Shown one piece after another: positions 1 to 63,502 of a stretch of 63,502 nt of DNA. Positions within the stretch are counted from its first letter, which is position 1. The number at the start of each line of letters is the position of its first letter. The DNA lies in the IMG/VR virus record IMGVR_UViG_3300028591_000116. One strand, written 5' to 3'. Both the position numbers and the translations under genes were made by a program. This DNA comes from an uncultured virus (IMG/VR IMGVR_UViG_3300028591_000116) (lineage: Duplodnaviria; Heunggongvirae; Uroviricota; Caudoviricetes). The notes beneath the pieces were generated by a model. That model was not told where the DNA came from and searched no databases. It saw nothing but the letters and a program-made list of their open reading frames with translations.

Positions 1-2
1 TA

Positions 3-1394
3 ATTCGTAATAACGCTAAAAATAACTTCATATTTATTGAATATCAATATTGGGATCTCGGTAAAGGCGATACTTATTTCAAAGAACAGTGTGAAGCTCT
101 TGAATATAATCAAGATGCTATTGACCGAGAAGTTCTTTGTAAATGGAAAGCGGTATCTACCGTTCATCCTCTTGGTCAGCAGGTTCTAACTTTACTTGAA
201 AAGAATAAACGAATGCCTATACATACTGTCATTTTGAATAAATTGTTTAGAATGAAGATGTATAAAGATCCTGAAACACTTGATTGGTCTATTCCATATA
301 TTATTGGTGGAGACTGTGCTAACAATGTAGGATCAGACTATTCTGCTTTAGTAATAATCAATCCTTATACGTATGAAGTAGTTGCTACTATACGAACAAA
401 TATGTTCAGTACCATGCTGTTTGCAGCTATGCTTGCTGATCTTATGAAAAAATACTTCTATAGATCAATCCTTGTTCTTGAAAGAAACTTGAATGGTGCT
501 ACTATTATAGATAGACTTATAGAAATTGATTTCTCATTGGCTAGTAGAATTTACGGACCAATGGATGAAAAGACTAAACAGATAAAAGAATTCGGTATTA
601 ATACTAATGAAAAGAGCCGTAAGATGGTTTATGGTCAGGTATTAAAGATAGCAGTAGATGACAGTTATGATCGTATTTACGATCGAGTTATTATAGATGA
701 AATTTCTTCTCTTATAACTACTAGAACAGGCAGAATCGACCACCCTGTTGGTGGACACGATGACTTGTTAATCAGTTATCTCTTTGCTAGATGGTTCTTA
801 TTGTTTGGTAATAACAAAGACAGATATATTAATCCGTTAACTATAGGTTGTATGGTTCAAGAATTTGAAAAGAATAAAGGAGATGAAGATCAAATGAGAA
901 GCATAATGAATGAAAAACTAAGTGATATCTCTGAAGAAAGCAAAAGAAAGAAAAAAGAAAACAATAACTCTGTTGTTGATACAGAAGTTAATATCAGTAG
1001 TACTGATCGTATCAAGAAACAGAGAGAAATGCTTAAACGCGGAGACGTAACTGAGTTAAACCTGAATAGAGTTAAATCTACAGCTAATGACGTCTTTAAC
1101 AGTATGTATGGAATGTTAAACGATAGATATGATGTAGATGTCAAAGATCAGCTAGAAAGACAAAATGATGACGGTAAACTGTATACTCTTGATCCTGAAG
1201 AAATGAAGAAAGACGAGGATAATCTGTACGACGAAAAGATTCAGATGAATGAATATAATAGAAATATGCACGACGATCTAGATACTAAAGTACAGGTTAT
1301 GCAAACCACTCCTCAGTTTATCCGAACTCAGCAAAGTCACGCAGACAACACAGTTAATGACGAGATGAGATATTTCTTTAGTCATTTACGATAA
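3..1394 (+). CDS. terL: Terminase large subunit, C-terminal nuclease domain plus acidic tail (5'-truncated by window)
   Basis: Frame open from position 3. RNase H-like terminase motifs YIIGGDCANNVGSDYSA, LVLERN and GGHDDLLISY. Confidence 0.8.
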   Translation: MRNNAKNNFIFIEYQYWDLGKGDTYFKEQCEALEYNQDAIDREVLCKWKAVSTVHPLGQQVLTLLEKNKRMPIHTVILNKLFRMKMYKDPETLDWSIPYIIGGDCANNVGSDYSALVIINPYTYEVVATIRTNMFSTMLFAAMLADLMKKYFYRSILVLERNLNGATIIDRLIEIDFSLASRIYGPMDEKTKQIKEFGINTNEKSRKMVYGQVLKIAVDDSYDRIYDRVIIDEISSLITTRTGRIDHPVGGHDDLLISYLFARWFLLFGNNKDRYINPLTIGCMVQEFEKNKGDEDQMRSIMNEKLSDISEESKRKKKENNNSVVDTEVNISSTDRIKKQREMLKRGDVTELNLNRVKSTANDVFNSMYGMLNDRYDVDVKDQLERQNDDGKLYTLDPEEMKKDEDNLYDEKIQMNEYNRNMHDDLDTKVQVMQTTPQFIRTQQSHADNTVNDEMRYFFSHLR

Positions 1395-1479
1395 AAGAAA
1401 AAGACTCCCTGACAATTCACATGACAGGGAGAATGAGAAACATGATAAATTTTTAAACAATGTATTACATTATAATGAA

Positions 1480-1671
1480 TTATTTAGATGTGGTATTTCT
1501 AAAATAACTCATGTCCGAATCTAAGTCTTGCTTAGAATAATTCGGACTGTAACACAAGTTTGAGTGGAGGGGTTCGTGTGCCCCTCCACTTTTTCTCGTG
1601 TACAAATAATATAATAATTCATCAATAGGAATTGTGTCTAGTATAGTTTTTAACTCATTAGTTATAACCAT
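1480..1671 (-). CDS. Small hypothetical protein
   Basis: 63 aa; GGAGG RBS; downstream of a TTCATATTAT promoter-like motif. Confidence 0.6.
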   Translation of the reverse strand: MVITNELKTILDTIPIDELLYYLYTRKSGGAHEPLHSNLCYSPNYSKQDLDSDMSYFRNTTSK

Positions 1672-1755
1672 ACAACCTCCAAAGTTTAAAATAATTTACT
1701 CCTTTTATTTCTCATTATTATAATATGAACGTGAAAGTCTATGTTGCTTGAAAAT

Positions 1756-1940
1756 CCACTACAACACTTCCACAAACATTTCGGCATTTATTAGTACACG
1801 GAGATGATCCGCAGTCATTATTAGCACCACCCACGCCACATAATGCTCCACACCATAATTGGTGGCCGCAAAACGCTTGACAACTTCTAGCATCACCATA
1901 ATACGGATCTGTATTCATGCAGAAACCTACACAACTTCCT
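1756..1940 (-). other. Cys-rich cassette 1 (GSCVGFCMN...CRNVCGS), right anchor out of frame
   Basis: AGGAAGTTGT at 1940-1931 and GTTGTAGTGG at 1765-1756; 185 bp, not a multiple of 3. Confidence 0.8.
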
Positions 1941-1946
1941 GAAAAT

Positions 1947-1958
1947 AACATCTTAATG
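1947..1958 (+). promoter_or_regulatory. Putative phage-RNAP promoter AACA-N6-TG for the sheath/tube operon
   Basis: AACA tcttaa TG; the same motif precedes several other operons. Confidence 0.55.
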
Positions 1959-2073
1959 ACTTGGTTACCGATAATTTAAAGCATTAAATATATCGTTTAA
2001 CTCTTTTATTATAGGTTTGTCAGGTTAATTATATAATTAACTTTTCTTTTATTTGATTTAGGAGGTCAGAGTA

Positions 2074-4200
2074 ATGATCATCTTCGACCCTAATTTCGAT
2101 TATGCTTTCTTCGATCAGTCCATTCCGGAAGACGAATATGAAACGCCAGCCCTTGATTCTAGCCTCGGCGCTTTAATCGCTGGTTTCTCTAGTCGTGGTG
2201 TGAAGAACAAAATAATTGAAAACCGCACTAGAGGTGCCCTTAAATCAAACTTTGGCGATGATTTTGTTAACTTTGATAAGTACGGTCAGGCTAACTTGCA
2301 CGCCATGAGATTGGCTACCTCTAAGGCCAGAGTATTCTTCTGCTCACTTTGTCCAGACGATGCTAAGGTCGCATATTCTGTCTTCGGTGTATCACTTAAG
2401 ACAAACGATAGAATTCCTGTCTACCTGAGGACAGATACTGTTCTTTCAGCAGATCGCACAATGGTATTGAACTTTGGTTCAGGATCATTTGTTCTCGACG
2501 CTAATGGTGAAAAGCAGCAAATCGAACTCACAGTCAATGGAACTCCTGCTCAGGGAACTGAAGGGGAAGACGGATATGTTCCAGCTGTTCCTGGCGGAAC
2601 ACAACTTGTTACTACTTCTGGCGTAGTATTGAAAACCGAAACCGTTACATTACAGAACACAAACTGGTTTGATAACGATGGTAACCCAACAGGTTATACA
2701 GGTGAAACTATTACACTTGATAGTGGAACAGAAAACGAACGAACATTCTATCCATTATTTGCTGTTTACTACTATTCACGTGGTAAAGGTGGAAACTATT
2801 TCGCTTATCGTATTAATCGTCAGACTAATCGCGATAAGAAGTCTGTTGACGGACGTCGTTACAAATTATACTTCTACGAACTTCTTAGTACTGGTAGTTA
2901 TAAGCCACTCTATGGTGGTGAAGACTTTAACTTCTCATTTAACAAAGACGCTGTTTATAGTTCAGTTGATACAACTTCTGAATTCCTCGGAAACGTTTAC
3001 GTTAATATCGACGAAAAGAGCGAGAATAAACCCCTCCAGCTCATTACTTACAATGATTCTTATGAAGCACTTCTTGATGCAATTGTTGCAGCAGGAGCTA
3101 ACGAAGAGTCTAGCAAGTACGATATTGATGTACTGAACTGTATTTTCAAGAACGGTAATTCTTACAACAAGATCGTTGAACCTTCGGATTCAATCGATAT
3201 TGAAAATACTATTATCACTCTTGATCACGGAACAGATGGTAGTATTGAAGTTGGAAACACAGTTAAAATCAACGGTGTTGATACTGTTGTTACTAAGGAA
3301 ATCGCTGATGCTAAGAAAGAGGAACTTCTCGTTAAGTTCTTCAACTGTGATGTAGACGAAGATATCTTTGATGAGAAGATTACCGATATCGATATTCTTC
3401 CTGACGAGAATTATCCTGCTTCTGTTAAACAGGCTATTATGTCTGAATTCAGCAAATATCGTCCTGATATCCATCTTGGTATGGACCTTGGAACAGATGT
3501 TAAAACTGCTGAAGAAAGTATTAGTAAGTTCCGCGAAATTAACTCTTTCGTAAACAGTGACTGGTCATTCATGGTTTCTGTCTATGGACAGGCCGGTTTA
3601 CTTAGCGATAAAGCAATCGATGGTTCTCCTCGTGTAGTTACTTCTACTTACGACTGGGCTGCTGGTCTCGCAGACAACTTTGCTACTGGAAACGGCGCAT
3701 TCACAATGCGTGCTGGTGCTAATCGCGGTCGTGTTTCTTATTTCAGACCTTTCTGGGTTGGTAAGAAAAACAAAGCTAACACACTTGAGACACTCGAAGA
3801 ACTGCATATTAACAACATTCAGTATCTGAACAAACAGAAACAGCTTGTTTATATGCTCGAAGATACTCAGTATGAAGTGTCAACATCTAAGATGATGTCA
3901 GTTCGTAACAGTATCGTAGTTGGTCGTCTTATCCGTATGTGTGCTGGTGTTACACCTTACTACAAGTTTGATGAACGTAATATTGATCAGACTATGGAAA
4001 GTTGTAAGTCTGCTCTTAAGAAGAATCTTAAGGCTGCAAAAGTTCCAGCTAACATTCTGGTAGAATTTAGCGTTTACCAGACAAAAGAAGACGCAAAAGA
4101 AGAGAATGCTCATATCGGCATCGATATCACATTCCCTAACTATATCAAGAAGTTCCATGTAGAGATCAGGGCTCATCGTCCTAGTCCTGCTGAGAGATAA
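2074..4200 (+). CDS. Contractile tail sheath protein
   Basis: 708 aa; AGGAGG RBS; sheath-like N-terminus (GFSSRG...FG...YGQA) and C-terminus (SVRNSIVVGRLIR...IDITFPNYIKKFHVEI); directly upstream of a tube-like gene. Confidence 0.75.
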   Translation: MIIFDPNFDYAFFDQSIPEDEYETPALDSSLGALIAGFSSRGVKNKIIENRTRGALKSNFGDDFVNFDKYGQANLHAMRLATSKARVFFCSLCPDDAKVAYSVFGVSLKTNDRIPVYLRTDTVLSADRTMVLNFGSGSFVLDANGEKQQIELTVNGTPAQGTEGEDGYVPAVPGGTQLVTTSGVVLKTETVTLQNTNWFDNDGNPTGYTGETITLDSGTENERTFYPLFAVYYYSRGKGGNYFAYRINRQTNRDKKSVDGRRYKLYFYELLSTGSYKPLYGGEDFNFSFNKDAVYSSVDTTSEFLGNVYVNIDEKSENKPLQLITYNDSYEALLDAIVAAGANEESSKYDIDVLNCIFKNGNSYNKIVEPSDSIDIENTIITLDHGTDGSIEVGNTVKINGVDTVVTKEIADAKKEELLVKFFNCDVDEDIFDEKITDIDILPDENYPASVKQAIMSEFSKYRPDIHLGMDLGTDVKTAEESISKFREINSFVNSDWSFMVSVYGQAGLLSDKAIDGSPRVVTSTYDWAAGLADNFATGNGAFTMRAGANRGRVSYFRPFWVGKKNKANTLETLEELHINNIQYLNKQKQLVYMLEDTQYEVSTSKMMSVRNSIVVGRLIRMCAGVTPYYKFDERNIDQTMESCKSALKKNLKAAKVPANILVEFSVYQTKEDAKEENAHIGIDITFPNYIKKFHVEIRAHRPSPAER

Positions 4201-4213
4201 TTAGGAGCGCAAA

Positions 4214-5332
4214 ATGGCAGAATCTAAATACGTAAACGGCGCCGATCAGGCAACTTACGGTGTTAACGGTATTGTCGGAGATCGCTTCACTTCAGTAGCT
4301 GGATGGGAGCATGGTACTGTTGGTTTTGCTGGTAATGTATATTCTCGCCTTGCAGCTGAGAATGGTATTCAGCCAGTAGATCCTACAATTACTGGATCTC
4401 GCGAACCGTTTAAAGTTGGACGCTTCTTACTTAAGATCTTGAAGAATGTTCCATTCTTTGATCCTAAAGTTATGGAAGCTTGGAGATATATTATTGAAGA
4501 CAGTTCTCTGGAATTCTCTGGTATCCAGTCATATCAGCTTGAAACATTCCAGAAAACACACGGTGTTATTCGTCAGAATAGTACATATGTCGGAATCTAT
4601 AAGGAAAATAATGGTGATTTCACTATTAAAGTACCTGAAACTGCTGGTCAGCTTGTAAGAAAAGCTATTGACTACTGGCACTTCGGAATGAGCGATCCGA
4701 AGACTGGTGTTGCGCATTTCTATGGAAAGGATATCCGCGACCTTCAGCCAAACAAGTCAATGACTATTCTCTACGTGCTCCTTGGACCAACATGTAGACC
4801 TGAAGATATTGAATATGCTGCAATCTATCACGATTGTGTATGTACTACACCTAAACATGACCACGTTAACGCTGGTGCTCTCGGTGAAGCAGGACAGGGT
4901 GTTGAACACGACTTGACATTCTCTGGAATCTTCGACCGTGGTCCAGAAGTTGACCGTCTTGCTGCTGTTATTGTAGACCGCGAAGGACTTTATGAGGAAC
5001 GTTCTCAGAATGCTCTTCTTCCTGCTTACGTTTACAAAGAATGGCTTGGTGAAGACTCTGCTGATAACATTAACGCAGCTGGTATGACATTAGTTGACCG
5101 TCTTGCAGCATCTGTTGATCTTCCTACAGATGGCGAAAGTGGCATTAATGACGATGGTGGCATGAAAGTTGCCAAAGAAATACTTGCTGGTATTGATGTA
5201 AAAACAAATCAGGAAGCTTTCTATACTGATCTATCAACAGTAGGTGAAACTGCACGTGCAGATACTTCAGATAGTACAGTACCAGATGGTAAGACTGGTG
5301 CTAACGCTGGTGAAACTCCTGCGGCACAATAA
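4214..5332 (+). CDS. Tail tube protein (putative)
   Basis: Follows sheath; AGGAG RBS; tube-like segment FTIKVPETAGQLVRKAIDYWHFGMSDPKTG. Confidence 0.65.
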   Translation: MAESKYVNGADQATYGVNGIVGDRFTSVAGWEHGTVGFAGNVYSRLAAENGIQPVDPTITGSREPFKVGRFLLKILKNVPFFDPKVMEAWRYIIEDSSLEFSGIQSYQLETFQKTHGVIRQNSTYVGIYKENNGDFTIKVPETAGQLVRKAIDYWHFGMSDPKTGVAHFYGKDIRDLQPNKSMTILYVLLGPTCRPEDIEYAAIYHDCVCTTPKHDHVNAGALGEAGQGVEHDLTFSGIFDRGPEVDRLAAVIVDREGLYEERSQNALLPAYVYKEWLGEDSADNINAAGMTLVDRLAASVDLPTDGESGINDDGGMKVAKEILAGIDVKTNQEAFYTDLSTVGETARADTSDSTVPDGKTGANAGETPAAQ

Positions 5333-5376
5333 CCATCAATCTTTAATATATCGATAACATAAATAATGATTAAAAT

Positions 5377-5398
5377 CCTAGGCCCTACGTGGCCTAGG
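5377..5398 (+). terminator. Intrinsic terminator of the sheath/tube operon
   Basis: CCTAGGCC-ctacgt-GGCCTAGG followed by a long T tract. Confidence 0.75.
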
Positions 5399-5422
5399 TA
5401 ACTTTTTTGTTTTTCTTTTTAA

Positions 5423-5662
5423 CCACTACAACCACCAGTACATCCAGCCCTAGTAGGACTACGACAGTGTGCGCTACAAGAAGTTTGACAACCTCCAGAG
5501 CAAGTGGTGTTAGAACAATCTCCAGCACACCAACCGCTTCCTCCTTGACCAGTAGCACAAATCTCATAACAAGATTGACGCATATTACAGTTAGCGGCGG
5601 AACAATTCATCCAACACATTGAAACGTGACAAGAAGCAGTACATCTATTTACACAACTTCCT
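5423..5662 (-). other. Cys-rich cassette 2 (GSCVNRCTASC...GCTGGCSG)
   Basis: Both anchors; 240 bp, stop-free; no RBS/ATG upstream; lies between two terminators. Confidence 0.85.
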
Positions 5663-5678
5663 AATAAAAGAAAAAAGA

Positions 5679-5702
5679 ACAGGAGGCATTAATGCCTCCT
5701 GT
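5679..5702 (-). terminator. Intrinsic terminator downstream of the CYTH gene
   Basis: Palindrome ACAGGAGGCATTAATGCCTCCTGT with an A-tract on its left (U tract on the minus strand). Confidence 0.75.
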
Positions 5703-5708
5703 CTATTA

Positions 5709-6437
5709 TTACTTGGTTTCAATACCAAGAATGTCCTGCCAATTTCTATTATCTTTTGTAGCAGGATCTAACCCAAGCTGCCGAAATATACGACAAATAC
5801 GTCCTTCATATTCATCGATCTTCCAATCCTGGGTTCCCATCTGATCTTGAAGTTCTTTAGTGGTTTCAATCTCTACATACCATACACCATTTTTATCATA
5901 ACTGTCTCTAGATACATAGACAATCTCTATATTGAAAGGTTCAGCTTCAAGAGTATAGAATATTGAAAACTTACATTTTGAGAACTTTTTAACAAGGCCA
6001 AGAGTTTTGAATAATTTAAATGGAGAATACCAATCTTCATTAGCAAGTGTTATTTCTTCTTCAGTATTATTCTCGTATCCATTTTTAACAGATTTAAGTT
6101 TAGATGTGACGTAAACTTTAGTATCAATTTCGTCTGGCCCAAATGCATAACACATGAATCCGTCAATATCACGTTCATCTTCAAGAATTCCAATTGCTTG
6201 ATCTGTGAAGATCCTATCGGTACGTAAAATATGACAAGGAACTGTTTTCTCAACAGAACGAATTCTAAGTACTTTCTTATCGTATCCGATATCACCATGA
6301 TCGTCTCTAAGATACACGTCTTCTTTGTTTTCACAGAAGAAACAGTTATTACGACCAAGAGTACCGAACTTATCGATTACTTCTCTCAATTTGCCATCAG
6401 GAATTGGAACTTTAGTTTCAATCTCAGTTATTTCCAT
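5709..6437 (-). CDS. CYTH-domain (triphosphate tunnel metalloenzyme / class IV adenylate cyclase-like) protein
   Basis: N-terminal EIETK (ExExK) motif, LRIR, YVEIE; AGGAG RBS before the ATG at 6437. Confidence 0.75.
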   Translation of the reverse strand: MEITEIETKVPIPDGKLREVIDKFGTLGRNNCFFCENKEDVYLRDDHGDIGYDKKVLRIRSVEKTVPCHILRTDRIFTDQAIGILEDERDIDGFMCYAFGPDEIDTKVYVTSKLKSVKNGYENNTEEEITLANEDWYSPFKLFKTLGLVKKFSKCKFSIFYTLEAEPFNIEIVYVSRDSYDKNGVWYVEIETTKELQDQMGTQDWKIDEYEGRICRIFRQLGLDPATKDNRNWQDILGIETK

Positions 6438-6587
6438 CTCTTTTCTCCTTTTCATTATACCAAGGATTTAGTTCAATATCATCACAAGCTACATTATCAG
6501 TTTTACCATGTCTTCTCAGATAGCATACGCTGAAATGCACGCAGTCGGTACAATCATTTTTTTTTTATTTTCAGATTTTTCCTTCAT
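6424..6587 (-). pseudogene. Small CxxC-containing gene frameshifted in an A10 run
   Basis: AAGGA RBS plus ATG at 6587. One extra A in the 6557-6566 run gives a continuous MKEKSENKKKNDCTDCVHFSVC...NN* frame overlapping the CYTH start. Confidence 0.45.
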
Positions 6588-6596
6588 GACGTTTCC

Positions 6597-6998
6597 TTAG
6601 TTAAATATCATTTTTATAACTTTGCATTTCAATTCTACATCTTTACCATTTAAATAAGAATAGAATTGTTCCAAATCCATACCATAAATTGTGATACATA
6701 TATTAGGTTGCAGATAAATTTTAATACACTGTGATGTTTTAATACACTGTAATATCTCATTACATTGGATTAAAACAAGAGAAGTATTATCGCTCAAACT
6801 GTAATTAAAAACTACAATTCTACCAAACTCATCTTTAATTTGTAAATAGTATGTGGATGAACCATTGATATATTGATTGAGTTTAGTTACAACGTTATTA
6901 TCCGTGTTAATATATTTATATTCGTTAAATTTTTCAGCAAAACAATTTAACGATAAAACGAATAATGCAATCACGATAAACACGTTTCTTTTCTTCAT
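6597..6998 (-). CDS. Hypothetical exported protein
   Basis: Signal-peptide-like N-terminus MKKRNVFIVIALFVLSLNCFA. Confidence 0.65.
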   Translation of the reverse strand: MKKRNVFIVIALFVLSLNCFAEKFNEYKYINTDNNVVTKLNQYINGSSTYYLQIKDEFGRIVVFNYSLSDNTSLVLIQCNEILQCIKTSQCIKIYLQPNICITIYGMDLEQFYSYLNGKDVELKCKVIKMIFN

Positions 6999-7288
6999 AA
7001 TGTTTCTTTTCCACCTAAAATCATGATATGGTCAGTAATTTCTGCAGGTTGTTTATCACTGGCGATCATCAATCTGACACAATGTTCGTGCTTTTCACCA
7101 TCCTCGTCGATGACAACTAAATCGCCTTCTTCGTTTAAAGGTTCTTTAGTATCGTTGTCAAGGTCTTGTGTGTTGACAACGATTTCATTGTTAATAAACC
7201 CTGGGATTCCAACTAATGCTTCACACAGGAAATCACGTAATTTTAATGCTTTTTCTTTCGAAGCATTCTCAAAGACTAAAGTTAGCAT
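6995..7288 (-). CDS. Hypothetical protein
   Basis: AGGAG RBS; 4-nt overlap with the next gene. Confidence 0.7.
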   Translation of the reverse strand: MLTLVFENASKEKALKLRDFLCEALVGIPGFINNEIVVNTQDLDNDTKEPLNEEGDLVVIDEDGEKHEHCVRLMIASDKQPAEITDHIMILGGKETL

Positions 7289-7309
7289 AATTTTATTCTC
7301 CTTTATTCA

Positions 7310-7546
7310 TTAATCTGGATAGTCATATTCAACTGGTTCAGCAACAACGATATGTATTTGTCTATCACTTTGCGCAGCAGTTTGCTTTTCAATTTGTTCG
7401 AAAACGTTTATAAGTTCCAATGTTTCGTCGTCTACTTTTACTTTACAAACCATGTGCTTTAAAGCCTTGATAGCAATTTGCATTTGGTCTAAAGTAATTA
7501 TTTCATCCATGGTTGCACCATTTTTATCGAATCCGATACCACACAT
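7310..7546 (-). CDS. Hypothetical protein
   Basis: AGGAGG RBS. Confidence 0.7.
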   Translation of the reverse strand: MCGIGFDKNGATMDEIITLDQMQIAIKALKHMVCKVKVDDETLELINVFEQIEKQTAAQSDRQIHIVVAEPVEYDYPD

Positions 7547-7580
7547 ATTTTTCCTCCTTTATTTTAAAGAACTATAATTC

Positions 7581-8435
7581 TTAGATGTGATATATTTTAG
7601 CAGCAATCATGTCTGCGTGGTGCAACAACAAAACCTCTGGAACTTTCTCAGTAATACTACTGAAATCCATAGTTTCCTGTTTAGAGGTGTCAAAGCATCC
7701 CATATGGTAAGCAACAGCAAGTTCCCAGTTCTTAGAAACGAAGAACATCGCGTCAACCATTCTACGGTATGATTCTGCTCCATGCTGGAAACTAGGTTCA
7801 GCATTTTTGTTGTAATCGTATACATCTTTTGTTGGATTATAAACGTATTTACCAACCTTGCAGAGATCATGTAGAAGAATAGCCATATAGTTACTTGCTA
7901 CGCTGTCACAAGCATTTCTAATATTATAATTAGATACAGGTTCGAGATAAACTTTATATGTCTGCAATACAGCCATCAATACTGTAATAGAATGTCTGAA
8001 CAATCCACCACAGAATGCACCATGATATTTTGTTGAAGCAGGACATGTAAAGAATTCTTCTGGTATACGAGCAAATTCAGTTTCAATTTCTTCCAAAATA
8101 TTCTTTCTAATATAGTAGAAATCGATACTTACTTCTGTTGATTTGATTACAGCGTCTGTATCTAAGTTCTTGAATATAGCTGAATACAATTTAAACATGA
8201 ACATAATGTATTTGAAATACATCTTGCGTATCTCAATATTTGTTGATGTTAATAACTCAGCAGATGTTAAACGTGATTCATTTTCAATCATTTCTTTGAT
8301 TTCACATTCAATACCTTTTAAGTAATCCGTACAGCTGATCTTACCTTTATTTTGTAACACTTTAATCAAGTGTGTTACCTCGTTATTCAATAACGAATCA
8401 TTCAGATTTTCAGCTTCTTTTGTGTGTAGTTCCAT
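7581..8435 (-). CDS. HD-domain phosphohydrolase
   Basis: PAS..YHGAFCGGLFRHS, LLHDLCK, QHG, YH and HHAD motifs. Confidence 0.8.
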   Translation of the reverse strand: MELHTKEAENLNDSLLNNEVTHLIKVLQNKGKISCTDYLKGIECEIKEMIENESRLTSAELLTSTNIEIRKMYFKYIMFMFKLYSAIFKNLDTDAVIKSTEVSIDFYYIRKNILEEIETEFARIPEEFFTCPASTKYHGAFCGGLFRHSITVLMAVLQTYKVYLEPVSNYNIRNACDSVASNYMAILLHDLCKVGKYVYNPTKDVYDYNKNAEPSFQHGAESYRRMVDAMFFVSKNWELAVAYHMGCFDTSKQETMDFSSITEKVPEVLLLHHADMIAAKIYHI

Positions 8436-8488
8436 AACTAACCTCCATATTATTAATGAAATATATAAAGTATTATTACTTTATTAGC

Positions 8489-8692
8489 AGGAAGCTGTGT
8501 AAATGAAAACTGTAAAATACAGTGTCAATGGCCGAGTTGGTGTAATAACATGTGCGGAGGTGTACCTTGTACTAATACATGTGTAAACTCGGATTGTCAT
8601 TATGATTGCATATCTGGATGGAGTAATCAGCGTATACAAACGTGTGATAAATGCTATACTAGGATGTGTGGCGATAGTAGTGGTTGTAGTGG
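8489..8692 (+). other. Cys-rich cassette 3 (GSCVNENCKIQC...DSSGCSG)
   Basis: AGGAAGCTGT ... GTTGTAGTGG; 204 bp, stop-free; between divergent promoters. Confidence 0.85.
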
Positions 8693-8709
8693 TATAAATT
8701 TAAATCAAA

Positions 8710-8721
8710 AACATTTTTATA
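8710..8721 (+). promoter_or_regulatory. Putative promoter AACA-N6-TA for the tape measure operon
   Basis: AACA ttttta TA. Confidence 0.5.
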
Positions 8722-8761
8722 GCGCTAATATTTAAAAAATGTTCAAAAACCTATATAGGAA

Positions 8762-11700
8762 GTGAATAAAATGCCTATTAGACTGAAACAGACCACTAAT
8801 ACTAGTGATCAATTTTACCCTTTAAATGAACGTGCTCTTTCTGATGGTAATAAGGTAGGTCTTAAAGATCCTAATTCTAAAGAAACCAGAAAGAAGCTCA
8901 CAACTTTTTCGAAAAACGTTCTTAAGTCTACTAAAAATTTGGCATTTGACGTTACTGATCAGTATGTTCCTAATTTAAAAGAAGTAAAAAACTCTTTTAA
9001 AGAAACAATAGCTGCTGCTAGAGAAGATACTAAAAAGGAATTTGGTCCTCTTCTTGACACAGCAAAAAAGATGTTCAGTGGTAATAAAGACCCTGGGGCT
9101 CTTAAAGAAAAGATATCTAAAGAAAAGAAAGAAATTTTAGATCGTTTGAAATCAGGTAAGTTTTACACATCAATGGAAGATGAAATTGAAGCTTCTTTTG
9201 GTGGAGATCTTGATTTTGGTGACGATTTTAATTTCTCTGGAACTTCCGATTCTTATGCTTTGGTATCTGAAAATGATTCTCTTTCTGAAGAACCTTTTGG
9301 TGGTGTTCGTAAAGGAAGAGTAAAATCAGTAAACGTATCTGCTAGAAATAGACAGCTTAAGAATAAAACGACTACTATGCGACCTAGTAAGAAGAAATCT
9401 TCTGGTGGAAGTAGTCAGTTACGTCTCGGTGATGAATTAGTCTCTAGTACTACAAGTAATGTAGGAAGTAGTATCATCAGGACACAAAATGAAATTTGGG
9501 CTAGATCTTATACTGCTGACAAACAGAACTTTGAGAAACTATATGGTTATCAAAATCAGATTCTTAAAGGTGTTAACAACATAGTTGAATTCAACAATAA
9601 CGTTATGTCACAAAACGTTACTGCCCAAATGGAATTCCAAGGAAAACTTCTTGCTGCACAACAAGACAGTCTTGCTTCTCTTAAAGAATTGAAAGACGCA
9701 ATGTTGGTAGTGAGTTCATATAAACAGGATCCTGAAAAAGAACACTTAGGATCAAAAATGGCATCTAATGCAGTCGGATTAGACGGCGTGGCATATTGGA
9801 AAAATATTAAAAAGAATATTACCGATTATGCTGCTAGTAATCCTTTACTTTCTGCTCTTATGATGACACCTATGATGGGTGATATGTTAAGCATGTCACA
9901 AGATACTGGGATGAAAATGGTAAATCCATTGAATATGGCCAGCAAAGGTTTGGTTAGCATGTTCTTGTCAAAGAACACTAAGAACCGCATGATGGACTTC
10001 AATGAATTGCTTAGTAATTTCGGTGGTATCTTTACTGGACGAATGAATATGCTCGGACGTTACGGTAAAGGTCCAATGAGTACTATAGGTAGACTCTTAG
10101 GAACACGAAACAATACTGTATCTGTTATTGATATGGGATTAAAAGATCCTAATGCTGTAGTCGGATGGACAAGTAAGAGTGATCGTACTCTTAACACAGT
10201 AATTCCTACATTGCTTGCTAAACAATTAGCTGTAATGAGTGGAAAAGACGAACTCCATTACGATTATAAAACTGGTAAGTTTAAAACCGTTAAAAGTACA
10301 CAAGAAGAAATCAAACTTCGTCGTGAAATGGCTTATCAAAACGCAGACACAGTTTCATTCAATACTGCTATAGCCACAACTGGTAAAGGTGCTCTATCTT
10401 CTCAGGAACAGAGTTCCGTTAGAGGAAAAGAGCAAGAATATATAAAGACAATTACAAAGAACCTTATTAAGACACATCAGATGTTTGATCCTGCTTTGGC
10501 AGAGTCAGACAATATGATAGGAGATCAATTTAGAGAATCTATCACTAATGGTATTCCTGATGAGCATAAAGCTATTGCGATTAAGATGTATACTTACTCT
10601 TATCAGCACATGACTAATGCCGAACGAATACGTCTTAATGGTTCTATTCGAAATGTAAGTCAAAACCTTCAGAAGAATCTAGACATCATTAACGAAGATT
10701 ACAAGAAGTATGGTGGAGAGAATGCTGCTGTTGAATCAGGTTACGAAGATCAACTTTCAGAAATGAAACGATCTATTGGTAACGGAGATTTGACTAAATC
10801 AGAAGATCTTACTTACCGACTTACACAAAAAGAAATAGATGACGCCAAGAAAGGTAGACCGTCTGCCCATTATCTTCAGGTTATGGCTCTCAAACAACAG
10901 AGAGACATGGAAATTAGAAAACTTGAAAAATCAGTCGGAATGAATTCTGGCGTAACAGCTGAAGTTAAAGGTTTTGGAACGCTCACTGGTGGTTTCAATA
11001 CTGGTACAAGTAGCGTTCCTGACGGCGTTAATAAAATATTTAGATTGCTGGCTTCTGGTATCCCTGTTTATAACATGGGTAACCATCTTCCTAAACATTT
11101 GCGTAATCTTCAAAGTCAAATAGGTCAACTCGATGCTAAAGCTGCTGCTATTAAAGTTAAAAATGAAAAAGACGATGCTAAATTCTTTGCATCACAAGAA
11201 GAAGCTAGAGCTCAATTGTATCTTGATCAAGTAAGATTTAAGCGCACTCAGAAAGCAATGCAGATGAATGCGATGTCTTATATCTTACCATCTGGAAATG
11301 CTACTTGGCAATCTAATAACGTCATTAATCGAGGTGCAAACGTTGCTATGGACGCCATGAATGGTGTATATAGCAAACTTATGGGTGGTGGAGAAGCTGG
11401 TGAAGGTATTATGGGTGCTCTCTCTTATAAAGAGTTAGACAGACAGAATACTATTAACGCTATCCAATCACTCAGCAAACTCAAAAGCAAACTGATCTCT
11501 CAGGCTAATGATCTTACTGATTCTAGAAATGGAAAGCTTAAGAGAGCGGCAGGTAAGGGCGAAGACTTAATTGCTAAACTTGTTGATAAAACTCTCGAAG
11601 CTAATATCAATAAGCTTAATGCTATTAACAAAGGTGAAGATCCTTCTAAGTTTGAGAAATCTATACATGAATTTGGTAAGAAACTTAGCGACGCTTACGA

Positions 11701-14700
11701 TAATTTCAGTAAAGAATACATCATGGAAGTATCCGCTAAAGGCGGTACTGAAGCCGCAAAAACAACTACGTTCAAAGATTTAGCAAACGATGCTAAAGCT
11801 ACTGTAAGCTTAGGTGTAGAGACTGCTATTTCTGAAGGTAAGAATCTTGTTTCTAACGTTAAGAACAGTTCTATTGGCAAACTTACTGGTGAACAAAAAG
11901 CTGCATTCGAGTTATTTGTTGAAGAAGCAACTAATCCAAATAGAACAAGACCTATTAAAGAAATAGCTAAAGAATGTATTGAATTAACTGACGGTAATGA
12001 ACTTATAAAAGCTAAAGTTGAAAGCGTTATGGCTTCTCCAATAGTTCAATCTATTGAAACAAATGCTAAGAAAGCAAAAGAAGCCGCAAAAATAAAAGCT
12101 AAAGCAGCTAAAGACAAAACAGAAGATATTATGGATAAAACTGAATCAGCTATCCTTGACGAGATGATCAATCTTGTTGGAGACGATGGTACTGGTAAAC
12201 CTAAAAATCCTGTTTTGAAAGTAGAAGAAACTTTTGGTGCTGAACTTAAGAAACATCCTGCTCTCAAAAAGAAATGGAAAGATTATACAAAAACTGTTAA
12301 GAAAGCTAAAAAGACAGCGATCAAAGACGGTTTAGATGTTTATCATCAAGGTGCTAACGTAGTTGATGCCTTTAAACAAAGAGATGTTAAAGGTGTATTC
12401 AAAGGTCTTAAAAAGACAGGTTCTAGTATAGGTAACCTGTTCGGACACGCTTTTGGTAATTTCAAAGAAGGTGTAATCGATACTTTACCTGCTAGAGGTC
12501 TCTCTCATATTGATATAACTCACGGATATAAATCTAACGCTGGTAAAATCGGAGCTGCTCTTGGTGGAACATTAGGATTACTTGGTGGTCCATTAGGTAT
12601 TGCTGCTGGAGCTGGCGTAGGTGCTCTTACTGGTAGAGTTATAGGAAAAAAATTTGATAAGAAATTCCCTATACTTCGTGGAGCTCTTCTCGAAAGAGGA
12701 TATATGGATGCTCCTACTATGAAACCTAAAGATTTGTATGCTATGATTATAGCTATGAAAGGCAAACTCGGCATACAACTCAGAGCACATCCCGAATTTA
12801 AAGATCTTGAAGCTGTAGCTTATAAACGATCAATTGGTCAATTTATAGGTGATCAAGCTAAGAAAGTAGGACGAGCTATTCAAAAGACTGCTCGTGCTGG
12901 TTCTATGTTAGTGCATGGAACTTTCCCATACAGAAATCTTGTTGGATTACTTGATCAGACTATAAATGGAAATAAATCTAAATGGGATTATAAAGAAGAC
13001 GTATATTCTTATGATAAATTCATGCTTTATGCAGCTATTAAATCTTTGAAACAGGGTACAAAAGATGAACAGAATATAAAGAATTCTCTCATGGGTACTA
13101 AAGAGTTCAGAAAACTTGAAAGACAAGTTGCTTCTGGAAAGAGCTGGATTCTTACTGAAATAGAAGACAAGATAGATTCTGCTAAAAAGAAGATTAACCG
13201 AATTCGTCATTGGAAGTATAGATACTTTATAGACTTCCTTAAAGCTAACGGACATCCTGAAGTAGAAAATGAAAAAGACCCTGCTTTGATTTATAGTATG
13301 CTCGATGCTTGGGGTAAATCTAAAAAGAATCAGAAAGTTTATAACGTTATTAAACAATCTAAAGCCTTCATTAATCTCGAAAAAGCTGTACTTGCTAAAG
13401 GTAAAGAAACTAAAGGAATTAACTTGAAGTCTTTACAAAAACATACATCAGGTTCAGCGGGAAAGAATCGACACAAGTATGCTACTCTTATTGGTATGCT
13501 TAAAGCAGCCAATATTCCAATAGACGAAAGTGATGTTAGTAGCATATTTAATGGAATGACGGCATATCTAGATAAACTGGATGCAAGAAATCCGGATGTT
13601 GCAAACGGTATACGTCGTTCTAAACAATATAAGAAACTTTGTGCTGATATGAATGTTGGTACAGGCGCGACTAGAAATAAACCTTTACATTTAGGTATAA
13701 TCGGACGTGCTAAAAACTTCTTAGGACACATGTTCGGTAAGAAGAAACAACCTCAACAATTCAGCGAAATAGACGATCGCGTAAACGTAGAAAAATACGC
13801 AAAAGAACTTAAATCTAACTGGTGGAAGAAATTCTTAGGTAAGAAAGATGCTGAGGATATTGGCGTAATTTCTAAGCGTAATGCTGATTACCTTTTCGAG
13901 TCGGATGCAAACGAAAAGAAAACTAAGAGTGTCACTAAACTTGGTGCTATAGCTGGCGGAGTATTTAAGTTCAACAAATCTAAAGCCAAAGTTGCTAAAC
14001 GCAAATCTGAACATGACGCACAAAAGATTTACAAGGAAACTCTTAAGAAGACTAAGAATCCTGTTCTCGCTAGTCTTGCTTCTATGAATGCCGTTCTCGT
14101 AGGTATTTCTCATCGTACAGATGAAATTACTGAAGGGGTAGAAGAAGGAAACAAAGGTAACGGTGGAGGAATAGGAGGATTCTTTAAGAACCTTGTGAGT
14201 ACACTTGGTAAAGGTGGTATTATTGCTGGTTTAGCTTCACTTGCTGGTGTGGCTATGTTAGGCGGTGGTGCGATCTCAAGAATCAAGAATGTGTTCGGTA
14301 AGAACGGAAAACTTAAAGATCAAAGTGTTGCTGCTAAAGCCGGTTATTTAACTGGTATTGACTCAGACAATGTAGACGAATCTAAATGGGGAAATCTCGA
14401 ACGCGGATTTAACGGAACTAAAATTGCCACCGCTACTGCATTAGGTGGTATGGGTAAGATGTTTGGTAATGTTAAGAATCTTAAAGTTGGTGTTAAGAAA
14501 GCATTTGCTAAAACCATGAAAGGTGCAACAACTGCTGCTGCAAAAGAAGGGCCAGCTGAAGTAATCGAGAAAGGTATTATGAGAGTAATCAAAGATCCTA
14601 AGATCATCAAAAAGATTGGTCCTGAGATCGCTAAGAAGATTATATCTTTGCCTAGAACAATTGCTGCTAGATTCAAGAACTTTGCTACACAAGGTATTAA

Positions 14701-16321
14701 ATCTGCTAAGAAATCATTTGGACAAGCATTCAAATCTGTGCCTGCTATCGGATGGGCATTCGCTATCGCTGAAGCTATAGCAGCTTTCGCTGGCGGTATG
14801 AATAATGCTCCTAGATACTTTAACGTGTCTCCATCAGATTGTACAGCTGGTATGCGTACTACATCTGCTGTTGCATCAATGATCAAATCTATAATTCAAT
14901 CTGTTCTTAGTATTACAGGTGTTGGTGTTGCTATCGCTATAGGAATTGATGTAATTATTCCTATGGATTGGCTAGTACAGACTTGTTACAAATTAGTTGC
15001 TAATAAAGCAGACGAAACTGAACTGAAATATAAACAGGAAGAAGAGAAAGAACGTGCTAAATCTCTTGGCGTCGATGCTGAGAAGTTAAGTGCTGCTGAA
15101 AATCATTCTCTCATATCTAAGACAGGATCTGCTATTAAAGCTGCATTCTCTAAGAAGACTTATGCTCAAATCGAAAAAGAAAAGACAGCTAAGAAACTTG
15201 GAATAACTGTAGCTGAATATGATAAAGCCAACGAGAACTATACTGCTGGAGTTAATGGAAGTTTCAAAGAGAAATATCCAGAATTCTCCAAGTTAACTTC
15301 TCCAACAGATGCTGCTAAAGCATTTGCTAATAGAGAAAAGGTAAAACTCCTCGAAGCTGAAGCTGAACAGATGTTCAGAAACAATGATAGCCAGTCTATC
15401 TATAAAGTATTTAAAGCAATCAACGACAAGAAACTTGGTAGACAAGATGTTAAGATGGAAAACCTCAATCAAGGATTTAAAGCTAAACTCATGAAGATGC
15501 TTAAAGATCCTGAGATTGAACCATTAAATCTCCAGATTAACGAAGCTAAACGTAATCCGTTTACTCAGTTTGCCTATTTCTCTAAGGGTCGTGCATCAGA
15601 TCAACTCGCAGATGAAGTACTTTCATTAGCAGGATTTGGCGGTCTTAAATTCTGGGGTGGAGATAACTCAATCAACACTAAGACTTTGGGATCTCGACAC
15701 CTTGCTGGTAATGCTGTAGATTTCAGATTAAGTAATTATTCAAAAGATCAAATTGCTAAGATTGGTGAAGTTGCAAACAAATATGGTATAGAATGGGGGG
15801 GTAAATGGGAAGGATTTAAAGACGTTCCTCACTTTGAAGATAAGTCTGCTCCTCAGTTACTTGCTACTGGTGGTATCGTAAGAAACACTAGAGCTCGTTC
15901 TATTACTCCTATTAACCATTTACTTGATACTGGTGATAAAGTTCATACAAGACTTAATCCAGGTGAAATGGTTCTCACTAAGTCACAGCAAACTGCTTTA
16001 TTCAATAAACTCAAGAAATATGAATATCAAGACACTGTTAAGGGTACTAGTGCACGTAATCCAGTAACATTGAACGAAAGTCCACTTGTTTCTAACGATA
16101 AAGATACATTAGTTATTCTTAATCAAGCTATTGAAATTCAGAATAAGATATATGAAGAACAAACTAGACACAATAAAGTGTCCGAGGAATTCTTTGGAGC
16201 AATGATGCAATTCATGTCAGCTTTCTTAAGTGGAAAAGCTAGAGAAGGATATACAGAAAATAAACCTGATATGACATCTTCTCTTAGAAATGGATCGTAC
16301 GATATTGCTTCAGGATACTAA
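8762..16321 (+). CDS. Tape measure-like protein with C-terminal M15 (Zn) peptidoglycan peptidase domain
   Basis: 2519 aa, Lys/Ala/Gly-rich, with hydrophobic Gly-rich stretches; C-terminal SRHLAGNAVDF...WGGKWEGFKDVPHFE motif. Confidence 0.75.
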   Translation: MNKMPIRLKQTTNTSDQFYPLNERALSDGNKVGLKDPNSKETRKKLTTFSKNVLKSTKNLAFDVTDQYVPNLKEVKNSFKETIAAAREDTKKEFGPLLDTAKKMFSGNKDPGALKEKISKEKKEILDRLKSGKFYTSMEDEIEASFGGDLDFGDDFNFSGTSDSYALVSENDSLSEEPFGGVRKGRVKSVNVSARNRQLKNKTTTMRPSKKKSSGGSSQLRLGDELVSSTTSNVGSSIIRTQNEIWARSYTADKQNFEKLYGYQNQILKGVNNIVEFNNNVMSQNVTAQMEFQGKLLAAQQDSLASLKELKDAMLVVSSYKQDPEKEHLGSKMASNAVGLDGVAYWKNIKKNITDYAASNPLLSALMMTPMMGDMLSMSQDTGMKMVNPLNMASKGLVSMFLSKNTKNRMMDFNELLSNFGGIFTGRMNMLGRYGKGPMSTIGRLLGTRNNTVSVIDMGLKDPNAVVGWTSKSDRTLNTVIPTLLAKQLAVMSGKDELHYDYKTGKFKTVKSTQEEIKLRREMAYQNADTVSFNTAIATTGKGALSSQEQSSVRGKEQEYIKTITKNLIKTHQMFDPALAESDNMIGDQFRESITNGIPDEHKAIAIKMYTYSYQHMTNAERIRLNGSIRNVSQNLQKNLDIINEDYKKYGGENAAVESGYEDQLSEMKRSIGNGDLTKSEDLTYRLTQKEIDDAKKGRPSAHYLQVMALKQQRDMEIRKLEKSVGMNSGVTAEVKGFGTLTGGFNTGTSSVPDGVNKIFRLLASGIPVYNMGNHLPKHLRNLQSQIGQLDAKAAAIKVKNEKDDAKFFASQEEARAQLYLDQVRFKRTQKAMQMNAMSYILPSGNATWQSNNVINRGANVAMDAMNGVYSKLMGGGEAGEGIMGALSYKELDRQNTINAIQSLSKLKSKLISQANDLTDSRNGKLKRAAGKGEDLIAKLVDKTLEANINKLNAINKGEDPSKFEKSIHEFGKKLSDAYDNFSKEYIMEVSAKGGTEAAKTTTFKDLANDAKATVSLGVETAISEGKNLVSNVKNSSIGKLTGEQKAAFELFVEEATNPNRTRPIKEIAKECIELTDGNELIKAKVESVMASPIVQSIETNAKKAKEAAKIKAKAAKDKTEDIMDKTESAILDEMINLVGDDGTGKPKNPVLKVEETFGAELKKHPALKKKWKDYTKTVKKAKKTAIKDGLDVYHQGANVVDAFKQRDVKGVFKGLKKTGSSIGNLFGHAFGNFKEGVIDTLPARGLSHIDITHGYKSNAGKIGAALGGTLGLLGGPLGIAAGAGVGALTGRVIGKKFDKKFPILRGALLERGYMDAPTMKPKDLYAMIIAMKGKLGIQLRAHPEFKDLEAVAYKRSIGQFIGDQAKKVGRAIQKTARAGSMLVHGTFPYRNLVGLLDQTINGNKSKWDYKEDVYSYDKFMLYAAIKSLKQGTKDEQNIKNSLMGTKEFRKLERQVASGKSWILTEIEDKIDSAKKKINRIRHWKYRYFIDFLKANGHPEVENEKDPALIYSMLDAWGKSKKNQKVYNVIKQSKAFINLEKAVLAKGKETKGINLKSLQKHTSGSAGKNRHKYATLIGMLKAANIPIDESDVSSIFNGMTAYLDKLDARNPDVANGIRRSKQYKKLCADMNVGTGATRNKPLHLGIIGRAKNFLGHMFGKKKQPQQFSEIDDRVNVEKYAKELKSNWWKKFLGKKDAEDIGVISKRNADYLFESDANEKKTKSVTKLGAIAGGVFKFNKSKAKVAKRKSEHDAQKIYKETLKKTKNPVLASLASMNAVLVGISHRTDEITEGVEEGNKGNGGGIGGFFKNLVSTLGKGGIIAGLASLAGVAMLGGGAISRIKNVFGKNGKLKDQSVAAKAGYLTGIDSDNVDESKWGNLERGFNGTKIATATALGGMGKMFGNVKNLKVGVKKAFAKTMKGATTAAAKEGPAEVIEKGIMRVIKDPKIIKKIGPEIAKKIISLPRTIAARFKNFATQGIKSAKKSFGQAFKSVPAIGWAFAIAEAIAAFAGGMNNAPRYFNVSPSDCTAGMRTTSAVASMIKSIIQSVLSITGVGVAIAIGIDVIIPMDWLVQTCYKLVANKADETELKYKQEEEKERAKSLGVDAEKLSAAENHSLISKTGSAIKAAFSKKTYAQIEKEKTAKKLGITVAEYDKANENYTAGVNGSFKEKYPEFSKLTSPTDAAKAFANREKVKLLEAEAEQMFRNNDSQSIYKVFKAINDKKLGRQDVKMENLNQGFKAKLMKMLKDPEIEPLNLQINEAKRNPFTQFAYFSKGRASDQLADEVLSLAGFGGLKFWGGDNSINTKTLGSRHLAGNAVDFRLSNYSKDQIAKIGEVANKYGIEWGGKWEGFKDVPHFEDKSAPQLLATGGIVRNTRARSITPINHLLDTGDKVHTRLNPGEMVLTKSQQTALFNKLKKYEYQDTVKGTSARNPVTLNESPLVSNDKDTLVILNQAIEIQNKIYEEQTRHNKVSEEFFGAMMQFMSAFLSGKAREGYTENKPDMTSSLRNGSYDIASGY

Positions 16322-16340
16322 AATATAAAGAGGAATTATA

Positions 16341-18710
16341 ATGGCTGAACAGATGTTCTACTCAGCTACTCCTATGGATGGTAGAACTGCTGAAGAACGA
16401 GCAGAATCTGCCGCTACGGTGTTAGCTGCATTAAATTATTTTCATCCAGCTGATGGTTCTTCTGATACTAACAGGGTCCCTCCTGTTGATACCAACAAGA
16501 AGGATCCTGATTTTTTAGTCAACGAAGAAAAATCGGTAAATGCAGTAGATGCTATTGAAAACTCAATGCATCAAGAAAACGCTGCTTATATTACTGACCT
16601 CGGTTACACTTTAGATCTTAATAAAAAATTAACTCTACGTGATCTAGGTCAGCATATGACGGATCGTATGCTAGAAGCTATGTCTCAAGAAAAAATAAAT
16701 CAAGACTTCAGCAACTTTGCGTTAGGAAGTCCAATGTCTATGCATAGCTCTGTAAACGAAAATCCTGTCATAAACATTTTTAAAAGTTTGTTTAGTAATC
16801 AAGGTTCAGATGGTGCTAAACCTGACTTTGTTTCTTATGATGATACTTCAGACAATTCTACTGCTGCTGACGAATTGCAAGAGATGATGCGTTCTCGCTA
16901 TGGTGATTACGTATCAGATCTTAAAAATTATAGAGAGTACGTTAAAAACTGTAAAGGTCTTGCTATGGGAGAAGCAAATGTTGTAAATCCTCCGTTCATG
17001 TTTAATGAATTAGATGATGTAAGAAGTGATTTCCGACGTCCTTTCTTAGGAAGAACTTTCTCAGAAGAGATTTACGATTACAATATGCCTATTGTTTATT
17101 TTCAGCCAGGTATCGTAAATATTGATACTGCTGGTATTAAATTCATGTCAGGATTGATAAACAAAAAGACAGAAGCATATCAGAATTATCTTCGTGGTGA
17201 TGGCGGAGCGTTAAAATGGGCGGCATCTAAAGTTGGTGCAGGCGTTAACGCAATGTTGTCTCTTGGCGGTAAATCTATTCTCGATAAAGCACAGTGGTTC
17301 AAATGGACTCCTACTATTTCTAAATACCTCCATTTCGTAAACGATCTTATTCTTGAACTTGCTACTTGGATGGGATTAATTGGTGGTAATTATGACGGAG
17401 ACATAAACAGTAAAGACAAAATCTTTAACCAAGCTTTCAAAGAAGCTATGGACAAAATGATATCTGAAGATAGTAAATCTGATGGTTATGATTCCATGGA
17501 TAAAGCATTTGACGATAACACTGCTAACAACGTCTTGGCAGACGATAAATATGAAGAAACCACAACCGATAATATAGATATAAGTACTGTGGAAAGTAAA
17601 TCAGGATATATGGGTGGAGATGGTACATCAAAGAGTGTATTGTCAGTACACCGATGTTTACCGTTATTCAAAAAACCTGAAACGGGAAGCTCTAGCGGTT
17701 TTTCTGATTCCGATGAAGAATCTTCAGTATCTTTAACTAGATTAGTTGAAGTTGCTATTCCGTTTGCTATGGATAAAGGTGCACAGTCGTCTGAAACGTT
17801 CTCTAACTCTACACAACAACATCCGTTAGTAGAGCAATACAACCAAATGTATGAAGAGTCAAATGCTAATACTATGAAAGGCATTGGCGTTAATGGCGCT
17901 CAAGATGTCCTTGCTAATGGTCTCGACACAATGAACAATGTGTTAGGTTTTGGTCTTCAGAAAGGTAAAGATTTTGCCAATAACCAATTTGCTAAATTAG
18001 GATTGTCTTCAGAAGCCGGAATGGTTGCTGGCGGTTTAGGAAGATTCATGCTTCCTGAAATTTGGTCTGATTCCACATTCGATAAGTCTTACAGTATCTC
18101 AATAAAATTGCGATCTCCATATGGTCACAGACTTTCTATTTTTGAAAACGAATTTGTTCCTTTAGCTTTTTTAATTGGTATGACTGCTGCAAGAAAAATA
18201 GGTTTACAGTCATACACGAACCCATTTTATGTAAAAATGTTCGCTAAGGGTTTATTTTCTGTACCTATGGGAATGATTACTTCATTGAGTATTTCTCGTG
18301 GAGAAGATTCAAATGACCGAACCGTTGAAGGATTCTTTAGAACAACTAATGTGAATATATCTGTAAAGGATATGCTTCCAACTATGTGTGTAGGCGTTGG
18401 TGGTGGAGAAATGTCTATCATGAATGCCTCAAACTTGGGTATGAATAACTACATCTTTACTCTATGCGGTATTGACTTTGTTGAACGTGCTAATTATTTG
18501 ACTATGCTTAAAAACAAGTTTAATAAATTGTCTAATTTTGTTATGAGTCATGACCCTACAGGTTTAATAGGTGATGGTGCAACTGGTAGATCAAACCTCT
18601 TGTTCCAGATATCAAACTCATTTGTTGGTAGAAATATTAGCCGTGCTATAAAAGCTGTTGGTAAGTCTGAAAACCCTTATCATAAGAGTTCACCTAACAA
18701 ATTTTATTAA
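16341..18710 (+). CDS. Virion structural protein (baseplate/tail-associated, putative)
   Basis: GAGG RBS; follows tape measure; PEIWSDS...IKLRSPYG segment recalls jumbo-phage tail proteins (recognised by eye). Confidence 0.5.
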   Translation: MAEQMFYSATPMDGRTAEERAESAATVLAALNYFHPADGSSDTNRVPPVDTNKKDPDFLVNEEKSVNAVDAIENSMHQENAAYITDLGYTLDLNKKLTLRDLGQHMTDRMLEAMSQEKINQDFSNFALGSPMSMHSSVNENPVINIFKSLFSNQGSDGAKPDFVSYDDTSDNSTAADELQEMMRSRYGDYVSDLKNYREYVKNCKGLAMGEANVVNPPFMFNELDDVRSDFRRPFLGRTFSEEIYDYNMPIVYFQPGIVNIDTAGIKFMSGLINKKTEAYQNYLRGDGGALKWAASKVGAGVNAMLSLGGKSILDKAQWFKWTPTISKYLHFVNDLILELATWMGLIGGNYDGDINSKDKIFNQAFKEAMDKMISEDSKSDGYDSMDKAFDDNTANNVLADDKYEETTTDNIDISTVESKSGYMGGDGTSKSVLSVHRCLPLFKKPETGSSSGFSDSDEESSVSLTRLVEVAIPFAMDKGAQSSETFSNSTQQHPLVEQYNQMYEESNANTMKGIGVNGAQDVLANGLDTMNNVLGFGLQKGKDFANNQFAKLGLSSEAGMVAGGLGRFMLPEIWSDSTFDKSYSISIKLRSPYGHRLSIFENEFVPLAFLIGMTAARKIGLQSYTNPFYVKMFAKGLFSVPMGMITSLSISRGEDSNDRTVEGFFRTTNVNISVKDMLPTMCVGVGGGEMSIMNASNLGMNNYIFTLCGIDFVERANYLTMLKNKFNKLSNFVMSHDPTGLIGDGATGRSNLLFQISNSFVGRNISRAIKAVGKSENPYHKSSPNKFY

Positions 18711-18717
18711 AAATAGA

Positions 18718-18740
18718 GAGGAGGGCGTAATGCCCTCCTC
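18718..18740. terminator. Terminator hairpin after the tape measure operon
   Basis: GAGGAGGGC-gtaat-GCCCTCCTC followed by ATTTTT. Confidence 0.75.
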
Positions 18741-18744
18741 ATTT

Positions 18745-19067
18745 TTGATTTCGTCCAATCCTAGTGACACTAGGCAGACAAAATAGACATATGTTCAATA
18801 TTCGATTATAGTAAGAGTACCGTTATCAGGAGTATTTAATGAAAAAAACGTACACAAAAAAAGTTAATGAAAGAAAAATGAAAAAAGTACTACAACACAC
18901 AAAAAAGGAAGTGCCGCACAAATATGCGAAGGAGTCCTTCTGGCAAAAACATCCATTGCAGATTCAAAGTGCTATCGATTAATCGATAACGACTCAATTC
19001 ACGATCTCATTAAACTTCATAATCGAATATCTAGTAGATATCCAGCTACTGTCTCACGTTGAGCACA
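18745..19067. ncRNA. Candidate structured non-coding RNA or origin-like element
   Basis: Several hairpins; 12-bp long-range inverted repeat (18798-18809 / 19019-19030); A-tracts; minus-strand AACA-N6-TG at 19079-19068. A 47-aa ORF with RBS (18839-18982, +) is an alternative. Confidence 0.3.
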
Positions 19068-19078
19068 CATTAAGATGT

Positions 19079-20551
19079 TTATTTTCTAACAGGATTGCGT
19101 CTAGAAAGTCCCAATACACACGCTCCGCTAGTTTTAGTCAAGTTTCTCGTGTCTTTAACGTCTATTGACAATTTATTTAACTCTCCACTAGGAAGAGCAG
19201 TGAAATCAAATCTTACAGAATTCAAGTAATAAACACCACCAATAGCAAGCTGTTTTGATGAATTTTGGAAATGTAATTCCACGAATTTATTTACTTTGAA
19301 ATCTTCTATTCTAGCATTCTGTAATGTAACAGAAATGGATTGAGATCTAGCTTCAATTTCATTGAATCTGCTAGACATATTGTAAACGTTATTCATTTCA
19401 TCGTAATCACACACTGTCTTTTCGCCAGTAGAATCGTGTGTCGGAATATTACGTTTTAATACCATTGTTACATCTTTTGCTGTACTAGAATCAGGTTTGT
19501 TTTTATTGTTGTAAGATACAGCGTCTATACTCTGATTAAATGAAGAAAAAGCGAAGTTGTTACCAACAAGCTCGCCTTTCAATACTTCATCGTCTGTATC
19601 AGTTATATACGGAACACCTAGATATAACGGTTCTTTGGAATCATTTAATGATCTAGTCATACTAGCCGCTTCGTATTTATTTGCGTCGACCACATACACA
19701 TGAACCAAAGTAGTGTCTTTTTTCACGTGGTCATGACTATCTGCGTATTTATCCAATACGTATAGTATCTTATCATAATCGATAAACGGTTGTATTCCGT
19801 TCTCATACACGCCATACATTGTCTGTAAATAATTTATAGTAGGTATGAGAAGTAAAGGCGGAATAATAACTTCATTTGTTGTAATATTATTGGCAGGTTT
19901 ATCGATAATGTAGCCTTCTATATGCTTTTGCTCTATCTGGCTACAAACCCAATTTAACACTGTACCTATCTCAAGTCCACTATCATCAGATAAAACCGCA
20001 TTATACAATGTCTTCATTATACATTGAGCTGAGATTTGGAAAAATGACACATTAACTATTTGTGTTGGAGAATCTAACAAAGCAGAATCTGTTGAACGTG
20101 CATTTGCTAAATTCTCTTCTTCATCATTTATTATTTCATCCTCATCATATTTTGCACTCTTAAAAGTGTTAACATCAAATACAGGTTCAAAGTTAGATGT
20201 AAACTCTAAAACAGAATCTGTTTGTACATATGAACTAGTTCCAGATTTTACATCCGAATTATTACCGCCAGTAGTTGGAGAATAAATAATACAAGTACAG
20301 CTAATAGTGCATTCGCATCGTTTTTGTATAGACTTAAGTTTAACTACATCTGCTTTTCTAAATCTTAATTCAGAAAGCAAGACAGGCATAACTTTTTCTT
20401 TATACAAGCTTACTTTTGAAATACTGTTTACTCTTTCGGGATATATTTTAGTTTTTTTATTATTCTTATCATAGAATTCAAAATCCCATTTATATACATA
20501 GAATTCTTTATCTTTACCGTTTATTTCTGGAAAAGGCATTGAACTACTCAT
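19079..20551 (-). CDS. Putative baseplate hub-like virion protein
   Basis: 490 aa; GAGG RBS; YLQTMYGVYENG and GGVYYLNSVRFDF segments recall myovirus hub proteins. Confidence 0.4.
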   Translation of the reverse strand: MSSSMPFPEINGKDKEFYVYKWDFEFYDKNNKKTKIYPERVNSISKVSLYKEKVMPVLLSELRFRKADVVKLKSIQKRCECTISCTCIIYSPTTGGNNSDVKSGTSSYVQTDSVLEFTSNFEPVFDVNTFKSAKYDEDEIINDEEENLANARSTDSALLDSPTQIVNVSFFQISAQCIMKTLYNAVLSDDSGLEIGTVLNWVCSQIEQKHIEGYIIDKPANNITTNEVIIPPLLLIPTINYLQTMYGVYENGIQPFIDYDKILYVLDKYADSHDHVKKDTTLVHVYVVDANKYEAASMTRSLNDSKEPLYLGVPYITDTDDEVLKGELVGNNFAFSSFNQSIDAVSYNNKNKPDSSTAKDVTMVLKRNIPTHDSTGEKTVCDYDEMNNVYNMSSRFNEIEARSQSISVTLQNARIEDFKVNKFVELHFQNSSKQLAIGGVYYLNSVRFDFTALPSGELNKLSIDVKDTRNLTKTSGACVLGLSRRNPVRK

Positions 20552-20561
20552 ATATTTCCTC

Positions 20562-21677
20562 TTAGGTCAACCAGTTTATATATGACATGTGAGACCTCAA
20601 TATATTGAAGTTTTCGCTTTGTCTTGCAATAGAGTAATCTTTTATTTTCTTAGTCCAAGATTTGAATAAAGGAATGATAACTTCATTAAGTCTTCCAATA
20701 TTTTGATATCTGAAATCGAAATATGACTCATAAGCCATTAAAGTTTCAATTCCTTCTATATTAGATATCTCACCTCTACTCTGTAGATATAACATAAACT
20801 GATTACATATATTTATTTGTTGAGAAGGATCATAATGATTCTCTATGAAATCGTTAATGATTTGTATTTTTTCTACATTCTTGAAATGAGTATAATGAAT
20901 CTTTATAGCATCGAGTTTAGCATTTCTAAACCTTACAGAATTCATATATTTTCCTATCAGTACATTCATATACTCAAGTTCAGCTTTGTGTCTGAAATTT
21001 CTATAATTCTCAGGAGACTTCATTATCTTAACCATATGTTTTTCTTTGGTTAAGAATGTAGTTGACGAGAATCCGTATCCCTTATAAATAGTACATGCTA
21101 CTTTTGTAGGGAACAAATACATCAACTGTCTATCTGAATTTATAGAAGATATTACGAATATAGAAGAATGCTTAGTTTTAGAAGTAGGCGATACCGATTT
21201 CATATAGTTAATAACTGCTGCAACGATGTGTACATATAACGTAGTCCTACAACTAGCTATATTAGGAATGAAATATATGTTAGGGAAATAGTTAGTAAAT
21301 TCATACAGCATATCAAGAATTTTACTATATTTCTCATAAACAGTTCCATCTCTAACAAACCCTACCAATATAACATGATAAACATCACGTATTTTATAGT
21401 AGTGTTTATAATGCGCATAGATATTCAATAATTCTATAGCAACATGAAGATCAAAGTCTTTATCGTCTACTAAACCTTCTCTGAATGTAGCAAGATCTCC
21501 TAATATACTAGTAAAATCAATAGCTACATAACATGTGGTTCCTGATATTAAATTTGTAGTTGAATTAGCAAATTGCATATCGAGTTCGTCGTAACGAATC
21601 TTCTCTTTAGCTGCAATACGTTGCATAATTCCAATATCATCATCTTGCATTTTTGTTTTCCTTTTAGTTTTGTTCAT
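20562..21677 (-). CDS. Hypothetical protein (possible degenerate 5'-nuclease/PIN-like fold)
   Basis: 371-aa ORF; YVAIDFTSIL...LLNIYAHYKHYY; function uncertain; start may be the second Met. Confidence 0.5.
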   Translation of the reverse strand: MNKTKRKTKMQDDDIGIMQRIAAKEKIRYDELDMQFANSTTNLISGTTCYVAIDFTSILGDLATFREGLVDDKDFDLHVAIELLNIYAHYKHYYKIRDVYHVILVGFVRDGTVYEKYSKILDMLYEFTNYFPNIYFIPNIASCRTTLYVHIVAAVINYMKSVSPTSKTKHSSIFVISSINSDRQLMYLFPTKVACTIYKGYGFSSTTFLTKEKHMVKIMKSPENYRNFRHKAELEYMNVLIGKYMNSVRFRNAKLDAIKIHYTHFKNVEKIQIINDFIENHYDPSQQINICNQFMLYLQSRGEISNIEGIETLMAYESYFDFRYQNIGRLNEVIIPLFKSWTKKIKDYSIARQSENFNILRSHMSYINWLT

Positions 21678-21713
21678 TCTTAAGTTTTATCGATACTAAA
21701 TAAATAGATCGAA

Positions 21714-21725
21714 AACATCTCAGTG
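21714..21725 (+). promoter_or_regulatory. Putative promoter AACA-N6-TG
   Basis: AACA tctcag TG upstream of the 21761 and 21938 genes. Confidence 0.5.
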
Positions 21726-21760
21726 TAAAACAAAATATATAATTTTAATGGAGGCCAACT

Positions 21761-21913
21761 ATGTCTAAGACAAAACAAATTCTTGCCGAACTCACAGAAG
21801 ACCATCCAGTATTTAAAGCGGCAATGGCTGCTTATGATGGAGTAAGAACTGTACAGGCAAAGAAAACAGTGATGGATATTGTAAAAGCTGCACTTGAAGC
21901 CTGTGAGGAATAA
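21761..21913 (+). CDS. Small hypothetical protein (50 aa, MSKTKQILAELTEDHPVFK...)
   Basis: GGAGG RBS; below the ORF-track length cut-off. Confidence 0.7.
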   Translation: MSKTKQILAELTEDHPVFKAAMAAYDGVRTVQAKKTVMDIVKAALEACEE

Positions 21914-21937
21914 CGTTATCTCTAAAAGAGGTTAAAC

Positions 21938-22870
21938 ATGTCTATCAAATTTGACGATATACTTAAACCTATGGGTAAAGGGTTTTCAGCATTATCTATA
22001 TTAACGTTAGAGGATCAGTTAAAGCAAAAATATAAAGAATATACAGAAGCTACAATAGAAGTATCAGGTATGAAAAATAAAGATACTTATTTGTTGTGGT
22101 TTACAGTTCCTTCTAAAGAAAATAAAGAATATCCCGGTGATGTAATTTATTATGATATTCTTTTTGAAATAATTCCGCCTAATTCTTCGTGGAAACTAAA
22201 AGAAGACGTTAGAGAATACGATGTTAAAGTGTTCAACAACAATCCTCGTTTTATGTTTACATTCGATTATGTATATAATAAACATAAAGCGCTGATAAAT
22301 CTTCCTGGAAAATTCTACAATAAATATGCTTTAAAAACATATCCTAAAAAGCGTAACCCTCAGTTACTCTTAGGTCTTGATGAAAATCTATATCATTGTG
22401 TAATGTATATGGATAAACATCACTTGTTTAATAAAGACACTCTAGACACATTATGTCTTAGTAGTAATCTTTCTATGAAAGAAATCTTGTCTGAATTAGT
22501 ACCTCAAAATGAAAAAATGAACGAGGTTACTGATAGGGATTTACGTCATAGAGCAAGTACAAGGCATAAAAACTCTAAAGTATGGGAACAAGGAAGCGAT
22601 AAAGCTAAGATAAAACAACAACTTCTTGAAGAAAGCAAAAACTTACAAGAATTAAGAGCTAGAAATCCTACTGAAAGTAAGATTCTTCAAACTCAGATGC
22701 TTTCTAACCTACGTTCTAGATTAAGTCTCTCTAACTTAAAAACCAGTGGTTTAAAAGTAGCCAATGCAATGAAGTCTAATCTTCATTCTAATTTAAATAA
22801 AAAACCTGAGAAAAACAAATCTAGTTTAAAGAGCAGCTTAGGAAAATCTTCCTTAAAATCTTCACTTTAA
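21938..22870 (+). CDS. Hypothetical protein with basic Lys/Ser/Leu-rich C-terminal tail
   Basis: GAGG RBS; repeated LKSS/LKS units at the C-terminus. Confidence 0.7.
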   Translation: MSIKFDDILKPMGKGFSALSILTLEDQLKQKYKEYTEATIEVSGMKNKDTYLLWFTVPSKENKEYPGDVIYYDILFEIIPPNSSWKLKEDVREYDVKVFNNNPRFMFTFDYVYNKHKALINLPGKFYNKYALKTYPKKRNPQLLLGLDENLYHCVMYMDKHHLFNKDTLDTLCLSSNLSMKEILSELVPQNEKMNEVTDRDLRHRASTRHKNSKVWEQGSDKAKIKQQLLEESKNLQELRARNPTESKILQTQMLSNLRSRLSLSNLKTSGLKVANAMKSNLHSNLNKKPEKNKSSLKSSLGKSSLKSSL

Positions 22871-22873
22871 AAA

Positions 22874-22898
22874 AAGAAGGAGGTTTTTCCTCCTTCTT
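22874..22898. terminator. Bidirectional terminator
   Basis: AAGAAGGAGG-ttttt-CCTCCTTCTT between convergent genes. Confidence 0.7.
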
Positions 22899-22909
22899 CA
22901 TTTTGATCA

Positions 22910-23170
22910 TTATTTCGCATCAAGTTTGCAACCGAAAGACATCATTTGTTTATTAGTAGCCAATTGTGCGTTTAATTCTAATTCTTTAGATTTAATAACG
23001 CTTTCATTGTGATTTTTCCATCTTTCTGTAAACTCTTTTTGTATAGCAATAAAAGTGTTTGCTGCCTCTGTAACAAGAGCAGTATTTCCAGCTTTTATTG
23101 CTTCTGTTTCAGATTCTGTGAAATCATATCCTATACAATTTCCGGTTTTATCATCAAATAATAATTTCAT
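22910..23170 (-). CDS. Small hypothetical protein, paralog of 30560-30808
   Basis: MKLLFDDKTG...QKEFTERWK vs MKVIYDEKG...QEEVTERYK; shared upstream region. Confidence 0.7.
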   Translation of the reverse strand: MKLLFDDKTGNCIGYDFTESETEAIKAGNTALVTEAANTFIAIQKEFTERWKNHNESVIKSKELELNAQLATNKQMMSFGCKLDAK

Positions 23171-23189
23171 ATTATTTTCCTATTAGTAT

Positions 23190-23264
23190 AGCTATAATAT
23201 TTAAAGAGTTATCTCTACTATACTATATAGATAATATGAACATCAAAAGGTGTATAGAATAAAA
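23190..23264 (-). repeat. Duplicated promoter/leader region (copy A; copy B at 30832-30906)
   Basis: Ungapped 75-bp alignment at constant offset 7642; first 57 bp have 2 mismatches. Confidence 0.85.
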
Positions 23265-23296
23265 AGAAAACAGGGACCTAAAGTCCCTGCTTATTA

Positions 23297-24598
23297 TCAT
23301 CTGTAAGCTGCAAATGGATCGACGAATGTAGAACACAAGTTCATGTCATCTATATTTGAAGCAGGTAAATTCTGCTGAGGATTAAACATATTGTAACCGC
23401 CCATCATTCCCATTCCGCCCATCATAGGGTTCATCATACCCATTCCCATCATCGGGTTAACTTTAGGAGCAGGAGCGGTTGGTGACTTAAATGAGAATAC
23501 GCTCTTACGATCATGTGATTCTTCTTCAATCATATTTTCTTCAGCCATTTTAGTTTTGAAATACTGTGCTTCTGCTGTGTTGTTTTCAGTTGCTACTTCT
23601 ACAGCACCTGTTTCTTCAACGATAGGTTCGTCTCCTTCTTCAACTTCTTCCTGACTAACAGTCATTTCTTCTTCTGTTGGCATACTTGTATCAGGAAGTA
23701 CACCTACTTCAGGAGTAACTGCAAGTTCTTCACCACCATCTGGCTCTGGCTCAACATATGGTGTCAGTTGACTAGCAGGGAACATATTTGTCAAGAACTG
23801 TTGAAGAGCAGGATCGTTTCTATCAGTACAATCGCCTACTTCAACAAAGTTGTTTACACTAAATGGCAGAATATCAACAGTTTTATCATCCATACCTTCA
23901 GTGTAATCAACCATATCAGGATTCAAGACATTTTCCTGTTCAAGTTTTACCTGTTGTAAGAATCCTTGTCTTGATTTATTCCATTCATCACACATCTTCT
24001 GAGTTTTGTTCCAGCCTCTATCAATATTCTTAAATTGTTTAAGCGGTTTAGTTGCACAGAAGTTGTTATAGATCATTACAGCCAATCCCCAAACAGCCTT
24101 AGTAATCTCCTCAGAAGCATACTTCATAAGCTCTTTAGGATTGTTAGGATCTTGTATATCAACGATACCGACTTCTCTTAATCCAGCATTATCAGTCTTT
24201 GTATAAATCTGGAGAAGTCCATCGAATTTAGCATCGTAATCTTCTTCATCTGTTTCATCTAACGCTTTCTGATCTATATAGAATGGGATAAGAACTTTCT
24301 TGAGTTTAACCAGAACAATACAAGCATGTTTATAATTCTGGAACGGATTAAACAACTCCAACTCAGGAGTGGCTTTAATATTCAGATAATGTCGTTCATC
24401 AATAGGAACAACAGGAAATATAAATGGCGGATTCTGAGGGTCGTTTGTTCCATCTATATATTTTGGATTTTGATAAAAGATCTTATTTCCAGATCCATCT
24501 TCCAAAAATCCTTCAGATGTGATATGATATCCAGCTGCATTCAATAATGGTCCTGCAAACTCAGTGATCATATCAAAAAATACTTTACTAGCATCCAT
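23297..24598 (-). CDS. Hypothetical protein with acidic linker and Met/Gly/Asn-rich low-complexity tail
   Basis: AGGAG RBS; NPMMGMGMMNPMMGGMGMMGG. Confidence 0.75.
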   Translation of the reverse strand: MDASKVFFDMITEFAGPLLNAAGYHITSEGFLEDGSGNKIFYQNPKYIDGTNDPQNPPFIFPVVPIDERHYLNIKATPELELFNPFQNYKHACIVLVKLKKVLIPFYIDQKALDETDEEDYDAKFDGLLQIYTKTDNAGLREVGIVDIQDPNNPKELMKYASEEITKAVWGLAVMIYNNFCATKPLKQFKNIDRGWNKTQKMCDEWNKSRQGFLQQVKLEQENVLNPDMVDYTEGMDDKTVDILPFSVNNFVEVGDCTDRNDPALQQFLTNMFPASQLTPYVEPEPDGGEELAVTPEVGVLPDTSMPTEEEMTVSQEEVEEGDEPIVEETGAVEVATENNTAEAQYFKTKMAEENMIEEESHDRKSVFSFKSPTAPAPKVNPMMGMGMMNPMMGGMGMMGGYNMFNPQQNLPASNIDDMNLCSTFVDPFAAYR

Positions 24599-24633
24599 AA
24601 ATATAACTCCTTTCAGTTTTTCAATATATAATC

Positions 24634-25629
24634 TTAGAAAAGTTCGATATCAGTCAAATAATTGACAGACTCTAATATTTCTGAACTTATACTTCCAAAA
24701 TTTTTATTAGTAACAATCAATCCTGCTGCTTCTGAAATATCATAATCTTTACGTGCTATTTTGTTATTTACTAAAGCTCTGAAATGATCACAATGAGAAG
24801 AGTTGATATCAAAACTCATTTCTTTATAATCCATATCGGTTACTTTAATAATAGCTAAATACGCATTAGTAAACACATTGATTCTAAAATGCCGTTTTTC
24901 AACTAAACTGTAATGAGAAATCAAGTCTACTAATTTTGATATTTCTTTAGCATATGCTCCAAACATAGCCAAAGCAGACCTATCATCTATTAGTTCTTTA
25001 CAATATGAAAATCTAGGAGTAAACTCTTTTGTTTTAGTGTCTATAGTTATAGTACTGTCAAAAGGATATCCTAATCCCCACTGTGTAAAGAACGAATCCA
25101 ATAAACCTACGAAATTTACATAAGGCATTTGGATAGTATCTTCAATCGAATTAATTCCGAATCCTATAAATTCAGGATTAAATGTACTTTCATGAATGAA
25201 TTCGTCTACGTATTTAGAAGGATAAACTCTGTCTCCTTCTTGTAGTACATATGTACTGTTTGCTCGATCCTGCCAATTCCAATAATCAAATTCGTTAAAA
25301 TTCAGAAGTTGGAAAGTTTTAGTATCACTGTAATTCGGCGTTTGAGATTTAATGTTACAACCTATTCGTTCCCCAGTAAGCAAATCGTTTGTTATCATAA
25401 TACTACTATCAATATTGATTCGATTGCCAATACTGTGCTTATAGTTTTCAAAACTTCCTAGACTACAAATTTTAGTGATAGTTTTCTCTTTAGGATCTAT
25501 ATGGATCTCTTCTATTCTTGCTCTACCTTTAGGAGACACTGCTATGCGCCTCCTATTTAAAAGGTCAGTTCTTTTAAGAGGAGATCTAGTTGAAGGCTCA
25601 TATGCTGGTACAAATGGTTTTATCAACAT
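24634..25629 (-). CDS. Hypothetical protein, MLIKPF family (paralog of 27152-28330)
   Basis: AGGAGG RBS; identical N-terminal MLIKPF and similar C-terminal blocks. Confidence 0.7.
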   Translation of the reverse strand: MLIKPFVPAYEPSTRSPLKRTDLLNRRRIAVSPKGRARIEEIHIDPKEKTITKICSLGSFENYKHSIGNRINIDSSIMITNDLLTGERIGCNIKSQTPNYSDTKTFQLLNFNEFDYWNWQDRANSTYVLQEGDRVYPSKYVDEFIHESTFNPEFIGFGINSIEDTIQMPYVNFVGLLDSFFTQWGLGYPFDSTITIDTKTKEFTPRFSYCKELIDDRSALAMFGAYAKEISKLVDLISHYSLVEKRHFRINVFTNAYLAIIKVTDMDYKEMSFDINSSHCDHFRALVNNKIARKDYDISEAAGLIVTNKNFGSISSEILESVNYLTDIELF

Positions 25630-25646
25630 ACTTCTCCTCCTACGAT

Positions 25647-25985
25647 TTATAAAGATTTTTCTCTTTTTGTTTTATAATAAGCCTGAAGATCAATGAGACC
25701 TCTATGAATAGTCATCATACATTCAGAGATTTCATATTCAGTATTATTTAAGTCTACATCAGATATATAACCTGTATCTTCATCTTCAAGTTGATCAAGA
25801 CCTTTCTTTAAAGATTCAAGATTGTCTATCGCTTTTTCAATAGACAACCTCATAGCAGGACCTAAATCTTGAATTTCTTTATTATATTCATCAATGGCTG
25901 ATTCAATAGCCTCTTCTGAAACAATTCCGTCAATCACAGGAATATTCTTTCTTCTTTCCATTTCTCCAGCTTCAACTTCTTCCAT
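25647..25985 (-). CDS. Acidic coiled-coil hypothetical protein
   Basis: AGGAG RBS; 112 aa. Confidence 0.7.
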   Translation of the reverse strand: MEEVEAGEMERRKNIPVIDGIVSEEAIESAIDEYNKEIQDLGPAMRLSIEKAIDNLESLKKGLDQLEDEDTGYISDVDLNNTEYEISECMMTIHRGLIDLQAYYKTKREKSL

Positions 25986-25995
25986 TTTGTTTCTC

Positions 25996-27141
25996 CTACC
26001 TCATAAACATTTCTTGCTGAAATAAATCTTGTTGATTTTGATATTGTAAGTTTAGTGTATCTTTCATATAAGAGTCTGTTGTGTATCCATTATCAATTGA
26101 TGATACTGGATTTTTGTTAGACATTACTTCGTCCACAGTTCCGTTATTTTCAATTTGGCTTGGAACTATAATTGGAGATTTCACATAATCCTTGAAAGTT
26201 ATTCTAAACTTATCACTTATAGCAGACGGATTATAGAATACTTTTACGTGTCCTACTCTCTCTTCAATATCATGACATTCAGATTTAAACAAATCTACTG
26301 CCGAATTGAGATTGTCTGCCAAATACTTTGGTGTATACTGTTTTCCAAACGGAATAATCCCACCTTTTACATTTGCACCAGGTTTACCATATCCTAGTGC
26401 ATCACTATCATAAATGAATGTTGCACCTTGTCCTATAAAACTGTTGAATGCTGACTTCAAACCGTTACTGAAATCAAAACTGCCTTTACAAACATTTTCA
26501 ACTTTAGGTAACAGTTTAAATGCGTCCAATCTAATAGTATCATATTTTAAGATATTCATGTATATAACACTAGTATGCGCATCAAACAATTTATTCATAG
26601 CAACTTTATAATTATTATCATATCTAAGATCTATAAAATCACCAGTCATGGCATTCATATGGAAATCTGTATAAAACTCTGGAGAAAGACTTATTGTCTC
26701 GCATCCGTATCCTGCTATTCCTATAAAGTCAGCTAAGTCTGCGTCATCCATCTGGTGTAATCGTCTTGACCAAGTACCAGGAGCAGAACTTACGATTTCT
26801 CCACTAGGTAATACCGTTTTCTCAGTAGATGTCACATTATCTATTACAAACATTGCATACTGTTCTCTCAGATTACCTGGGATTGTTGTGTAAATATCTC
26901 CAAAATACACAGCAGATCTAATAATTCTCGATCCTGGTATAGTTAATGCTTGTGATAATGAATGTTTTGCATCAAATACTACTGTGTTTTCGATACACGC
27001 TTTTGCATGTGTCCAATTACCAGTATTATATTCTTCATTACTAACAAATACATAAATGTTTCGTTTTCTACCAATGATACCTAATGAATTATTATCTTCA
27101 ACATCGTTGACGTCGTAACGTCCAAAATTTCTAAGTAACAT
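25996..27141 (-). CDS. Hypothetical protein
   Basis: AGGAG RBS; 381 aa. Confidence 0.75.
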   Translation of the reverse strand: MLLRNFGRYDVNDVEDNNSLGIIGRKRNIYVFVSNEEYNTGNWTHAKACIENTVVFDAKHSLSQALTIPGSRIIRSAVYFGDIYTTIPGNLREQYAMFVIDNVTSTEKTVLPSGEIVSSAPGTWSRRLHQMDDADLADFIGIAGYGCETISLSPEFYTDFHMNAMTGDFIDLRYDNNYKVAMNKLFDAHTSVIYMNILKYDTIRLDAFKLLPKVENVCKGSFDFSNGLKSAFNSFIGQGATFIYDSDALGYGKPGANVKGGIIPFGKQYTPKYLADNLNSAVDLFKSECHDIEERVGHVKVFYNPSAISDKFRITFKDYVKSPIIVPSQIENNGTVDEVMSNKNPVSSIDNGYTTDSYMKDTLNLQYQNQQDLFQQEMFMR

Positions 27142-27151
27142 TTATTTCTCC

Positions 27152-28330
27152 TTAAGAATCACTACCTACAGCAAATACCTGAACTATATCATCAGAATCG
27201 CTGCTTGACAGTGTACCTATTGCTCCTAAATGATCTTTCTTAAGAGTTCCATCAAGTTCACGTGTCACAGTATTCTGATATATATTTGTAAGGCGTATTA
27301 CAGCGTTATAATTGCTTATATGTATACTCAATCTGTTTGGACAAAGATTATTGATGTAAAGTTCATCTGGTACATCATTTGTCATTTCAACTACATTGTC
27401 TATTTTTTCTGAGATATCAAAAGCTATCTTCAATCTTTCTCTTTGGATTGTTTCTTTTGGAACTCCTATGAACTTAACACTCTTAGGAATGACAGAAAAC
27501 AAGCCGGATTCAAGATCTATAACTATATCAATTGCAGAAAATATAGAATGTGATATTGAACAGAATACATCTATAAATATTCTGGTTATAGTAGATTTAA
27601 GTGATTCCATATTAGCCCTCTTTCCATTGTTTAAATCAACAATAGGATCTATAGCATACGGAACTAAACTTTGATCTATGATATTTCCTTTAGCAGGAAT
27701 ATCTATAACTGCAATCTTAGTATATTTATCTATCAAATCTCTTAATGTATAAGTAGGACATCCAGAATAATCATACAAGAAATCACCAATCTTTAAACCT
27801 TTATACTTATTACTTAACCACATTTGATCTTCTACATTATAAAATTGTGGATAAGGTTGAATAACATCGGTTCCTAAACGACATTCTATTTCTTCGTCGA
27901 AACAACTAGATGCTGGACCGCCACATGTCAACAAACCGTCTATACTACTTATGGTTATAGGGTCTGGATCATGTTTAAACAATTTAGGTGTGATCTTGTT
28001 AAGGTAAGTTCCGTTCATAAATGTTATCACAGCTTCATAGTTAAATTTACCATCTGGTAATAACAAGTCTTTGGCATAACCTCTATAGCAGTTTCTATTT
28101 TGGAGACTTACTCCTTTGTTAATGTAAAAACCGACACCTTCTACTTGACTATCGTTTATTAAGTATATATCGTATAAATTACTAGGTCCATTAAAATTGC
28201 CTATGATATTACTGTAAGAGCACTGGTGTGGATTTTCGTATCTATAAATGAAGATATATCGATTTTTCTGTTTTATATTTTCGATATCATCCACATCTTC
28301 TTTTTCTTTGAAAAAAGGTTTAATCAGCAT
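27152..28330 (-). CDS. Hypothetical protein, MLIKPF family
   Basis: AGGAG RBS; 392 aa. Confidence 0.75.
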   Translation of the reverse strand: MLIKPFFKEKEDVDDIENIKQKNRYIFIYRYENPHQCSYSNIIGNFNGPSNLYDIYLINDSQVEGVGFYINKGVSLQNRNCYRGYAKDLLLPDGKFNYEAVITFMNGTYLNKITPKLFKHDPDPITISSIDGLLTCGGPASSCFDEEIECRLGTDVIQPYPQFYNVEDQMWLSNKYKGLKIGDFLYDYSGCPTYTLRDLIDKYTKIAVIDIPAKGNIIDQSLVPYAIDPIVDLNNGKRANMESLKSTITRIFIDVFCSISHSIFSAIDIVIDLESGLFSVIPKSVKFIGVPKETIQRERLKIAFDISEKIDNVVEMTNDVPDELYINNLCPNRLSIHISNYNAVIRLTNIYQNTVTRELDGTLKKDHLGAIGTLSSSDSDDIVQVFAVGSDS

Positions 28331-28436
28331 TTTTAATCTCCTTTTGTTCTATTATATACTATATATAAGTAGAAAAATGTTTATTTTTTGAAATGTAGAA
28401 AAAAGAAAACCTCCCTGCAATAGGGAGGCCTTGTTT

Positions 28437-30176
28437 TTACAAGATGAATTCAACGAAGAATCTTAATACCTGTTGACGGATAAGATCATCGTTTCTAGGA
28501 ATAATCTGACCAGTAAGATTACTGTCTGGAAGATTATAACTGAATTCATTTGATGTCAAGAATGAAATTCTAGAGCTGATAAAGTTATTTTTCTTATCAA
28601 TAATATTCTTGATATTACTATATTTGTTATTGATAATATACTGATATAACGGATCTGCTACCAGCTGCTGGTTAAAGATTCTTGATTCTTTCTTAGCAAT
28701 GTAGTGGCGGTTCTTAATACCAGAAATATAATAGCTTAATTCACGAAGGCCAGAAGCTTCAAGACGTTTACAAATCATCAACATGAGACGAATGTAATTT
28801 TCCTGATTCAAACCATAGAGATTTTCAGTTCCACCGAAAGCAGACAAACAGCTACTGAAGATAGCAAATGTCTGGAATTTATGGAAGTGAATATTCTTCA
28901 TATAATATTCAACGTCTTCAGGATTAATAACAACACCACTTCGTTCAATAATTTTATTAACTGTATCTGTTGTGAAGGTGTGTCTAATCAATACTCCAAA
29001 TGCATCATGTTTAGCGTTCATAGCATCAAACATATCAGATTCTGATACTACTGCATTATCATTATCATCTGAAGCATTATCAATTTCAGAAATCTGATTG
29101 ATGTTATAGAGATCTTTCTTACGTAAAGTGTAATCCAACACAGACTTACGTGTAACAGTTGCAAACATGTTGATTACATTACCATTAAAAGATACTTCAG
29201 GAATGATATCAACGATAAGTTTACTTACAATCTGCTCTGTAGTAATTTTAGGGTTTACACCAAAGTGAGCCTGACGTTCCCACATAGTTTCATCAGACTT
29301 AATTGTATCAAATACTTTAGTCTGAACGAAATCGTATACCTTCTGATAAACATCGGCAGGTCTATCGTTTGCAGATATAGGAACAATTCCTGGACCATAT
29401 GATTCTGCTATAGGGAACAAAGCAGTAAATACTTCAGTAAGAAGAACTTTTGCATCTGCTTCAAAATGTGTCTTAAGATATTCAATACACAATGGAGCAA
29501 CGAAATGTGTCATTCTTGATACAATATAAAGTACCTTAATATGATAATCCAAGAATGTAATACTATCAATGAAGTTGTCTTTATTTTCTTTATACTTAAT
29601 GTCGCCAGTTTCTACATAGTTTTCATTAATGAGTTTACGGATCTCATTAATTATTTCTACGTCAAACAAGTTAACAATAGAAGATACAAACTGTTTTACG
29701 TTTCCCTGCTGGAAATTATCATTATCAAGATCACGTTTCATACAGTAATATCTATAAAGGAAATTTTGAGCAGCTTTCTTATTCTGATTAAGTATAACGT
29801 TCATTGTGTGACAGAATACATGCGAAAGTTTGCGGTAAGCTTTCTTCTTATTACAGCTTACACTAAAGTTTTCATAATCTTCAGATTCTTTTCCGAAGAA
29901 TTTACTAAACTTAATATTCATGATGCTTTCTGTTGAACCGAGAAGTGTGCAATATCTAAATCCTTTCCAATCAGGTTCTTCACTATACAGATAGTCTTCC
30001 ATAAAATCTCCGTCAGGAAGACCATCATCAGTATCTAATTCCTTAGTTTTCTTTTTAGATTTTTCTTCAGAAGAACCGTCGTCATCGTCCTCAATATCAT
30101 TTGATCCTTCTGTTATTTCTAAAGCTTCATTTACCATCTCTTCAATGTCAAACTCTGTGTCTGATTTTTTAGCCAT
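28437..30176 (-). CDS. Hypothetical protein (579 aa, acidic N-terminus)
   Basis: AGGAG RBS; TTATATATT upstream motif; no catalytic motif recognised. Confidence 0.75.
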   Translation of the reverse strand: MAKKSDTEFDIEEMVNEALEITEGSNDIEDDDDGSSEEKSKKKTKELDTDDGLPDGDFMEDYLYSEEPDWKGFRYCTLLGSTESIMNIKFSKFFGKESEDYENFSVSCNKKKAYRKLSHVFCHTMNVILNQNKKAAQNFLYRYYCMKRDLDNDNFQQGNVKQFVSSIVNLFDVEIINEIRKLINENYVETGDIKYKENKDNFIDSITFLDYHIKVLYIVSRMTHFVAPLCIEYLKTHFEADAKVLLTEVFTALFPIAESYGPGIVPISANDRPADVYQKVYDFVQTKVFDTIKSDETMWERQAHFGVNPKITTEQIVSKLIVDIIPEVSFNGNVINMFATVTRKSVLDYTLRKKDLYNINQISEIDNASDDNDNAVVSESDMFDAMNAKHDAFGVLIRHTFTTDTVNKIIERSGVVINPEDVEYYMKNIHFHKFQTFAIFSSCLSAFGGTENLYGLNQENYIRLMLMICKRLEASGLRELSYYISGIKNRHYIAKKESRIFNQQLVADPLYQYIINNKYSNIKNIIDKKNNFISSRISFLTSNEFSYNLPDSNLTGQIIPRNDDLIRQQVLRFFVEFIL

Positions 30177-30319
30177 AAAATATTCTCCTTGTTTATTCTA
30201 TGTAACAATATATAACCTAGATCGTTTTTGCATTTTTATGTTGAACAAATTTTAACAAGAAAAAAATAACCCGCACCAGTATATCTTCAACTGGACTATT
30301 GGGTTATTTAATTTAGAGG

Positions 30320-30550
30320 TTAATTCTTTTCGACTCTTTTGTCTGGATCGAAAGTAACTCTTTTGTTAGGATCGACTTCGATTTCTTTTCCAAAGATAAC
30401 CTTAGTACATGATCCTACCGGGATTGTTGCGACAATTACGTATCCCTGCGAAAGATATTCACTAATCGAACCTCGCTTAATATAACGAATAGATTTTTCA
30501 TTAAAATTAGCATCAGTGTGTTCATACATATCAACTTCAATATATTCCAT
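30320..30550 (-). CDS. Small hypothetical protein
   Basis: AGGAGG RBS; C-terminal DP(N/D)KRV repeat. Confidence 0.7.
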   Translation of the reverse strand: MEYIEVDMYEHTDANFNEKSIRYIKRGSISEYLSQGYVIVATIPVGSCTKVIFGKEIEVDPNKRVTFDPDKRVEKN

Positions 30551-30559
30551 ATTGTCCTC

Positions 30560-30808
30560 CTACATTCCAAGTCCTAAAGACTGTTGCGTAATGAATTTAA
30601 GTTGAGTATCACAGTTGATTTGTACCTGCTTGGTATATTCGCTATTAGCGTTTTGTACCTGCTTGGTATATTCAGTCTGTGCGAACTTATATCTTTCAGT
30701 TACTTCTTCCTGGGTTTTATTATAAGAATCCCAGAACTTTCCCTGATCATCATTGTCGTTAAAAATGACCTCTGACAATCTGCCTTTTTCGTCGTATATT
30801 ACTTTCAT
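30560..30808 (-). CDS. Small hypothetical protein with internal EYTKQVQ duplication
   Basis: GAGGG RBS; paralog of 22910-23170. Confidence 0.7.
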   Translation of the reverse strand: MKVIYDEKGRLSEVIFNDNDDQGKFWDSYNKTQEEVTERYKFAQTEYTKQVQNANSEYTKQVQINCDTQLKFITQQSLGLGM

Positions 30809-30831
30809 AATACCCTCTATCTCTATGGCAC

Positions 30832-30906
30832 AGCTATAATATTTAAAGAGTTATCTCTACTATACCATATAGATAATATGAACGTCAAGTATTATATAGA
30901 ATAAAA
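30832..30906 (-). promoter_or_regulatory. Duplicated promoter/leader (copy B): TTGACG-TTCATATTAT...TATAGT
   Basis: Matches 23190-23264; ends immediately before the right anchor of cassette 4. Confidence 0.7.
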
Positions 30907-30907
30907 T

Positions 30908-31261
30908 CCACTACAACCACCGTCAGTTTCCCCGTTCCACGCTTTAGACGCACAACTACCACAATCGCTTAGACAATCTCCAGAACTACCACATTTAACT
31001 CTACACCAAGTGTGACATGATGACGAACAAGATGCTCCACTACCACATCCAGAAGCACAATGTCCCCAACACGAACCGGAACACAAAGGTTTAAAAATAC
31101 AAGCAGAAGTGCACGTGTCGGACGAACAACCGCTTCTCGATCCAGAAGGGACTTTACACGTGCCACCATAGCAATTTATAGCACAGTTAGATCCACAATT
31201 TCCATTCCAACCTAATGTATCGCCGACACAACCACTTGTACATGCATTTACACAACTTCCT
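30908..31261 (-). other. Cys-rich cassette 4 (GSCVNACTSGC...ETDGGCSG), the longest
   Basis: Both anchors; 354 bp, stop-free; last 156 bp identical to cassette 5. Confidence 0.85.
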
Positions 31262-31332
31262 GAAATAGTACATTTTCGACATTTAAATGACTTAAATGTT
31301 AAATTTCCCTCTATATAAAGCGAGGTTATTAT

Positions 31333-34300
31333 ATGGCATCTAATAAAAACTCCGAAATGGATAAATATATAGACAATGGTGAAACAGTAGATGAATCAAC
31401 AAAAGTCTATGATAAAAGCGTCGCGCAAAAAGGAAAATCGAAATGGTCTATAGGATCTGCTGTTAAAGGATTTGTTGGAGACTTAAAAGAAGCATATTAT
31501 GATATTAAAGGAGTCTACTCGGACTTCCAAAAAAAAGCAGCAGATTTATCTAAAAAAGCTAATCTAGACGGTCTTTTAAAGAAATTAGGATTAGGCGATT
31601 CTAAATTATTAAAATATCTTTCTAGTAAATTCGGTTTAAAATCAGGTCTTTTTGACTCTTGGGCATCAGATTTATTGAATGCTGGAATGTCGTTTATTGG
31701 CACTATGTTTGGTGATTTAGGAAACGGTGTTCTTCAAAGTCTTTACACTAAATTAAACAACGCTAATACTTTTGACGTTGTTATCTTAAATAGCGTAGTG
31801 AAACCTTTACGATATACTGGTGCTAATCCTAACTATAAAAATACTTTACTTAGGTGTTGTTTGGAATCAGATATGCCACAATGTTTGGAATACTTAGACG
31901 GTTACAACGGAACTAAATATCTCCATACTAACAATATGTGGAAACGCGGCACTTATGCTGCTAAACACGGTAGCTTTAAAACTGCTAAATATGTCTGTAA
32001 TCAGTTGAACGAAGAACTAAAGAAATACGACAACAACACTGCTACCGGTAATGAAGATACAGCATATTGGTATAAACTCAAAATGATTGATATAACTAAA
32101 ACCGTTTTGGTTTACGGTTATAGTAACTTGACTACCGATATGTGGAACGATTACACTAATGTCAACCAAGATCTTCTTAGAAATTACTCTTATTATGGCG
32201 ATAATGATGTAACGTTTAATAAAAAATTCAAATTCACTAACAGTGATATTAACGTTATGGCCAAAATAGTAAATGTAAATAAATTTGGTACTGATGAGAA
32301 TAACAAGAATCAGTCTAAATTTACTGGTGGTTGGATGGATCCTGGTGCTGGTGTAACTATAGACGTATCAAACATTTCTCATCAAGTGAAATACATTGAT
32401 CCTAGAAACGGCTGTATTAAACAATTATACGTTGTTATGGCAAACGATGTTACTTCAGATGATCGAAGATTGGTAAATCAGGAATTGCACACTAGACTTA
32501 AATATCCCACACTTGATATGCTATCTAAATCTACTTCTAAGATGATCGATACTATGCTGAAAAGCAAAACATACAATGATCTTAGATACTTGATTGATAC
32601 TAATGGTGATAAAAACGGAGAAGGGTTCGTTGCTGGTTTAATTCATAACTCATTAAAAGAATTGCAGCGCGTAAAAGCTCTTAGAACCATAGATGATATC
32701 TACCGTGCTCGTACAACAGTTAATAATCCGGCATCTGATATTGGTGATTTCAACCCGTACGTTGCACCAACAGATAACAATAACACTACTACATCTATCA
32801 GTACATCAACTAATGTTACTCAAAGTGAAGAAGAACAAGAAATAGAAAATATTATCGAAAACAATATCGTAGACGATCAAGCAGCTAAAGATATCGGACT
32901 CACATCTAACGACTTTCGAATCATAAATGTTACAGGAATGTCTCCTGAAGATCAAACTTCTGCTGTTACTTCTATACTTGGAGCTAGCACTGAATTCACT
33001 TTAGCTGATACTAAAACTCTTAAGCGATATAGTGATACTACAAATGCATATGATATAGAGCATACTTATTTATTGTACTGTAAGAATACTCGAGCTTACG
33101 CTAGTACAGTAAGTACTAACAAAGAACGCATATTCAAACAATTAGTTGCTATGAATATGCTGAAGGAGTATTCTTCTAAATACAGTATAGAAGCTCTTAA
33201 ATCTTGGTATGGAGAAACCACTAAAGAACCGGTGTATGAAAGAGATACCAGCGGTAATATAGTTTACGACGCAAGCGGTAACCCTAATACTTTAGGTTAT
33301 ATTTCAACTAATACCCCTGATTCAATAATAAAGGAATTCCTTGATAAATTCAAAAATATTGCTAAATCGATAAAGAAATATTATTCCGATAAAGCTGGAA
33401 ACATAAAATACACTATCACTTTTGATAATCAAGGAATAGGACAAACTCCTGATCCTATCAGAGATATATCTCCTTACTCTACTGTGCCTGCTGATTATGA
33501 ACCAATTACATTAACAGACAGTAGTAAGAAATATGTATTTTTAGGTTGGGCTGAATCTTTTGATTCTGAAACTATCTTCGACTTTGCTAATTCATACATA
33601 TCCAAAGATATCACACTTTATGCTCTTTGGGAAGAAGCAGACAACTATATCTTGGAAGCTAAACTTTTAAGAGAAAATAACTCTACTCTTGAAGAAACCG
33701 TTTATGCTACTATAGACCATTCCACAAAGAGTGTCTACTTCCCAATAAAGACAAAAGAAAAGACTTCTGGAAGTTATATAATCGATCTCACTATCTCAAA
33801 AGGTGCCACAAGTACTATTGTATCAGGTTCTACAGTGTTCTTGTCAGTAGACGGCAATCAGACAGTTGTGGTAACTGATATTTATGGAGAACGATACAAT
33901 TATTCTCTCAAACTTGTAGAAGTTCCAGACGATGCTAAACGCATAGCTTATATAACTAAAGAAGGTGTAATCGCTGGATTAGGTAACAACAAACTGTACT
34001 TAGAAGCATCTAGTCAAGACATCGATCTCTCAAGTTTGACTTGCTCTAGAATAGGATTTAACTTTACTGGTTGGTCATTAATGTCTGACAATACAGGCAA
34101 AATAGAATCTGTATCTTACGAATCTGTTGGTAGTTTCACTAAAATTTATCCTAAGTTAGTTGAAAACGAATACATTATTACTTACAACGATAAACTTGGA
34201 TCTACTTTCTCAGGTAAACATGAAGCTAATTATCCTACAAAGTTCACATATAAAAAAGGTGCGAAGCTTGATACTCCTGAAAAAACAGGTTATTACTTCT

Positions 34301-36078
34301 TAGGATATTATTCAGATCCTGCATGTAGTGGCTCTTCTATATTACGAAATATTCCTAAGTTCTATGGACAGAGCAATATAACTGTTTATGCTTCTTGGGT
34401 TGACCAGACACTATACGATATTCAAAACAATGGAATATCAGTAGACGGTTATGCTATAAACATAAACGATATCACGTTCTATACAAGATTTATTACAGAA
34501 TCTGGAGAACAATGGGCAGTAACAAATACAGGTTTAGCTAGATATTCTTCTGCTGGCGATAAGATCTCACAGGCTAGAGTTGCTAAAAACAACACTCCTC
34601 TTGGAATAGCATTTGTTTCTAATGCTAACATTTTCCTTTGTGTGGCTAAAACTGCTGGTGGAAAAATCAATCTGTATTATTCAAAAGACAGGGGATTAAC
34701 TTGGACTTTCGCGATGGAAGTTACAGAGTTTAATATTCAGTTCTTTGTGGGTACAGGTTTCGAAACGCTTGAACAATTGTCTTTCTTCTTAAGAGTATTG
34801 TATAATGGTATTCTTTTTGAATTGAAAAACAATAAACTTTATGCCAACGATAATTTGTTCTTAGATTTCAATACAGTTACTGCTCTTAATGGTAAAACTG
34901 TATCTGGTATATCAGTTACATTGGACGGCGCTTTCTACTTACTAATTGTAGGTGTGGGAGTATTCAAACTCACATTCAACAACTATTATTTCGATATAGG
35001 AGTCGCTGATAATCCTAGTAATCCTGATCCTGAAACTCAAGAAACCTACGTTGTTCCTCCAGAACCAGAAAATGTTTCATTCGAATTAGTCAGCAAATGG
35101 AAAGATACTGATAATTATTCATTGGATACATCTTCTGTTGGATCTGCATACAATAACGTTAATACATCATCTTTCAGTTCTGAACTCAATGACGACTTTG
35201 ATATTGATGATCCTGAGATTATTGCTAACATTCTTAGGAACAACGCCGATACACACGTGGTCATTCGTACATTCCGAAATGCAGGAACTCTGTCTTACGT
35301 CGTATCATCTGATGGTAAAACTGTTCCTGTGTATGGACCTAATGATCCTGGTGATTGGTTCTGGGAAGTTAACGAAGAAACAATAAATGATGATCTTAAA
35401 CCGCCAGTATTATGGTTGTCTGGATATAACAATAAAGGAAAATATATTCCTGATATTACTAATCCGGTAGAAGAGGTTACTCTTGAAAGAAAAGACAAAC
35501 CTATAATACGAGAAGTTACAGTTAAATCAGGCAATTTATATGATTATCATGAAGAAATCATTACTCCTGATAACTGGAAATATTATATCGGTTGGAATAA
35601 GAAGGTCGATGGTGATGTAAACGGTTTGAAACTTACCCAAGAATACATGAACACTTATTGGAATCAGCCTAACAAGCAAAAAGAAACTTGGATGGTTAAG
35701 ATCGATAAGTACGAAATGATTAACGATGACGAAGGCAAACCTCTATATCATAAGCGATTCGACGAAGCATATCAAGATGATGAAAAATTAAAAATAGTTC
35801 CTTCTGAGGATTACAATAATTACCAAACAACAAACTATGGTAATGAAGATGATAAACGTACAGCATACTACAATATGATTAAGAATGAACAGAAGAATAC
35901 TGCTGATGCTTACAAATCAAAGTATACTGTAACTCAAAACGCAAACGGAACTACTCGCTATGATGGAATTACTGAAGAATTTTATAAGTATATTACTGGA
36001 GACTGTAAAGACGATGCTGACAAACAAGAAACGATCTACGCAGCAAAACATCCAACAGATCCAGAACCAGGAAATTAG
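31333..36078 (+). CDS. Large virion protein with InlB B-repeat (Listeria-Bacteroides repeat)-like domains
   Basis: YTITFD...YVFLGW...DITLYALW and TPEKTGYYFLGYY...NITVYASW repeats; YYSKDRGLTW Asp-box-like motif; GAGG RBS; GACA-N6-TG at 31278-31289. Confidence 0.65.
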   Translation: MASNKNSEMDKYIDNGETVDESTKVYDKSVAQKGKSKWSIGSAVKGFVGDLKEAYYDIKGVYSDFQKKAADLSKKANLDGLLKKLGLGDSKLLKYLSSKFGLKSGLFDSWASDLLNAGMSFIGTMFGDLGNGVLQSLYTKLNNANTFDVVILNSVVKPLRYTGANPNYKNTLLRCCLESDMPQCLEYLDGYNGTKYLHTNNMWKRGTYAAKHGSFKTAKYVCNQLNEELKKYDNNTATGNEDTAYWYKLKMIDITKTVLVYGYSNLTTDMWNDYTNVNQDLLRNYSYYGDNDVTFNKKFKFTNSDINVMAKIVNVNKFGTDENNKNQSKFTGGWMDPGAGVTIDVSNISHQVKYIDPRNGCIKQLYVVMANDVTSDDRRLVNQELHTRLKYPTLDMLSKSTSKMIDTMLKSKTYNDLRYLIDTNGDKNGEGFVAGLIHNSLKELQRVKALRTIDDIYRARTTVNNPASDIGDFNPYVAPTDNNNTTTSISTSTNVTQSEEEQEIENIIENNIVDDQAAKDIGLTSNDFRIINVTGMSPEDQTSAVTSILGASTEFTLADTKTLKRYSDTTNAYDIEHTYLLYCKNTRAYASTVSTNKERIFKQLVAMNMLKEYSSKYSIEALKSWYGETTKEPVYERDTSGNIVYDASGNPNTLGYISTNTPDSIIKEFLDKFKNIAKSIKKYYSDKAGNIKYTITFDNQGIGQTPDPIRDISPYSTVPADYEPITLTDSSKKYVFLGWAESFDSETIFDFANSYISKDITLYALWEEADNYILEAKLLRENNSTLEETVYATIDHSTKSVYFPIKTKEKTSGSYIIDLTISKGATSTIVSGSTVFLSVDGNQTVVVTDIYGERYNYSLKLVEVPDDAKRIAYITKEGVIAGLGNNKLYLEASSQDIDLSSLTCSRIGFNFTGWSLMSDNTGKIESVSYESVGSFTKIYPKLVENEYIITYNDKLGSTFSGKHEANYPTKFTYKKGAKLDTPEKTGYYFLGYYSDPACSGSSILRNIPKFYGQSNITVYASWVDQTLYDIQNNGISVDGYAININDITFYTRFITESGEQWAVTNTGLARYSSAGDKISQARVAKNNTPLGIAFVSNANIFLCVAKTAGGKINLYYSKDRGLTWTFAMEVTEFNIQFFVGTGFETLEQLSFFLRVLYNGILFELKNNKLYANDNLFLDFNTVTALNGKTVSGISVTLDGAFYLLIVGVGVFKLTFNNYYFDIGVADNPSNPDPETQETYVVPPEPENVSFELVSKWKDTDNYSLDTSSVGSAYNNVNTSSFSSELNDDFDIDDPEIIANILRNNADTHVVIRTFRNAGTLSYVVSSDGKTVPVYGPNDPGDWFWEVNEETINDDLKPPVLWLSGYNNKGKYIPDITNPVEEVTLERKDKPIIREVTVKSGNLYDYHEEIITPDNWKYYIGWNKKVDGDVNGLKLTQEYMNTYWNQPNKQKETWMVKIDKYEMINDDEGKPLYHKRFDEAYQDDEKLKIVPSEDYNNYQTTNYGNEDDKRTAYYNMIKNEQKNTADAYKSKYTVTQNANGTTRYDGITEEFYKYITGDCKDDADKQETIYAAKHPTDPEPGN

Positions 36079-36121
36079 AAACGAAGTAGTGGATTCTTCT
36101 AATGGAGAAGAGGAGAAAAAA

Positions 36122-36844
36122 GTGGAAAAGAAAATTCATTATACACATAATAATTCTACGGATTATTATAAACAAACTAATAATGAACGAGATCCTATGA
36201 TCACTTGCTTTAACACTTCTATGATAAACGTAGGTCTCGATATCATGAAAATTAACCCGCCTACTGGAAAAGATAAAACCGGCGGTTATACCCAACCAGA
36301 AGATCAGTTTGATTGGTATATGCATAATAGTCCTGAAGTTAAAGCTTGGGTAGATGATTACTGTAAAACTGAATGGGTTGCTGATTATCTTAAAGATGGC
36401 GGAGACATTCGTGAATTATGGGAAGTTGAATGTTACTGTTTTAATAAATGGATTGGCAGAACAGTATGTAGAATCAATTATCACATGACAAAACATGATT
36501 TCATTGAAGAGATTCAAAGAGGTCGTGGTGTTGTAACAACAGGTAAGTTCAGCGGATTTGCCCATGCTGTAAGTGTAGTAGGATTCAAATCTATTATAAC
36601 CAACTACGATCACGACATTTATTTAACAGGGGACAATATTAGTCTTCCAGTAGATAACGACTGTGCTTTTGTTGAAGAGATGATCATAGACGACTCATAT
36701 GGCAACCCACTCAATAAATACAAACCTGTGGGTGTTGGTGGAAATGATGTTCATTTAAATGCAATAGATTTCTTTAAAGCTATAAATAAAGATAGCAAAC
36801 ATGAAACCTATTATGGTATAATTTTCGACAAGATAACAAACTAA
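36122..36844 (+). CDS. Papain-like (C39-like) cysteine peptidase
   Basis: KQTNN...TCFNTS (Gln/Cys), HAVSVVG (His), IIDDSYG (Asp); AGGAG RBS before the GTG at 36122. Confidence 0.65.
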   Translation: MEKKIHYTHNNSTDYYKQTNNERDPMITCFNTSMINVGLDIMKINPPTGKDKTGGYTQPEDQFDWYMHNSPEVKAWVDDYCKTEWVADYLKDGGDIRELWEVECYCFNKWIGRTVCRINYHMTKHDFIEEIQRGRGVVTTGKFSGFAHAVSVVGFKSIITNYDHDIYLTGDNISLPVDNDCAFVEEMIIDDSYGNPLNKYKPVGVGGNDVHLNAIDFFKAINKDSKHETYYGIIFDKITN

Positions 36845-36852
36845 AAAATAAG

Positions 36853-36875
36853 CTCCTCCCTATTATAGGGAGGAG
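36853..36875. terminator. Bidirectional terminator (near-identical copy at 57075-57096)
   Basis: CTCCTCCC-loop-GGGAGGAG with shared flanks AAAATAAG / TCTTTTT. Confidence 0.75.
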
Positions 36876-36880
36876 TCTTT

Positions 36881-37177
36881 TTAAGATATTCCAATAAATA
36901 CCAAATTATTTGGAGTTGTATAGATAAAATCTATCTTACCTTTCTGTACAGCATCTTGGATACATTTATCTACATATTCATCAAAAACCTGCTTATCAGG
37001 CTTAAATGATGAATATCTATAAACAATCTGTTTGCCGTGGCCAGGTTTATAAGCCAATCTTCCAACAGAAACATTAATTCTGTCTTCAGGTGGAACATAA
37101 CCAGGTTGAGATTCTTGTAATTTTCGTTCTGCTTCAACTGCTTCTTTAGGACGACCTTCAAACGATACTACAGCCAT
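36881..37177 (-). CDS. Hypothetical protein
   Basis: Likely start MAVVSFEG after GAGG. Confidence 0.65.
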   Translation of the reverse strand: MAVVSFEGRPKEAVEAERKLQESQPGYVPPEDRINVSVGRLAYKPGHGKQIVYRYSSFKPDKQVFDEYVDKCIQDAVQKGKIDFIYTTPNNLVFIGIS

Positions 37178-37214
37178 AATCTTATTTTTAATCCTCGTAT
37201 ATATTTTTAGAGTT

Positions 37215-37757
37215 TTATTTTTTATTTTCAATAAGAGATTTGTTAACGACAGGAGTCTCATCAGGAGCATTAAGTAATTCGTCGTATTCATCTATATACA
37301 TCTTCCCAAGAATATCACCATTAATAAATCTCATCGCTTCAAAGATATCATCCATTGGAACACTGAGATCTGCTTCAACCACGATAGAATCGCTTCGTAC
37401 AAAGTCACTTCCTTCACAAGGCATGTTACTTACTTTAGCCCCGTAAAGCAGAACTGTTCTGTCGTTTTTAGAATCGTGAAGAACAAGATATCTAGCAAAT
37501 CTAGGGAAGTTAACAATATTAGTTTCAGTCATTTCACGAAGACTACCTGATCTGTTAACCCAAAGATATAATCCGTTGGCAGTAAAAATAGATTTGTTAC
37601 TAGCCGGATCGGAATAAACTCTTCTAACCGTAACATCATATACTCTACCAACGCATTCCAGTGGAGCTCCAAGCTTGGTACCGATTTTTTCTAAACAAAA
37701 CTCTTTGTCTTTTTTAGAAATAATATTTCTTTCAACTAAATCATAGTCAGTTTCCAT
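37215..37757 (-). CDS. Hypothetical protein
   Basis: AGGAG RBS; 180 aa. Confidence 0.7.
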   Translation of the reverse strand: METDYDLVERNIISKKDKEFCLEKIGTKLGAPLECVGRVYDVTVRRVYSDPASNKSIFTANGLYLWVNRSGSLREMTETNIVNFPRFARYLVLHDSKNDRTVLLYGAKVSNMPCEGSDFVRSDSIVVEADLSVPMDDIFEAMRFINGDILGKMYIDEYDELLNAPDETPVVNKSLIENKK

Positions 37758-37846
37758 GTTTTTCTCCTTCTAATATTAGTATTTTACATATTAAAGTTTG
37801 TTAAGATATAAAAAAGAAGTAGGTCTTTGACCTACTTCCCTTTGAT

Positions 37847-38917
37847 TTATTTAGCTCTTTCAGTTTTCTTTTTATCGAATACCTTAAGCTGCTTTGCTAC
37901 TTTAAACAATCCAACACCAGTTGCGATTGCACCGAGACCAATAGCAAAACATTTCAAAGCTTTCTTAACAGCAGTTCCATCATCATCAGATTCATTGAAT
38001 GATTTAATCAAGTTTTCTGCTAAGATACTTGAAATTGAAGTTCCACCAAGAGCAAGGAATACATTCATCATCGCATTCTTATCTTCAGAAGCCTGTTCAT
38101 TAATATCTGCTAAATCAGCTTCATACTGATCTTTTGTTGCGATAATTGCTTTTGATACAAGATATTTTGTCAATGTACCGTATTTACTAACAAATTCGTC
38201 AGCAGAATCGCGTCCATTAAAGATAACCAATCCAGAATTATCTTGAATTAACGGTTCACCTTTAATAGCATTTCGTTTATTGATGATCTTAATATCAGAA
38301 GATACAGTTACTTCATTGTGGTCTCCTTCTGAAGCTCTAGTATTTCTAATAACAGTATTAAGAACAAATACATAATTCACATCCAGAATCTGAGGGTCCA
38401 AATTATACTTCTTAATTGTTTCGTCTTTCTGGTCATCGCTTGCTGGTGGCAATCTTGTGATAGATCCGTTGTTAAGACAGTAGAACTGCTCATCAGCATT
38501 CAATACAGTTACAGCGGTATAAGATGCATTAATAATTGCGGCCATACCTGACGCATGAGCTTTAACAAGTTTGATAGCCGAGTTACCATAGGCTTTGATT
38601 CTAGCGTCTCTTTCAGCTTCGTTAGCAAACAATACACAGTTTGTTTCTTCGATATATGCTGGGTATCCAGGAACAGGAGCTTTGTACCATTTCTGCTGAA
38701 GAGAATTGATTGACATATTTTCAATGTCATAACAGTTTACCTGTATTCCGCCGATTGCTCCCCCTGCAACAGCATTATATTCAGGATACAATGTAAACAA
38801 TGCACCGTTGACATTAATTCCATAGAACGGAGTTGAGCCTACATAATTTTTCATATAAGTTGCATAATTTCCGCTCATAGTATTAAGCCAATTCATAGTA
38901 TTAACATTATTATTCAT
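37847..38917 (-). CDS. Hypothetical protein with C-terminal hydrophobic helices
   Basis: AGGAGG upstream; two hydrophobic segments near the C-terminus. Confidence 0.7.
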   Translation of the reverse strand: MNNNVNTMNWLNTMSGNYATYMKNYVGSTPFYGINVNGALFTLYPEYNAVAGGAIGGIQVNCYDIENMSINSLQQKWYKAPVPGYPAYIEETNCVLFANEAERDARIKAYGNSAIKLVKAHASGMAAIINASYTAVTVLNADEQFYCLNNGSITRLPPASDDQKDETIKKYNLDPQILDVNYVFVLNTVIRNTRASEGDHNEVTVSSDIKIINKRNAIKGEPLIQDNSGLVIFNGRDSADEFVSKYGTLTKYLVSKAIIATKDQYEADLADINEQASEDKNAMMNVFLALGGTSISSILAENLIKSFNESDDDGTAVKKALKCFAIGLGAIATGVGLFKVAKQLKVFDKKKTERAK

Positions 38918-39050
38918 TTATGTTAAAACCTCCTATAAGATTTCCTTATTTTCATCTTTCTTCTAATATATAAGTAAAAAATAATTTAATGTTTCAAAGA
39001 AAAAAGAAAACTACTCATCAATTACGACTTTCGTTTTCTTTTTGCAGATT

Positions 39051-39431
39051 TTAATCTGCTTTAGGAGCTTCAGATGACGCTTCTTTTTCTTCTGCAAGTC
39101 TAGCTGCTTTCTTTGCTGCTAAATGTTTCTTCTGATAAGCTACAACTTCTTTTCCAACGTTATAACTGCGTATCCCTGTCCAAATAGCAGCTACACCAGT
39201 TGTTACACCTGCTGCAACTGTTAATACAGGACCGAAGCCACCATAAGTAGCTTCATTATTTGCAAGCCTAGTTAAACCAGACTTAACAGCTAATACGGCT
39301 GTAGCACCCAAAAGTGCAGATGCTGTTGCCTCACCAATTCCTGTGATAACTGGATTCTTCTTTTCAGAGTCATCCAAGCTCTTGTTAATTGATTCTCCTA
39401 TAGCTCCAAATCCTTCAAAACTGAATGTCAT
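39051..39431 (-). CDS. Small membrane protein
   Basis: GAGGAGG RBS before MTFSFEG; two Ala/Gly-rich hydrophobic helices. Confidence 0.7.
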   Translation of the reverse strand: MTFSFEGFGAIGESINKSLDDSEKKNPVITGIGEATASALLGATAVLAVKSGLTRLANNEATYGGFGPVLTVAAGVTTGVAAIWTGIRSYNVGKEVVAYQKKHLAAKKAARLAEEKEASSEAPKAD

Positions 39432-39519
39432 GACATTCCTCCTCAAATAAATTACTTAGTTAATAGATATACTCTCTACAGTATTATAATATGTATGCCG
39501 GTCGATGTATTGTTTAAAA

Positions 39520-41433
39520 TCACTTATTCACTACATCAAACGGTGTAACACCTAACTGTGCATTATAATAATACTGTCCTGTAGGTTTATCTGTTGGCGT
39601 AAATCCTTTAAATCCTTTCATTTGAACTGGGATAGGCATAAAGAATTGCTGTTGGAACATCAGATAGTTTATAGGCATAATCGGATACATTGGTTGATTT
39701 CCAGTAGCTGTACTAAACATCGGTTTAATGCCGCCATCTTGTTTCTTCTTAATATCAGAAGGCTTAATAGATACAGCTTCATTCTTAAGATTACCAAGAC
39801 TAACCGCACCTCTAGTTCCACCAACAGAGATTGTTCCGCCTGAGAATACATCTTCAATAGGCATAATACTAGTTCTACAAGATTCCTTATCAGTTCCAGC
39901 ATCATCTTCGATAAAGAATCCATTATGGAGTTTTGTTACCAAATATCCATACTCAGGACCAGTAGTTCGATAACGAACTTTATCTCGATTCATTTCAAGA
40001 TATTTTTCATTATCATATTTGCTTATTTCAGTATAGATAAAACAAGTGAAATGGAATCGTCGAAGAATATCATATGATCCAGATACATGCTGTCTATCCA
40101 ATACCTTACATAAGTCAACCATTCCTTTTTGTCTAGCTTCACTAATAGCTGCTGCACCTTGACGGTTCAACTGATGTGCTGTGATAAAAGGATATGGTTT
40201 ATCGCTTATCCATTTTTCTATACGTCTAGCACGATTTAACAACAATGTTGTTTCATCATTTACTCTAAGTCTAATATCTTCTTCATCAGGTGACATAAGA
40301 TCGAAAGAGTCCACAATAACTGCTATAACGAAATACTCTTCTTCTTCAAGTCTACGAATCAATTGTTTCAATGTAGACATGTTTACTTTATAGTCACCAG
40401 CATTAACCTGAGTAACGTCAATTATACTATCATTAAGAATCGCGTTATAATGATTGAATACTTCATCAAATGTGTTATAGTCATACATGTTTGACTTAGA
40501 CGCAATAGAGAAATCGCGAGACAAGTCTTCTTTAGAACCGTTCTCAAGAGATACGAATAATATCGTAGGTCTTTTACCAGTTCTGAGGAACTCCTCTTTA
40601 AACATATCGGAATTATATTTTTGGATCCATCGTTTAATATTTTCCAACAAAGCAGATTTAAATGTGTTTGTATCAGCCATAAACAAACTTGCTGTTCCAC
40701 CTAAAAATCCACCTTTAATCGACAGCATCTTATCGAATGCTTTCAGACCTGTATGTAAACACATCTTTGGGGAGTGTTCATATTCGTATGCTTCCTTAAA
40801 CTTCTCTTTAAATTCATCAGGTCTACTTGTGTGGAATACAGAAAGCTCATCTTCATTACTGTCTGTCTTATTGAATTCTTCATTCAAATCAGAAATGATT
40901 TCTCTAAGTTCACTTAAGATTTCATCAAGACTAGATACATTACCGGAACCTAAATCAGACAAAGTATCAGACAATTCATCTTTGCGAATTAAAATCGCTT
41001 CATATCTTAAAAATTTATCACACGATTTAACTACTAATTTAGTTTCTTTTTCTGTAGTTTCTGTTGCGTTTAATATTGTTGGAAAGATAATATTATCTTT
41101 TACTTCACCAAATTGTTCTCCTAATTCCAAGTTACAATATTCAACAAGGTCTTCAATTTCAGTTGCACCTTCAAGCTTATTTCTAAGAACACACTTGATA
41201 GATACAATAAGAGCGTATAACGTTTGATCTTTCTCAAACAAATACATTGGTGTATTTTCTATAAACGTTCTGATATTCTGTAATTTCTTGACTTTTGTGA
41301 ATTCAGGGTTACTAACAACTTTCAAAACCATTGTTAGAAATCGTTCGCTTAAAAATGACGATCTAAAATCTATATTCTTTTTTCGCCTAGCCGAATAAGT
41401 CGTCTTTGGCGGTTCCATATTTTTAATAAGCAT
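39520..41433 (-). CDS. SF4 (DnaB-like) replicative helicase
   Basis: H1 ADTNTFKS, H1a LFVSLE, H2 VIVDSFDLM, H3 ITAHQLNR; GAGG RBS. Confidence 0.85.
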   Translation of the reverse strand: MLIKNMEPPKTTYSARRKKNIDFRSSFLSERFLTMVLKVVSNPEFTKVKKLQNIRTFIENTPMYLFEKDQTLYALIVSIKCVLRNKLEGATEIEDLVEYCNLELGEQFGEVKDNIIFPTILNATETTEKETKLVVKSCDKFLRYEAILIRKDELSDTLSDLGSGNVSSLDEILSELREIISDLNEEFNKTDSNEDELSVFHTSRPDEFKEKFKEAYEYEHSPKMCLHTGLKAFDKMLSIKGGFLGGTASLFMADTNTFKSALLENIKRWIQKYNSDMFKEEFLRTGKRPTILFVSLENGSKEDLSRDFSIASKSNMYDYNTFDEVFNHYNAILNDSIIDVTQVNAGDYKVNMSTLKQLIRRLEEEEYFVIAVIVDSFDLMSPDEEDIRLRVNDETTLLLNRARRIEKWISDKPYPFITAHQLNRQGAAAISEARQKGMVDLCKVLDRQHVSGSYDILRRFHFTCFIYTEISKYDNEKYLEMNRDKVRYRTTGPEYGYLVTKLHNGFFIEDDAGTDKESCRTSIMPIEDVFSGGTISVGGTRGAVSLGNLKNEAVSIKPSDIKKKQDGGIKPMFSTATGNQPMYPIMPINYLMFQQQFFMPIPVQMKGFKGFTPTDKPTGQYYYNAQLGVTPFDVVNK

Positions 41434-41513
41434 AAATTTCCTCGATTTATTAGCATAGTCATGTCTTATTATTGATAAAAGAATATATGATTGAAAAGCT
41501 TTTCAATAATTTC

Positions 41514-41699
41514 AGGAAGTTGTGCTAAAAATACTTGTATCAAACATTGTGCTTCTGGATGTGGTAGTGGAGCATCTTGTTCGTCATCATGTCACACTTG
41601 GTGTAGAGTTAAATGTGGTAGTTCTGGAGATTGTCTAAGCGATTGTGGTAGTTGTGCGTCTAAAGCGTGGAACGGGGAAACTGACGGTGGTTGTAGTGG
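41514..41699 (+). other. Cys-rich cassette 5 (GSCAKNTCIKHC...ETDGGCSG)
   Basis: Both anchors; 186 bp; 41544-41699 identical to the reverse complement of 30908-31063. Confidence 0.85.
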
Positions 41700-41715
41700 T
41701 TAAAAAGAAAAAAGA

Positions 41716-41737
41716 ACCGAGGGATTATACCCTCGGT
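41716..41737 (-). terminator. Intrinsic terminator
   Basis: ACCGAGGG-attata-CCCTCGGT with an A-tract on its left abutting cassette 5. Confidence 0.7.
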
Positions 41738-41751
41738 CTATCAGTTTTTAC

Positions 41752-41907
41752 TTAATAACCAAATATTGTTTTTTCTTTATCATTATCATCATTATCGTCA
41801 TCTAGTATTCCGAATCTATCCAGCAGATATATAGTAAGTGCAATACATCCAACGAATACACCAAGCACTATAACGATAACACCAACAACAATCCTCAAAA
41901 CAGACAT
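41752..41907 (-). CDS. Small single-pass membrane protein (51 aa)
   Basis: GGAGG RBS; MSVLRIVVGVIVIVLGVFVGCIALTIYLL then an acidic tail. Confidence 0.65.
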   Translation of the reverse strand: MSVLRIVVGVIVIVLGVFVGCIALTIYLLDRFGILDDDNDDNDKEKTIFGY

Positions 41908-41930
41908 TTATCCCTCCAATGTCCTTTTAT

Positions 41931-42035
41931 TTAGTATTTTCGGTGCTCCATTGAAAGCCAAATTCCTAAGAATCCAAATCCAAGCGCACCAGCACATAAT
42001 GCAGTTTTACCAATAGCAGCTAAAATAACAATCAT
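41931..42035 (-). CDS. Small hydrophobic peptide (34 aa)
   Basis: AGGAGG RBS; MIVFLAAIGKTALCAGALGFGFLGIWLSMEHRKY. Confidence 0.55.
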   Translation of the reverse strand: MIVILAAIGKTALCAGALGFGFLGIWLSMEHRKY

Positions 42036-42043
42036 ATTTCCTC

Positions 42044-43096
42044 CTAAATTTTTATCGTTTTGAACTTATAAGACACACCATTTTCTGGTAATTCTCCAAA
42101 ATCTTTTCCTTCTTCATTCAGATACAAAGTTATATCAAATGTCGACTGGAAAGGTTCCAGAATCTTTTCAAAATATTCTAATTTAAACGTCTTATCATTA
42201 TCACAGAATACATTAAGTTTACCACCAACAAAACCAGTCATGTTAATCAAATTTTGTATAGTTCTAGCACAACCTTTACGAGAAGCACTTCCTAAAACTA
42301 CACTGGTGTTATCTTGACCATAGAAGAAGTTTTGTATATTGATACAGTTAAACGAAGATTCTGTTACACATATAATTGGATATGGTGTCAACAAATCTAT
42401 AGCCATTGGTGGCGTATAAAAATACGGACGTTTAATATTTTGATAAAGATGTATAATAGAAAATCTGTCAAGTCCCCAATCTTCATCTTTTTCTTTATAA
42501 TGCAAATTTCTAAAAGATATAGAAGTTTTATCAGCAGATACAAATCCGCATCCTTCTTGATCTATTAAAGGTATCAAATCTTTATTTATTCTTGGATTTT
42601 CTATTTTATTCATTTTCAAGAACTTAGAAAAGTTCAATACTATTCGGTATTTCTTTATATTTTCATAGTCACTAAAGTCTATTCCTAACCTTGATTTCAT
42701 GTAGTCTATTTTATGTTGTTCTGCTTTTGTTGGTACAGGATATCGATATTGTATCTTTGAGGTATCGTCCTCCTGAGAAAAAGTTTTGATATATCCTGAA
42801 TTGGTTGTTGATTTAATGTATTCTTCAACTTGTACATCATAAATGCCTAGTTTACGAAGAATAGTTGGTGATACGAGTCCTGAAGCGGAACACAACTTAC
42901 AATCGTATACAATCATTTGTTTATGGTTAATTTCTCGTACACCGATATACATGTGGGCAGAATCCTGATGAACTGAGTCTCCACAAATACAACAACGACA
43001 AACTCTTAATTCCGTAGGAGTATTAACTGGTTTACTCCTTGGAACAAACTGTAAGAGTTGATTTAATCTATCTATAGCTGGGTCATTAAAAACCAT
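42044..43096 (-). CDS. DNA primase (Zn-binding + TOPRIM)
   Basis: RCCICGDS...YDCKLC zinc finger; VTES and DND/KDFGE TOPRIM motifs; GGAG RBS before the ATG at 43096. Confidence 0.85.
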   Translation of the reverse strand: MVFNDPAIDRLNQLLQFVPRSKPVNTPTELRVCRCCICGDSVHQDSAHMYIGVREINHKQMIVYDCKLCSASGLVSPTILRKLGIYDVQVEEYIKSTTNSGYIKTFSQEDDTSKIQYRYPVPTKAEQHKIDYMKSRLGIDFSDYENIKKYRIVLNFSKFLKMNKIENPRINKDLIPLIDQEGCGFVSADKTSISFRNLHYKEKDEDWGLDRFSIIHLYQNIKRPYFYTPPMAIDLLTPYPIICVTESSFNCINIQNFFYGQDNTSVVLGSASRKGCARTIQNLINMTGFVGGKLNVFCDNDKTFKLEYFEKILEPFQSTFDITLYLNEEGKDFGELPENGVSYKFKTIKI

Positions 43097-43130
43097 TATA
43101 TTCTCCAAAAGATATTTTTAAAAGTTAAAT

Positions 43131-43142
43131 CATGGCTATGTT
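43131..43142 (-). promoter_or_regulatory. Putative promoter AACA-N6-TG for primase
   Basis: AACA tagcca TG on the minus strand. Confidence 0.5.
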
Positions 43143-43185
43143 TAGCCATTTCTTTGATTTTAATATATAATATAAAATATTTTTC

Positions 43186-43395
43186 AGGAAGTTGTTTAGG
43201 TCGATGTGGACATAGTTGCGCTTGGTCATGTAGAGCATCTCCTTGTGAAACTAGTTCTGGGTGTTATGATCATTGTGCTGGAAATGGAGGCGGGACTATG
43301 TGTGCTGATGGAGGTTGTAATAACTCGTGTGCGATATGTGTTTCGACTTGTTCTAATTGGTGTTGGAATATTGGTGCTGGCTGTGGTTGTAGTGG
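43186..43395 (+). other. Cys-rich cassette 6 (GSCLGRCGHSC...GAGCGCSG)
   Basis: Both anchors; 210 bp, stop-free. Confidence 0.85.
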
Positions 43396-43543
43396 GGAGA
43401 AAATAATCATTTTCATAAAATTTCTCCTTTCTCTATGATAATAATATGAATAAAAATAACGCTAAACATGTTCATGAATAAAAAAATAACCCAAACTATC
43501 GATAACTATATTTGTTGGGTCATTTTTTATTGTGAGGTAGCAT

Positions 43544-43669
43544 TTATGCTACAATCCCACATTTGATGTTAGAGAAATAATTGTTCTCTTTCATAAGCGT
43601 AATCATTTCGGCTTTGGTAATTTTACCTTCAGCCAACAATGATTTCAAATACTTATGGTATTTGTGCAT
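43544..43669 (-). CDS. Small hypothetical protein (41 aa)
   Basis: Strong AGGAGGTG RBS; MHKYHKYLKSLLAEGKITKAEM... Confidence 0.6.
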   Translation of the reverse strand: MHKYHKYLKSLLAEGKITKAEMITLMKENNYFSNIKCGIVA

Positions 43670-43805
43670 AGGACTCACCTCCTTGCAGTAAAACAAACTT
43701 GGAGGGGACCGGCGGGGTCCCCTCCTTCTTTACTACATTATTATAAGTAAAAGACTATGTTGCTTGAAAAATAACCTACCCTTTATAGGGTAGGTTTAAT
43801 TGTAG

Positions 43806-44861
43806 TTAAAAATTGTATCCTGATAATTCTTTCAGCATGTATTGTAATGCCTGAGTCATGTATTTCTCAAACATTTCATTAAAGATCATTTTATAGACAT
43901 CAGAATCTGTACCTGTGAGAATATTCCAATGGAAAATATTCCATATAGCGCAACTAGAATCTGATCTATCGTTAATGTTGTAATAGTTGAATATATCTAT
44001 AAGAGCATTAATTAGAGTATCTTTAGACACACCAGGCCTATCTTCGTCATTGAATTCATATAATGCTAACGGATCACAAGAATGAACTCTGCAACCAAAT
44101 TGGCCACACGTTTCACAATGTCGAGATCTAATGTCTTTAAGAGCATTTGATATATCAAGATTTGTGTGCAAGAGATACGTGAAAAACATCCTGTTAACTT
44201 TATCTGCTGACAGTTGGATATCTTTCATTATATCTTCTGCTATATCTTCAGGTTTGAAATTGTCTTCTTCCTTAGTTTTAAAGTTCTTAACAAATTCGTC
44301 GATATTAAACTTAGTATAATAGTTAATATCTGATGATACGATTCCTCGTTTAGTTATCTCTTTAGGTTTAAAAACTGGATCCATTATGGTATCCATAAGA
44401 AGAACTGATGTCTCAATACTTATCGGATTAGCGATTTTATGACCATCCAATAAGAAAAGCAGAGATACTGTGAATTTGAATATAGGTTTATCCTCATCAA
44501 ATTTAGGATCTCCGAAGGTTACAATTTTACCAATACCAAACTTATGGTATAGATCATTTTCAAAGATTTCGGCTAATTTAGTCATAAGAGTGTAAGTCTT
44601 AGCAATAGCCAAAGTCACATTTTCAAGAGAATTAGGATATGTACACAATCCAAAGAAATGATCATCGATTTCTTTAGAAAGGTTTAGGTTAGTTGAAGCC
44701 AAATTCTCTTTATATCCATACAATAAATCAGCCGCAGCAATTTTAATCTTTTCGATTACAGAAAGAGAACGTTTAGAAAACGGTGACTCAAAATCTGCTG
44801 ATAAGCAAGCGTCTATTTTTTGCATGGTGTCTAAAGGTTTTACTGACGTTTCGACATCCAT
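43806..44861 (-). CDS. Hypothetical protein with CxxC...CxxHxC cluster
   Basis: AGGAG RBS; AACA-N6-TG at 44908-44897. Confidence 0.7.
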   Translation of the reverse strand: MDVETSVKPLDTMQKIDACLSADFESPFSKRSLSVIEKIKIAAADLLYGYKENLASTNLNLSKEIDDHFFGLCTYPNSLENVTLAIAKTYTLMTKLAEIFENDLYHKFGIGKIVTFGDPKFDEDKPIFKFTVSLLFLLDGHKIANPISIETSVLLMDTIMDPVFKPKEITKRGIVSSDINYYTKFNIDEFVKNFKTKEEDNFKPEDIAEDIMKDIQLSADKVNRMFFTYLLHTNLDISNALKDIRSRHCETCGQFGCRVHSCDPLALYEFNDEDRPGVSKDTLINALIDIFNYYNINDRSDSSCAIWNIFHWNILTGTDSDVYKMIFNEMFEKYMTQALQYMLKELSGYNF

Positions 44862-44951
44862 AATAAGCTCCTAGCGCTAGAAGTTGGTTGAAATTTCATT
44901 TATATGTTTTGGGTATATTTTGTTCCTTATAATGGGTATTTTTATAGGAAA

Positions 44952-44963
44952 AACATCTTTATG
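44952..44963 (+). promoter_or_regulatory. Putative promoter AACA-N6-TG for the 45000-57068 operon
   Basis: AACA tcttta TG. Confidence 0.55.
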
Positions 44964-44999
44964 ACAAACGACTAATTTTTGCGTAAAAGAGGTGAAAAT

Positions 45000-46421
45000 A
45001 TGGCAACAATGTGCTATTTAAACTTCCCCGCAATTGAAATAAAAACTGCTACTGATAGTATTCTTTATGCCGTTTCGAAGTTTGTTTCTGGTAAATTTCC
45101 GCAAAGAGTTATTAAACAAACCTTTGTAGATCTCCAAGATAAAATGCGAGACATATACAAGAATGCTTTGACTTCATATTCAGGTAAATTGTCGGAAAAC
45201 AATAACTATCAAGAAATGTTGAAAGTTCCTAGGCCTCACATGTTTGTAGGATATACTTTTGATAGTTCTTTTGATAGTACAGAAACAGGATTAGGTGAAA
45301 CTCAACCTTACATGTTTCCTAACGCTTTCTTTTTACAAGAAAAAATGACTTCGTCTATTCCTGTATTATACGACAAGCAACGAAATATTCAAATCAGAAC
45401 AAACAATCTGAGAATTAGGGTTACAGCAGAATTTGTTATCACTTGTGCAAACAGAGAAGAACAATTCACCATATATAACTATATACTAAACACGCTTAAG
45501 ATGTATTATACTATGCCTCTTAAAGGAATACAAGCGTCTTATATTCTTCCTGATTATTTGGTTACATTTATAAAAGATGCTCTTTATGGTGGTGAAGATA
45601 TTCCTATAGAGGATGTAGATGCAGATTTTGCACAATACATGAAAGAAAACAGTGCAGGAACGATATATCCAGTATTCAAGAATAATAAGAAAACAGACTC
45701 TTATTACGAAATGAAATATTATTACAACAGAATTGATTTCAGATTGACTAGTAAACCGCAAATGGACGAAGGTCAAAAGACAAATGAAGCTGCTGATAAT
45801 TTCTTAATTAGATTTCCAGCAGAAGTTCAATTCTACGTTCCTACTAACTACACAGTTAAGATTCCTGAACTTGTATCTAATGGTGTTGGCGGTACATTCC
45901 AAGTTCCTGATTTCATAAAACTCGACGCTATTAATACAGATAATCTTGAAGAACACGTATTAGGCGTTATTAAGAAATACGAAAAAGATCTGTTTCAAGA
46001 ACCTTCTTTATATGAAAAAGGTTGGGATTTTATATCTAGACAAGAGTTTACTATTATGAACCCTGAAGATTATTTTAATCTCAGAGATATAATGCCTGAA
46101 AATCTCTTGAAAGTGTTTGACTACCTAACCCAAGAAGAAAGAAAACAATGTTTTCGAATATACATTTACGAAAACAGAAGAATTCTTGATGACAATAAGT
46201 ATTGTGAAATAGACGATGACTGGAATGTATTTATACACGATGGTGATACTCTAAAGGTTCATGAAGTTGAAATATACATTCGCGGTAATGATATCGAAAG
46301 AATCATAGCTAAACGAAAAAGTAAACAAGAAAAACAAAAGAAATTAGCGGCAAAAGCAGAAGATACTGCTGAAAGTATTAATCGAAAACGACGTTCTTCT
46401 GCTAATGTGACTAGAGGTTAA
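45000..46421 (+). CDS. Putative virion structural protein
   Basis: GAGGTG RBS before the ATG at 45000; first gene of a structural-looking operon. Confidence 0.55.
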   Translation: MATMCYLNFPAIEIKTATDSILYAVSKFVSGKFPQRVIKQTFVDLQDKMRDIYKNALTSYSGKLSENNNYQEMLKVPRPHMFVGYTFDSSFDSTETGLGETQPYMFPNAFFLQEKMTSSIPVLYDKQRNIQIRTNNLRIRVTAEFVITCANREEQFTIYNYILNTLKMYYTMPLKGIQASYILPDYLVTFIKDALYGGEDIPIEDVDADFAQYMKENSAGTIYPVFKNNKKTDSYYEMKYYYNRIDFRLTSKPQMDEGQKTNEAADNFLIRFPAEVQFYVPTNYTVKIPELVSNGVGGTFQVPDFIKLDAINTDNLEEHVLGVIKKYEKDLFQEPSLYEKGWDFISRQEFTIMNPEDYFNLRDIMPENLLKVFDYLTQEERKQCFRIYIYENRRILDDNKYCEIDDDWNVFIHDGDTLKVHEVEIYIRGNDIERIIAKRKSKQEKQKKLAAKAEDTAESINRKRRSSANVTRG

Positions 46422-46426
46422 CTATT

Positions 46427-47767
46427 ATGGGCGTTACAAATGAAGTAAACACATACGCACAGTTTCCTAACTTAGATCAATTCACTAGTAAAGAACGAGA
46501 TGTTTTTGTAAGTGAACACGAGTTTGAAACTGTATTAAACCTTATGGTAACCGAACTTGATAATCTTCTTGACACCAGTTCAGGAAATGCTTCTGAAATT
46601 GAAAGTCAAAAGACTCAGGTTAGTGTTGCTTTAAATAAATTAACATCTGATATCGAATCTACATTACACGATTTGATAGCACGATATATCAGTCTTATTC
46701 AGGACGAATCAAACAAAGTAAGTGCTGCTGAAGAGCGTATTTATTCTCGTATACAGAAAGTAATTCAGGGAATCAACGTAAACGTTCAAAACCGAACAAT
46801 TACTTATGATACAGTAATGAGTTATAAATTACGTATCTTAGATGCAGTTTACAAATTGTTTGGCGCATTATCTCCATATGCAGACTCAAGAAAAAACGAT
46901 CCTAAGTATTTCATCCATAAAGATGAAACTGCTATTCTTAGAGACGTAGACGAAGGAATTGGATTCAGAAGCTGTTCTATTGCTCTTGATCCAAGTATCC
47001 AACAGGGAGAAGTTATTAAACTTTGTTCTTGGGAACCTATTCAGAACGGAACAAAAATTCCAACATTCTTAGCAGAAGTGATTATATCAGGAGACTTATA
47101 TGCCTTCAGAGGTTATGTAAGTTCTACTTGTAAAAACCAGGAAGGCGAACGTACAGTAATTTTCGATGCAGATTATTTTATTAATCAGGATCTTCCGTTC
47201 TCTGTAAAAACATTCTATGACAAGACAAATAACAAAATGGTACTTGCTCTTGTTTATGATAACACTAATGATAACTTCACTTCTATTGTAAAGATGGATC
47301 TTAGTGTAAACCTTCTTGTTGGAGAAAACTTAGTATTTGCACCTAATAGTACAAAGATGGCTAACGCAGGTCTTATTACATTTGGTGTAAGTGCAAATCT
47401 CAGTAATCTTGAAGCTACTGCACAAAACGGAAACGTTCTTGTTTCACAGTATAACGATAAAGAAGAATATATTGGTAGCGTAAACAAGACTCTCTATAGA
47501 GTTCAAACTGGAACTACCATAAATATTATTCTTAGAGTTCCTGAAGGAAAAGAAGGCGAATATAGTTTGCCTAATATATATAACGATGAATTCGCTGACC
47601 TTATTAAAGTAAAGGTCAATGGAGTATATCGTACAATCAGCAACACAGCTGAAACCGATACTCATTTCTATCTGTCTTCTGGACTGTTGAGTATCGAAAA
47701 CGTGGATGGAGAAGTAGTAATTATAGCTAATGCTGTTGCAACAAAATCTGCTACTCCTGGATTATAA
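46427..47767 (+). CDS. Putative virion protein (N-terminal coiled coil, C-terminal beta-rich domain)
   Basis: GAGG RBS; C-terminal GLLSIENVDGEVVIIANA resembles divergent InlB B/Ig-like repeats. Confidence 0.55.
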   Translation: MGVTNEVNTYAQFPNLDQFTSKERDVFVSEHEFETVLNLMVTELDNLLDTSSGNASEIESQKTQVSVALNKLTSDIESTLHDLIARYISLIQDESNKVSAAEERIYSRIQKVIQGINVNVQNRTITYDTVMSYKLRILDAVYKLFGALSPYADSRKNDPKYFIHKDETAILRDVDEGIGFRSCSIALDPSIQQGEVIKLCSWEPIQNGTKIPTFLAEVIISGDLYAFRGYVSSTCKNQEGERTVIFDADYFINQDLPFSVKTFYDKTNNKMVLALVYDNTNDNFTSIVKMDLSVNLLVGENLVFAPNSTKMANAGLITFGVSANLSNLEATAQNGNVLVSQYNDKEEYIGSVNKTLYRVQTGTTINIILRVPEGKEGEYSLPNIYNDEFADLIKVKVNGVYRTISNTAETDTHFYLSSGLLSIENVDGEVVIIANAVATKSATPGL

Positions 47768-47790
47768 TTCTTTTAATAAAGAGGACTAAA

Positions 47791-50700
47791 ATGCCTTATA
47801 CTTCTGAAGAATTAATTAATGGATTCTATCAAGATAACAACAACTACGAAGAAATTGGCGAACTTCATGCCAATAGTAAACAAGCAGTTGTTGGTCGTAT
47901 TGATAGTAGATATAATTCAACTAAGAAAATTTCATTACAGGCTCCAGATTCAGACAGATTAATTTATAATTTCTCTTCTGATTCTAAAGTAAATGACGTT
48001 GCTATTCGTTCTGCTTACGACAACCTCACTGAAAAAACGATGTTTGTTGGTAAAGATTTTCTTGCTGTATATGATAGCGAATCAGGAAACTTCGTTCTTA
48101 AAGAGCCTCATGAAGTACTAAAGATTCTTATTAATCCTTTTGATGCTAAAATTGATGCTGGTCTTGGTGGTCTCGTTGACGAAAATATTACTCACCTTAC
48201 ATACGATCAGCTCGATTTCGTTTGTAAGAGTTTGAAATATGTAGTTTCTGCTGATAAATACTTCTTCATTATTTCTGAACTCAATAATGGTCACAGTGTT
48301 ATTTGGAAGTTTGATCCAGACACATTAAGGATTAGTAAATTCAGACCTAAAGATTTCTACGATGGTCCTGGCGCAGAAACGATTCTCGCTAAACCATTTA
48401 TCTATAATAGTGTAATGTATATTTACACTAAAACTACCGAAAATAAAGTAAGAGTTTGGTCTTGTAACGTGAACGATGACAACTCCAATACTCGTTTCGT
48501 TTATTCAGACGTTCTTGGTGAAGCAAACGGTATTGGATCTGTTTCAGCCAACAGTTTCGGATACATTATTGATAATGTAAACGGTACCGATGTGATTAAA
48601 GCATTCAATATTCACAATGGAGAACTCCGAGCAGTTCATTATCCTATCGGTGATATAGACAGTGTCGTTCAGTACGAAGTACAAGACGTTGAAGGAACTG
48701 CTGAAGACTACACCAACAACTCAATCAAATACATCAAGAAAGTTGGATTAACTAATAACGTACACATCATTATGCTTCTTAAAACTGGCTTGATGAAGGT
48801 TATCGATAACGGTTATTCTAATGACGCAATTCAGATTAAAACTCGTAGAGGTTTTAATTGCAAAGCTTTTGTAAAATATTTAGAAGGACGTCTTGATGGA
48901 GAAAATCACAACTATCCTATTGTGAAATTGTACAATGACGTTGGAAAATGTCGAGTACTTACAAGCGATGAAGGACAGTACAATTATGGTACTCTCAGTA
49001 CATCAGGTAACGCTGCTGTTGATGTAGTAGCATTTACAGACAAAGATGAACTTCTTCTTAACTTTGAGAATGCTTATGATATCATAGGATACACTGAATA
49101 TGGTAAGAAAACTATCATATTTGGATGGTTTAATGAAAATGGAGTAATTAAACCTCTTATTAAAGAGATTGATCCTAAAAGAGAAGGATATTCTGTAACT
49201 GAAAAGACAGTAGAACAGTCTGAAGTAATTCGTCCTTTCCACACAGGTCTTGAACCTGATTCTGGTATCAGTATAGTTAAGAATGTTCCTTTTGGAAACA
49301 CTAAAACTGTACGCGTAAAAGTAACACCACATATTGGTGAAGAAGCTAAAGATAATGAAGATCTCTATTTCAGAGAATCTAACAATCTTAACGAAGACGG
49401 AAAATACACAACAGGATCTGTCCTTTGGAACGCTCTTAAAGAATCAGGAATTCCTTACAATACACATGTAAGAACAATCGGACGCATTATACTTGATGGA
49501 TACGACATTCCTATCGAAAGTGTTCTTATTACTCGTCCTGATGAATCAAAAGACTACGGAAGTGTTCTTCTTTCTTTTGATAAATTATTTGATATTACTG
49601 CTCTTGACCAAAAATATTTAAAACTTGGTAACGTTCTTTATCCTGGAATTTTATTTAAGAACAACAAAGGATTCTTGAACGATGCAATGATTTCAAATGT
49701 TTACAACATCGACAGCACATTTGCCTACGACGATGCTAGTAATGGTCAGATATTTGAAGATCTCTCACTTTCTATCAAATCAGCTATTATTCTTAATGAT
49801 ACTGAAGATCCTATTATGATTATTGCTTCTAGTAATGGTAAAATCTCAAGTATCAATATGAACACTGGTAGTTATATTACTGCTAGCGGAACTGAATTTG
49901 GTGAGAATGCTCCTAATATCACAAGTAGAGACATCCCATATAACTGGGTTAAAGATGGTGAAATTGTTGCTCTTATTAAGAGTAATAGTAAACCTGCATT
50001 CTTTGTTCTCTATGCTTCTGGTAAGATTGTAGAAATACATTACGCTAATCAGTTTGTAATTTCTGTTATAGAACATGGACATTACGTTTCTGAATCTGAC
50101 GGATATAATCTTGACACAGTATATGCTGTTAAAGGAAATACTCTTGCTTATTATATAAATGATGGAAGCAAGAAACTTAATCTCTTTGATCTTGATTCAG
50201 CAACAACTATTTCAGATAACTTAGACGATTTCATTAGTCTTCCTAGTGCAAATAGTCTTTATATTAACGTAAACGGAGATTTCTTCTATATCCACGGAAC
50301 AAGTCTCATTAAGTTTAATCCTATTGCTGGATCTTATACTACTTTTGCTAGCAATCTTCCTTCTGGTTCTAACATGTTATGTTACGATTTCAATGATCGT
50401 ATTTATATTTCTAATGGAACAGAATTGAAGTATGTTGAATTATCAACAAGACAAGTTCAGGCTAGAAATATTGCTGGAATAGATTCATACAATGGATTCT
50501 TGGTTTATTATAACAATAAGCTTTATACAGTAAATACTGCTGGATATATTTGCTACATTGAAGACGACGATTCAGTTGTTGTTACAGAAACCGAATACGA
50601 TTACAACTCTAGAAAACTTAAACAGATTTACTTTGATGAAAAAGAAGTAGATCTAGTTTTTGTAACTAGTAGTCTTGTTACACGTCTTATTATTTCAAAC

Positions 50701-53700
50701 ACAAATGATATTTCTACTTATGGATATGGCATAAACACAACAATCAATACAGATTGCTCTATCTATTATGACGGAAACAAATACAGATATGTTGATTCTC
50801 CAGTAGATCACTCTGTTACGATATCAGATGTTATTCGCGAAATAACTAGCGAAGCCTCTGTTCCTTCTAGCAATGGAGAAGAATTTATTGGATTCAATAA
50901 CGATATAATTTATATTCGTTACAACAACATGGTTTATGCTAAAGATCTTAGAAAAACTTTGCTTAACTATATCAACCGTCTGTCTAATCACAATATTACC
51001 CTCAGAACAGAAAACACTAAACCTGTTACTGCTCTTGGGTTTATTGATAATGGAAACTCTATTGCTATTTGTTTCAACGACGGTGCTATTGAAAGCGTAT
51101 ATCTACCAGAGTACAATGCTACTGATGGTTATTATGCTTCTAATTACGGAGATATCATCGAGAACTATTCTAGAACTATCTTCGAACAGCACTCTATAAC
51201 ATTGGAACCAGAAGAACCTGGTGAAGCAGTGGGCGAAGACGAAACTATTTCTCTTGCAAATATTCCTAAGCCTAGTAAAATGGGATATTCTTTCATTGGT
51301 TGGAGTGATTCACCTAGTGAAGAAGATATGATTTCTATTAACCAGGCTGCTGCTAGTGATAGGGAGTTACATAATGGAGATGTGATCTATGCAGTATACA
51401 AAGATAACCATGAAGAATACGTTGACAGATGTGTTACTCGAATGTATGCTAAAGCAGGAGAATTCTTCAATACCGGTGTAATTTCTATTAACCAGATAAA
51501 AGACGATATTTATTTCCAGTCTTCTGATAAGAGTATCAGATGGGCTAACGATATTGGTGTTTTCTTTGAAGGTCACGACGAAAATTTCACAGGAAAGAAC
51601 ACTTCTAAGACTGGCGTATATAATGGAAATAAACTTGCTTCCAAGTTGTTCATTAATGGCGCTGGAAGTATAAATATAGGAAAATACGTTTTCTATATCA
51701 ACGGTTACAATCCTTCAGACACTAATCCTCAAACAACCGTTCATAACGGAATTGTTGTATACGATAGTCAGAATGACGAATACTCGGTAATGAGTAAAGG
51801 TACAGATAAACTTCACGGTACTATTCTGTCAAGAATCTTCCCATTCTGTTATTATTATAATGGATACATTTATATCTTCGGTGGTCTTAAAAGAAAAGAT
51901 ATTCACGTTGACGGAAACAACTACAGTAAGTTCAATGAAACTTATAAAATCGAAAGATTTGATATCAGAACCGGCGAAAGTGTTATTCTTGCTGCTAAAT
52001 ATGGACCTAATGGGCATGATCCTGATACTGATGATAATTATTCAGACATTAACACTATTAGGCATTTGAATTATGAAGAAAATGCATATTTTGATGAAAA
52101 TCATCAAAACGACAAAGTGTTGACTGGTATTATAATACATGCAGAGAATTTTGAAGGCGAAGGTTATTACTATAGATTTTCATTAACATCTGAAAATGCT
52201 ATTTGCGAATACGATTCTAATGATTCTAACCAAATGTTTGAAGATACTTTAGCTGAATTAGGATTTGATAAAAATACACGTTTCTATATAGGAAAATCAG
52301 ACAGAAACGAAGACGATTTTGGTATACGTTGTAGTAATAATATTTTTTATGATCTCCCAGAAGAAGCAAAACTTAACGGTTTTGATATAACAGAACCTTT
52401 TAAAGTCGATGATCATATAGAATTCTTAATTAGAACTTCTAAAGAATTTATTCGTCTCGCTTATTATAAAACCGACGATCATGATGGTGAATTTGTTGAG
52501 ATGTCTAGAGTCAAATACTCTGAGAATAACGCTCTAAACAAATTATATTTTACTCCTCTTGAACACTGTAAATATCACGTATCTAAGCTTATGAATGTTG
52601 GTGAGAATGGAGAATTAATGTTGGACAATGCTCCTATTATCAGTTCTTCTATACTCAACTACACTTATGCTTATGGAAAACAGATATTCAAACCGTTTGA
52701 TCAAGAATTCTTTGAGATCCTTTCTGAAAGAGAATGGACTCCTAAAGGAGAAAATCTAGCTGTCGAGTTTGTAGATAATACAGAGTTCTTATTCAATATA
52801 GAAGACGGTAAAAAACTCAAGATTAAAAAGATATCTGCCGACGGAAGTACTTCTGAAGTTTCGACAGGAATAAACGGCGACAAAGTTCACACCGTTGTTG
52901 GTTCAGATGATATTATCACTTGTTTCATTACTAGAAGCGACGATATTAAATTGACCAACATTGTATCTTATAGTATAGATAAAGGAGTTGCTGTTTCTAG
53001 AAACTTTACTGGTGAATATCGTGCTCCTGATGTGTTCTTCTACGAAAGCATTACTAAAAAGATTTTCGCAAGCACAGGTACAAGTGTATTATGTTTCACA
53101 GGAATAGATATCAATTCTTTGGATGCTGGTCTTGGCGTTTCTATAAGTGAAGCAGAAATTGATGGTGTTAGAGGTTTTAATTCAGTAGATGAAAACCACA
53201 TAGCTCTCTTCAATGTATTACATGATAGTGCGAAAACAAGAATTGTAACCGATACTTGTAGATTTGATACTATTAGTGGAGCAATCGTTGGTGAAGATAA
53301 TTACTCTACTTTAGATATAAATCTCGATACAAGCGATAAAGACATAAAAATTGTTCAGGTAAACGGTGAATTTATTATTGTTTGTAATGATAATGAATAT
53401 CTGTTTATTGACGACTCAAATAACGTTGAATCTGTCAATAATAAATCTCCTGAAAATCAAGCAGTTTATCAAATTGACGACGACGGAATTAGATTTATTT
53501 CTGGTTCTAAACGTTACAAACAGTTCAGACTGCAAAAAGAATTTCTTGCTGGAACAAACATCATTCCTATCGGACAGAATTTCAGTAAGCTCGATAATGC
53601 ATACATTACTCAGAATGATTCTGAAATATTTGTATATGCTAACAGAAATATCTTTGCTATTGATAAGAAAACAAAAACTGTTTCTACTTATGAAGGAACA

Positions 53701-55707
53701 GACGGATCGCTTGTTAATTATGGATACGACTTTAAGATTGTAGGAATTGCCGCAAGCAATAACTCTGTGTATTTGTTTGATGGTGTCAATTCTATGGTAA
53801 TGAAGCTTGATCTTGAAAGAAAAGTTCTTTCTAAAAAAATCAATATGCATAATCTTAATTCTACATCTAACGTAGTTTCTGATATGCATGGAGACATCGT
53901 ATACTTTGCAAACGAAAGTTCATTGTATAAGATCGTTAATGATGAGATCATCTTTATCGCTTCTGGTCTTACCGAATTAAACATCACATCTTTGAGATAT
54001 ATAGAAAACAACGACACTATTAGATACTCTGCTATCAATAATAATGGAGACGTTGTTAAGATATATAGCTTCAACCTTTCAGATTCTAGTATAACTGAAG
54101 TAGGAAGTTTGAACACTCCTATTCGTGCTGAAAATAGAATTACTGATTATGCTAATATTGGCATGAGACGGTATTCGGCTAACTTTGCACTTGACAAATA
54201 CGGTAATCTGACTATTGTTGGTGGAAGCAAGAGCTCTGTAGATTATAATCCTACACACGTTACTACTATTGACGGTACTAACTTCAACAACTTTATTGAA
54301 ACCGTCGCAGATGAAAACGCTAAGAAAATGGTTGCTCTTCGTACAATTGTAGATGATAACCATATGTATTCTCTTGGTATTGGAAACAATGATGTAGTAA
54401 ACGTAGTATTCTCTAATAGAAACGAGAATGATATAAAAGGAACTGCCGAATTTAAAGTAGGTTCTGTTACAGACAATAAACGTTATTTCACACACAATAA
54501 CGAGTTATTCTGTATTGAGGTCGCAGCAAACTCATTCAGAGTTATGAAATATAACAAAGAAATTAAAGAGTTTGTCATTTACTCTCCTGAAGCAATTGAA
54601 AAGACAGGAACTTATGTTTCTAGTCACGCTTATTCAGACGGAACGATGTATGCTGTATTCTTGACCACTAATGGTGGAGAAATCAAGTTTAATGTAGTAT
54701 GCTATAACCTCAATACAAAGAAGCACGTTTCTAGTGTTACAGAGACAGTATATACTTCTCTTAATACTAGCATTGGAAGTTCTCTTAAGATAATCGATAA
54801 TGGTTCTTGGAACGGAAAGTATTTCACTACTATTCTTGGAACTGGAACTGTATCTGATAGTATCTTAGTTACAGTAAACGTTTTGAAACTTGAAGGAATT
54901 AAAGTTCTTGGAAGAACTATTAGCTCTTCTGGTGGAATCAATAACAATTCTGCTGTATATTTCAATGACAAACTGTATAGCTTTGGTACAGAGAACAATG
55001 TCTATAAGACTAAACTTACAAACATCGACTTGAACAATACAGAAATTGTTAATGTAACACAGGTAGCTAATGGCGGTATCAAAAATGATAGAGTCACAGG
55101 TTCTAGTACAGCAATAGTTTCTGGTTCTCGCATGGTTGTAACAGGCATTTATGAACCTAGTGAAATCTCAAATGTTAGTAGAAAATTCGCTGTTTCTAAT
55201 ACAGAAATTAAACAGAAATCTTTGAATAACAATAAACTTTTAATTCTTCCTGATAATAGAATTGGTATCGGAAACGGTAACAACTCTAACTCAGAAGCGC
55301 CTACAGTTTATGATATAGCCAAGACACCTGTGAAATCTATTGAGTTCTCAAACGAACTTGCTATTAGAGTTTACTCTGGTGTTAATGAAGATATTATGGT
55401 TTCATTCAACCCTAATACAAACGATGTGTATTACAGTCTCAAGATTTCTCGCGAATACGGTTCTTCTATTAGAGATCTGGTTAAACTCAATGACAACAGT
55501 TATGTGGTTCTTCACTCTGATACTCCTCGCGTTTCTACTCTCGTAATTAATACGAATGGAACACTCTCTTTCAAGAGATACGACGGAGTTCTTCTTGGTG
55601 AACCTATTAACACTGGAACAAATATACATACTATTCAGGAAGCAGACTTTACAATGCTCTTCGATAGTGAAATGGACGAATACGCTTTGCGTCAGGAGTC
55701 CGTTTAA
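47791..55707 (+). CDS. Very large beta-rich virion protein (beta-propeller/Kelch-like repeats, one InlB B-like repeat); possible tail fibre/baseplate
   Basis: 2638 aa; YYNGYIYIFGG Kelch-like motif; IPKPSKMGYSFIGWS InlB-B-like motif. Confidence 0.6.
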   Translation: MPYTSEELINGFYQDNNNYEEIGELHANSKQAVVGRIDSRYNSTKKISLQAPDSDRLIYNFSSDSKVNDVAIRSAYDNLTEKTMFVGKDFLAVYDSESGNFVLKEPHEVLKILINPFDAKIDAGLGGLVDENITHLTYDQLDFVCKSLKYVVSADKYFFIISELNNGHSVIWKFDPDTLRISKFRPKDFYDGPGAETILAKPFIYNSVMYIYTKTTENKVRVWSCNVNDDNSNTRFVYSDVLGEANGIGSVSANSFGYIIDNVNGTDVIKAFNIHNGELRAVHYPIGDIDSVVQYEVQDVEGTAEDYTNNSIKYIKKVGLTNNVHIIMLLKTGLMKVIDNGYSNDAIQIKTRRGFNCKAFVKYLEGRLDGENHNYPIVKLYNDVGKCRVLTSDEGQYNYGTLSTSGNAAVDVVAFTDKDELLLNFENAYDIIGYTEYGKKTIIFGWFNENGVIKPLIKEIDPKREGYSVTEKTVEQSEVIRPFHTGLEPDSGISIVKNVPFGNTKTVRVKVTPHIGEEAKDNEDLYFRESNNLNEDGKYTTGSVLWNALKESGIPYNTHVRTIGRIILDGYDIPIESVLITRPDESKDYGSVLLSFDKLFDITALDQKYLKLGNVLYPGILFKNNKGFLNDAMISNVYNIDSTFAYDDASNGQIFEDLSLSIKSAIILNDTEDPIMIIASSNGKISSINMNTGSYITASGTEFGENAPNITSRDIPYNWVKDGEIVALIKSNSKPAFFVLYASGKIVEIHYANQFVISVIEHGHYVSESDGYNLDTVYAVKGNTLAYYINDGSKKLNLFDLDSATTISDNLDDFISLPSANSLYINVNGDFFYIHGTSLIKFNPIAGSYTTFASNLPSGSNMLCYDFNDRIYISNGTELKYVELSTRQVQARNIAGIDSYNGFLVYYNNKLYTVNTAGYICYIEDDDSVVVTETEYDYNSRKLKQIYFDEKEVDLVFVTSSLVTRLIISNTNDISTYGYGINTTINTDCSIYYDGNKYRYVDSPVDHSVTISDVIREITSEASVPSSNGEEFIGFNNDIIYIRYNNMVYAKDLRKTLLNYINRLSNHNITLRTENTKPVTALGFIDNGNSIAICFNDGAIESVYLPEYNATDGYYASNYGDIIENYSRTIFEQHSITLEPEEPGEAVGEDETISLANIPKPSKMGYSFIGWSDSPSEEDMISINQAAASDRELHNGDVIYAVYKDNHEEYVDRCVTRMYAKAGEFFNTGVISINQIKDDIYFQSSDKSIRWANDIGVFFEGHDENFTGKNTSKTGVYNGNKLASKLFINGAGSINIGKYVFYINGYNPSDTNPQTTVHNGIVVYDSQNDEYSVMSKGTDKLHGTILSRIFPFCYYYNGYIYIFGGLKRKDIHVDGNNYSKFNETYKIERFDIRTGESVILAAKYGPNGHDPDTDDNYSDINTIRHLNYEENAYFDENHQNDKVLTGIIIHAENFEGEGYYYRFSLTSENAICEYDSNDSNQMFEDTLAELGFDKNTRFYIGKSDRNEDDFGIRCSNNIFYDLPEEAKLNGFDITEPFKVDDHIEFLIRTSKEFIRLAYYKTDDHDGEFVEMSRVKYSENNALNKLYFTPLEHCKYHVSKLMNVGENGELMLDNAPIISSSILNYTYAYGKQIFKPFDQEFFEILSEREWTPKGENLAVEFVDNTEFLFNIEDGKKLKIKKISADGSTSEVSTGINGDKVHTVVGSDDIITCFITRSDDIKLTNIVSYSIDKGVAVSRNFTGEYRAPDVFFYESITKKIFASTGTSVLCFTGIDINSLDAGLGVSISEAEIDGVRGFNSVDENHIALFNVLHDSAKTRIVTDTCRFDTISGAIVGEDNYSTLDINLDTSDKDIKIVQVNGEFIIVCNDNEYLFIDDSNNVESVNNKSPENQAVYQIDDDGIRFISGSKRYKQFRLQKEFLAGTNIIPIGQNFSKLDNAYITQNDSEIFVYANRNIFAIDKKTKTVSTYEGTDGSLVNYGYDFKIVGIAASNNSVYLFDGVNSMVMKLDLERKVLSKKINMHNLNSTSNVVSDMHGDIVYFANESSLYKIVNDEIIFIASGLTELNITSLRYIENNDTIRYSAINNNGDVVKIYSFNLSDSSITEVGSLNTPIRAENRITDYANIGMRRYSANFALDKYGNLTIVGGSKSSVDYNPTHVTTIDGTNFNNFIETVADENAKKMVALRTIVDDNHMYSLGIGNNDVVNVVFSNRNENDIKGTAEFKVGSVTDNKRYFTHNNELFCIEVAANSFRVMKYNKEIKEFVIYSPEAIEKTGTYVSSHAYSDGTMYAVFLTTNGGEIKFNVVCYNLNTKKHVSSVTETVYTSLNTSIGSSLKIIDNGSWNGKYFTTILGTGTVSDSILVTVNVLKLEGIKVLGRTISSSGGINNNSAVYFNDKLYSFGTENNVYKTKLTNIDLNNTEIVNVTQVANGGIKNDRVTGSSTAIVSGSRMVVTGIYEPSEISNVSRKFAVSNTEIKQKSLNNNKLLILPDNRIGIGNGNNSNSEAPTVYDIAKTPVKSIEFSNELAIRVYSGVNEDIMVSFNPNTNDVYYSLKISREYGSSIRDLVKLNDNSYVVLHSDTPRVSTLVINTNGTLSFKRYDGVLLGEPINTGTNIHTIQEADFTMLFDSEMDEYALRQESV

Positions 55708-55730
55708 GATAAAATAGGCTAAGGAGTATT

Positions 55731-57068
55731 TTGATGCAAACAAGTAGAAACCCTAAAGTTCTAAATAAAGTATTAAAATATAAGCTCCGACCTATTCTTG
55801 ATAAAATAACTCAACTTGAAGGTGTGCAGTTGGATAACAATGCATATATCCAAAATATCACCTCTCAAGTTGAGAATATGAAAGAACAGGCAACTGAAGA
55901 GCTTGAAAATTATAAAACCGCTTCTGCTAAGTTGGATACTTCTCTCAGTAAAGCTGATAAGAATTTGTCTAACTTAATCAAGAACACATTGTATAATCCT
56001 AACTCTACTACTAAAACAGGTGGTGGAGGAAGTAGCGGTGAATCAGGCGAAGAAGAAACAAAGCTGATTACCGATAAAGGAATCGATGCTGCATGTTACG
56101 GATTAGTAATTGACGGTATCGATTATTCTATTTACGGTGTAACCGGTAAAGGTATCGCTGTTGGTGTAAATCCTGGAACAGAAAATGAGTATGAATGGAG
56201 AAACCCTGCTAACGATATAGACACATTCCCTTCATATTACATTAACGATATCTTATTTATCAATACAAACGAAGTGTTGATCGCAACAAATAACGGTATA
56301 GTTCGATATCTTATGAAAGAAAAGAGCTACACAGTTATGGATAAGAGTTTCGGTATTCCCCACAACACCGTATACAGAGTTATTAAAGTACAGACTTCTG
56401 ACGGAACCTTCAGAGGATATATGGCTATGACAGAAAGAGGTATCGCTTTCAGTCCTGACGCTAGACGTTGGACAGTAATAGCTTCAGAATTCACTGAAAG
56501 TTGTATCTGTGTGGCTAAAACTAATCTCATTGATACTCCTCAGAGTATTGTATTTATCGGAACAGCTTCTGGTGTTTATTACTTTGATATGGACAAATTC
56601 ATTAGTGAAGATGTTCGTGAGGTTAAAGAAATACCAGGATTAAACCTCATTCTTCCTTCTACTTATATCAACGGTTTAGCATATGACGTAGATAACGATG
56701 TTTTGGCTTTTGTATCATTAAGTGGATTAACAGTAGTTAACGGAGCAAAAGATCTTATACAATCTGGTGAAAAGGTTTCGAACGTATCCAGAGTATCTAT
56801 GTTTAATGCCAGTAACGGTTTAAACACCAGTTCTTGTTATGATTGTATTTATACAGTAGATAACAAGCTCGTGGTGTGTACATCTAATGGATTAAACATC
56901 ACTGCGGATTATTCTAGTTTCTCTACTATTACTAAATCCCTCAATACTTACAATCCTGAAAGTGGCGAGTTGTTAAATTCGTTTATATGTAACAAAATTG
57001 TTAGAAAATCTAGTAATAAATACACTGTATTACACGGTGTAGGACTTACAGAAGATATAACGATATAA
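55731..57068 (+). CDS. Coiled-coil plus beta-propeller (Reg_prop-like) protein
   Basis: GIPHNTVYRV, LPSTYINGL and GLNTSSCYDC...CTSNGL blades; AGGAG RBS. Confidence 0.6.
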   Translation: MMQTSRNPKVLNKVLKYKLRPILDKITQLEGVQLDNNAYIQNITSQVENMKEQATEELENYKTASAKLDTSLSKADKNLSNLIKNTLYNPNSTTKTGGGGSSGESGEEETKLITDKGIDAACYGLVIDGIDYSIYGVTGKGIAVGVNPGTENEYEWRNPANDIDTFPSYYINDILFINTNEVLIATNNGIVRYLMKEKSYTVMDKSFGIPHNTVYRVIKVQTSDGTFRGYMAMTERGIAFSPDARRWTVIASEFTESCICVAKTNLIDTPQSIVFIGTASGVYYFDMDKFISEDVREVKEIPGLNLILPSTYINGLAYDVDNDVLAFVSLSGLTVVNGAKDLIQSGEKVSNVSRVSMFNASNGLNTSSCYDCIYTVDNKLVVCTSNGLNITADYSSFSTITKSLNTYNPESGELLNSFICNKIVRKSSNKYTVLHGVGLTEDITI

Positions 57069-57074
57069 AATAAG

Positions 57075-57096
57075 CTCCTCCCAATTAAGGGAGGAG
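57075..57096. terminator. Bidirectional terminator
   Basis: CTCCTCCC-aattaa-GGGAGGAG between convergent genes. Confidence 0.75.
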
Positions 57097-57101
57097 TCTT
57101 T

Positions 57102-57479
57102 TTATTTGTTCAAATCATCGAGGATTTCTTTTTCTTCTTTATCTATAACATGTTCATTCAACCAAGCTATAGAATCAACCGATAAAAATCCTTCAGCCAC
57201 CACTTTATTAAATTCTTCTCTTACTTCTGGGATATTAAAGATTACAAATCTTCCTTTTCCATTATGCATAAGTTCAAATAACTTAGAATAGATTTCCTTT
57301 GTAGCAGTTTCTACATCAGGATATTTAAAGAAAACGTTTATCAACCAGGCATCTTTAAATAACTGATATTTATCTGGTTTACGAAGATCTTTCACGATTC
57401 CGCCAGCGTAAAAATCAATAGTTTCTTCTACCTGTCTATGAACGTCATCGTCACATTCAAACTGAATATACAAAATCAT
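57102..57479 (-). CDS. Hypothetical protein
   Basis: AGGAG RBS; 4-nt overlap with the upstream gene. Confidence 0.7.
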   Translation of the reverse strand: MILYIQFECDDDVHRQVEETIDFYAGGIVKDLRKPDKYQLFKDAWLINVFFKYPDVETATKEIYSKLFELMHNGKGRFVIFNIPEVREEFNKVVAEGFLSVDSIAWLNEHVIDKEEKEILDDLNK

Positions 57480-58258
57480 AATTCTATTATATTCTCCTTA
57501 GATAAAGCGTTCTTATGTTGACTGGATATCTTTTTCTGAATTTCAGGATCTCTAATCTTCCCAATCATACTAGTTTGCGCAGTGTCAAAACACAAGTTAG
57601 TTCTTACCAAATACAAATTATTAGCTTGACTATTCTTTATATCATTATCTATTGCTAATACCTGATAATCACAAACTGCTGAAGCATAATATTTAAGATC
57701 AGAATCTCTATTAAGAACTTGAACTTTATCAAAGAAATTATTTCTCATCTGTTGTATGAGACACTTTCTAGCAAACATAGTCAAAAGTTTCTTAATATCA
57801 GAAGTATAAGTTTTGATTTCATCAGAAAGATAGAACTTTCTTGTTGAAACACCTTCTCTCTCGAATGCAGACAATGTAGTCATAACAATATAATTTGCTA
57901 AAACTGTCTTTAATCTATCAAATGCTAATCGTTGTTCATCGTAAATTTCCTGATCGTGAGACGTAGGATATTCTTTAACAAAACGTTTAACTACTGTGTT
58001 ATATAGATTAGAATCCTCAAGTGAAAGTGTTATTACATATTCAAATTTTTCATTTTTATTTTTCAAAGATTCATCGTCGTCTGAAATTCGTTTATGCACA
58101 ATTACTCGCTTTCGTTTTATAGGTTTAATTCTAACCACAAAGCTACTTTCATATTTACAACCTATAAAAACCTTAATCTCAAACTGATCATCAAACGTTC
58201 TCATACAATATTCTTCAGAATGACTAGAATTCCTTGTAAACAAATTTAACAATCCCAT
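57476..58258 (-). CDS. Hypothetical protein
   Basis: GGGAG RBS; 260 aa. Confidence 0.7.
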   Translation of the reverse strand: MGLLNLFTRNSSHSEEYCMRTFDDQFEIKVFIGCKYESSFVVRIKPIKRKRVIVHKRISDDDESLKNKNEKFEYVITLSLEDSNLYNTVVKRFVKEYPTSHDQEIYDEQRLAFDRLKTVLANYIVMTTLSAFEREGVSTRKFYLSDEIKTYTSDIKKLLTMFARKCLIQQMRNNFFDKVQVLNRDSDLKYYASAVCDYQVLAIDNDIKNSQANNLYLVRTNLCFDTAQTSMIGKIRDPEIQKKISSQHKNALSKENIIEL

Positions 58259-58312
58259 TTTATTCTCCCTTTTTAATTTTACATTAAAAAGTTAATAATC
58301 ATTTACATTCGT

Positions 58313-58510
58313 AGGAAGTTGTAGTGGATGTAGAACTTCTTGTAGTGAAGCTTGTAGTAATAACGGAGGTTGCTCTCCTAAATGCTCTAGTTGGTGTTAT
58401 ACAGGGTTTTGTCAAGGATCTTGTGTTTATAATTGTCAAGGTTGTACTTATATGTGTAATATAAGCGGTGGCGGATGCGGAAATACCTGTACGTCTGGTG
58501 GTTGTAGTGG
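58313..58510 (+). other. Cys-rich cassette 7 (GSCSGCRTSC...CTSGGCSG)
   Basis: Both anchors; 198 bp, stop-free; in-frame TAA six codons upstream with no start in between; absent from the ORF track. Confidence 0.85.
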
Positions 58511-58566
58511 TTAAAAAGAAAAAAAATAACTCTACTAACACTTTTGTGCTTTCGAGTTATTCTGAA

Positions 58567-58875
58567 TCACTTCTGTTTAGCGACTTCATAAACCGCATTC
58601 ACAGATTCGAAGTTAAATGCTTCTGGATGATCTGTGTTTATTTCAATCTTAGCGATCCTTCCTAATGAATCTCTTTCAACAGATTTTATAGCATCAGGTT
58701 TTGTGAAATTAAACTTCATGTCACTAATCTTATCTGGATTTAACCTTTCTTCAATCTTTCTTGAAAAATCAAATTTCATGTTTGATGTTTTGTCAGGATT
58801 AAACGAACAAGGTTTATTTGAATTACCAGTAAGATTCTTTTCATGTGTTTTAATTTCATTGATTTCTCTAAACAT
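58567..58875 (-). CDS. Hypothetical protein with internal NPDKxSxMKF duplication
   Basis: AGGAGG RBS; TTCATATTAT motif upstream. Confidence 0.7.
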   Translation of the reverse strand: MFREINEIKTHEKNLTGNSNKPCSFNPDKTSNMKFDFSRKIEERLNPDKISDMKFNFTKPDAIKSVERDSLGRIAKIEINTDHPEAFNFESVNAVYEVAKQK

Positions 58876-58938
58876 AAATACCTCCTAAGTATTCTCTACA
58901 ATAATAATATGAACGTCGAACACTATATAAAATAAATT

Positions 58939-59166
58939 CCACTACAACCACTATTACAAGAAGCAGCACAACCAGCGTGTCCTTGAGAGCAATCTCCATT
59001 ACATGCTTGCCAACCACAATGTGCGGTCCCACAAGTTGAACCATTATACGTCCAAAAATTACAATCCCAAGCACATCCAGCACACGATTGGCATACTCCT
59101 GAACAAGCTGTTACTCCATAGCATGATTTAGTACAACCTTCCATACATGCACTAAAACAACTTCCT
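58939..59166 (-). other. Cys-rich cassette 8 (GSCFSACMEGC...CNSGCSG)
   Basis: Both anchors; 228 bp, stop-free; directly after a terminator U tract. Confidence 0.85.
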
Positions 59167-59187
59167 GAACAAAAAGAAAAAATAACT

Positions 59188-59210
59188 ACTGGGTGGAATT
59201 TCCACCCAGT
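59188..59210 (-). terminator. Intrinsic terminator
   Basis: ACTGGGTGGA-att-TCCACCCAGT with an A-tract on its left. Confidence 0.7.
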
Positions 59211-59298
59211 TTTAACTATTCTTCTTTGTTCTTTTTCTTAACAGGAATCAATAATCCAATTAATATTCCTATTAATATGCAAACCAGTATGTCCATTT

Positions 59299-59556
59299 TT
59301 AATTACTTACTCCATATATCAACTCTTCTGGTTTATTTTCTTCACATATCTTAGTCATAACGTCTGTCTCTGGAAGCTTTTGTGTCGCTGCTATATAAGC
59401 TAATGCTCCAAAAGTATCATCGTATTTATTATTACCATTTCTACGATTCATCTCTATCAACGTTTCTCTCAACTCTTTATCATTATGTGAAGTTCTTATA
59501 CCAAACTCGTGTTTTTCTCGCATAAATTTCTTTCCTCTATTGCTTTTCTTATCCAA
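59299..59556 (-). CDS. Hypothetical protein (true start probably MREKHEF)
   Basis: GAGG RBS before the internal Met. Confidence 0.6.
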   Translation of the reverse strand: MDKKSNRGKKFMREKHEFGIRTSHNDKELRETLIEMNRRNGNNKYDDTFGALAYIAATQKLPETDVMTKICEENKPEELIYGVSN

Positions 59557-59825
59557 TAGTATCTGTCTGGGATAAATATTCTTCTTAGAATCTTATCTCG
59601 GTTTTTAATCGACAAATAAACAATTGAATAAACTAAATAATAGATAATTTGATCGAATATATTTCTTTCAACCTTAAAGTAATATCCGGTTTCAAGTTTA
59701 CTTGGTTTAAAATCTAAACTTGCCCGGCTAAATAATCCCTTATGACATCTAATAGATTCAAACTTATCTTTATCGTTTAGTTTAGGGATACATCCTATTG
59801 GCATTAGTATTTCAGTTTCCATCAA
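59496..59825 (-). CDS. Hypothetical protein
   Basis: AGGAG RBS; part of a compact minus-strand operon. Confidence 0.6.
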   Translation of the reverse strand: MMETEILMPIGCIPKLNDKDKFESIRCHKGLFSRASLDFKPSKLETGYYFKVERNIFDQIIYYLVYSIVYLSIKNRDKILRRIFIPDRYYWIRKAIEERNLCEKNTSLV

Positions 59826-59992
59826 TAATTATCTCCTAAAGCTCGCCAATCATCATCTGTGAAATTAGCATACATTTCTTCAGTCTTCTTTCTAGCAGCT
59901 TCTTTTTCTTCCTCAGACATCGTAGGTTCAATAAATTCGCTCATTAGACTAAAATCTGGCTCAGCATAGGTGTTCATTTCTAAAGTATTCAT
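59822..59992 (-). CDS. Small acidic protein (56 aa, MNTLEMNTYAEPDF...)
   Basis: AGGAG RBS; fills the gap in the operon. Confidence 0.6.
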   Translation of the reverse strand: MNTLEMNTYAEPDFSLMSEFIEPTMSEEEKEAARKKTEEMYANFTDDDWRALGDNY

Positions 59993-60013
59993 TTTAAATG
60001 CACTCTCCTTTAA

Positions 60014-60298
60014 TTACACGGCTTTGATACAATTAGCAGCAATATAGATAAAGTATATAACTCCTGCTACAATTATTTCAATGCCAAAAATACCGATGGA
60101 AACTTCAAGTATTTTATTTGAAAAGAACAGCACAACATCATTTATATTATCCATATGCCATAAAACATTATCAAAAATGCTATCTTTATAATATTTATTG
60201 CGTAATGCTAAATCTATTAATCCACTAAATAGATATAATAGCAATGAAACACCTGCTATTATGAATATTATAATATTGATTTTAACAATAATAATCAT
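60014..60298 (-). CDS. Two-TM membrane protein
   Basis: Two hydrophobic segments; 4-nt overlap. Confidence 0.6.
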   Translation of the reverse strand: MIIIVKINIIIFIIAGVSLLLYLFSGLIDLALRNKYYKDSIFDNVLWHMDNINDVVLFFSNKILEVSIGIFGIEIIVAGVIYFIYIAANCIKAV

Positions 60299-60675
60299 AA
60301 TGACACTTCCTTCTCTTTAAGCGAAGATAGAGATGCAGATTTATAAGGTTCAATAACGAAATATTCAGAGCCAACACCTTTAACATATATGTTTTTCAAT
60401 ATTCGTAAAGTTCTATTTTCGAAATTAGCTCTAGCTTGCTTATCCATCTGCTGGTATTCTTTTGAAGTAATAAATTCTTTTAATTTTTGTGCATATTCAA
60501 TCATTGAATCTAAAGTTCCAACTTTAGCATTATACACATTAAGAACACTTCCTAAATCATGTAGCTTCGTCAATAAATCGATGTCTTTTACTGAATCTAG
60601 ATGATATTGACAAGCTAATTGCTGTGCAAATCTAGAATCTTCCAATGTGCACTGAATCTTCTCTGTTTCTTCCAT
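60295..60675 (-). CDS. Hypothetical protein
   Basis: AGGAG RBS. Confidence 0.7.
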   Translation of the reverse strand: MEETEKIQCTLEDSRFAQQLACQYHLDSVKDIDLLTKLHDLGSVLNVYNAKVGTLDSMIEYAQKLKEFITSKEYQQMDKQARANFENRTLRILKNIYVKGVGSEYFVIEPYKSASLSSLKEKEVSL

Positions 60676-61020
60676 TTATTTCTCCTTAACCCATTCTTTA
60701 AATCTTTTAAAACAATCGTCACAAAGATCAAAAACTTCACCGTCAAAATCTTTATACGAGGACCTAGCCTTAAATATAATCTCATCCGCAAATTTTGCGT
60801 CATCTGAATTTATCGGAGGACGACCTGCTCCTAGATATGGTCCATAATCTCTTACATAATCTCGATGGACAAGCTGTGTTCTAGATGAAATGCTTCCTAT
60901 ACCCAAGAATCCTATTAATGGTCTTTTTTCATACCCACTATCAGAAATTTCTTTACCACACTTATCACAATATATAACAGGACATTCTTTTTTCTCATAA
61001 TGAGTTCTACTCTTTATCAT
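60676..61020 (-). CDS. Zn-ribbon hypothetical protein
   Basis: CDKCGKEI ... DLCDDC pairs; AGGAG RBS. Confidence 0.7.
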   Translation of the reverse strand: MIKSRTHYEKKECPVIYCDKCGKEISDSGYEKRPLIGFLGIGSISSRTQLVHRDYVRDYGPYLGAGRPPINSDDAKFADEIIFKARSSYKDFDGEVFDLCDDCFKRFKEWVKEK

Positions 61021-61486
61021 TTTTAACTCCTTTTTTCATTTTTTTGTTTTTACTCCCATAAATATACTTGTTTTCAAGACGGTGTTTTGTAAATATTACT
61101 GTCCTATCAGACGGTTTATTGATATTATGATGGAATATTTTAACGTCTTCACCAGACGATTTACAAATACAACAATATTCAATTGGCCCCATGTTATAAG
61201 GAAGAGTCCATCTGTTGCATTTCTTACAAAACAAAGTTATCATTTCATAAGGTTGGAAATCTGAATTACGATATTTTACAGCGTTTCCACAATAACTAAA
61301 TCTAAGACGTCTATTTAGTTTATGCTCACCATGTTTTATTTTAGAAGTTTTAGTAGCATGATTTATATGAGTAATTATTGCTCTAGTACAATAAGCATCT
61401 TGTTGTATTTCTACATTTTTAGATTCGAGATCATTTAGAGAAATACCGTGTGTTTCTAATAATTTACCTAACGCTTTTGTTGTCAT
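61007..61486 (-). CDS. Hypothetical protein with CxxC pairs
   Basis: CKKC...CCIC; GAGG RBS. Confidence 0.65.
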   Translation of the reverse strand: MTTKALGKLLETHGISLNDLESKNVEIQQDAYCTRAIITHINHATKTSKIKHGEHKLNRRLRFSYCGNAVKYRNSDFQPYEMITLFCKKCNRWTLPYNMGPIEYCCICKSSGEDVKIFHHNINKPSDRTVIFTKHRLENKYIYGSKNKKMKKGVKNDKE

Positions 61487-61580
61487 ATATTACCTCACTT
61501 ATTAGTTAAATAATATATAAAGAAAAAAGAAGCCGACACCGAGGCCTGTTTCTTATATATTCTTCATTAAATAAATTATA

Positions 61581-61835
61581 CCACTACAACCACTAGTACA
61601 TGCTGAAGTGCATACGCCAGAGCAACCGATAGTACAACCAATATGACAATACTCCCAAGCACATCCCGGTGTACAACTAGGATCGCAAGAAGCAGAACAT
61701 GAGTTCGCGCCAGAACAATGTCCAGTACATGCTATACGATAATGACACGCCGACGAACAACTATGACCACAATATCCAGGCCAATCGCGATCCTCACCTG
61801 AGCTAGTAGTACAAACTGACGCTACACAACTTCCT
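61581..61835 (-). other. Cys-rich cassette 9 (GSCVASVCTTSSGEDRDWPGYC...CTSGCSG)
   Basis: Both anchors; 255 bp, stop-free; directly after a terminator U tract; absent from the ORF track. Confidence 0.85.
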
Positions 61836-61846
61836 AATAAAAGAAA

Positions 61847-61872
61847 AAGAGGAGCTCAAAAGAGCTCCTCTT
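61847..61872 (-). terminator. Intrinsic terminator of the large Cys-rich gene
   Basis: AAGAGGAGCTC-aaaa-GAGCTCCTCTT with an A-tract on its left. Confidence 0.75.
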
Positions 61873-61909
61873 ATAATCATAAAGATTCGTCAAAAATGTG
61901 TTCTAGACC

Positions 61910-63502
61910 TTACTGGTTAGTCTCGTATGTAGTAGAATCATTATCAGTAGAGCTATTAATTATAGCGTTGCCAGCTTTATACAAAACACCAGCGTCTCTA
62001 TATGAAGCGAATGCACTCCACGTACCACCATATCCAGCAATACTTACAGGAGCACGAGTAAACTCGCCTTCATTATCTTTAATGTAATATTCATTACTTT
62101 CAACGAAGGTTTCTCCAGCAGCTACCTTAATCAAAGCTTTACCGTCCATAGCTACAACCATATTACCAGTACTTTCATGGAATGTATCAGGAGCACGAAC
62201 ACGGCCAGAATCAGCAGGAATAGCGTCGGTACTAGTTACACTACTAGTTCCTCCGCTCGTTACCATAGCACGTTCTTTATATTCACGTTTAAGCATATAC
62301 AAAGTAATATTACGAACAGTACCCTTACCTCTAGAACCAAGAGCCGCATAGAAAGCATCAGCCTTAGTAGCAGTAGGATCGTTTTCATAATTATACTCGG
62401 TATAAATATATGGATCGCCATCGACACCAGAACCCGAACGAGTATAATAGGTTATGCCTTCATCATACTCAAAATCTTCAGGAACAGGAACATATTCATT
62501 CTTATTCAAGATAGATTCTTTACCGAATTCAAATGCCTTAGGAGTTTTGACTATAGTACCACTACCGTCAAACTCACCATTATATTTACGCTCATGATTT
62601 TCAGACGTATAAGGAGCATCATTCAATGCGCCAGGTGTAGTAGCGAAATCGTTATCATATGGAGTATTAGGGAATGAAGGATCATATCCATCTTTTCCTT
62701 CAGCTTTAGGACCATAATCGTCGGTACCTCGTTCAAATTTTTCACCAAGTGTATGAGGAGGTTCAGCTTTAGGATTAAGATCAAATACCTTATCCTTAAA
62801 AGTAGCAGCTTTAGTAGTCATACCTTTACAACCACTTTCACAACCAAACTTACAAGCGCTTACACAAGTATCATTACAGTTATTTATGCATGATGTACCA
62901 CATGCATCATAACATGTATTACTACATCCTACAGAACAAGTCCAAGCACAACCATCATTCTTACAAGAACCTAAACAAGAAGTTTGGCACTTATTCTTAC
63001 AAGCTTCAGATGAACACTCAGAATAACAAGAATTATCACAGGTGCCAACACAAGCGCTTCCGCAACCGAACTTACAAGCAGTATCAATACACTCAGTAGA
63101 ACATGTATTAGCACATTTAGCTTCAGTACAGCTACCGCCACAAGAAACGTTAGAACAGTCAGCAGCATTTCCACAGGCTCCGCTACACTCGGTTGAACAA
63201 CCGTTTGAGCTACACGTATTTATACAACCGGCATCAACACATGTGCTTCGGCAAGTAGTCTTACAAGAATCACCGGTACAGTTAGCAGAACAAGAAGATC
63301 CACAAGAGGCGTTCTTACAAGATGTATTACATCCAGTAGAACAAAGTGATGATCCAGAACCACTAGAACAGCCTCCAGAACAAGAAGCAGAACCACTAGT
63401 ACCGGAAGAACAAGCTCCCGAACAGCCTCCACCACATGCACCAGACGATCCGGAACCACTACAACCACCAGGACCATAACTTCCACCTCCACCTGTTTCA
63501 TA
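61910..63502 (-). CDS. Large Cys-rich (CxxxC-repeat) protein, 5'-truncated by window; candidate expression locus of the cassettes
   Basis: Frame open from 63502 (YETGGGGSYGPGGCSGSGSSGACGGGC...CKFGCESGCKG) continuous with the 303-aa ORF at 62821; contains GGTGGTTGTAGTGGT in frame at 63469-63455. Confidence 0.8.
   Translation of the reverse strand, partial: YETGGGGSYGPGGCSGSGSSGACGGGCSGACSSGTSGSASCSGGCSSGSGSSLCSTGCNTSCKNASCGSSCSANCTGDSCKTTCRSTCVDAGCINTCSSNGCSTECSGACGNAADCSNVSCGGSCTEAKCANTCSTECIDTACKFGCGSACVGTCDNSCYSECSSEACKNKCQTSCLGSCKNDGCAWTCSVGCSNTCYDACGTSCINNCNDTCVSACKFGCESGCKGMTTKAATFKDKVFDLNPKAEPPHTLGEKFERGTDDYGPKAEGKDGYDPSFPNTPYDNDFATTPGALNDAPYTSENHERKYNGEFDGSGTIVKTPKAFEFGKESILNKNEYVPVPEDFEYDEGITYYTRSGSGVDGDPYIYTEYNYENDPTATKADAFYAALGSRGKGTVRNITLYMLKREYKERAMVTSGGTSSVTSTDAIPADSGRVRAPDTFHESTGNMVVAMDGKALIKVAAGETFVESNEYYIKDNEGEFTRAPVSIAGYGGTWSAFASYRDAGVLYKAGNAIINSSTDNDSTTYETNQ

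Follow-up and report, generated by a model that had tools for sequence, protein, structure and literature searches.

Nine dispersed cassettes with fixed DNA ends as probable silent spare modules for a hypervariable segment of a large cysteine-rich phage protein

Introduction

In Neisseria, pilS loci hold promoterless, start-less partial copies at several positions that have long conserved blocks in common with pilE, and pilE/pilS conversion requires RecA and a G4 element near pilE. The DGR of Bordetella phage BPP-1 (Mtd) has a single template repeat, almost identical to the variable repeat, together with adenine-specific changes and a reverse transcriptase. In the Mu Gin, P1 Cin and R64 Rci systems the alternative segments lie together beside the gene, a dedicated recombinase adjoins them, and the C-terminal end is replaced. 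In Borrelia burgdorferi, vlsE is a single expression site whose internal region is matched by unexpressed cassettes, segments of which replace it (PMC3474939). The 15 vls cassettes lie in one uninterrupted array on a single plasmid and are >90% identical to the expressed cassette region (PMC3474939).

The window analysed here is a stretch of 63,502 nucleotides from an uncultured virus (IMG/VR IMGVR_UViG_3300028591_000116) containing nine Cys-rich cassettes and part of a large gene, also Cys-rich, that is the candidate expression site. An earlier note had likened the cassettes to pilS and vls; the architecture is indeed analogous, but the phage cassettes are not members of those systems. As in vlsE/vls, a candidate expression site is accompanied by probably unexpressed cassettes corresponding to its internal region, and a tract common to cassettes 4 and 5 represents the same kind of segmental copying. 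Unlike the vls cassettes, those of the phage belong to a virus rather than a bacterium, are scattered along both strands across 60 kb or more, and have nothing in common but 10-13-nt ends and Cys spacing; their transfer into the expression site is proposed below. The features in common with pilE/pilS are dispersed partial copies, short conserved sequences shared with the expressed gene, and a constant part beside the variable part, whereas the phage variable part is internal and bounded by two different short anchors. As with the DGR, a phage would be diversifying a defined protein segment (of a virion protein in the DGR) from a non-translated template; here, in contrast, the templates would be numerous and unrelated, and a screen of 47 ORFs gave no reverse transcriptase. 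Invertible tail-fibre segments and shufflons are similar in that DNA rearrangement connects start-less alternative segments to the constant portion of one gene, and the relatives' proteins P0014 and P0022 have a correspondingly reciprocal look. They differ in that the phage cassettes are dispersed, an internal segment is replaced, no recombinase is seen in the window, and neither anchor is an inverted copy of the other.

Results

Cassettes and their DNA ends

All nine cassettes are present at the positions previously claimed for them, and have the lengths claimed:

Cassette 1, 1756..1940, minus strand: 185 nt; GSC...CGS, then an out-of-frame right anchor; no other cassette has an in-frame ATG, which here lies 12 nt upstream; called as the 70-aa protein P0009 in the source
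Cassette 2, 5423..5662, minus strand: 240 nt, 80 codons; in-frame start absent; a terminator on either side, with T-tails touching both anchors; orthologs P0011, P0013, P0025, P0026, L007 and L008 (dN/dS 0.30-0.37)
Cassette 3, 8489..8692, plus strand: 204 nt; left anchor is the AGGAAGCTGT variant; without an in-frame canonical start
Cassette 4, 30908..31261, minus strand: 354 nt, 118 codons; first in-frame start at codon 59
Cassette 5, 41514..41699, plus strand: 186 nt; both neighbour genes on the opposite strand; GCSG followed at once by TAA; ortholog P0002
Cassette 6, 43186..43395, plus strand: 210 nt; both neighbour genes on the opposite strand; orthologs P0012, P0027 and P0028
Cassette 7, 58313..58510, plus strand: 198 nt; overlapping anchors AGGAAGTTGTAGTGG at its start; no upstream in-frame start
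Cassette 8, 58939..59166, minus strand: 228 nt; left anchor touched by a terminator T-tail
Cassette 9, 61581..61835, minus strand: 255 nt; directly after the large-gene terminator; ATG, GTG and TTG absent from its 93-codon frame; ortholog P0010

The left anchor, AGGAAGYTGT, has nine exact matches in the window against 0.22 expected (shuffle maximum 2, n=100), all of them at cassette left ends, and in five of the nine cassettes it extends to TTCAGGAAGTTGT. The motif GTTGTAGTGG was matched 11 times in the window (0.08 expected): nine matches are cassette right ends, a tenth falls within the beginning of cassette 7, at an overlap of the left and right anchors that encodes GSCSG, and the last belongs to the large gene (63456-63465, minus strand). 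The full right anchor is the 13-nt sequence GTGGTTGTAGTGG, whose nine exact matches in the window (0.00 expected) are carried by eight cassettes, cassette 1 excepted, and by the large Cys-rich gene that runs off the end of the window. GTTGT is common to both anchors.

Eight of the nine cassettes are stop-free multiples of three in frame +1 and encode GSC...GCSG, as reported earlier. Among all stop-to-stop frames of the window, a density of at least 7 Cys per 30 residues is reached only by eight cassettes and the large gene; the densest 30 residues of cassette 1 contain 6. Conservation of the anchors at the DNA level was also borne out: AGT and GGA are near-invariant in the anchors, and synonymous codons vary inside the cassettes (interior Ser AGT, 21/80; Gly GGA, 34/82). 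Compared with the first aligned cassette, the interiors show 26-54% identity, and beyond the anchors there are no common terminal repeats. The phage is a giant one of the sheep and goat gut, and its cassettes lie on both strands, spread over at least 60 kb.

The large Cys-rich gene and its relatives

Two features of the large gene bear on its candidacy as the expression site:

61910..63502, minus strand: 3' 530 codons of the large gene, candidate expression site; 5' part outside the window
63456..63468, minus strand: 13-nt right anchor GTGGTTGTAGTGG, at the variable/constant junction

The part in the window comprises the end of the variable segment, GCSG, Cys-rich region 2 (~210 aa) and a C-terminal domain (~305 aa). 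A full-length protein among the database relatives (P0015, 881 aa) consists, in order, of an N-terminal globular domain, Cys-rich region 1 (...CGGSCSGSC), the variable segment, GCSG, Cys-rich region 2 and the C-terminal domain. The variable segment spans ~40-80 residues, and its left boundary in the expression site is SGSC, as read in the relatives' proteins. The earlier note had named, as an outcome that would count against it, a full-length gene without an in-frame left anchor and without variation; the relatives show both SGSC, at the protein level, and variable segments.

P0014 and P0015 are identical at 302 of 303 residues through SGSC and unrelated thereafter. In the other direction, P0003 and P0015 are identical from GCSG on (522/522), as are P0005 and P0023 (510/510), and in both pairs the segments before GCSG differ. 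The listings of P0003 and P0015 each give a contig of 81,186 bp, so that they may belong to two strains or be two loci of one genome. Constant region 2 follows six different expression-site versions, and P0014 contains a seventh; among themselves they show local identities of ~31-65%, with the single exception of P0005/P0024 at 93%. These comparisons indicate that the variable segment turns over rapidly among near-identical strains. That different pieces lie between the same two end motifs in close strains points to bacterial-style cassette swapping in a virus.

Flanks, start signals and selection

The flanks had been described as ordinary AT-rich DNA, but they are not merely so: TTTTTCTTTT terminator T-tails adjoin the anchors. 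Seven copies of TTTTTCTTTT occur in the window (1.29 expected), six of which are terminator T-tails 3-5 nt from an anchor:

5410..5419, plus strand: TTTTTCTTTT T-tail adjoining an anchor
5666-5675, minus strand: TTTTTCTTTT T-tail adjoining an anchor
41703-41712, minus strand: TTTTTCTTTT T-tail adjoining an anchor
58514-58523, minus strand: TTTTTCTTTT T-tail adjoining an anchor
59172-59181, minus strand: TTTTTCTTTT T-tail adjoining an anchor
61839-61848, minus strand: TTTTTCTTTT T-tail adjoining an anchor

T-tails touch the left anchors of cassettes 2, 8 and 9, where a promoter therefore has no room. GCSG is followed directly by TAA and then by a hairpin in cassettes 2, 5 and 7, and terminator-like hairpins lie on the sense strand 3' of cassettes 6 and 9. 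No upstream 8-nt motif common to the cassettes was found, the common 7-mers being T- or A-runs. The residues past GCSG vary, orthologs included (an immediate stop, EFK, KKNEH, KRKIKKVT).

The claim that no cassette has a convincing ribosome-binding site plus start was borne out and can be made more precise. An RBS was seen in 0/9 and a canonical in-frame start is absent in 6/9; three cassettes have one between the upstream stop and the anchor (ATG in cassette 1, TTG in cassettes 5 and 6). An SD-like 4-mer accompanies none of these three candidate starts, compared with 32 of 37 ordinary genes. In cassettes 7 and 9 near-cognate start codons are also absent upstream in frame. The starts of cassettes 5 and 6 are retained in the relatives P0002 and P0012. 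Between L007 and L008 a 1-nt indel just 5' of the anchor puts the upstream TTG out of frame.

In the Cys frame dN/dS was 0.37, 0.30 and 0.09, compared with 0.92-1.22 and 0.38-1.02 in the remaining two frames, and all Cys residues of cassettes 2, 5, 6 and 9 are retained in aligned relatives. By this measure the cassettes are under protein-level selection, though mostly start-less.

Recombination, relocation and donor search

A 156-nt tract is 100% identical between cassettes 4 and 5 (30908-31063, the 3' end of cassette 4, and 41544-41699 in cassette 5) and stops exactly at the right anchor. It represents one conversion tract between the two cassettes. Cassettes also appear in different surroundings. 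L008 is collinear with window positions 48874-57132 and then carries the ortholog of cassette 2, the window copy of which is instead at 5413-5672; homology stops ~10 nt beyond each anchor. In P0010, the cassette 9 ortholog, the flanks differ on both sides. In P0022, constant region 2 is preceded by a cassette with a slot-type 5' flank (..AFFFLCS|GSC), and in P0014 the N-terminal half and a cassette run into GCSG|FI; the two look like reciprocal products.

Donors were sought among the nine window cassettes and nine cassette proteins of relatives, a search that saw half of the 125.5-kb contig; within that set none of the seven expression-site versions had a match of >52% identity over at least 20 residues, and the best short match was 69% over 13 residues. 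Across cassettes 7 and 8 the close strain X2 has 28 differences in 1525 nt and no swap. The 47 window ORFs gave no match (E <=0.01) to a recombinase, integrase, reverse transcriptase or RecA-type family, with one faint exception, a UvsX-like PHROG match inside a DnaB-like helicase.

Discussion

The nine elements probably serve as silent spare parts, kept in frame, for a single hypervariable segment in the large Cys-rich phage protein. The silent-cassette archive suggested by the earlier note gains support from the full-length architecture in relatives, the right anchor at the junction, and cassettes that are start-less but selected. Recombination guided by a left anchor (TTC)AGGAAGTTGT and a right anchor GTGGTTGTAGTGG would swap the expression-site segment for the content of a dispersed cassette, and anchor-guided recombination would also transfer content among cassette slots. 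The main mode would be copy-paste gene conversion, proceeding from the right anchor leftward over a variable distance, and occasional reciprocal crossovers would separate the gene halves. The archive would thereby feed the expression site, presumably by this mode and perhaps with an enzyme taking part; the terminators may keep the archive silent, and the large protein may be located on the virion surface. Several observations count against an archive: with 10-13 nt, the homology arms offer very little length for ordinary homologous recombination, the in-frame starts of cassettes 1, 5 and 6 leave room for in-place expression, and there is neither a donor-recipient pair among the sequences compared, nor an enzyme candidate in the window, nor a swap in X2.

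The cassettes could instead be selfish in-frame mobile modules, their anchors being the ends recognised by a transposase or homing enzyme, which land beside terminator T-tails and, without harm, in Cys-rich repeat genes, variation of the large gene being a by-product. The position of six of seven TTTTTCTTTT T-tails 3-5 nt from an anchor, in either orientation, would suit such modules, as would the same cassette in another slot in L008 with homology stopping ~10 nt outside the anchors, the overlapping anchors of cassette 7, which resemble an empty site, and the GTTGT in both anchors, as a 5-bp target duplication would give. However, the low interior identity and lack of further terminal repeats suggest old paralogs rather than recent copies, purifying selection on the peptide is unexplained if the content is mere cargo, and no transposase-like family was found in the 47 ORFs; selfish modules are therefore unlikely. 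The cassettes might also be ordinary small genes whose free Cys-rich peptides are made in place, by unusual initiation or after processing, and whose GSC/GCSG ends are shared with the large protein through descent or as a maturation signal only. Purifying selection on the peptide would suit such genes; their placement is gene-like, with TAA and a hairpin after cassettes 2, 5 and 7 and hairpins after 6 and 9, and cassettes 1, 5 and 6 have an in-frame ATG or TTG, kept in P0002 and P0012 for 5 and 6. Such genes are nevertheless improbable: six of nine would have no start codon (cassette 9 none in its whole frame), the SD-like motif is missing at all three candidate starts while 32 of 37 ordinary genes have it, T-tails adjoin the left anchors of cassettes 2, 8 and 9 and leave no space for a promoter, no common upstream 8-nt motif was found, leaders before GSC and tails after GCSG are unconserved even in orthologs, and a peptide signal does not account for fixed anchor codons.

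Variation of the large gene might also arise by allele exchange between co-infecting strains through its long constant regions, the cassettes being uninvolved relics of old duplications. The near-identical constant regions on either side are good substrates for ordinary recombination, and, among the sequences compared, no archive cassette matches any expression-site version. Relics would be expected to decay, yet eight of nine are intact, with dN/dS of 0.09-0.37 and every Cys kept; they would also have to end by chance, with fixed codons, at both motifs that bound the variable segment, and the tract in cassettes 4 and 5 shows the cassettes themselves recombining at an anchor. Allele exchange alone is thus distinctly unlikely. 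Joining at the RNA level, with cassette transcripts spliced or template-switched at the anchors and the DNA unchanged, would tolerate cassettes on both strands, and at five of nine left anchors a pyrimidine run ends in TTC and is followed by AG, like a splice acceptor. It is highly improbable, as different segments are present in the DNA assemblies of different strains, the right anchor is followed by no uniform donor site, Rfam intron and ribozyme families number 0 in the window, and no joints involving an anchor were found in an RNA run.

Near the junction, the large gene also contains a partial likeness to the left anchor:

63476..63485, minus strand: TGGAAGTTAT, in-frame G-S-Y, left-anchor look-alike at 8/10 bases

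It sits 7 nt 5' of the 13-nt right anchor; the stretch is rich in Gly and Ser, and the resemblance may be fortuitous. Twelve codons downstream of the large-gene anchor GGCSG recurs, encoded by different codons.

Conserved ends and reading frames of the cassettes

The left anchor AGGAAGYTGT, written (TTC)AGGAAGTTGT, occurs nine times in the window against 0.22 occurrences expected from shuffles, and a longer form, TTCAGGAAGTTGT, is present in five of the nine Cys-rich cassettes (c1 to c9). GTTGTAGTGG occurs 11 times (0.08 expected): at the nine cassette ends, once in the start of c7, where the left and right anchors overlap as AGGAAGTTGTAGTGG, and once in the large Cys-rich gene at the window end. 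The true size of the right anchor is 13 nt: GTGGTTGTAGTGG is present in exact form nine times (0.00 expected), eight times in cassettes and once in the large gene.

Eight of the nine cassettes have a length that is a multiple of three and no stops in the GSC...GCSG frame; in c1 the right anchor falls in another frame. Apart from the frames of eight cassettes and of the large gene, none in the window has at least seven Cys per 30 residues; c1 reaches six. Within the cassette interiors Ser is encoded by AGT in 21 of 80 codons and Gly by GGA in 34 of 82, whereas the anchors nearly always use AGT and GGA. As the anchor codons are almost fixed and the interiors varied, the ends are conserved as DNA, beyond the level of the peptide. 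The lengths and frames, the fixed DNA ends and the DNA-level conservation that the earlier note had described were thus all borne out.

The anchor pattern with a 160-190-nt gap matched six loci in IMG/VR, none of them Cys-rich, and 81 stretches in GTDB genomes with at most nine Cys, the 12 richest all containing one to five stops. A cassette profile compared with 1.84 billion representatives matched solely the window's own two proteins.

Coding capacity without a start

Cassette c2 (5423-5662, minus strand) was compared with two orthologs from metagenomes. In the Cys frame dN/dS was 0.37 and 0.30, and 0.09 between the two orthologs; the other two frames gave 0.92-1.22 and 0.38-1.02. The Cys codon changes were all synonymous (TGT to TGC), with none to another residue, and all Cys of c2, c5, c6 and c9 are kept in aligned relatives.

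In six of the nine cassettes the stretch from the upstream stop to the anchor contains no in-frame ATG, GTG or TTG. Near-cognate codons are absent from c7 and c9 as well, and the 93 codons of the c9 frame include no start codon. The three candidate starts (c1, c5 and c6) all lack a Shine-Dalgarno-like motif, which 32 of 37 ordinary genes possess, so the absence of a convincing ribosome-binding site and start, claimed previously, held. A one-base difference between two very close relatives, L007 and L008, in the T-run before the anchor puts the sole upstream TTG out of frame, and the residues 3' of GCSG vary, even among orthologs. Selection in the Cys frame, the lack of usable starts and the variable tails together make the selected unit exactly GSC...GCSG. 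Judged on these features, the cassettes appear to be protein-coding but untranslatable in place, and such a unit would be sensible only if joined in frame to another sequence.

Several ways of expressing the cassettes in place were considered and rejected. AGGAAG could not serve as a Shine-Dalgarno sequence for the TTG or GTG of the anchor: neither codon is in frame, and frame 0 meets a stop after 1-22 codons. Frameshifting by +1 out of an upstream ORF in frame 0 was discarded because c1, c6 and c7 have no frame-0 start of any kind. For the same reason a pattern seen in terminator hairpins upstream of c2 and c9 (5678-5703 and 61847-61872, both minus strand) is not general: these carry GGAGG or GAGGAG followed at Shine-Dalgarno spacing by ATG (c2) or TTG (c9), in frame 0 of the anchor and one base off the Cys frame. 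A splice acceptor (TTC-AG) at the left anchor would apply to only five of the nine cassettes, and the right side is non-uniform. No 8-mer is common to at least four of the cassettes' upstream regions, as a shared promoter might be, and the window contains no match to Rfam families at the gathering threshold.

A variable segment in the large Cys-rich gene

The candidate expression site is the large gene at 61910-63502 (minus strand), which continues past the window end; its full-length form was read from members of its protein clusters. The 881-residue relative P0015 comprises, in order, an N-terminal domain of ~155 residues without Cys, a Cys-rich region ending ...CGGSCSGSC, a 57-residue segment, GCSG, a second Cys-rich region (~210 residues) and a C-terminal domain (~305 residues). 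On the left, P0014 shares 302 of 303 residues with P0015 as far as SGSC; past this point the two are unrelated. From GCSG to the end, P0003 and P0015 are identical (522/522), as are P0005 and P0023 (510/510), and P0022 matches P0023 at 503 of 510; within the second Cys-rich region the window protein and P0003 agree at 213 of 215 positions. The segment before GCSG exists in six versions (P0005 and P0024 counted as one, and the window's own, ...YETGGGGSYGPG, included) plus that of P0014. These share ~31-65% local identity and are no closer to each other than the archive cassettes are.

The SGSC and GCSG boundaries are seen as protein across P0014, P0015, P0003, P0005, P0022 and P0023, the right one also as DNA in the window, where the exact 13-nt right anchor lies at the junction of variable and constant sequence; a second GGCSG, 12 codons downstream, uses other codons. 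The alignments show that the variable segment of the expressed protein lies between the two cassette motifs (the left at the protein level) and that it turns over, whereas the flanking sequence is unchanged across hundreds of residues. The earlier note had staked its reading on an in-frame left anchor and on variation in the full-length gene. The gene carries both boundary motifs, the left one as protein only, and its segment differs among relatives.

P0003 and P0015 are each recorded on a contig of 81,186 bp; they may come from two strains or be two loci in a single genome. The left boundary GGSCSGSC of P0014 and P0015 (residues ~295-303) contains GSCSG, the peptide of the overlapping anchors at the start of c7, and could be what an empty slot has left beside a filled one.

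The large protein family has no relative in Pfam, PHROG, solved structures or the atlas, and a search of the ESM Atlas with the large protein gave no usable match. Structure predictions were unusable (pLDDT 37.6 for the whole protein and 50.1 for the C-terminal domain), and a wide fold search returned a best Z of 4.0 and no usable match. With no known family or fold, a virion role for the protein is a guess. At the DNA level, neither the large gene nor the helicase had a relative in IMG/VR, JGI metagenomes, genomes or INPHARED, a blastn of 7.9 kb included, and the exact window-end sequence had no match in IMG/VR and genomes.

Relocation of cassettes

Cassettes c4 (30908-31261, minus strand) and c5 (41514-41699, plus strand), 10 kb apart and on opposite strands, have in common a stretch of 156 nt (100% identity) that stops exactly at the right anchor; their 5' parts and 3' flanks are unrelated. 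Because the relative P0002 has the c5 layout, c4 looks like the recipient. The L008 relative is collinear with window 48874-57132 and then carries the c2 ortholog right behind the terminator of the 445-aa gene; in the window this cassette sits at 5413-5672, and the homology ends ~10 nt outside either anchor. The c9 ortholog, P0010, differs in its flanks on both sides.

Two proteins bear on exchange with the expression site. P0022 consists of a slot flank of the T-run type (..AFFFLCS, then GSC), a 78-residue cassette and the second constant region. P0014 consists of the N-terminal half and a cassette, then GCSG directly followed by FI; its end is either a stop or the edge of a 1,207-bp contig. 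Taken together, P0014 and P0022 resemble the pair of products that one crossover of the expression site with a slot would leave. The 156-nt tract of c4 and c5 (one case) is duplicative, yet P0014 and P0022 look reciprocal.

Contigs of sequencing runs aligned to the window contained no cassette swap. In run X2 a close strain covers c7 and c8 with 28 differences in 1,525 nt; X2 and X3 provide almost no cover over 61519-63502 at 85% likeness, and missing cover there carries no meaning. An apparent joint of 58951 to 59157 was dismissed as an artefact, since the 102-nt contig concerned fits the 3' flank common to c4 and c8. One contig of the source run ends at 63469, one base past the 13-nt anchor, which at best faintly suggests a branch there. 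Sheep gut RNA (run X6) yielded contigs with no differences over pieces of the 2638-aa gene and the genes at 58.7-61.4 kb, with depth highest over 60852-61518; the phage is therefore present in a metatranscriptome. No cassette was covered among the X6 pieces listed, and contigs of this kind cannot show silence, strand or level.

Interpretation and comparison with known systems

We consider it rather probable that the cassettes form a silent archive of spare modules that serve a single internal slot in a large Cys-rich phage protein. Recombination at two short anchors would exchange these modules with that slot. A stronger reading, to which we would give an even chance, is that this virus has a programmed system of the antigenic-variation type, in which genome-wide silent, terminator-insulated, start-less modules are copied or swapped via 10-13-nt anchors into a single internal slot of a large, Cys-rich virion protein. 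It would require recombination activity on very short homology.

Other explanations are less well supported. The cassettes might be a selfish in-frame mobile module, or yield free peptides through an unusual mode of initiation; alleles might be exchanged from strain to strain, with the cassettes as relics; or joining might occur at the RNA level. No donor was recognized: none of seven expression-site versions exceeded 52% identity over at least 20 residues to any of 18 cassette sequences (nine from the window and nine proteins from relatives), a weak comparison, as it covers half of this genome and, for the relatives, cassette proteins in place of whole archives.

The earlier note had likened the cassettes to pilS and vls. 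The analogy stands for the start-less partial copies, which also lack a shared upstream motif, and for a variable region bounded as the cassettes are; for derivation of the expressed segment from the cassettes it gained no support in the weak comparison above. The architecture of cassettes and large gene resembles that of pilE/pilS. The vls system has one expression site, unexpressed cassettes and segmental replacement (PMC3474939); the phage likewise has one putative expression site and start-less cassettes. Its cassettes are dispersed, have no more than 10-13 nt in common with the expression site and reside in a virus, and the arrangement belongs to neither system.

Recombinase, integrase, reverse transcriptase and radical-SAM families were not found in the 47 window ORFs. 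A diversity-generating retroelement (DGR) needs a reverse transcriptase and a template repeat differing mainly at adenines; here no family of that enzyme was found in those ORFs and the cassettes are 26-54% identical to the first aligned cassette. Shufflons and invertase switches have clustered invertible segments, inverted copies of one site and an adjacent recombinase, whereas these cassettes are dispersed over 1756-61835 on both strands with unlike anchors. Integron cassettes are characterized by an attC hairpin, GTTRRRY core sites and the IntI integrase; the anchors read GTTGTAG and GTTGTGT, neither of which matches that core.

Among bacterial and protozoan pathogens, variation through cassettes is a classic device, and phages are known to diversify virion proteins by DGRs and invertible segments. 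In titles and abstract openings of the literature on silent-cassette gene conversion with bacteriophage, no phage system was apparent, and a literature search for Cys-rich intergenic elements of jumbo phages found none. If the antigenic-variation-type reading is true, one phage lineage could alter a protein surface far faster than by mutation, perhaps changing host range or escaping a host defence that senses the protein, and phages would have, next to DGRs and invertible fibre segments, a third way of diversifying themselves. If the archive feeds the expression site, phages would have a new means of varying a structural protein and a natural recombination system using 10-13-nt arms, and, because slot and spare parts are defined to the base, a compact and testable model would be available.

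Phage and genomic setting

The window is about half of a 125,502-bp contig, which comes from a distant phiKZ-like jumbo phage. The tail sheath family PF20961 (phiKZ_gp29PR) scored 28.7 bits against a cut-off of 26, divergent DnaB (PF20307, divDNAB) matched with E = 1.2e-27, and the best tblastn matches of the terminase were phiKZ-like phages at 26-33% identity; these assignments supply genomic context only. Virion and RNA-polymerase-like PHROGs are present in the window, and the phage was detected in gut metagenomes of sheep, goats and cattle.

Every cassette has an intergenic position: three run antisense to the two co-oriented genes that flank them, three lie directly behind the terminator of a co-oriented gene and three in divergent regions. 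TTTTTCTTTT occurs seven times in the window (1.29 expected), six of them as terminator T-tails 3-5 nt from an anchor, and c2 has one such T-tail at either end.

ACGTTCATATTAT is present in exactly three copies (1720-1732, 30873-30885 and 58904-58916, all minus strand), 22-25 nt behind the right anchors of c1, c4 and c8 and upstream of small genes with a strong RBS (1480-1671, 30560-30808 and 58567-58875). This motif may act as a phage promoter or belong to a larger cassette unit. The c4 and c8 flanks are 87.5% alike over 48 nt; the small proteins behind c1, c4 and c8 have no clear kinship (19-20% identity). From the 445-aa gene to the one at 59822-59992, the window (57100-59800) is ~2.7 kb longer than L008 (8200-8500); the additional stretch comprises four to five small genes, c7 and c8, where L008 has only the c2 ortholog.

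Three giant ORFs were noted:

8762-16321, plus strand, 2519 aa; C-terminal M15 peptidase/endolysin-like domain at residues 2231-2378
31333-36078, plus strand, 1581 aa; Listeria-Bacteroides repeats
47791-55707, plus strand, 2638 aa; only faint Kelch/WD40-like matches

The repeats of the 1581-aa ORF hint at a Gram-positive host surface. Its 3' end is overlapped by 119 nt, in a different frame, by a 294-aa ORF (35960-36844, plus strand), an overlap that could reflect a miscalled start or a site of frameshifting.

Follow-up and report, generated by a model that had tools for sequence, protein, structure and literature searches.

A candidate expression site with dispersed, start-less cysteine-rich cassettes in a jumbo phage genome

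The gene open at the window edge

The window, i.e. the whole stretch of 63,502 nt that was analysed, has 34% GC. It belongs to a jumbo phage and carries terminase-like, phiKZ gp29PR-like, tail tube, divergent DnaB, primase and RNA-polymerase-like genes. The best named matches of the DnaB protein belong to Bacillus and Staphylococcus jumbo phages (~25% identity). Run X1, a sheep gut metagenome, contains 0.99 of the words of the window, the highest value among public runs, and may be the source sample; all results given for X1 rest on ~88% of the run, some records having been removed by a filter. Two very large probable virion genes lie at 47791-55707 and 31333-36078; one encodes a protein of 2638 aa with weak Kelch/WD40 matches, the other a protein of 1581 aa with Listeria-Bacteroides repeats. 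The gene at 8762-16321 (2519 aa) probably encodes a tape-measure protein or a virion lysin; an M15 peptidase domain is located towards its C terminus.

The gene studied here, referred to as the expression gene, is encoded on the minus strand (61910..63502); only its 3′ part is included in the window. As the original prediction proposed, its frame is open from 63502 to 61910 and comprises 530 codons, which is 227 more than the 303 counted from the listed ATG. From the edge inwards, all on the minus strand, the following parts are distinguished. Variable segment: only its end is visible (63470..63502; YETGGGGSYGP). Right anchor: GGTGGTTGTAGTGG (63456..63469), in frame; positions 63469-63455 read GGT GGT TGT AGT GGT (GGCSG). 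Constant ladder: 211 aa including 46 Cys (62822..63455), mostly CxxxC, with 33 of the 45 spacings equal to 4. C-terminal domain: free of Cys (61910..62821), with two Tyr-rich units, GITYYTRS at 62458-62435 and SNEYYIKD at 62098-62075. All of these elements had been proposed from the letters alone and were confirmed. A terminator-like hairpin (61847..61872, minus) separates the gene from the nearest cassette, c9. In the homologous protein P0006, a constant N part of 303 aa is found further upstream; the N domain of the homologues was not found in the window. At 24/33 nt or more, the last 33 nt (63470-63502) match neither the rest of the window nor any fetched locus. A 170-nt piece from an RNA library covers 62661-62830; it is not proof of transcription.

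Silent cassettes and their anchors

Nine Cys-rich cassettes (c1 to c9; four on the plus strand and five on the minus strand) are scattered from 1756 to 61835 among the terminase, sheath, tube, helicase and primase genes. Four are antisense to both neighbours: c1 (1756..1940, minus), c5 (41514..41699, plus; 55 aa between anchors), c6 (43186..43395, plus; 63 aa) and c7 (58313..58510, plus; 59 aa). Two are located in divergent gaps: c3 (8489..8692, plus; 61 aa) and c4 (30908..31261, minus; 111 aa). The other three immediately follow terminator-like hairpins: c2 (5423..5662, minus; 73 aa), which lies between two hairpins, c8 (58939..59166, minus; 69 aa), behind a hairpin at 59210-59188, and c9 (61581..61835, minus; 78 aa). 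No in-frame upstream start codon is present in six of the nine cassettes, and the remaining three lack a Shine-Dalgarno (SD)-like word. The commonest Cys spacing is 4 in all eight intact cassettes (c2-c9). These eight are stop-free, and their anchor-to-anchor length is always a multiple of 3; c1 was excluded from this count, its right anchor being degenerate and off frame. c4 is a mosaic: a unique 5′ part is followed by 156 nt that are identical to the end of c5, and the junction is not at an anchor.

The right ends of c2, c5 and c7 are, as predicted, the same 15 nt as in the expression gene, in the same frame; c4 has 14 nt in common with the anchor of the gene, and c3, c6, c8 and c9 have 13. 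The right anchor word GGTTGTAGTGG is found in nine exact copies in the window (11 with at most one mismatch), against a mean of 0.35 and a maximum of 2 in 100 shuffles; the nine exact copies are the ends of eight cassettes and the anchor in the expression gene. The left anchor AGGAAGTTGT has eight exact copies, each at the head of a Cys-rich frame; with one mismatch the count is 14, which is weakly above chance (shuffle mean 4.66; 14 reached in 1/100). All nine cassettes begin with AGGAAG(T/C)TGT, c3 carrying the left anchor variant AGGAAGCTGT. None of the 13 other GCS/GSC motifs, found in cassette interiors and in the expression gene, uses the anchor codons, which indicates that the anchors are conserved at the DNA level. 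In the relative G001, one of five GCS/GSC motifs has GGA AGT TGT codons and one is the variant of c3; a left-anchor-like word can thus arise by chance in such genes. No inverted-repeat arms are visible by eye at the anchors.

Some DNA outside the anchors is also shared. The right flanks of c1, c4 and c8 have a common promoter-like block (including ACGTTCATATTAT; 1640-1755 on the minus strand, 30832-30906 and 58904-58938), which also occurs at 23190-23264, where there is no cassette. At c1, ~110 nt of this block are extra relative to the related locus L025, as if copied in along with the cassette. Past the right anchors of c2, c5 and c7 (5404-5438, 41686-41712 and 58495-58529), 13-20 nt are in common (TTAAAAAGAAAAA), a stretch that is partly absent at c2 in the related loci L025 and L026; this sharing suggests slot-to-slot copying beyond the anchor.

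Some features of the cassettes recall a process acting on RNA or peptides. Like splice acceptors, their left flanks are rich in T and have AG as the last two letters; c1 has an ATG four codons upstream, retained in L025; and a putative maturase is encoded by G001. The cassettes would then be trans-spliced between N and C transcripts or encode their own small radical-SAM-modified peptides. This explanation is very improbable. P0006 is a gene call on assembled DNA in which all three parts are joined, the nucleotide directly 3′ of the right anchor varies (T, A or G), and the cassettes are antisense, in divergent gaps or behind terminator-like hairpins, without SD-preceded starts. Spliceosome-like joining was also considered and rejected.

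Constant ends and variable segments in homologous proteins

The original prediction placed a left anchor in the gene, upstream of the visible segment. Such an anchor was found, at the protein level, in a relative: P0006 (881 aa) has GSC at residues 301-303. Its layout is a 303-aa N part ending with GSC, a 56-aa segment, GCSG and the C part, which differs from that of the window at two of the first 215 residues. The left anchor within an expression gene is known at the protein level only.

The segment preceding GCSG is not invariant, which was the other point on which the prediction depended. Eight junction sequences (window, P0001, P0003, P0006, P0013, P0014, P0015 and P0017) include seven different segments, even behind identical C parts. 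The C parts of P0001 and P0006 are identical (522/522 aa), as are those of P0003 and P0014 (510/510 aa), and in both pairs the segments are unrelated. Likewise, the N parts of P0005 and P0006 are identical at 302 of 303 positions and are followed by unrelated segments. The N part (a helical domain of ~160 aa and ~145 aa of CxxxC ladder) is found through GSC in five proteins (P0005, P0006, P0023, P0061 and P0063), with four different segments. P0001 and P0006 are both recorded on a contig of 81,186 bases; they may represent two C parts in one genome, or two assemblies.

Segments and silent cassettes have related contents. CANVTCKSQA is found both in c2 of L026 and in the segment of P0017, and the segment of P0061 is 85-87% identical over 39 aa to that of P0003/P0015; cassette classes therefore cross between silent slots and the gene. 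The segments of P0023 and P0061 have 22 aa in common and then diverge, while those of P0061 and P0063 (both on 25-kb contigs) differ solely in the first two residues after GSC. Mosaics with junctions inside cassettes are thus seen in c4/c5, in P0023/P0061 and between the c2 cassettes of L025 and L026.

Among the five anchored N-part proteins, only P0006 continues into the C part. P0005, P0023, P0061 and P0063 stop after GCSG, in Cys-poor tails of 2, 22, 160 and 160 aa, respectively, which, judging from their residues, may be read-through of hairpin flanks. Conversely, the C part of P0013 is preceded by a left flank that looks silent, and in the window genome too the DNA upstream of the segment could be a silent-type flank instead of the N part. 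The sequences of P0001, P0003, P0014, P0015 and P0017 begin within the segment, as would be seen both with split genes and at contig ends.

These split forms are what reciprocal site-specific exchange would produce. Left anchors would recombine with left anchors and right with right, by single crossovers: a first crossover would split the gene and invert the intervening DNA, giving N part + cassette + silent flank and silent flank + cassette + C part, and a second would restore the order with two cassettes swapped. With every slot placed between transcription units, the split states might be viable. The split anatomy of four of the five anchored N parts and of P0013 is the strongest result against the copying of cassettes into the gene, and it argues for reciprocal exchange together with the presence of cassettes in both orientations. 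Joints located away from anchors, i.e. the c4/c5 duplication and the other mosaics, argue against it, as do the anchors devoid of visible inverted-repeat arms.

Six relatives do not carry this anchor pair: P0020, P0022, P0024, P0025, P0062 and the G001 gene. P0025 and P0062 are 40-62% identical over residues 280-480 and mostly 80-100% identical elsewhere; the ladder middle is therefore hypervariable even without anchors. P0024 and P0022 combine an N domain of the P0006 type (90-100% to residue 240) with a different ladder and a shorter C domain, without anchors; they represent a second way to swap the 3′ half. A single origin of the anchored forms is neither indicated nor contradicted by the trees: two changes are obtained in both, and the C-domain tree is also compatible with one.

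Cassette slots in relatives and in metagenome runs

A search of metagenomes with the tube protein gave nine loci. Cassettes were found in two of them, L025 and L026 (90% identity), and none in the DNA covered at the other seven. At c1, the window and L025 are identical over the last 47 nt through AGGAAGTTGTGT and unrelated afterwards, the slot of L025 holding an unrelated in-frame cassette. At c2, both flanks are alike in the window and in L026 and the content is unrelated. L026 is devoid of c3, its site being empty. As the gene order around the c1 and c2 slots is kept, their content has changed without net inversion. The right anchors of L025 and L026 are GGGTGTAGTGG (3/3), those of the window GGTTGTAGTGG (9/9 intact ones): anchors thus change together within a genome.

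In X1, a single Logan contig covers 58528-63469 with zero differences and passes all anchors of c8 and c9; another covers c7 entirely. The first stops at the first base of the 14-nt anchor of the expression gene, an event whose crude, after-the-fact chance is ~0.5%. If the expression site were mixed and the donors stable, assembly would be expected to break at the anchor of the gene and to pass the silent anchors, as seen here. It can instead reflect a lack of cover: this is one contig end only, and the last depth bin (11.1 vs 13.2) is compatible with no cover past 63469. In X3, which is closer to the window, one contig spans 57691-59213 and carries c7 and c8 with their content kept; relative to the window, at least 8 codons have synonymous changes and at least 6 have replacement changes, none of which touches a Cys or makes a stop. 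A second X3 contig (record 29) has a c7-like right flank (58498-58561) behind another Cys-coding segment (..CDIEAKCVYS GCSG), from a paralogous slot or a second strain. Another departure from the window is seen in X3 at 61541, 40 nt from c9, where the contig continues as other DNA; c9 and the gene may therefore lie elsewhere in that strain. The region 61557-63502 is barely or not covered in X2, X3 and X20, a coverage hole that proves nothing. Contig joints with sides of 21-24 nt were excluded.

These slots bear on reciprocal exchange in two ways. Slot contents that differ between relatives, with sharp ends at the anchors, would be expected from it. However, both neighbours are kept at all four checkable slots (c1 in L025, c2 in L026, c7 and c8 in X3), and the X1 contigs are unbroken at the anchors of c7, c8 and c9. 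Reciprocal exchange is regarded as unlikely, but it is a serious alternative and the main one.

A further alternative is the lack of any programmed switch. The ladder middle would be a hot spot of ordinary recombination among co-infecting relatives, the cassettes being stranded copies and the change occurring over evolutionary time. The hypervariability of the anchor-less P0025/P0062 and the unchanged content of c7 and c8 in X3 fit this proposal, and the alleles compared always come from different records, never from one clone. It is nevertheless improbable, given the retention of frame and both anchors in 8/8 intact cassettes while other GCS/GSC motifs lack the anchor codons, the unrelated segments on 100%-identical constant parts, the excess of synonymous change in c7 and c8, and the joint change of anchors within a genome.

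G001 (195 kb, 70% complete) has its gene at a contig end, without any exact left anchor or cassettes in its sequence, and its gene order is too scrambled for a breakpoint test. At this end (L022, 13700-15466), long internal tandem duplications are found in the Cys ladder, and the contig ends inside the ladder. Searches with the C domain, P0005 and alignment A2 gave no confirmed relative in viral, metagenome or genome contigs, and the C domain has no match in 50,697 phage records. Anchor-pair patterns matched no stretch in viral_contigs; these patterns are weak, as they caught only 2/9 and 4/9 of the window cassettes. A flank-pattern search gave eight loci, none with a Cys-rich cassette. The DnaB search gave no viral locus, and the tube search none in genome_contigs.

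Nature of the encoded protein

No Pfam, NCBIfam or PHROG match was found for the expression-gene protein, and none in NCBIfam for P0006. By sequence, the protein resembles the targets of CXXX-repeat radical-SAM systems, a likeness that the earlier reader had missed. The top Atlas matches are clusters of PF27846 (tSAM_targ_Cxxx_rpt, 'modification target Cys-rich repeat'), mostly viral, with a score of 0.89; 53% of their members carry the family, which makes this a lead only. PF27846 is precomputed on P0003, P0025 and P0062. No match reaches a curated cut-off of the CXXX-repeat families. Atlas gives no usable match for the C domain.

No maturase was found in the window. A 681-aa enzyme of G001 has TIGR04115 as its best model (E 1.9e-49; 169 bits, vs a cut-off of 350) and is encoded ~69 kb from the Cys-ladder gene; this radical SAM/SPASM gene (L024, 409-2454, minus) has an apparent intein near its N terminus. 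A radical SAM match above cut-off at 167 kb in G001 was rejected as a maturase, since it looks like a ribonucleotide-reductase activator. In phage MT835573, a CxxxC protein and a radical SAM gene lie between Ig-domain and tail-fibre-like genes; in Erwinia phage Asesino, virion genes are neighbours of a pair of radical SAM genes preceded by two small CxxxC frames.

A repeat of P0049, a protein that is tail-like by PHROGs, aligns with the first Tyr-rich unit (hhalign 93.9%); the unit is common to two tail-like proteins. The expression gene is not within a tail module in the window or in G001. AlphaFold models are poor (mean pLDDT 49.5 and 47.9), with confidence limited to the N domain and some stretches of the C domain. 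Foldseek gave no match at E <= 0.001, and the best VIA Z was 6.2, without a fold match. PDB sequence matches were rejected as homologues, as they reflect Cys composition. On balance, the protein is somewhat probably a virion appendage, which would likely be cross-linked; it may be a fibre or an adhesin, as the original prediction suggested.

Proposed mechanism

In the proposed reading (probability about 55%), this jumbo phage has a cassette-replacement system: the window gene is its expression site, and a silent library dispersed over the genome feeds it. That cassettes are exchanged at this site in a programmed manner is considered probable. The gene would comprise three parts: a constant N part ending with GSC, a variable Cys-rich segment of 55-111 aa and a constant C part made of GCSG, a ladder of ~210 aa and a domain of 303 aa. 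The start-less library would be kept in gaps between transcription units, each cassette being bounded by a 10-nt left anchor and a 13-14-nt right anchor that preserve the frame and the Cys register. Cassette DNA would replace the segment in the gene and, occasionally, the content of another slot, the replacement ending either at the anchors or at short homologies within cassettes. The exchange would run within one population while the phage replicates, as copy-in gene conversion carried out by recombination proteins of the phage itself. The ladder would be cross-linked by a phage radical-SAM enzyme, and the protein would form an appendage of the virion, facing the host surface with its variable middle.

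If the exchange is programmed, copying in is rather more probable than reciprocal crossover, because flanks stay, content changes, mosaics form and only the anchor of the gene breaks assembly. It entails that the split forms are assembly chimeras or intermediates; an assembler can presumably produce split joins when the loaded cassette duplicates its donor. No donor-recipient pair is available in one genome, since the loaded 33 nt have no copy among the nine cassettes and are uncovered in X1. Also counted against the proposal are P0024, the possible presence of two C parts in one genome, the position of the gene outside any tail module, the lack of family matches for its protein and the lack of a maturase in the window.

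Anchors of 10-14 nt are short for RecA-type pairing, a point in favour of reciprocal site-specific exchange. No recombinase match was found among 42 window ORFs (small ORFs not all included), which counts against the reciprocal and the copy-in scheme alike; PF00589 is absent from the cassette-less G001. A more speculative and rather doubtful proposal is a dedicated two-anchor exchange machine: a new recombinase would read two sites of 10-14 nt over a genome-wide library and swap the middle of a radical-SAM-stapled Cys-ladder appendage. If so, one virus would carry chemically cross-linked binding loops as a library to switch between, and exchanges left half-finished would shut off or shorten the full-length protein. 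Exchange between sequences that are alike only over 10-14 nt at each end would imply a recombination activity that deserves to be sought.

Comparison with known systems

Diversity-generating retroelements are phage systems that diversify one protein region from silent template DNA. They produce adenine-mutated copies of one template, whereas the segments of the phage locus are whole unrelated sequences. Membership was rejected: the segments are unrelated or mosaic, and there is no reverse transcriptase match in the window.

Gin, Cin, Min and Rci are names encountered in tail-fibre and shufflon inversion systems. The invertible tail-fibre loci of phages (Mu-type) and the PilV shufflon (PMC9881135) resemble the phage locus in that short sites allow the in-frame joining of a constant part to one or another silent segment, with a probable change of host-binding specificity. 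In these systems the C terminus is swapped, in one compact locus beside the invertase. The phage locus differs by its internal segment, its two different anchors, its donors, which are scattered among core genes over at least 60 kb, and the lack of any recombinase match in the window. It is therefore not assigned to this group, as neither a compact locus nor a single type of site with C-terminal swapping was found.

The CXXX-repeat radical-SAM system (maturase: TIGR04115; targets: TIGR04114, TIGR04117, PF27846) likewise has a Cys at every fourth residue. The phage protein differs from its targets: it is much longer, has a 303-aa C domain and an exchangeable middle, and its gene is far from the enzyme gene (~69 kb in G001). 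In the literature covered (titles and starts of abstracts; subscription literature mostly outside the scope), no experiment on TIGR04114/04115 and no description of a dispersed cassette library in a phage were found. The cassette system would give a handle on phage CXXX-repeat radical-SAM proteins, showing which ladder part is under pressure to vary and providing ~20 natural variants. To the compact invertible loci and the retroelements known to provide programmed diversity in phages, a dispersed library that feeds the middle of a gene would add a third route.

The closest likeness is with bacterial antigenic variation by gene conversion, as described for Anaplasma msp2/p44, Borrelia vlsE and vmp, and Neisseria pilS to pilE (PMC4534519). 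In the msp2/vlsE/pilE systems and in the phage locus alike, conserved 5′ and 3′ parts enclose a variable centre, donors devoid of a promoter are scattered through the genome, short conserved homologies mark the ends, and segmental mosaics occur, donors included. The phage locus differs in being phage-borne and in its donors, which are mostly unrelated apart from the 10-nt and 13-14-nt anchors and the Cys register; its records also include many split gene forms. Constant ends with a variable centre, start-less donors, short bounding homologies and segmental mosaics were all found. A dispersed silent library of this kind would be a viral counterpart of bacterial antigenic variation. The best reading is that the phage locus works like the msp2/vlsE/pilE systems, of which it is a candidate member with partly segmental, anchor-bounded replacement.
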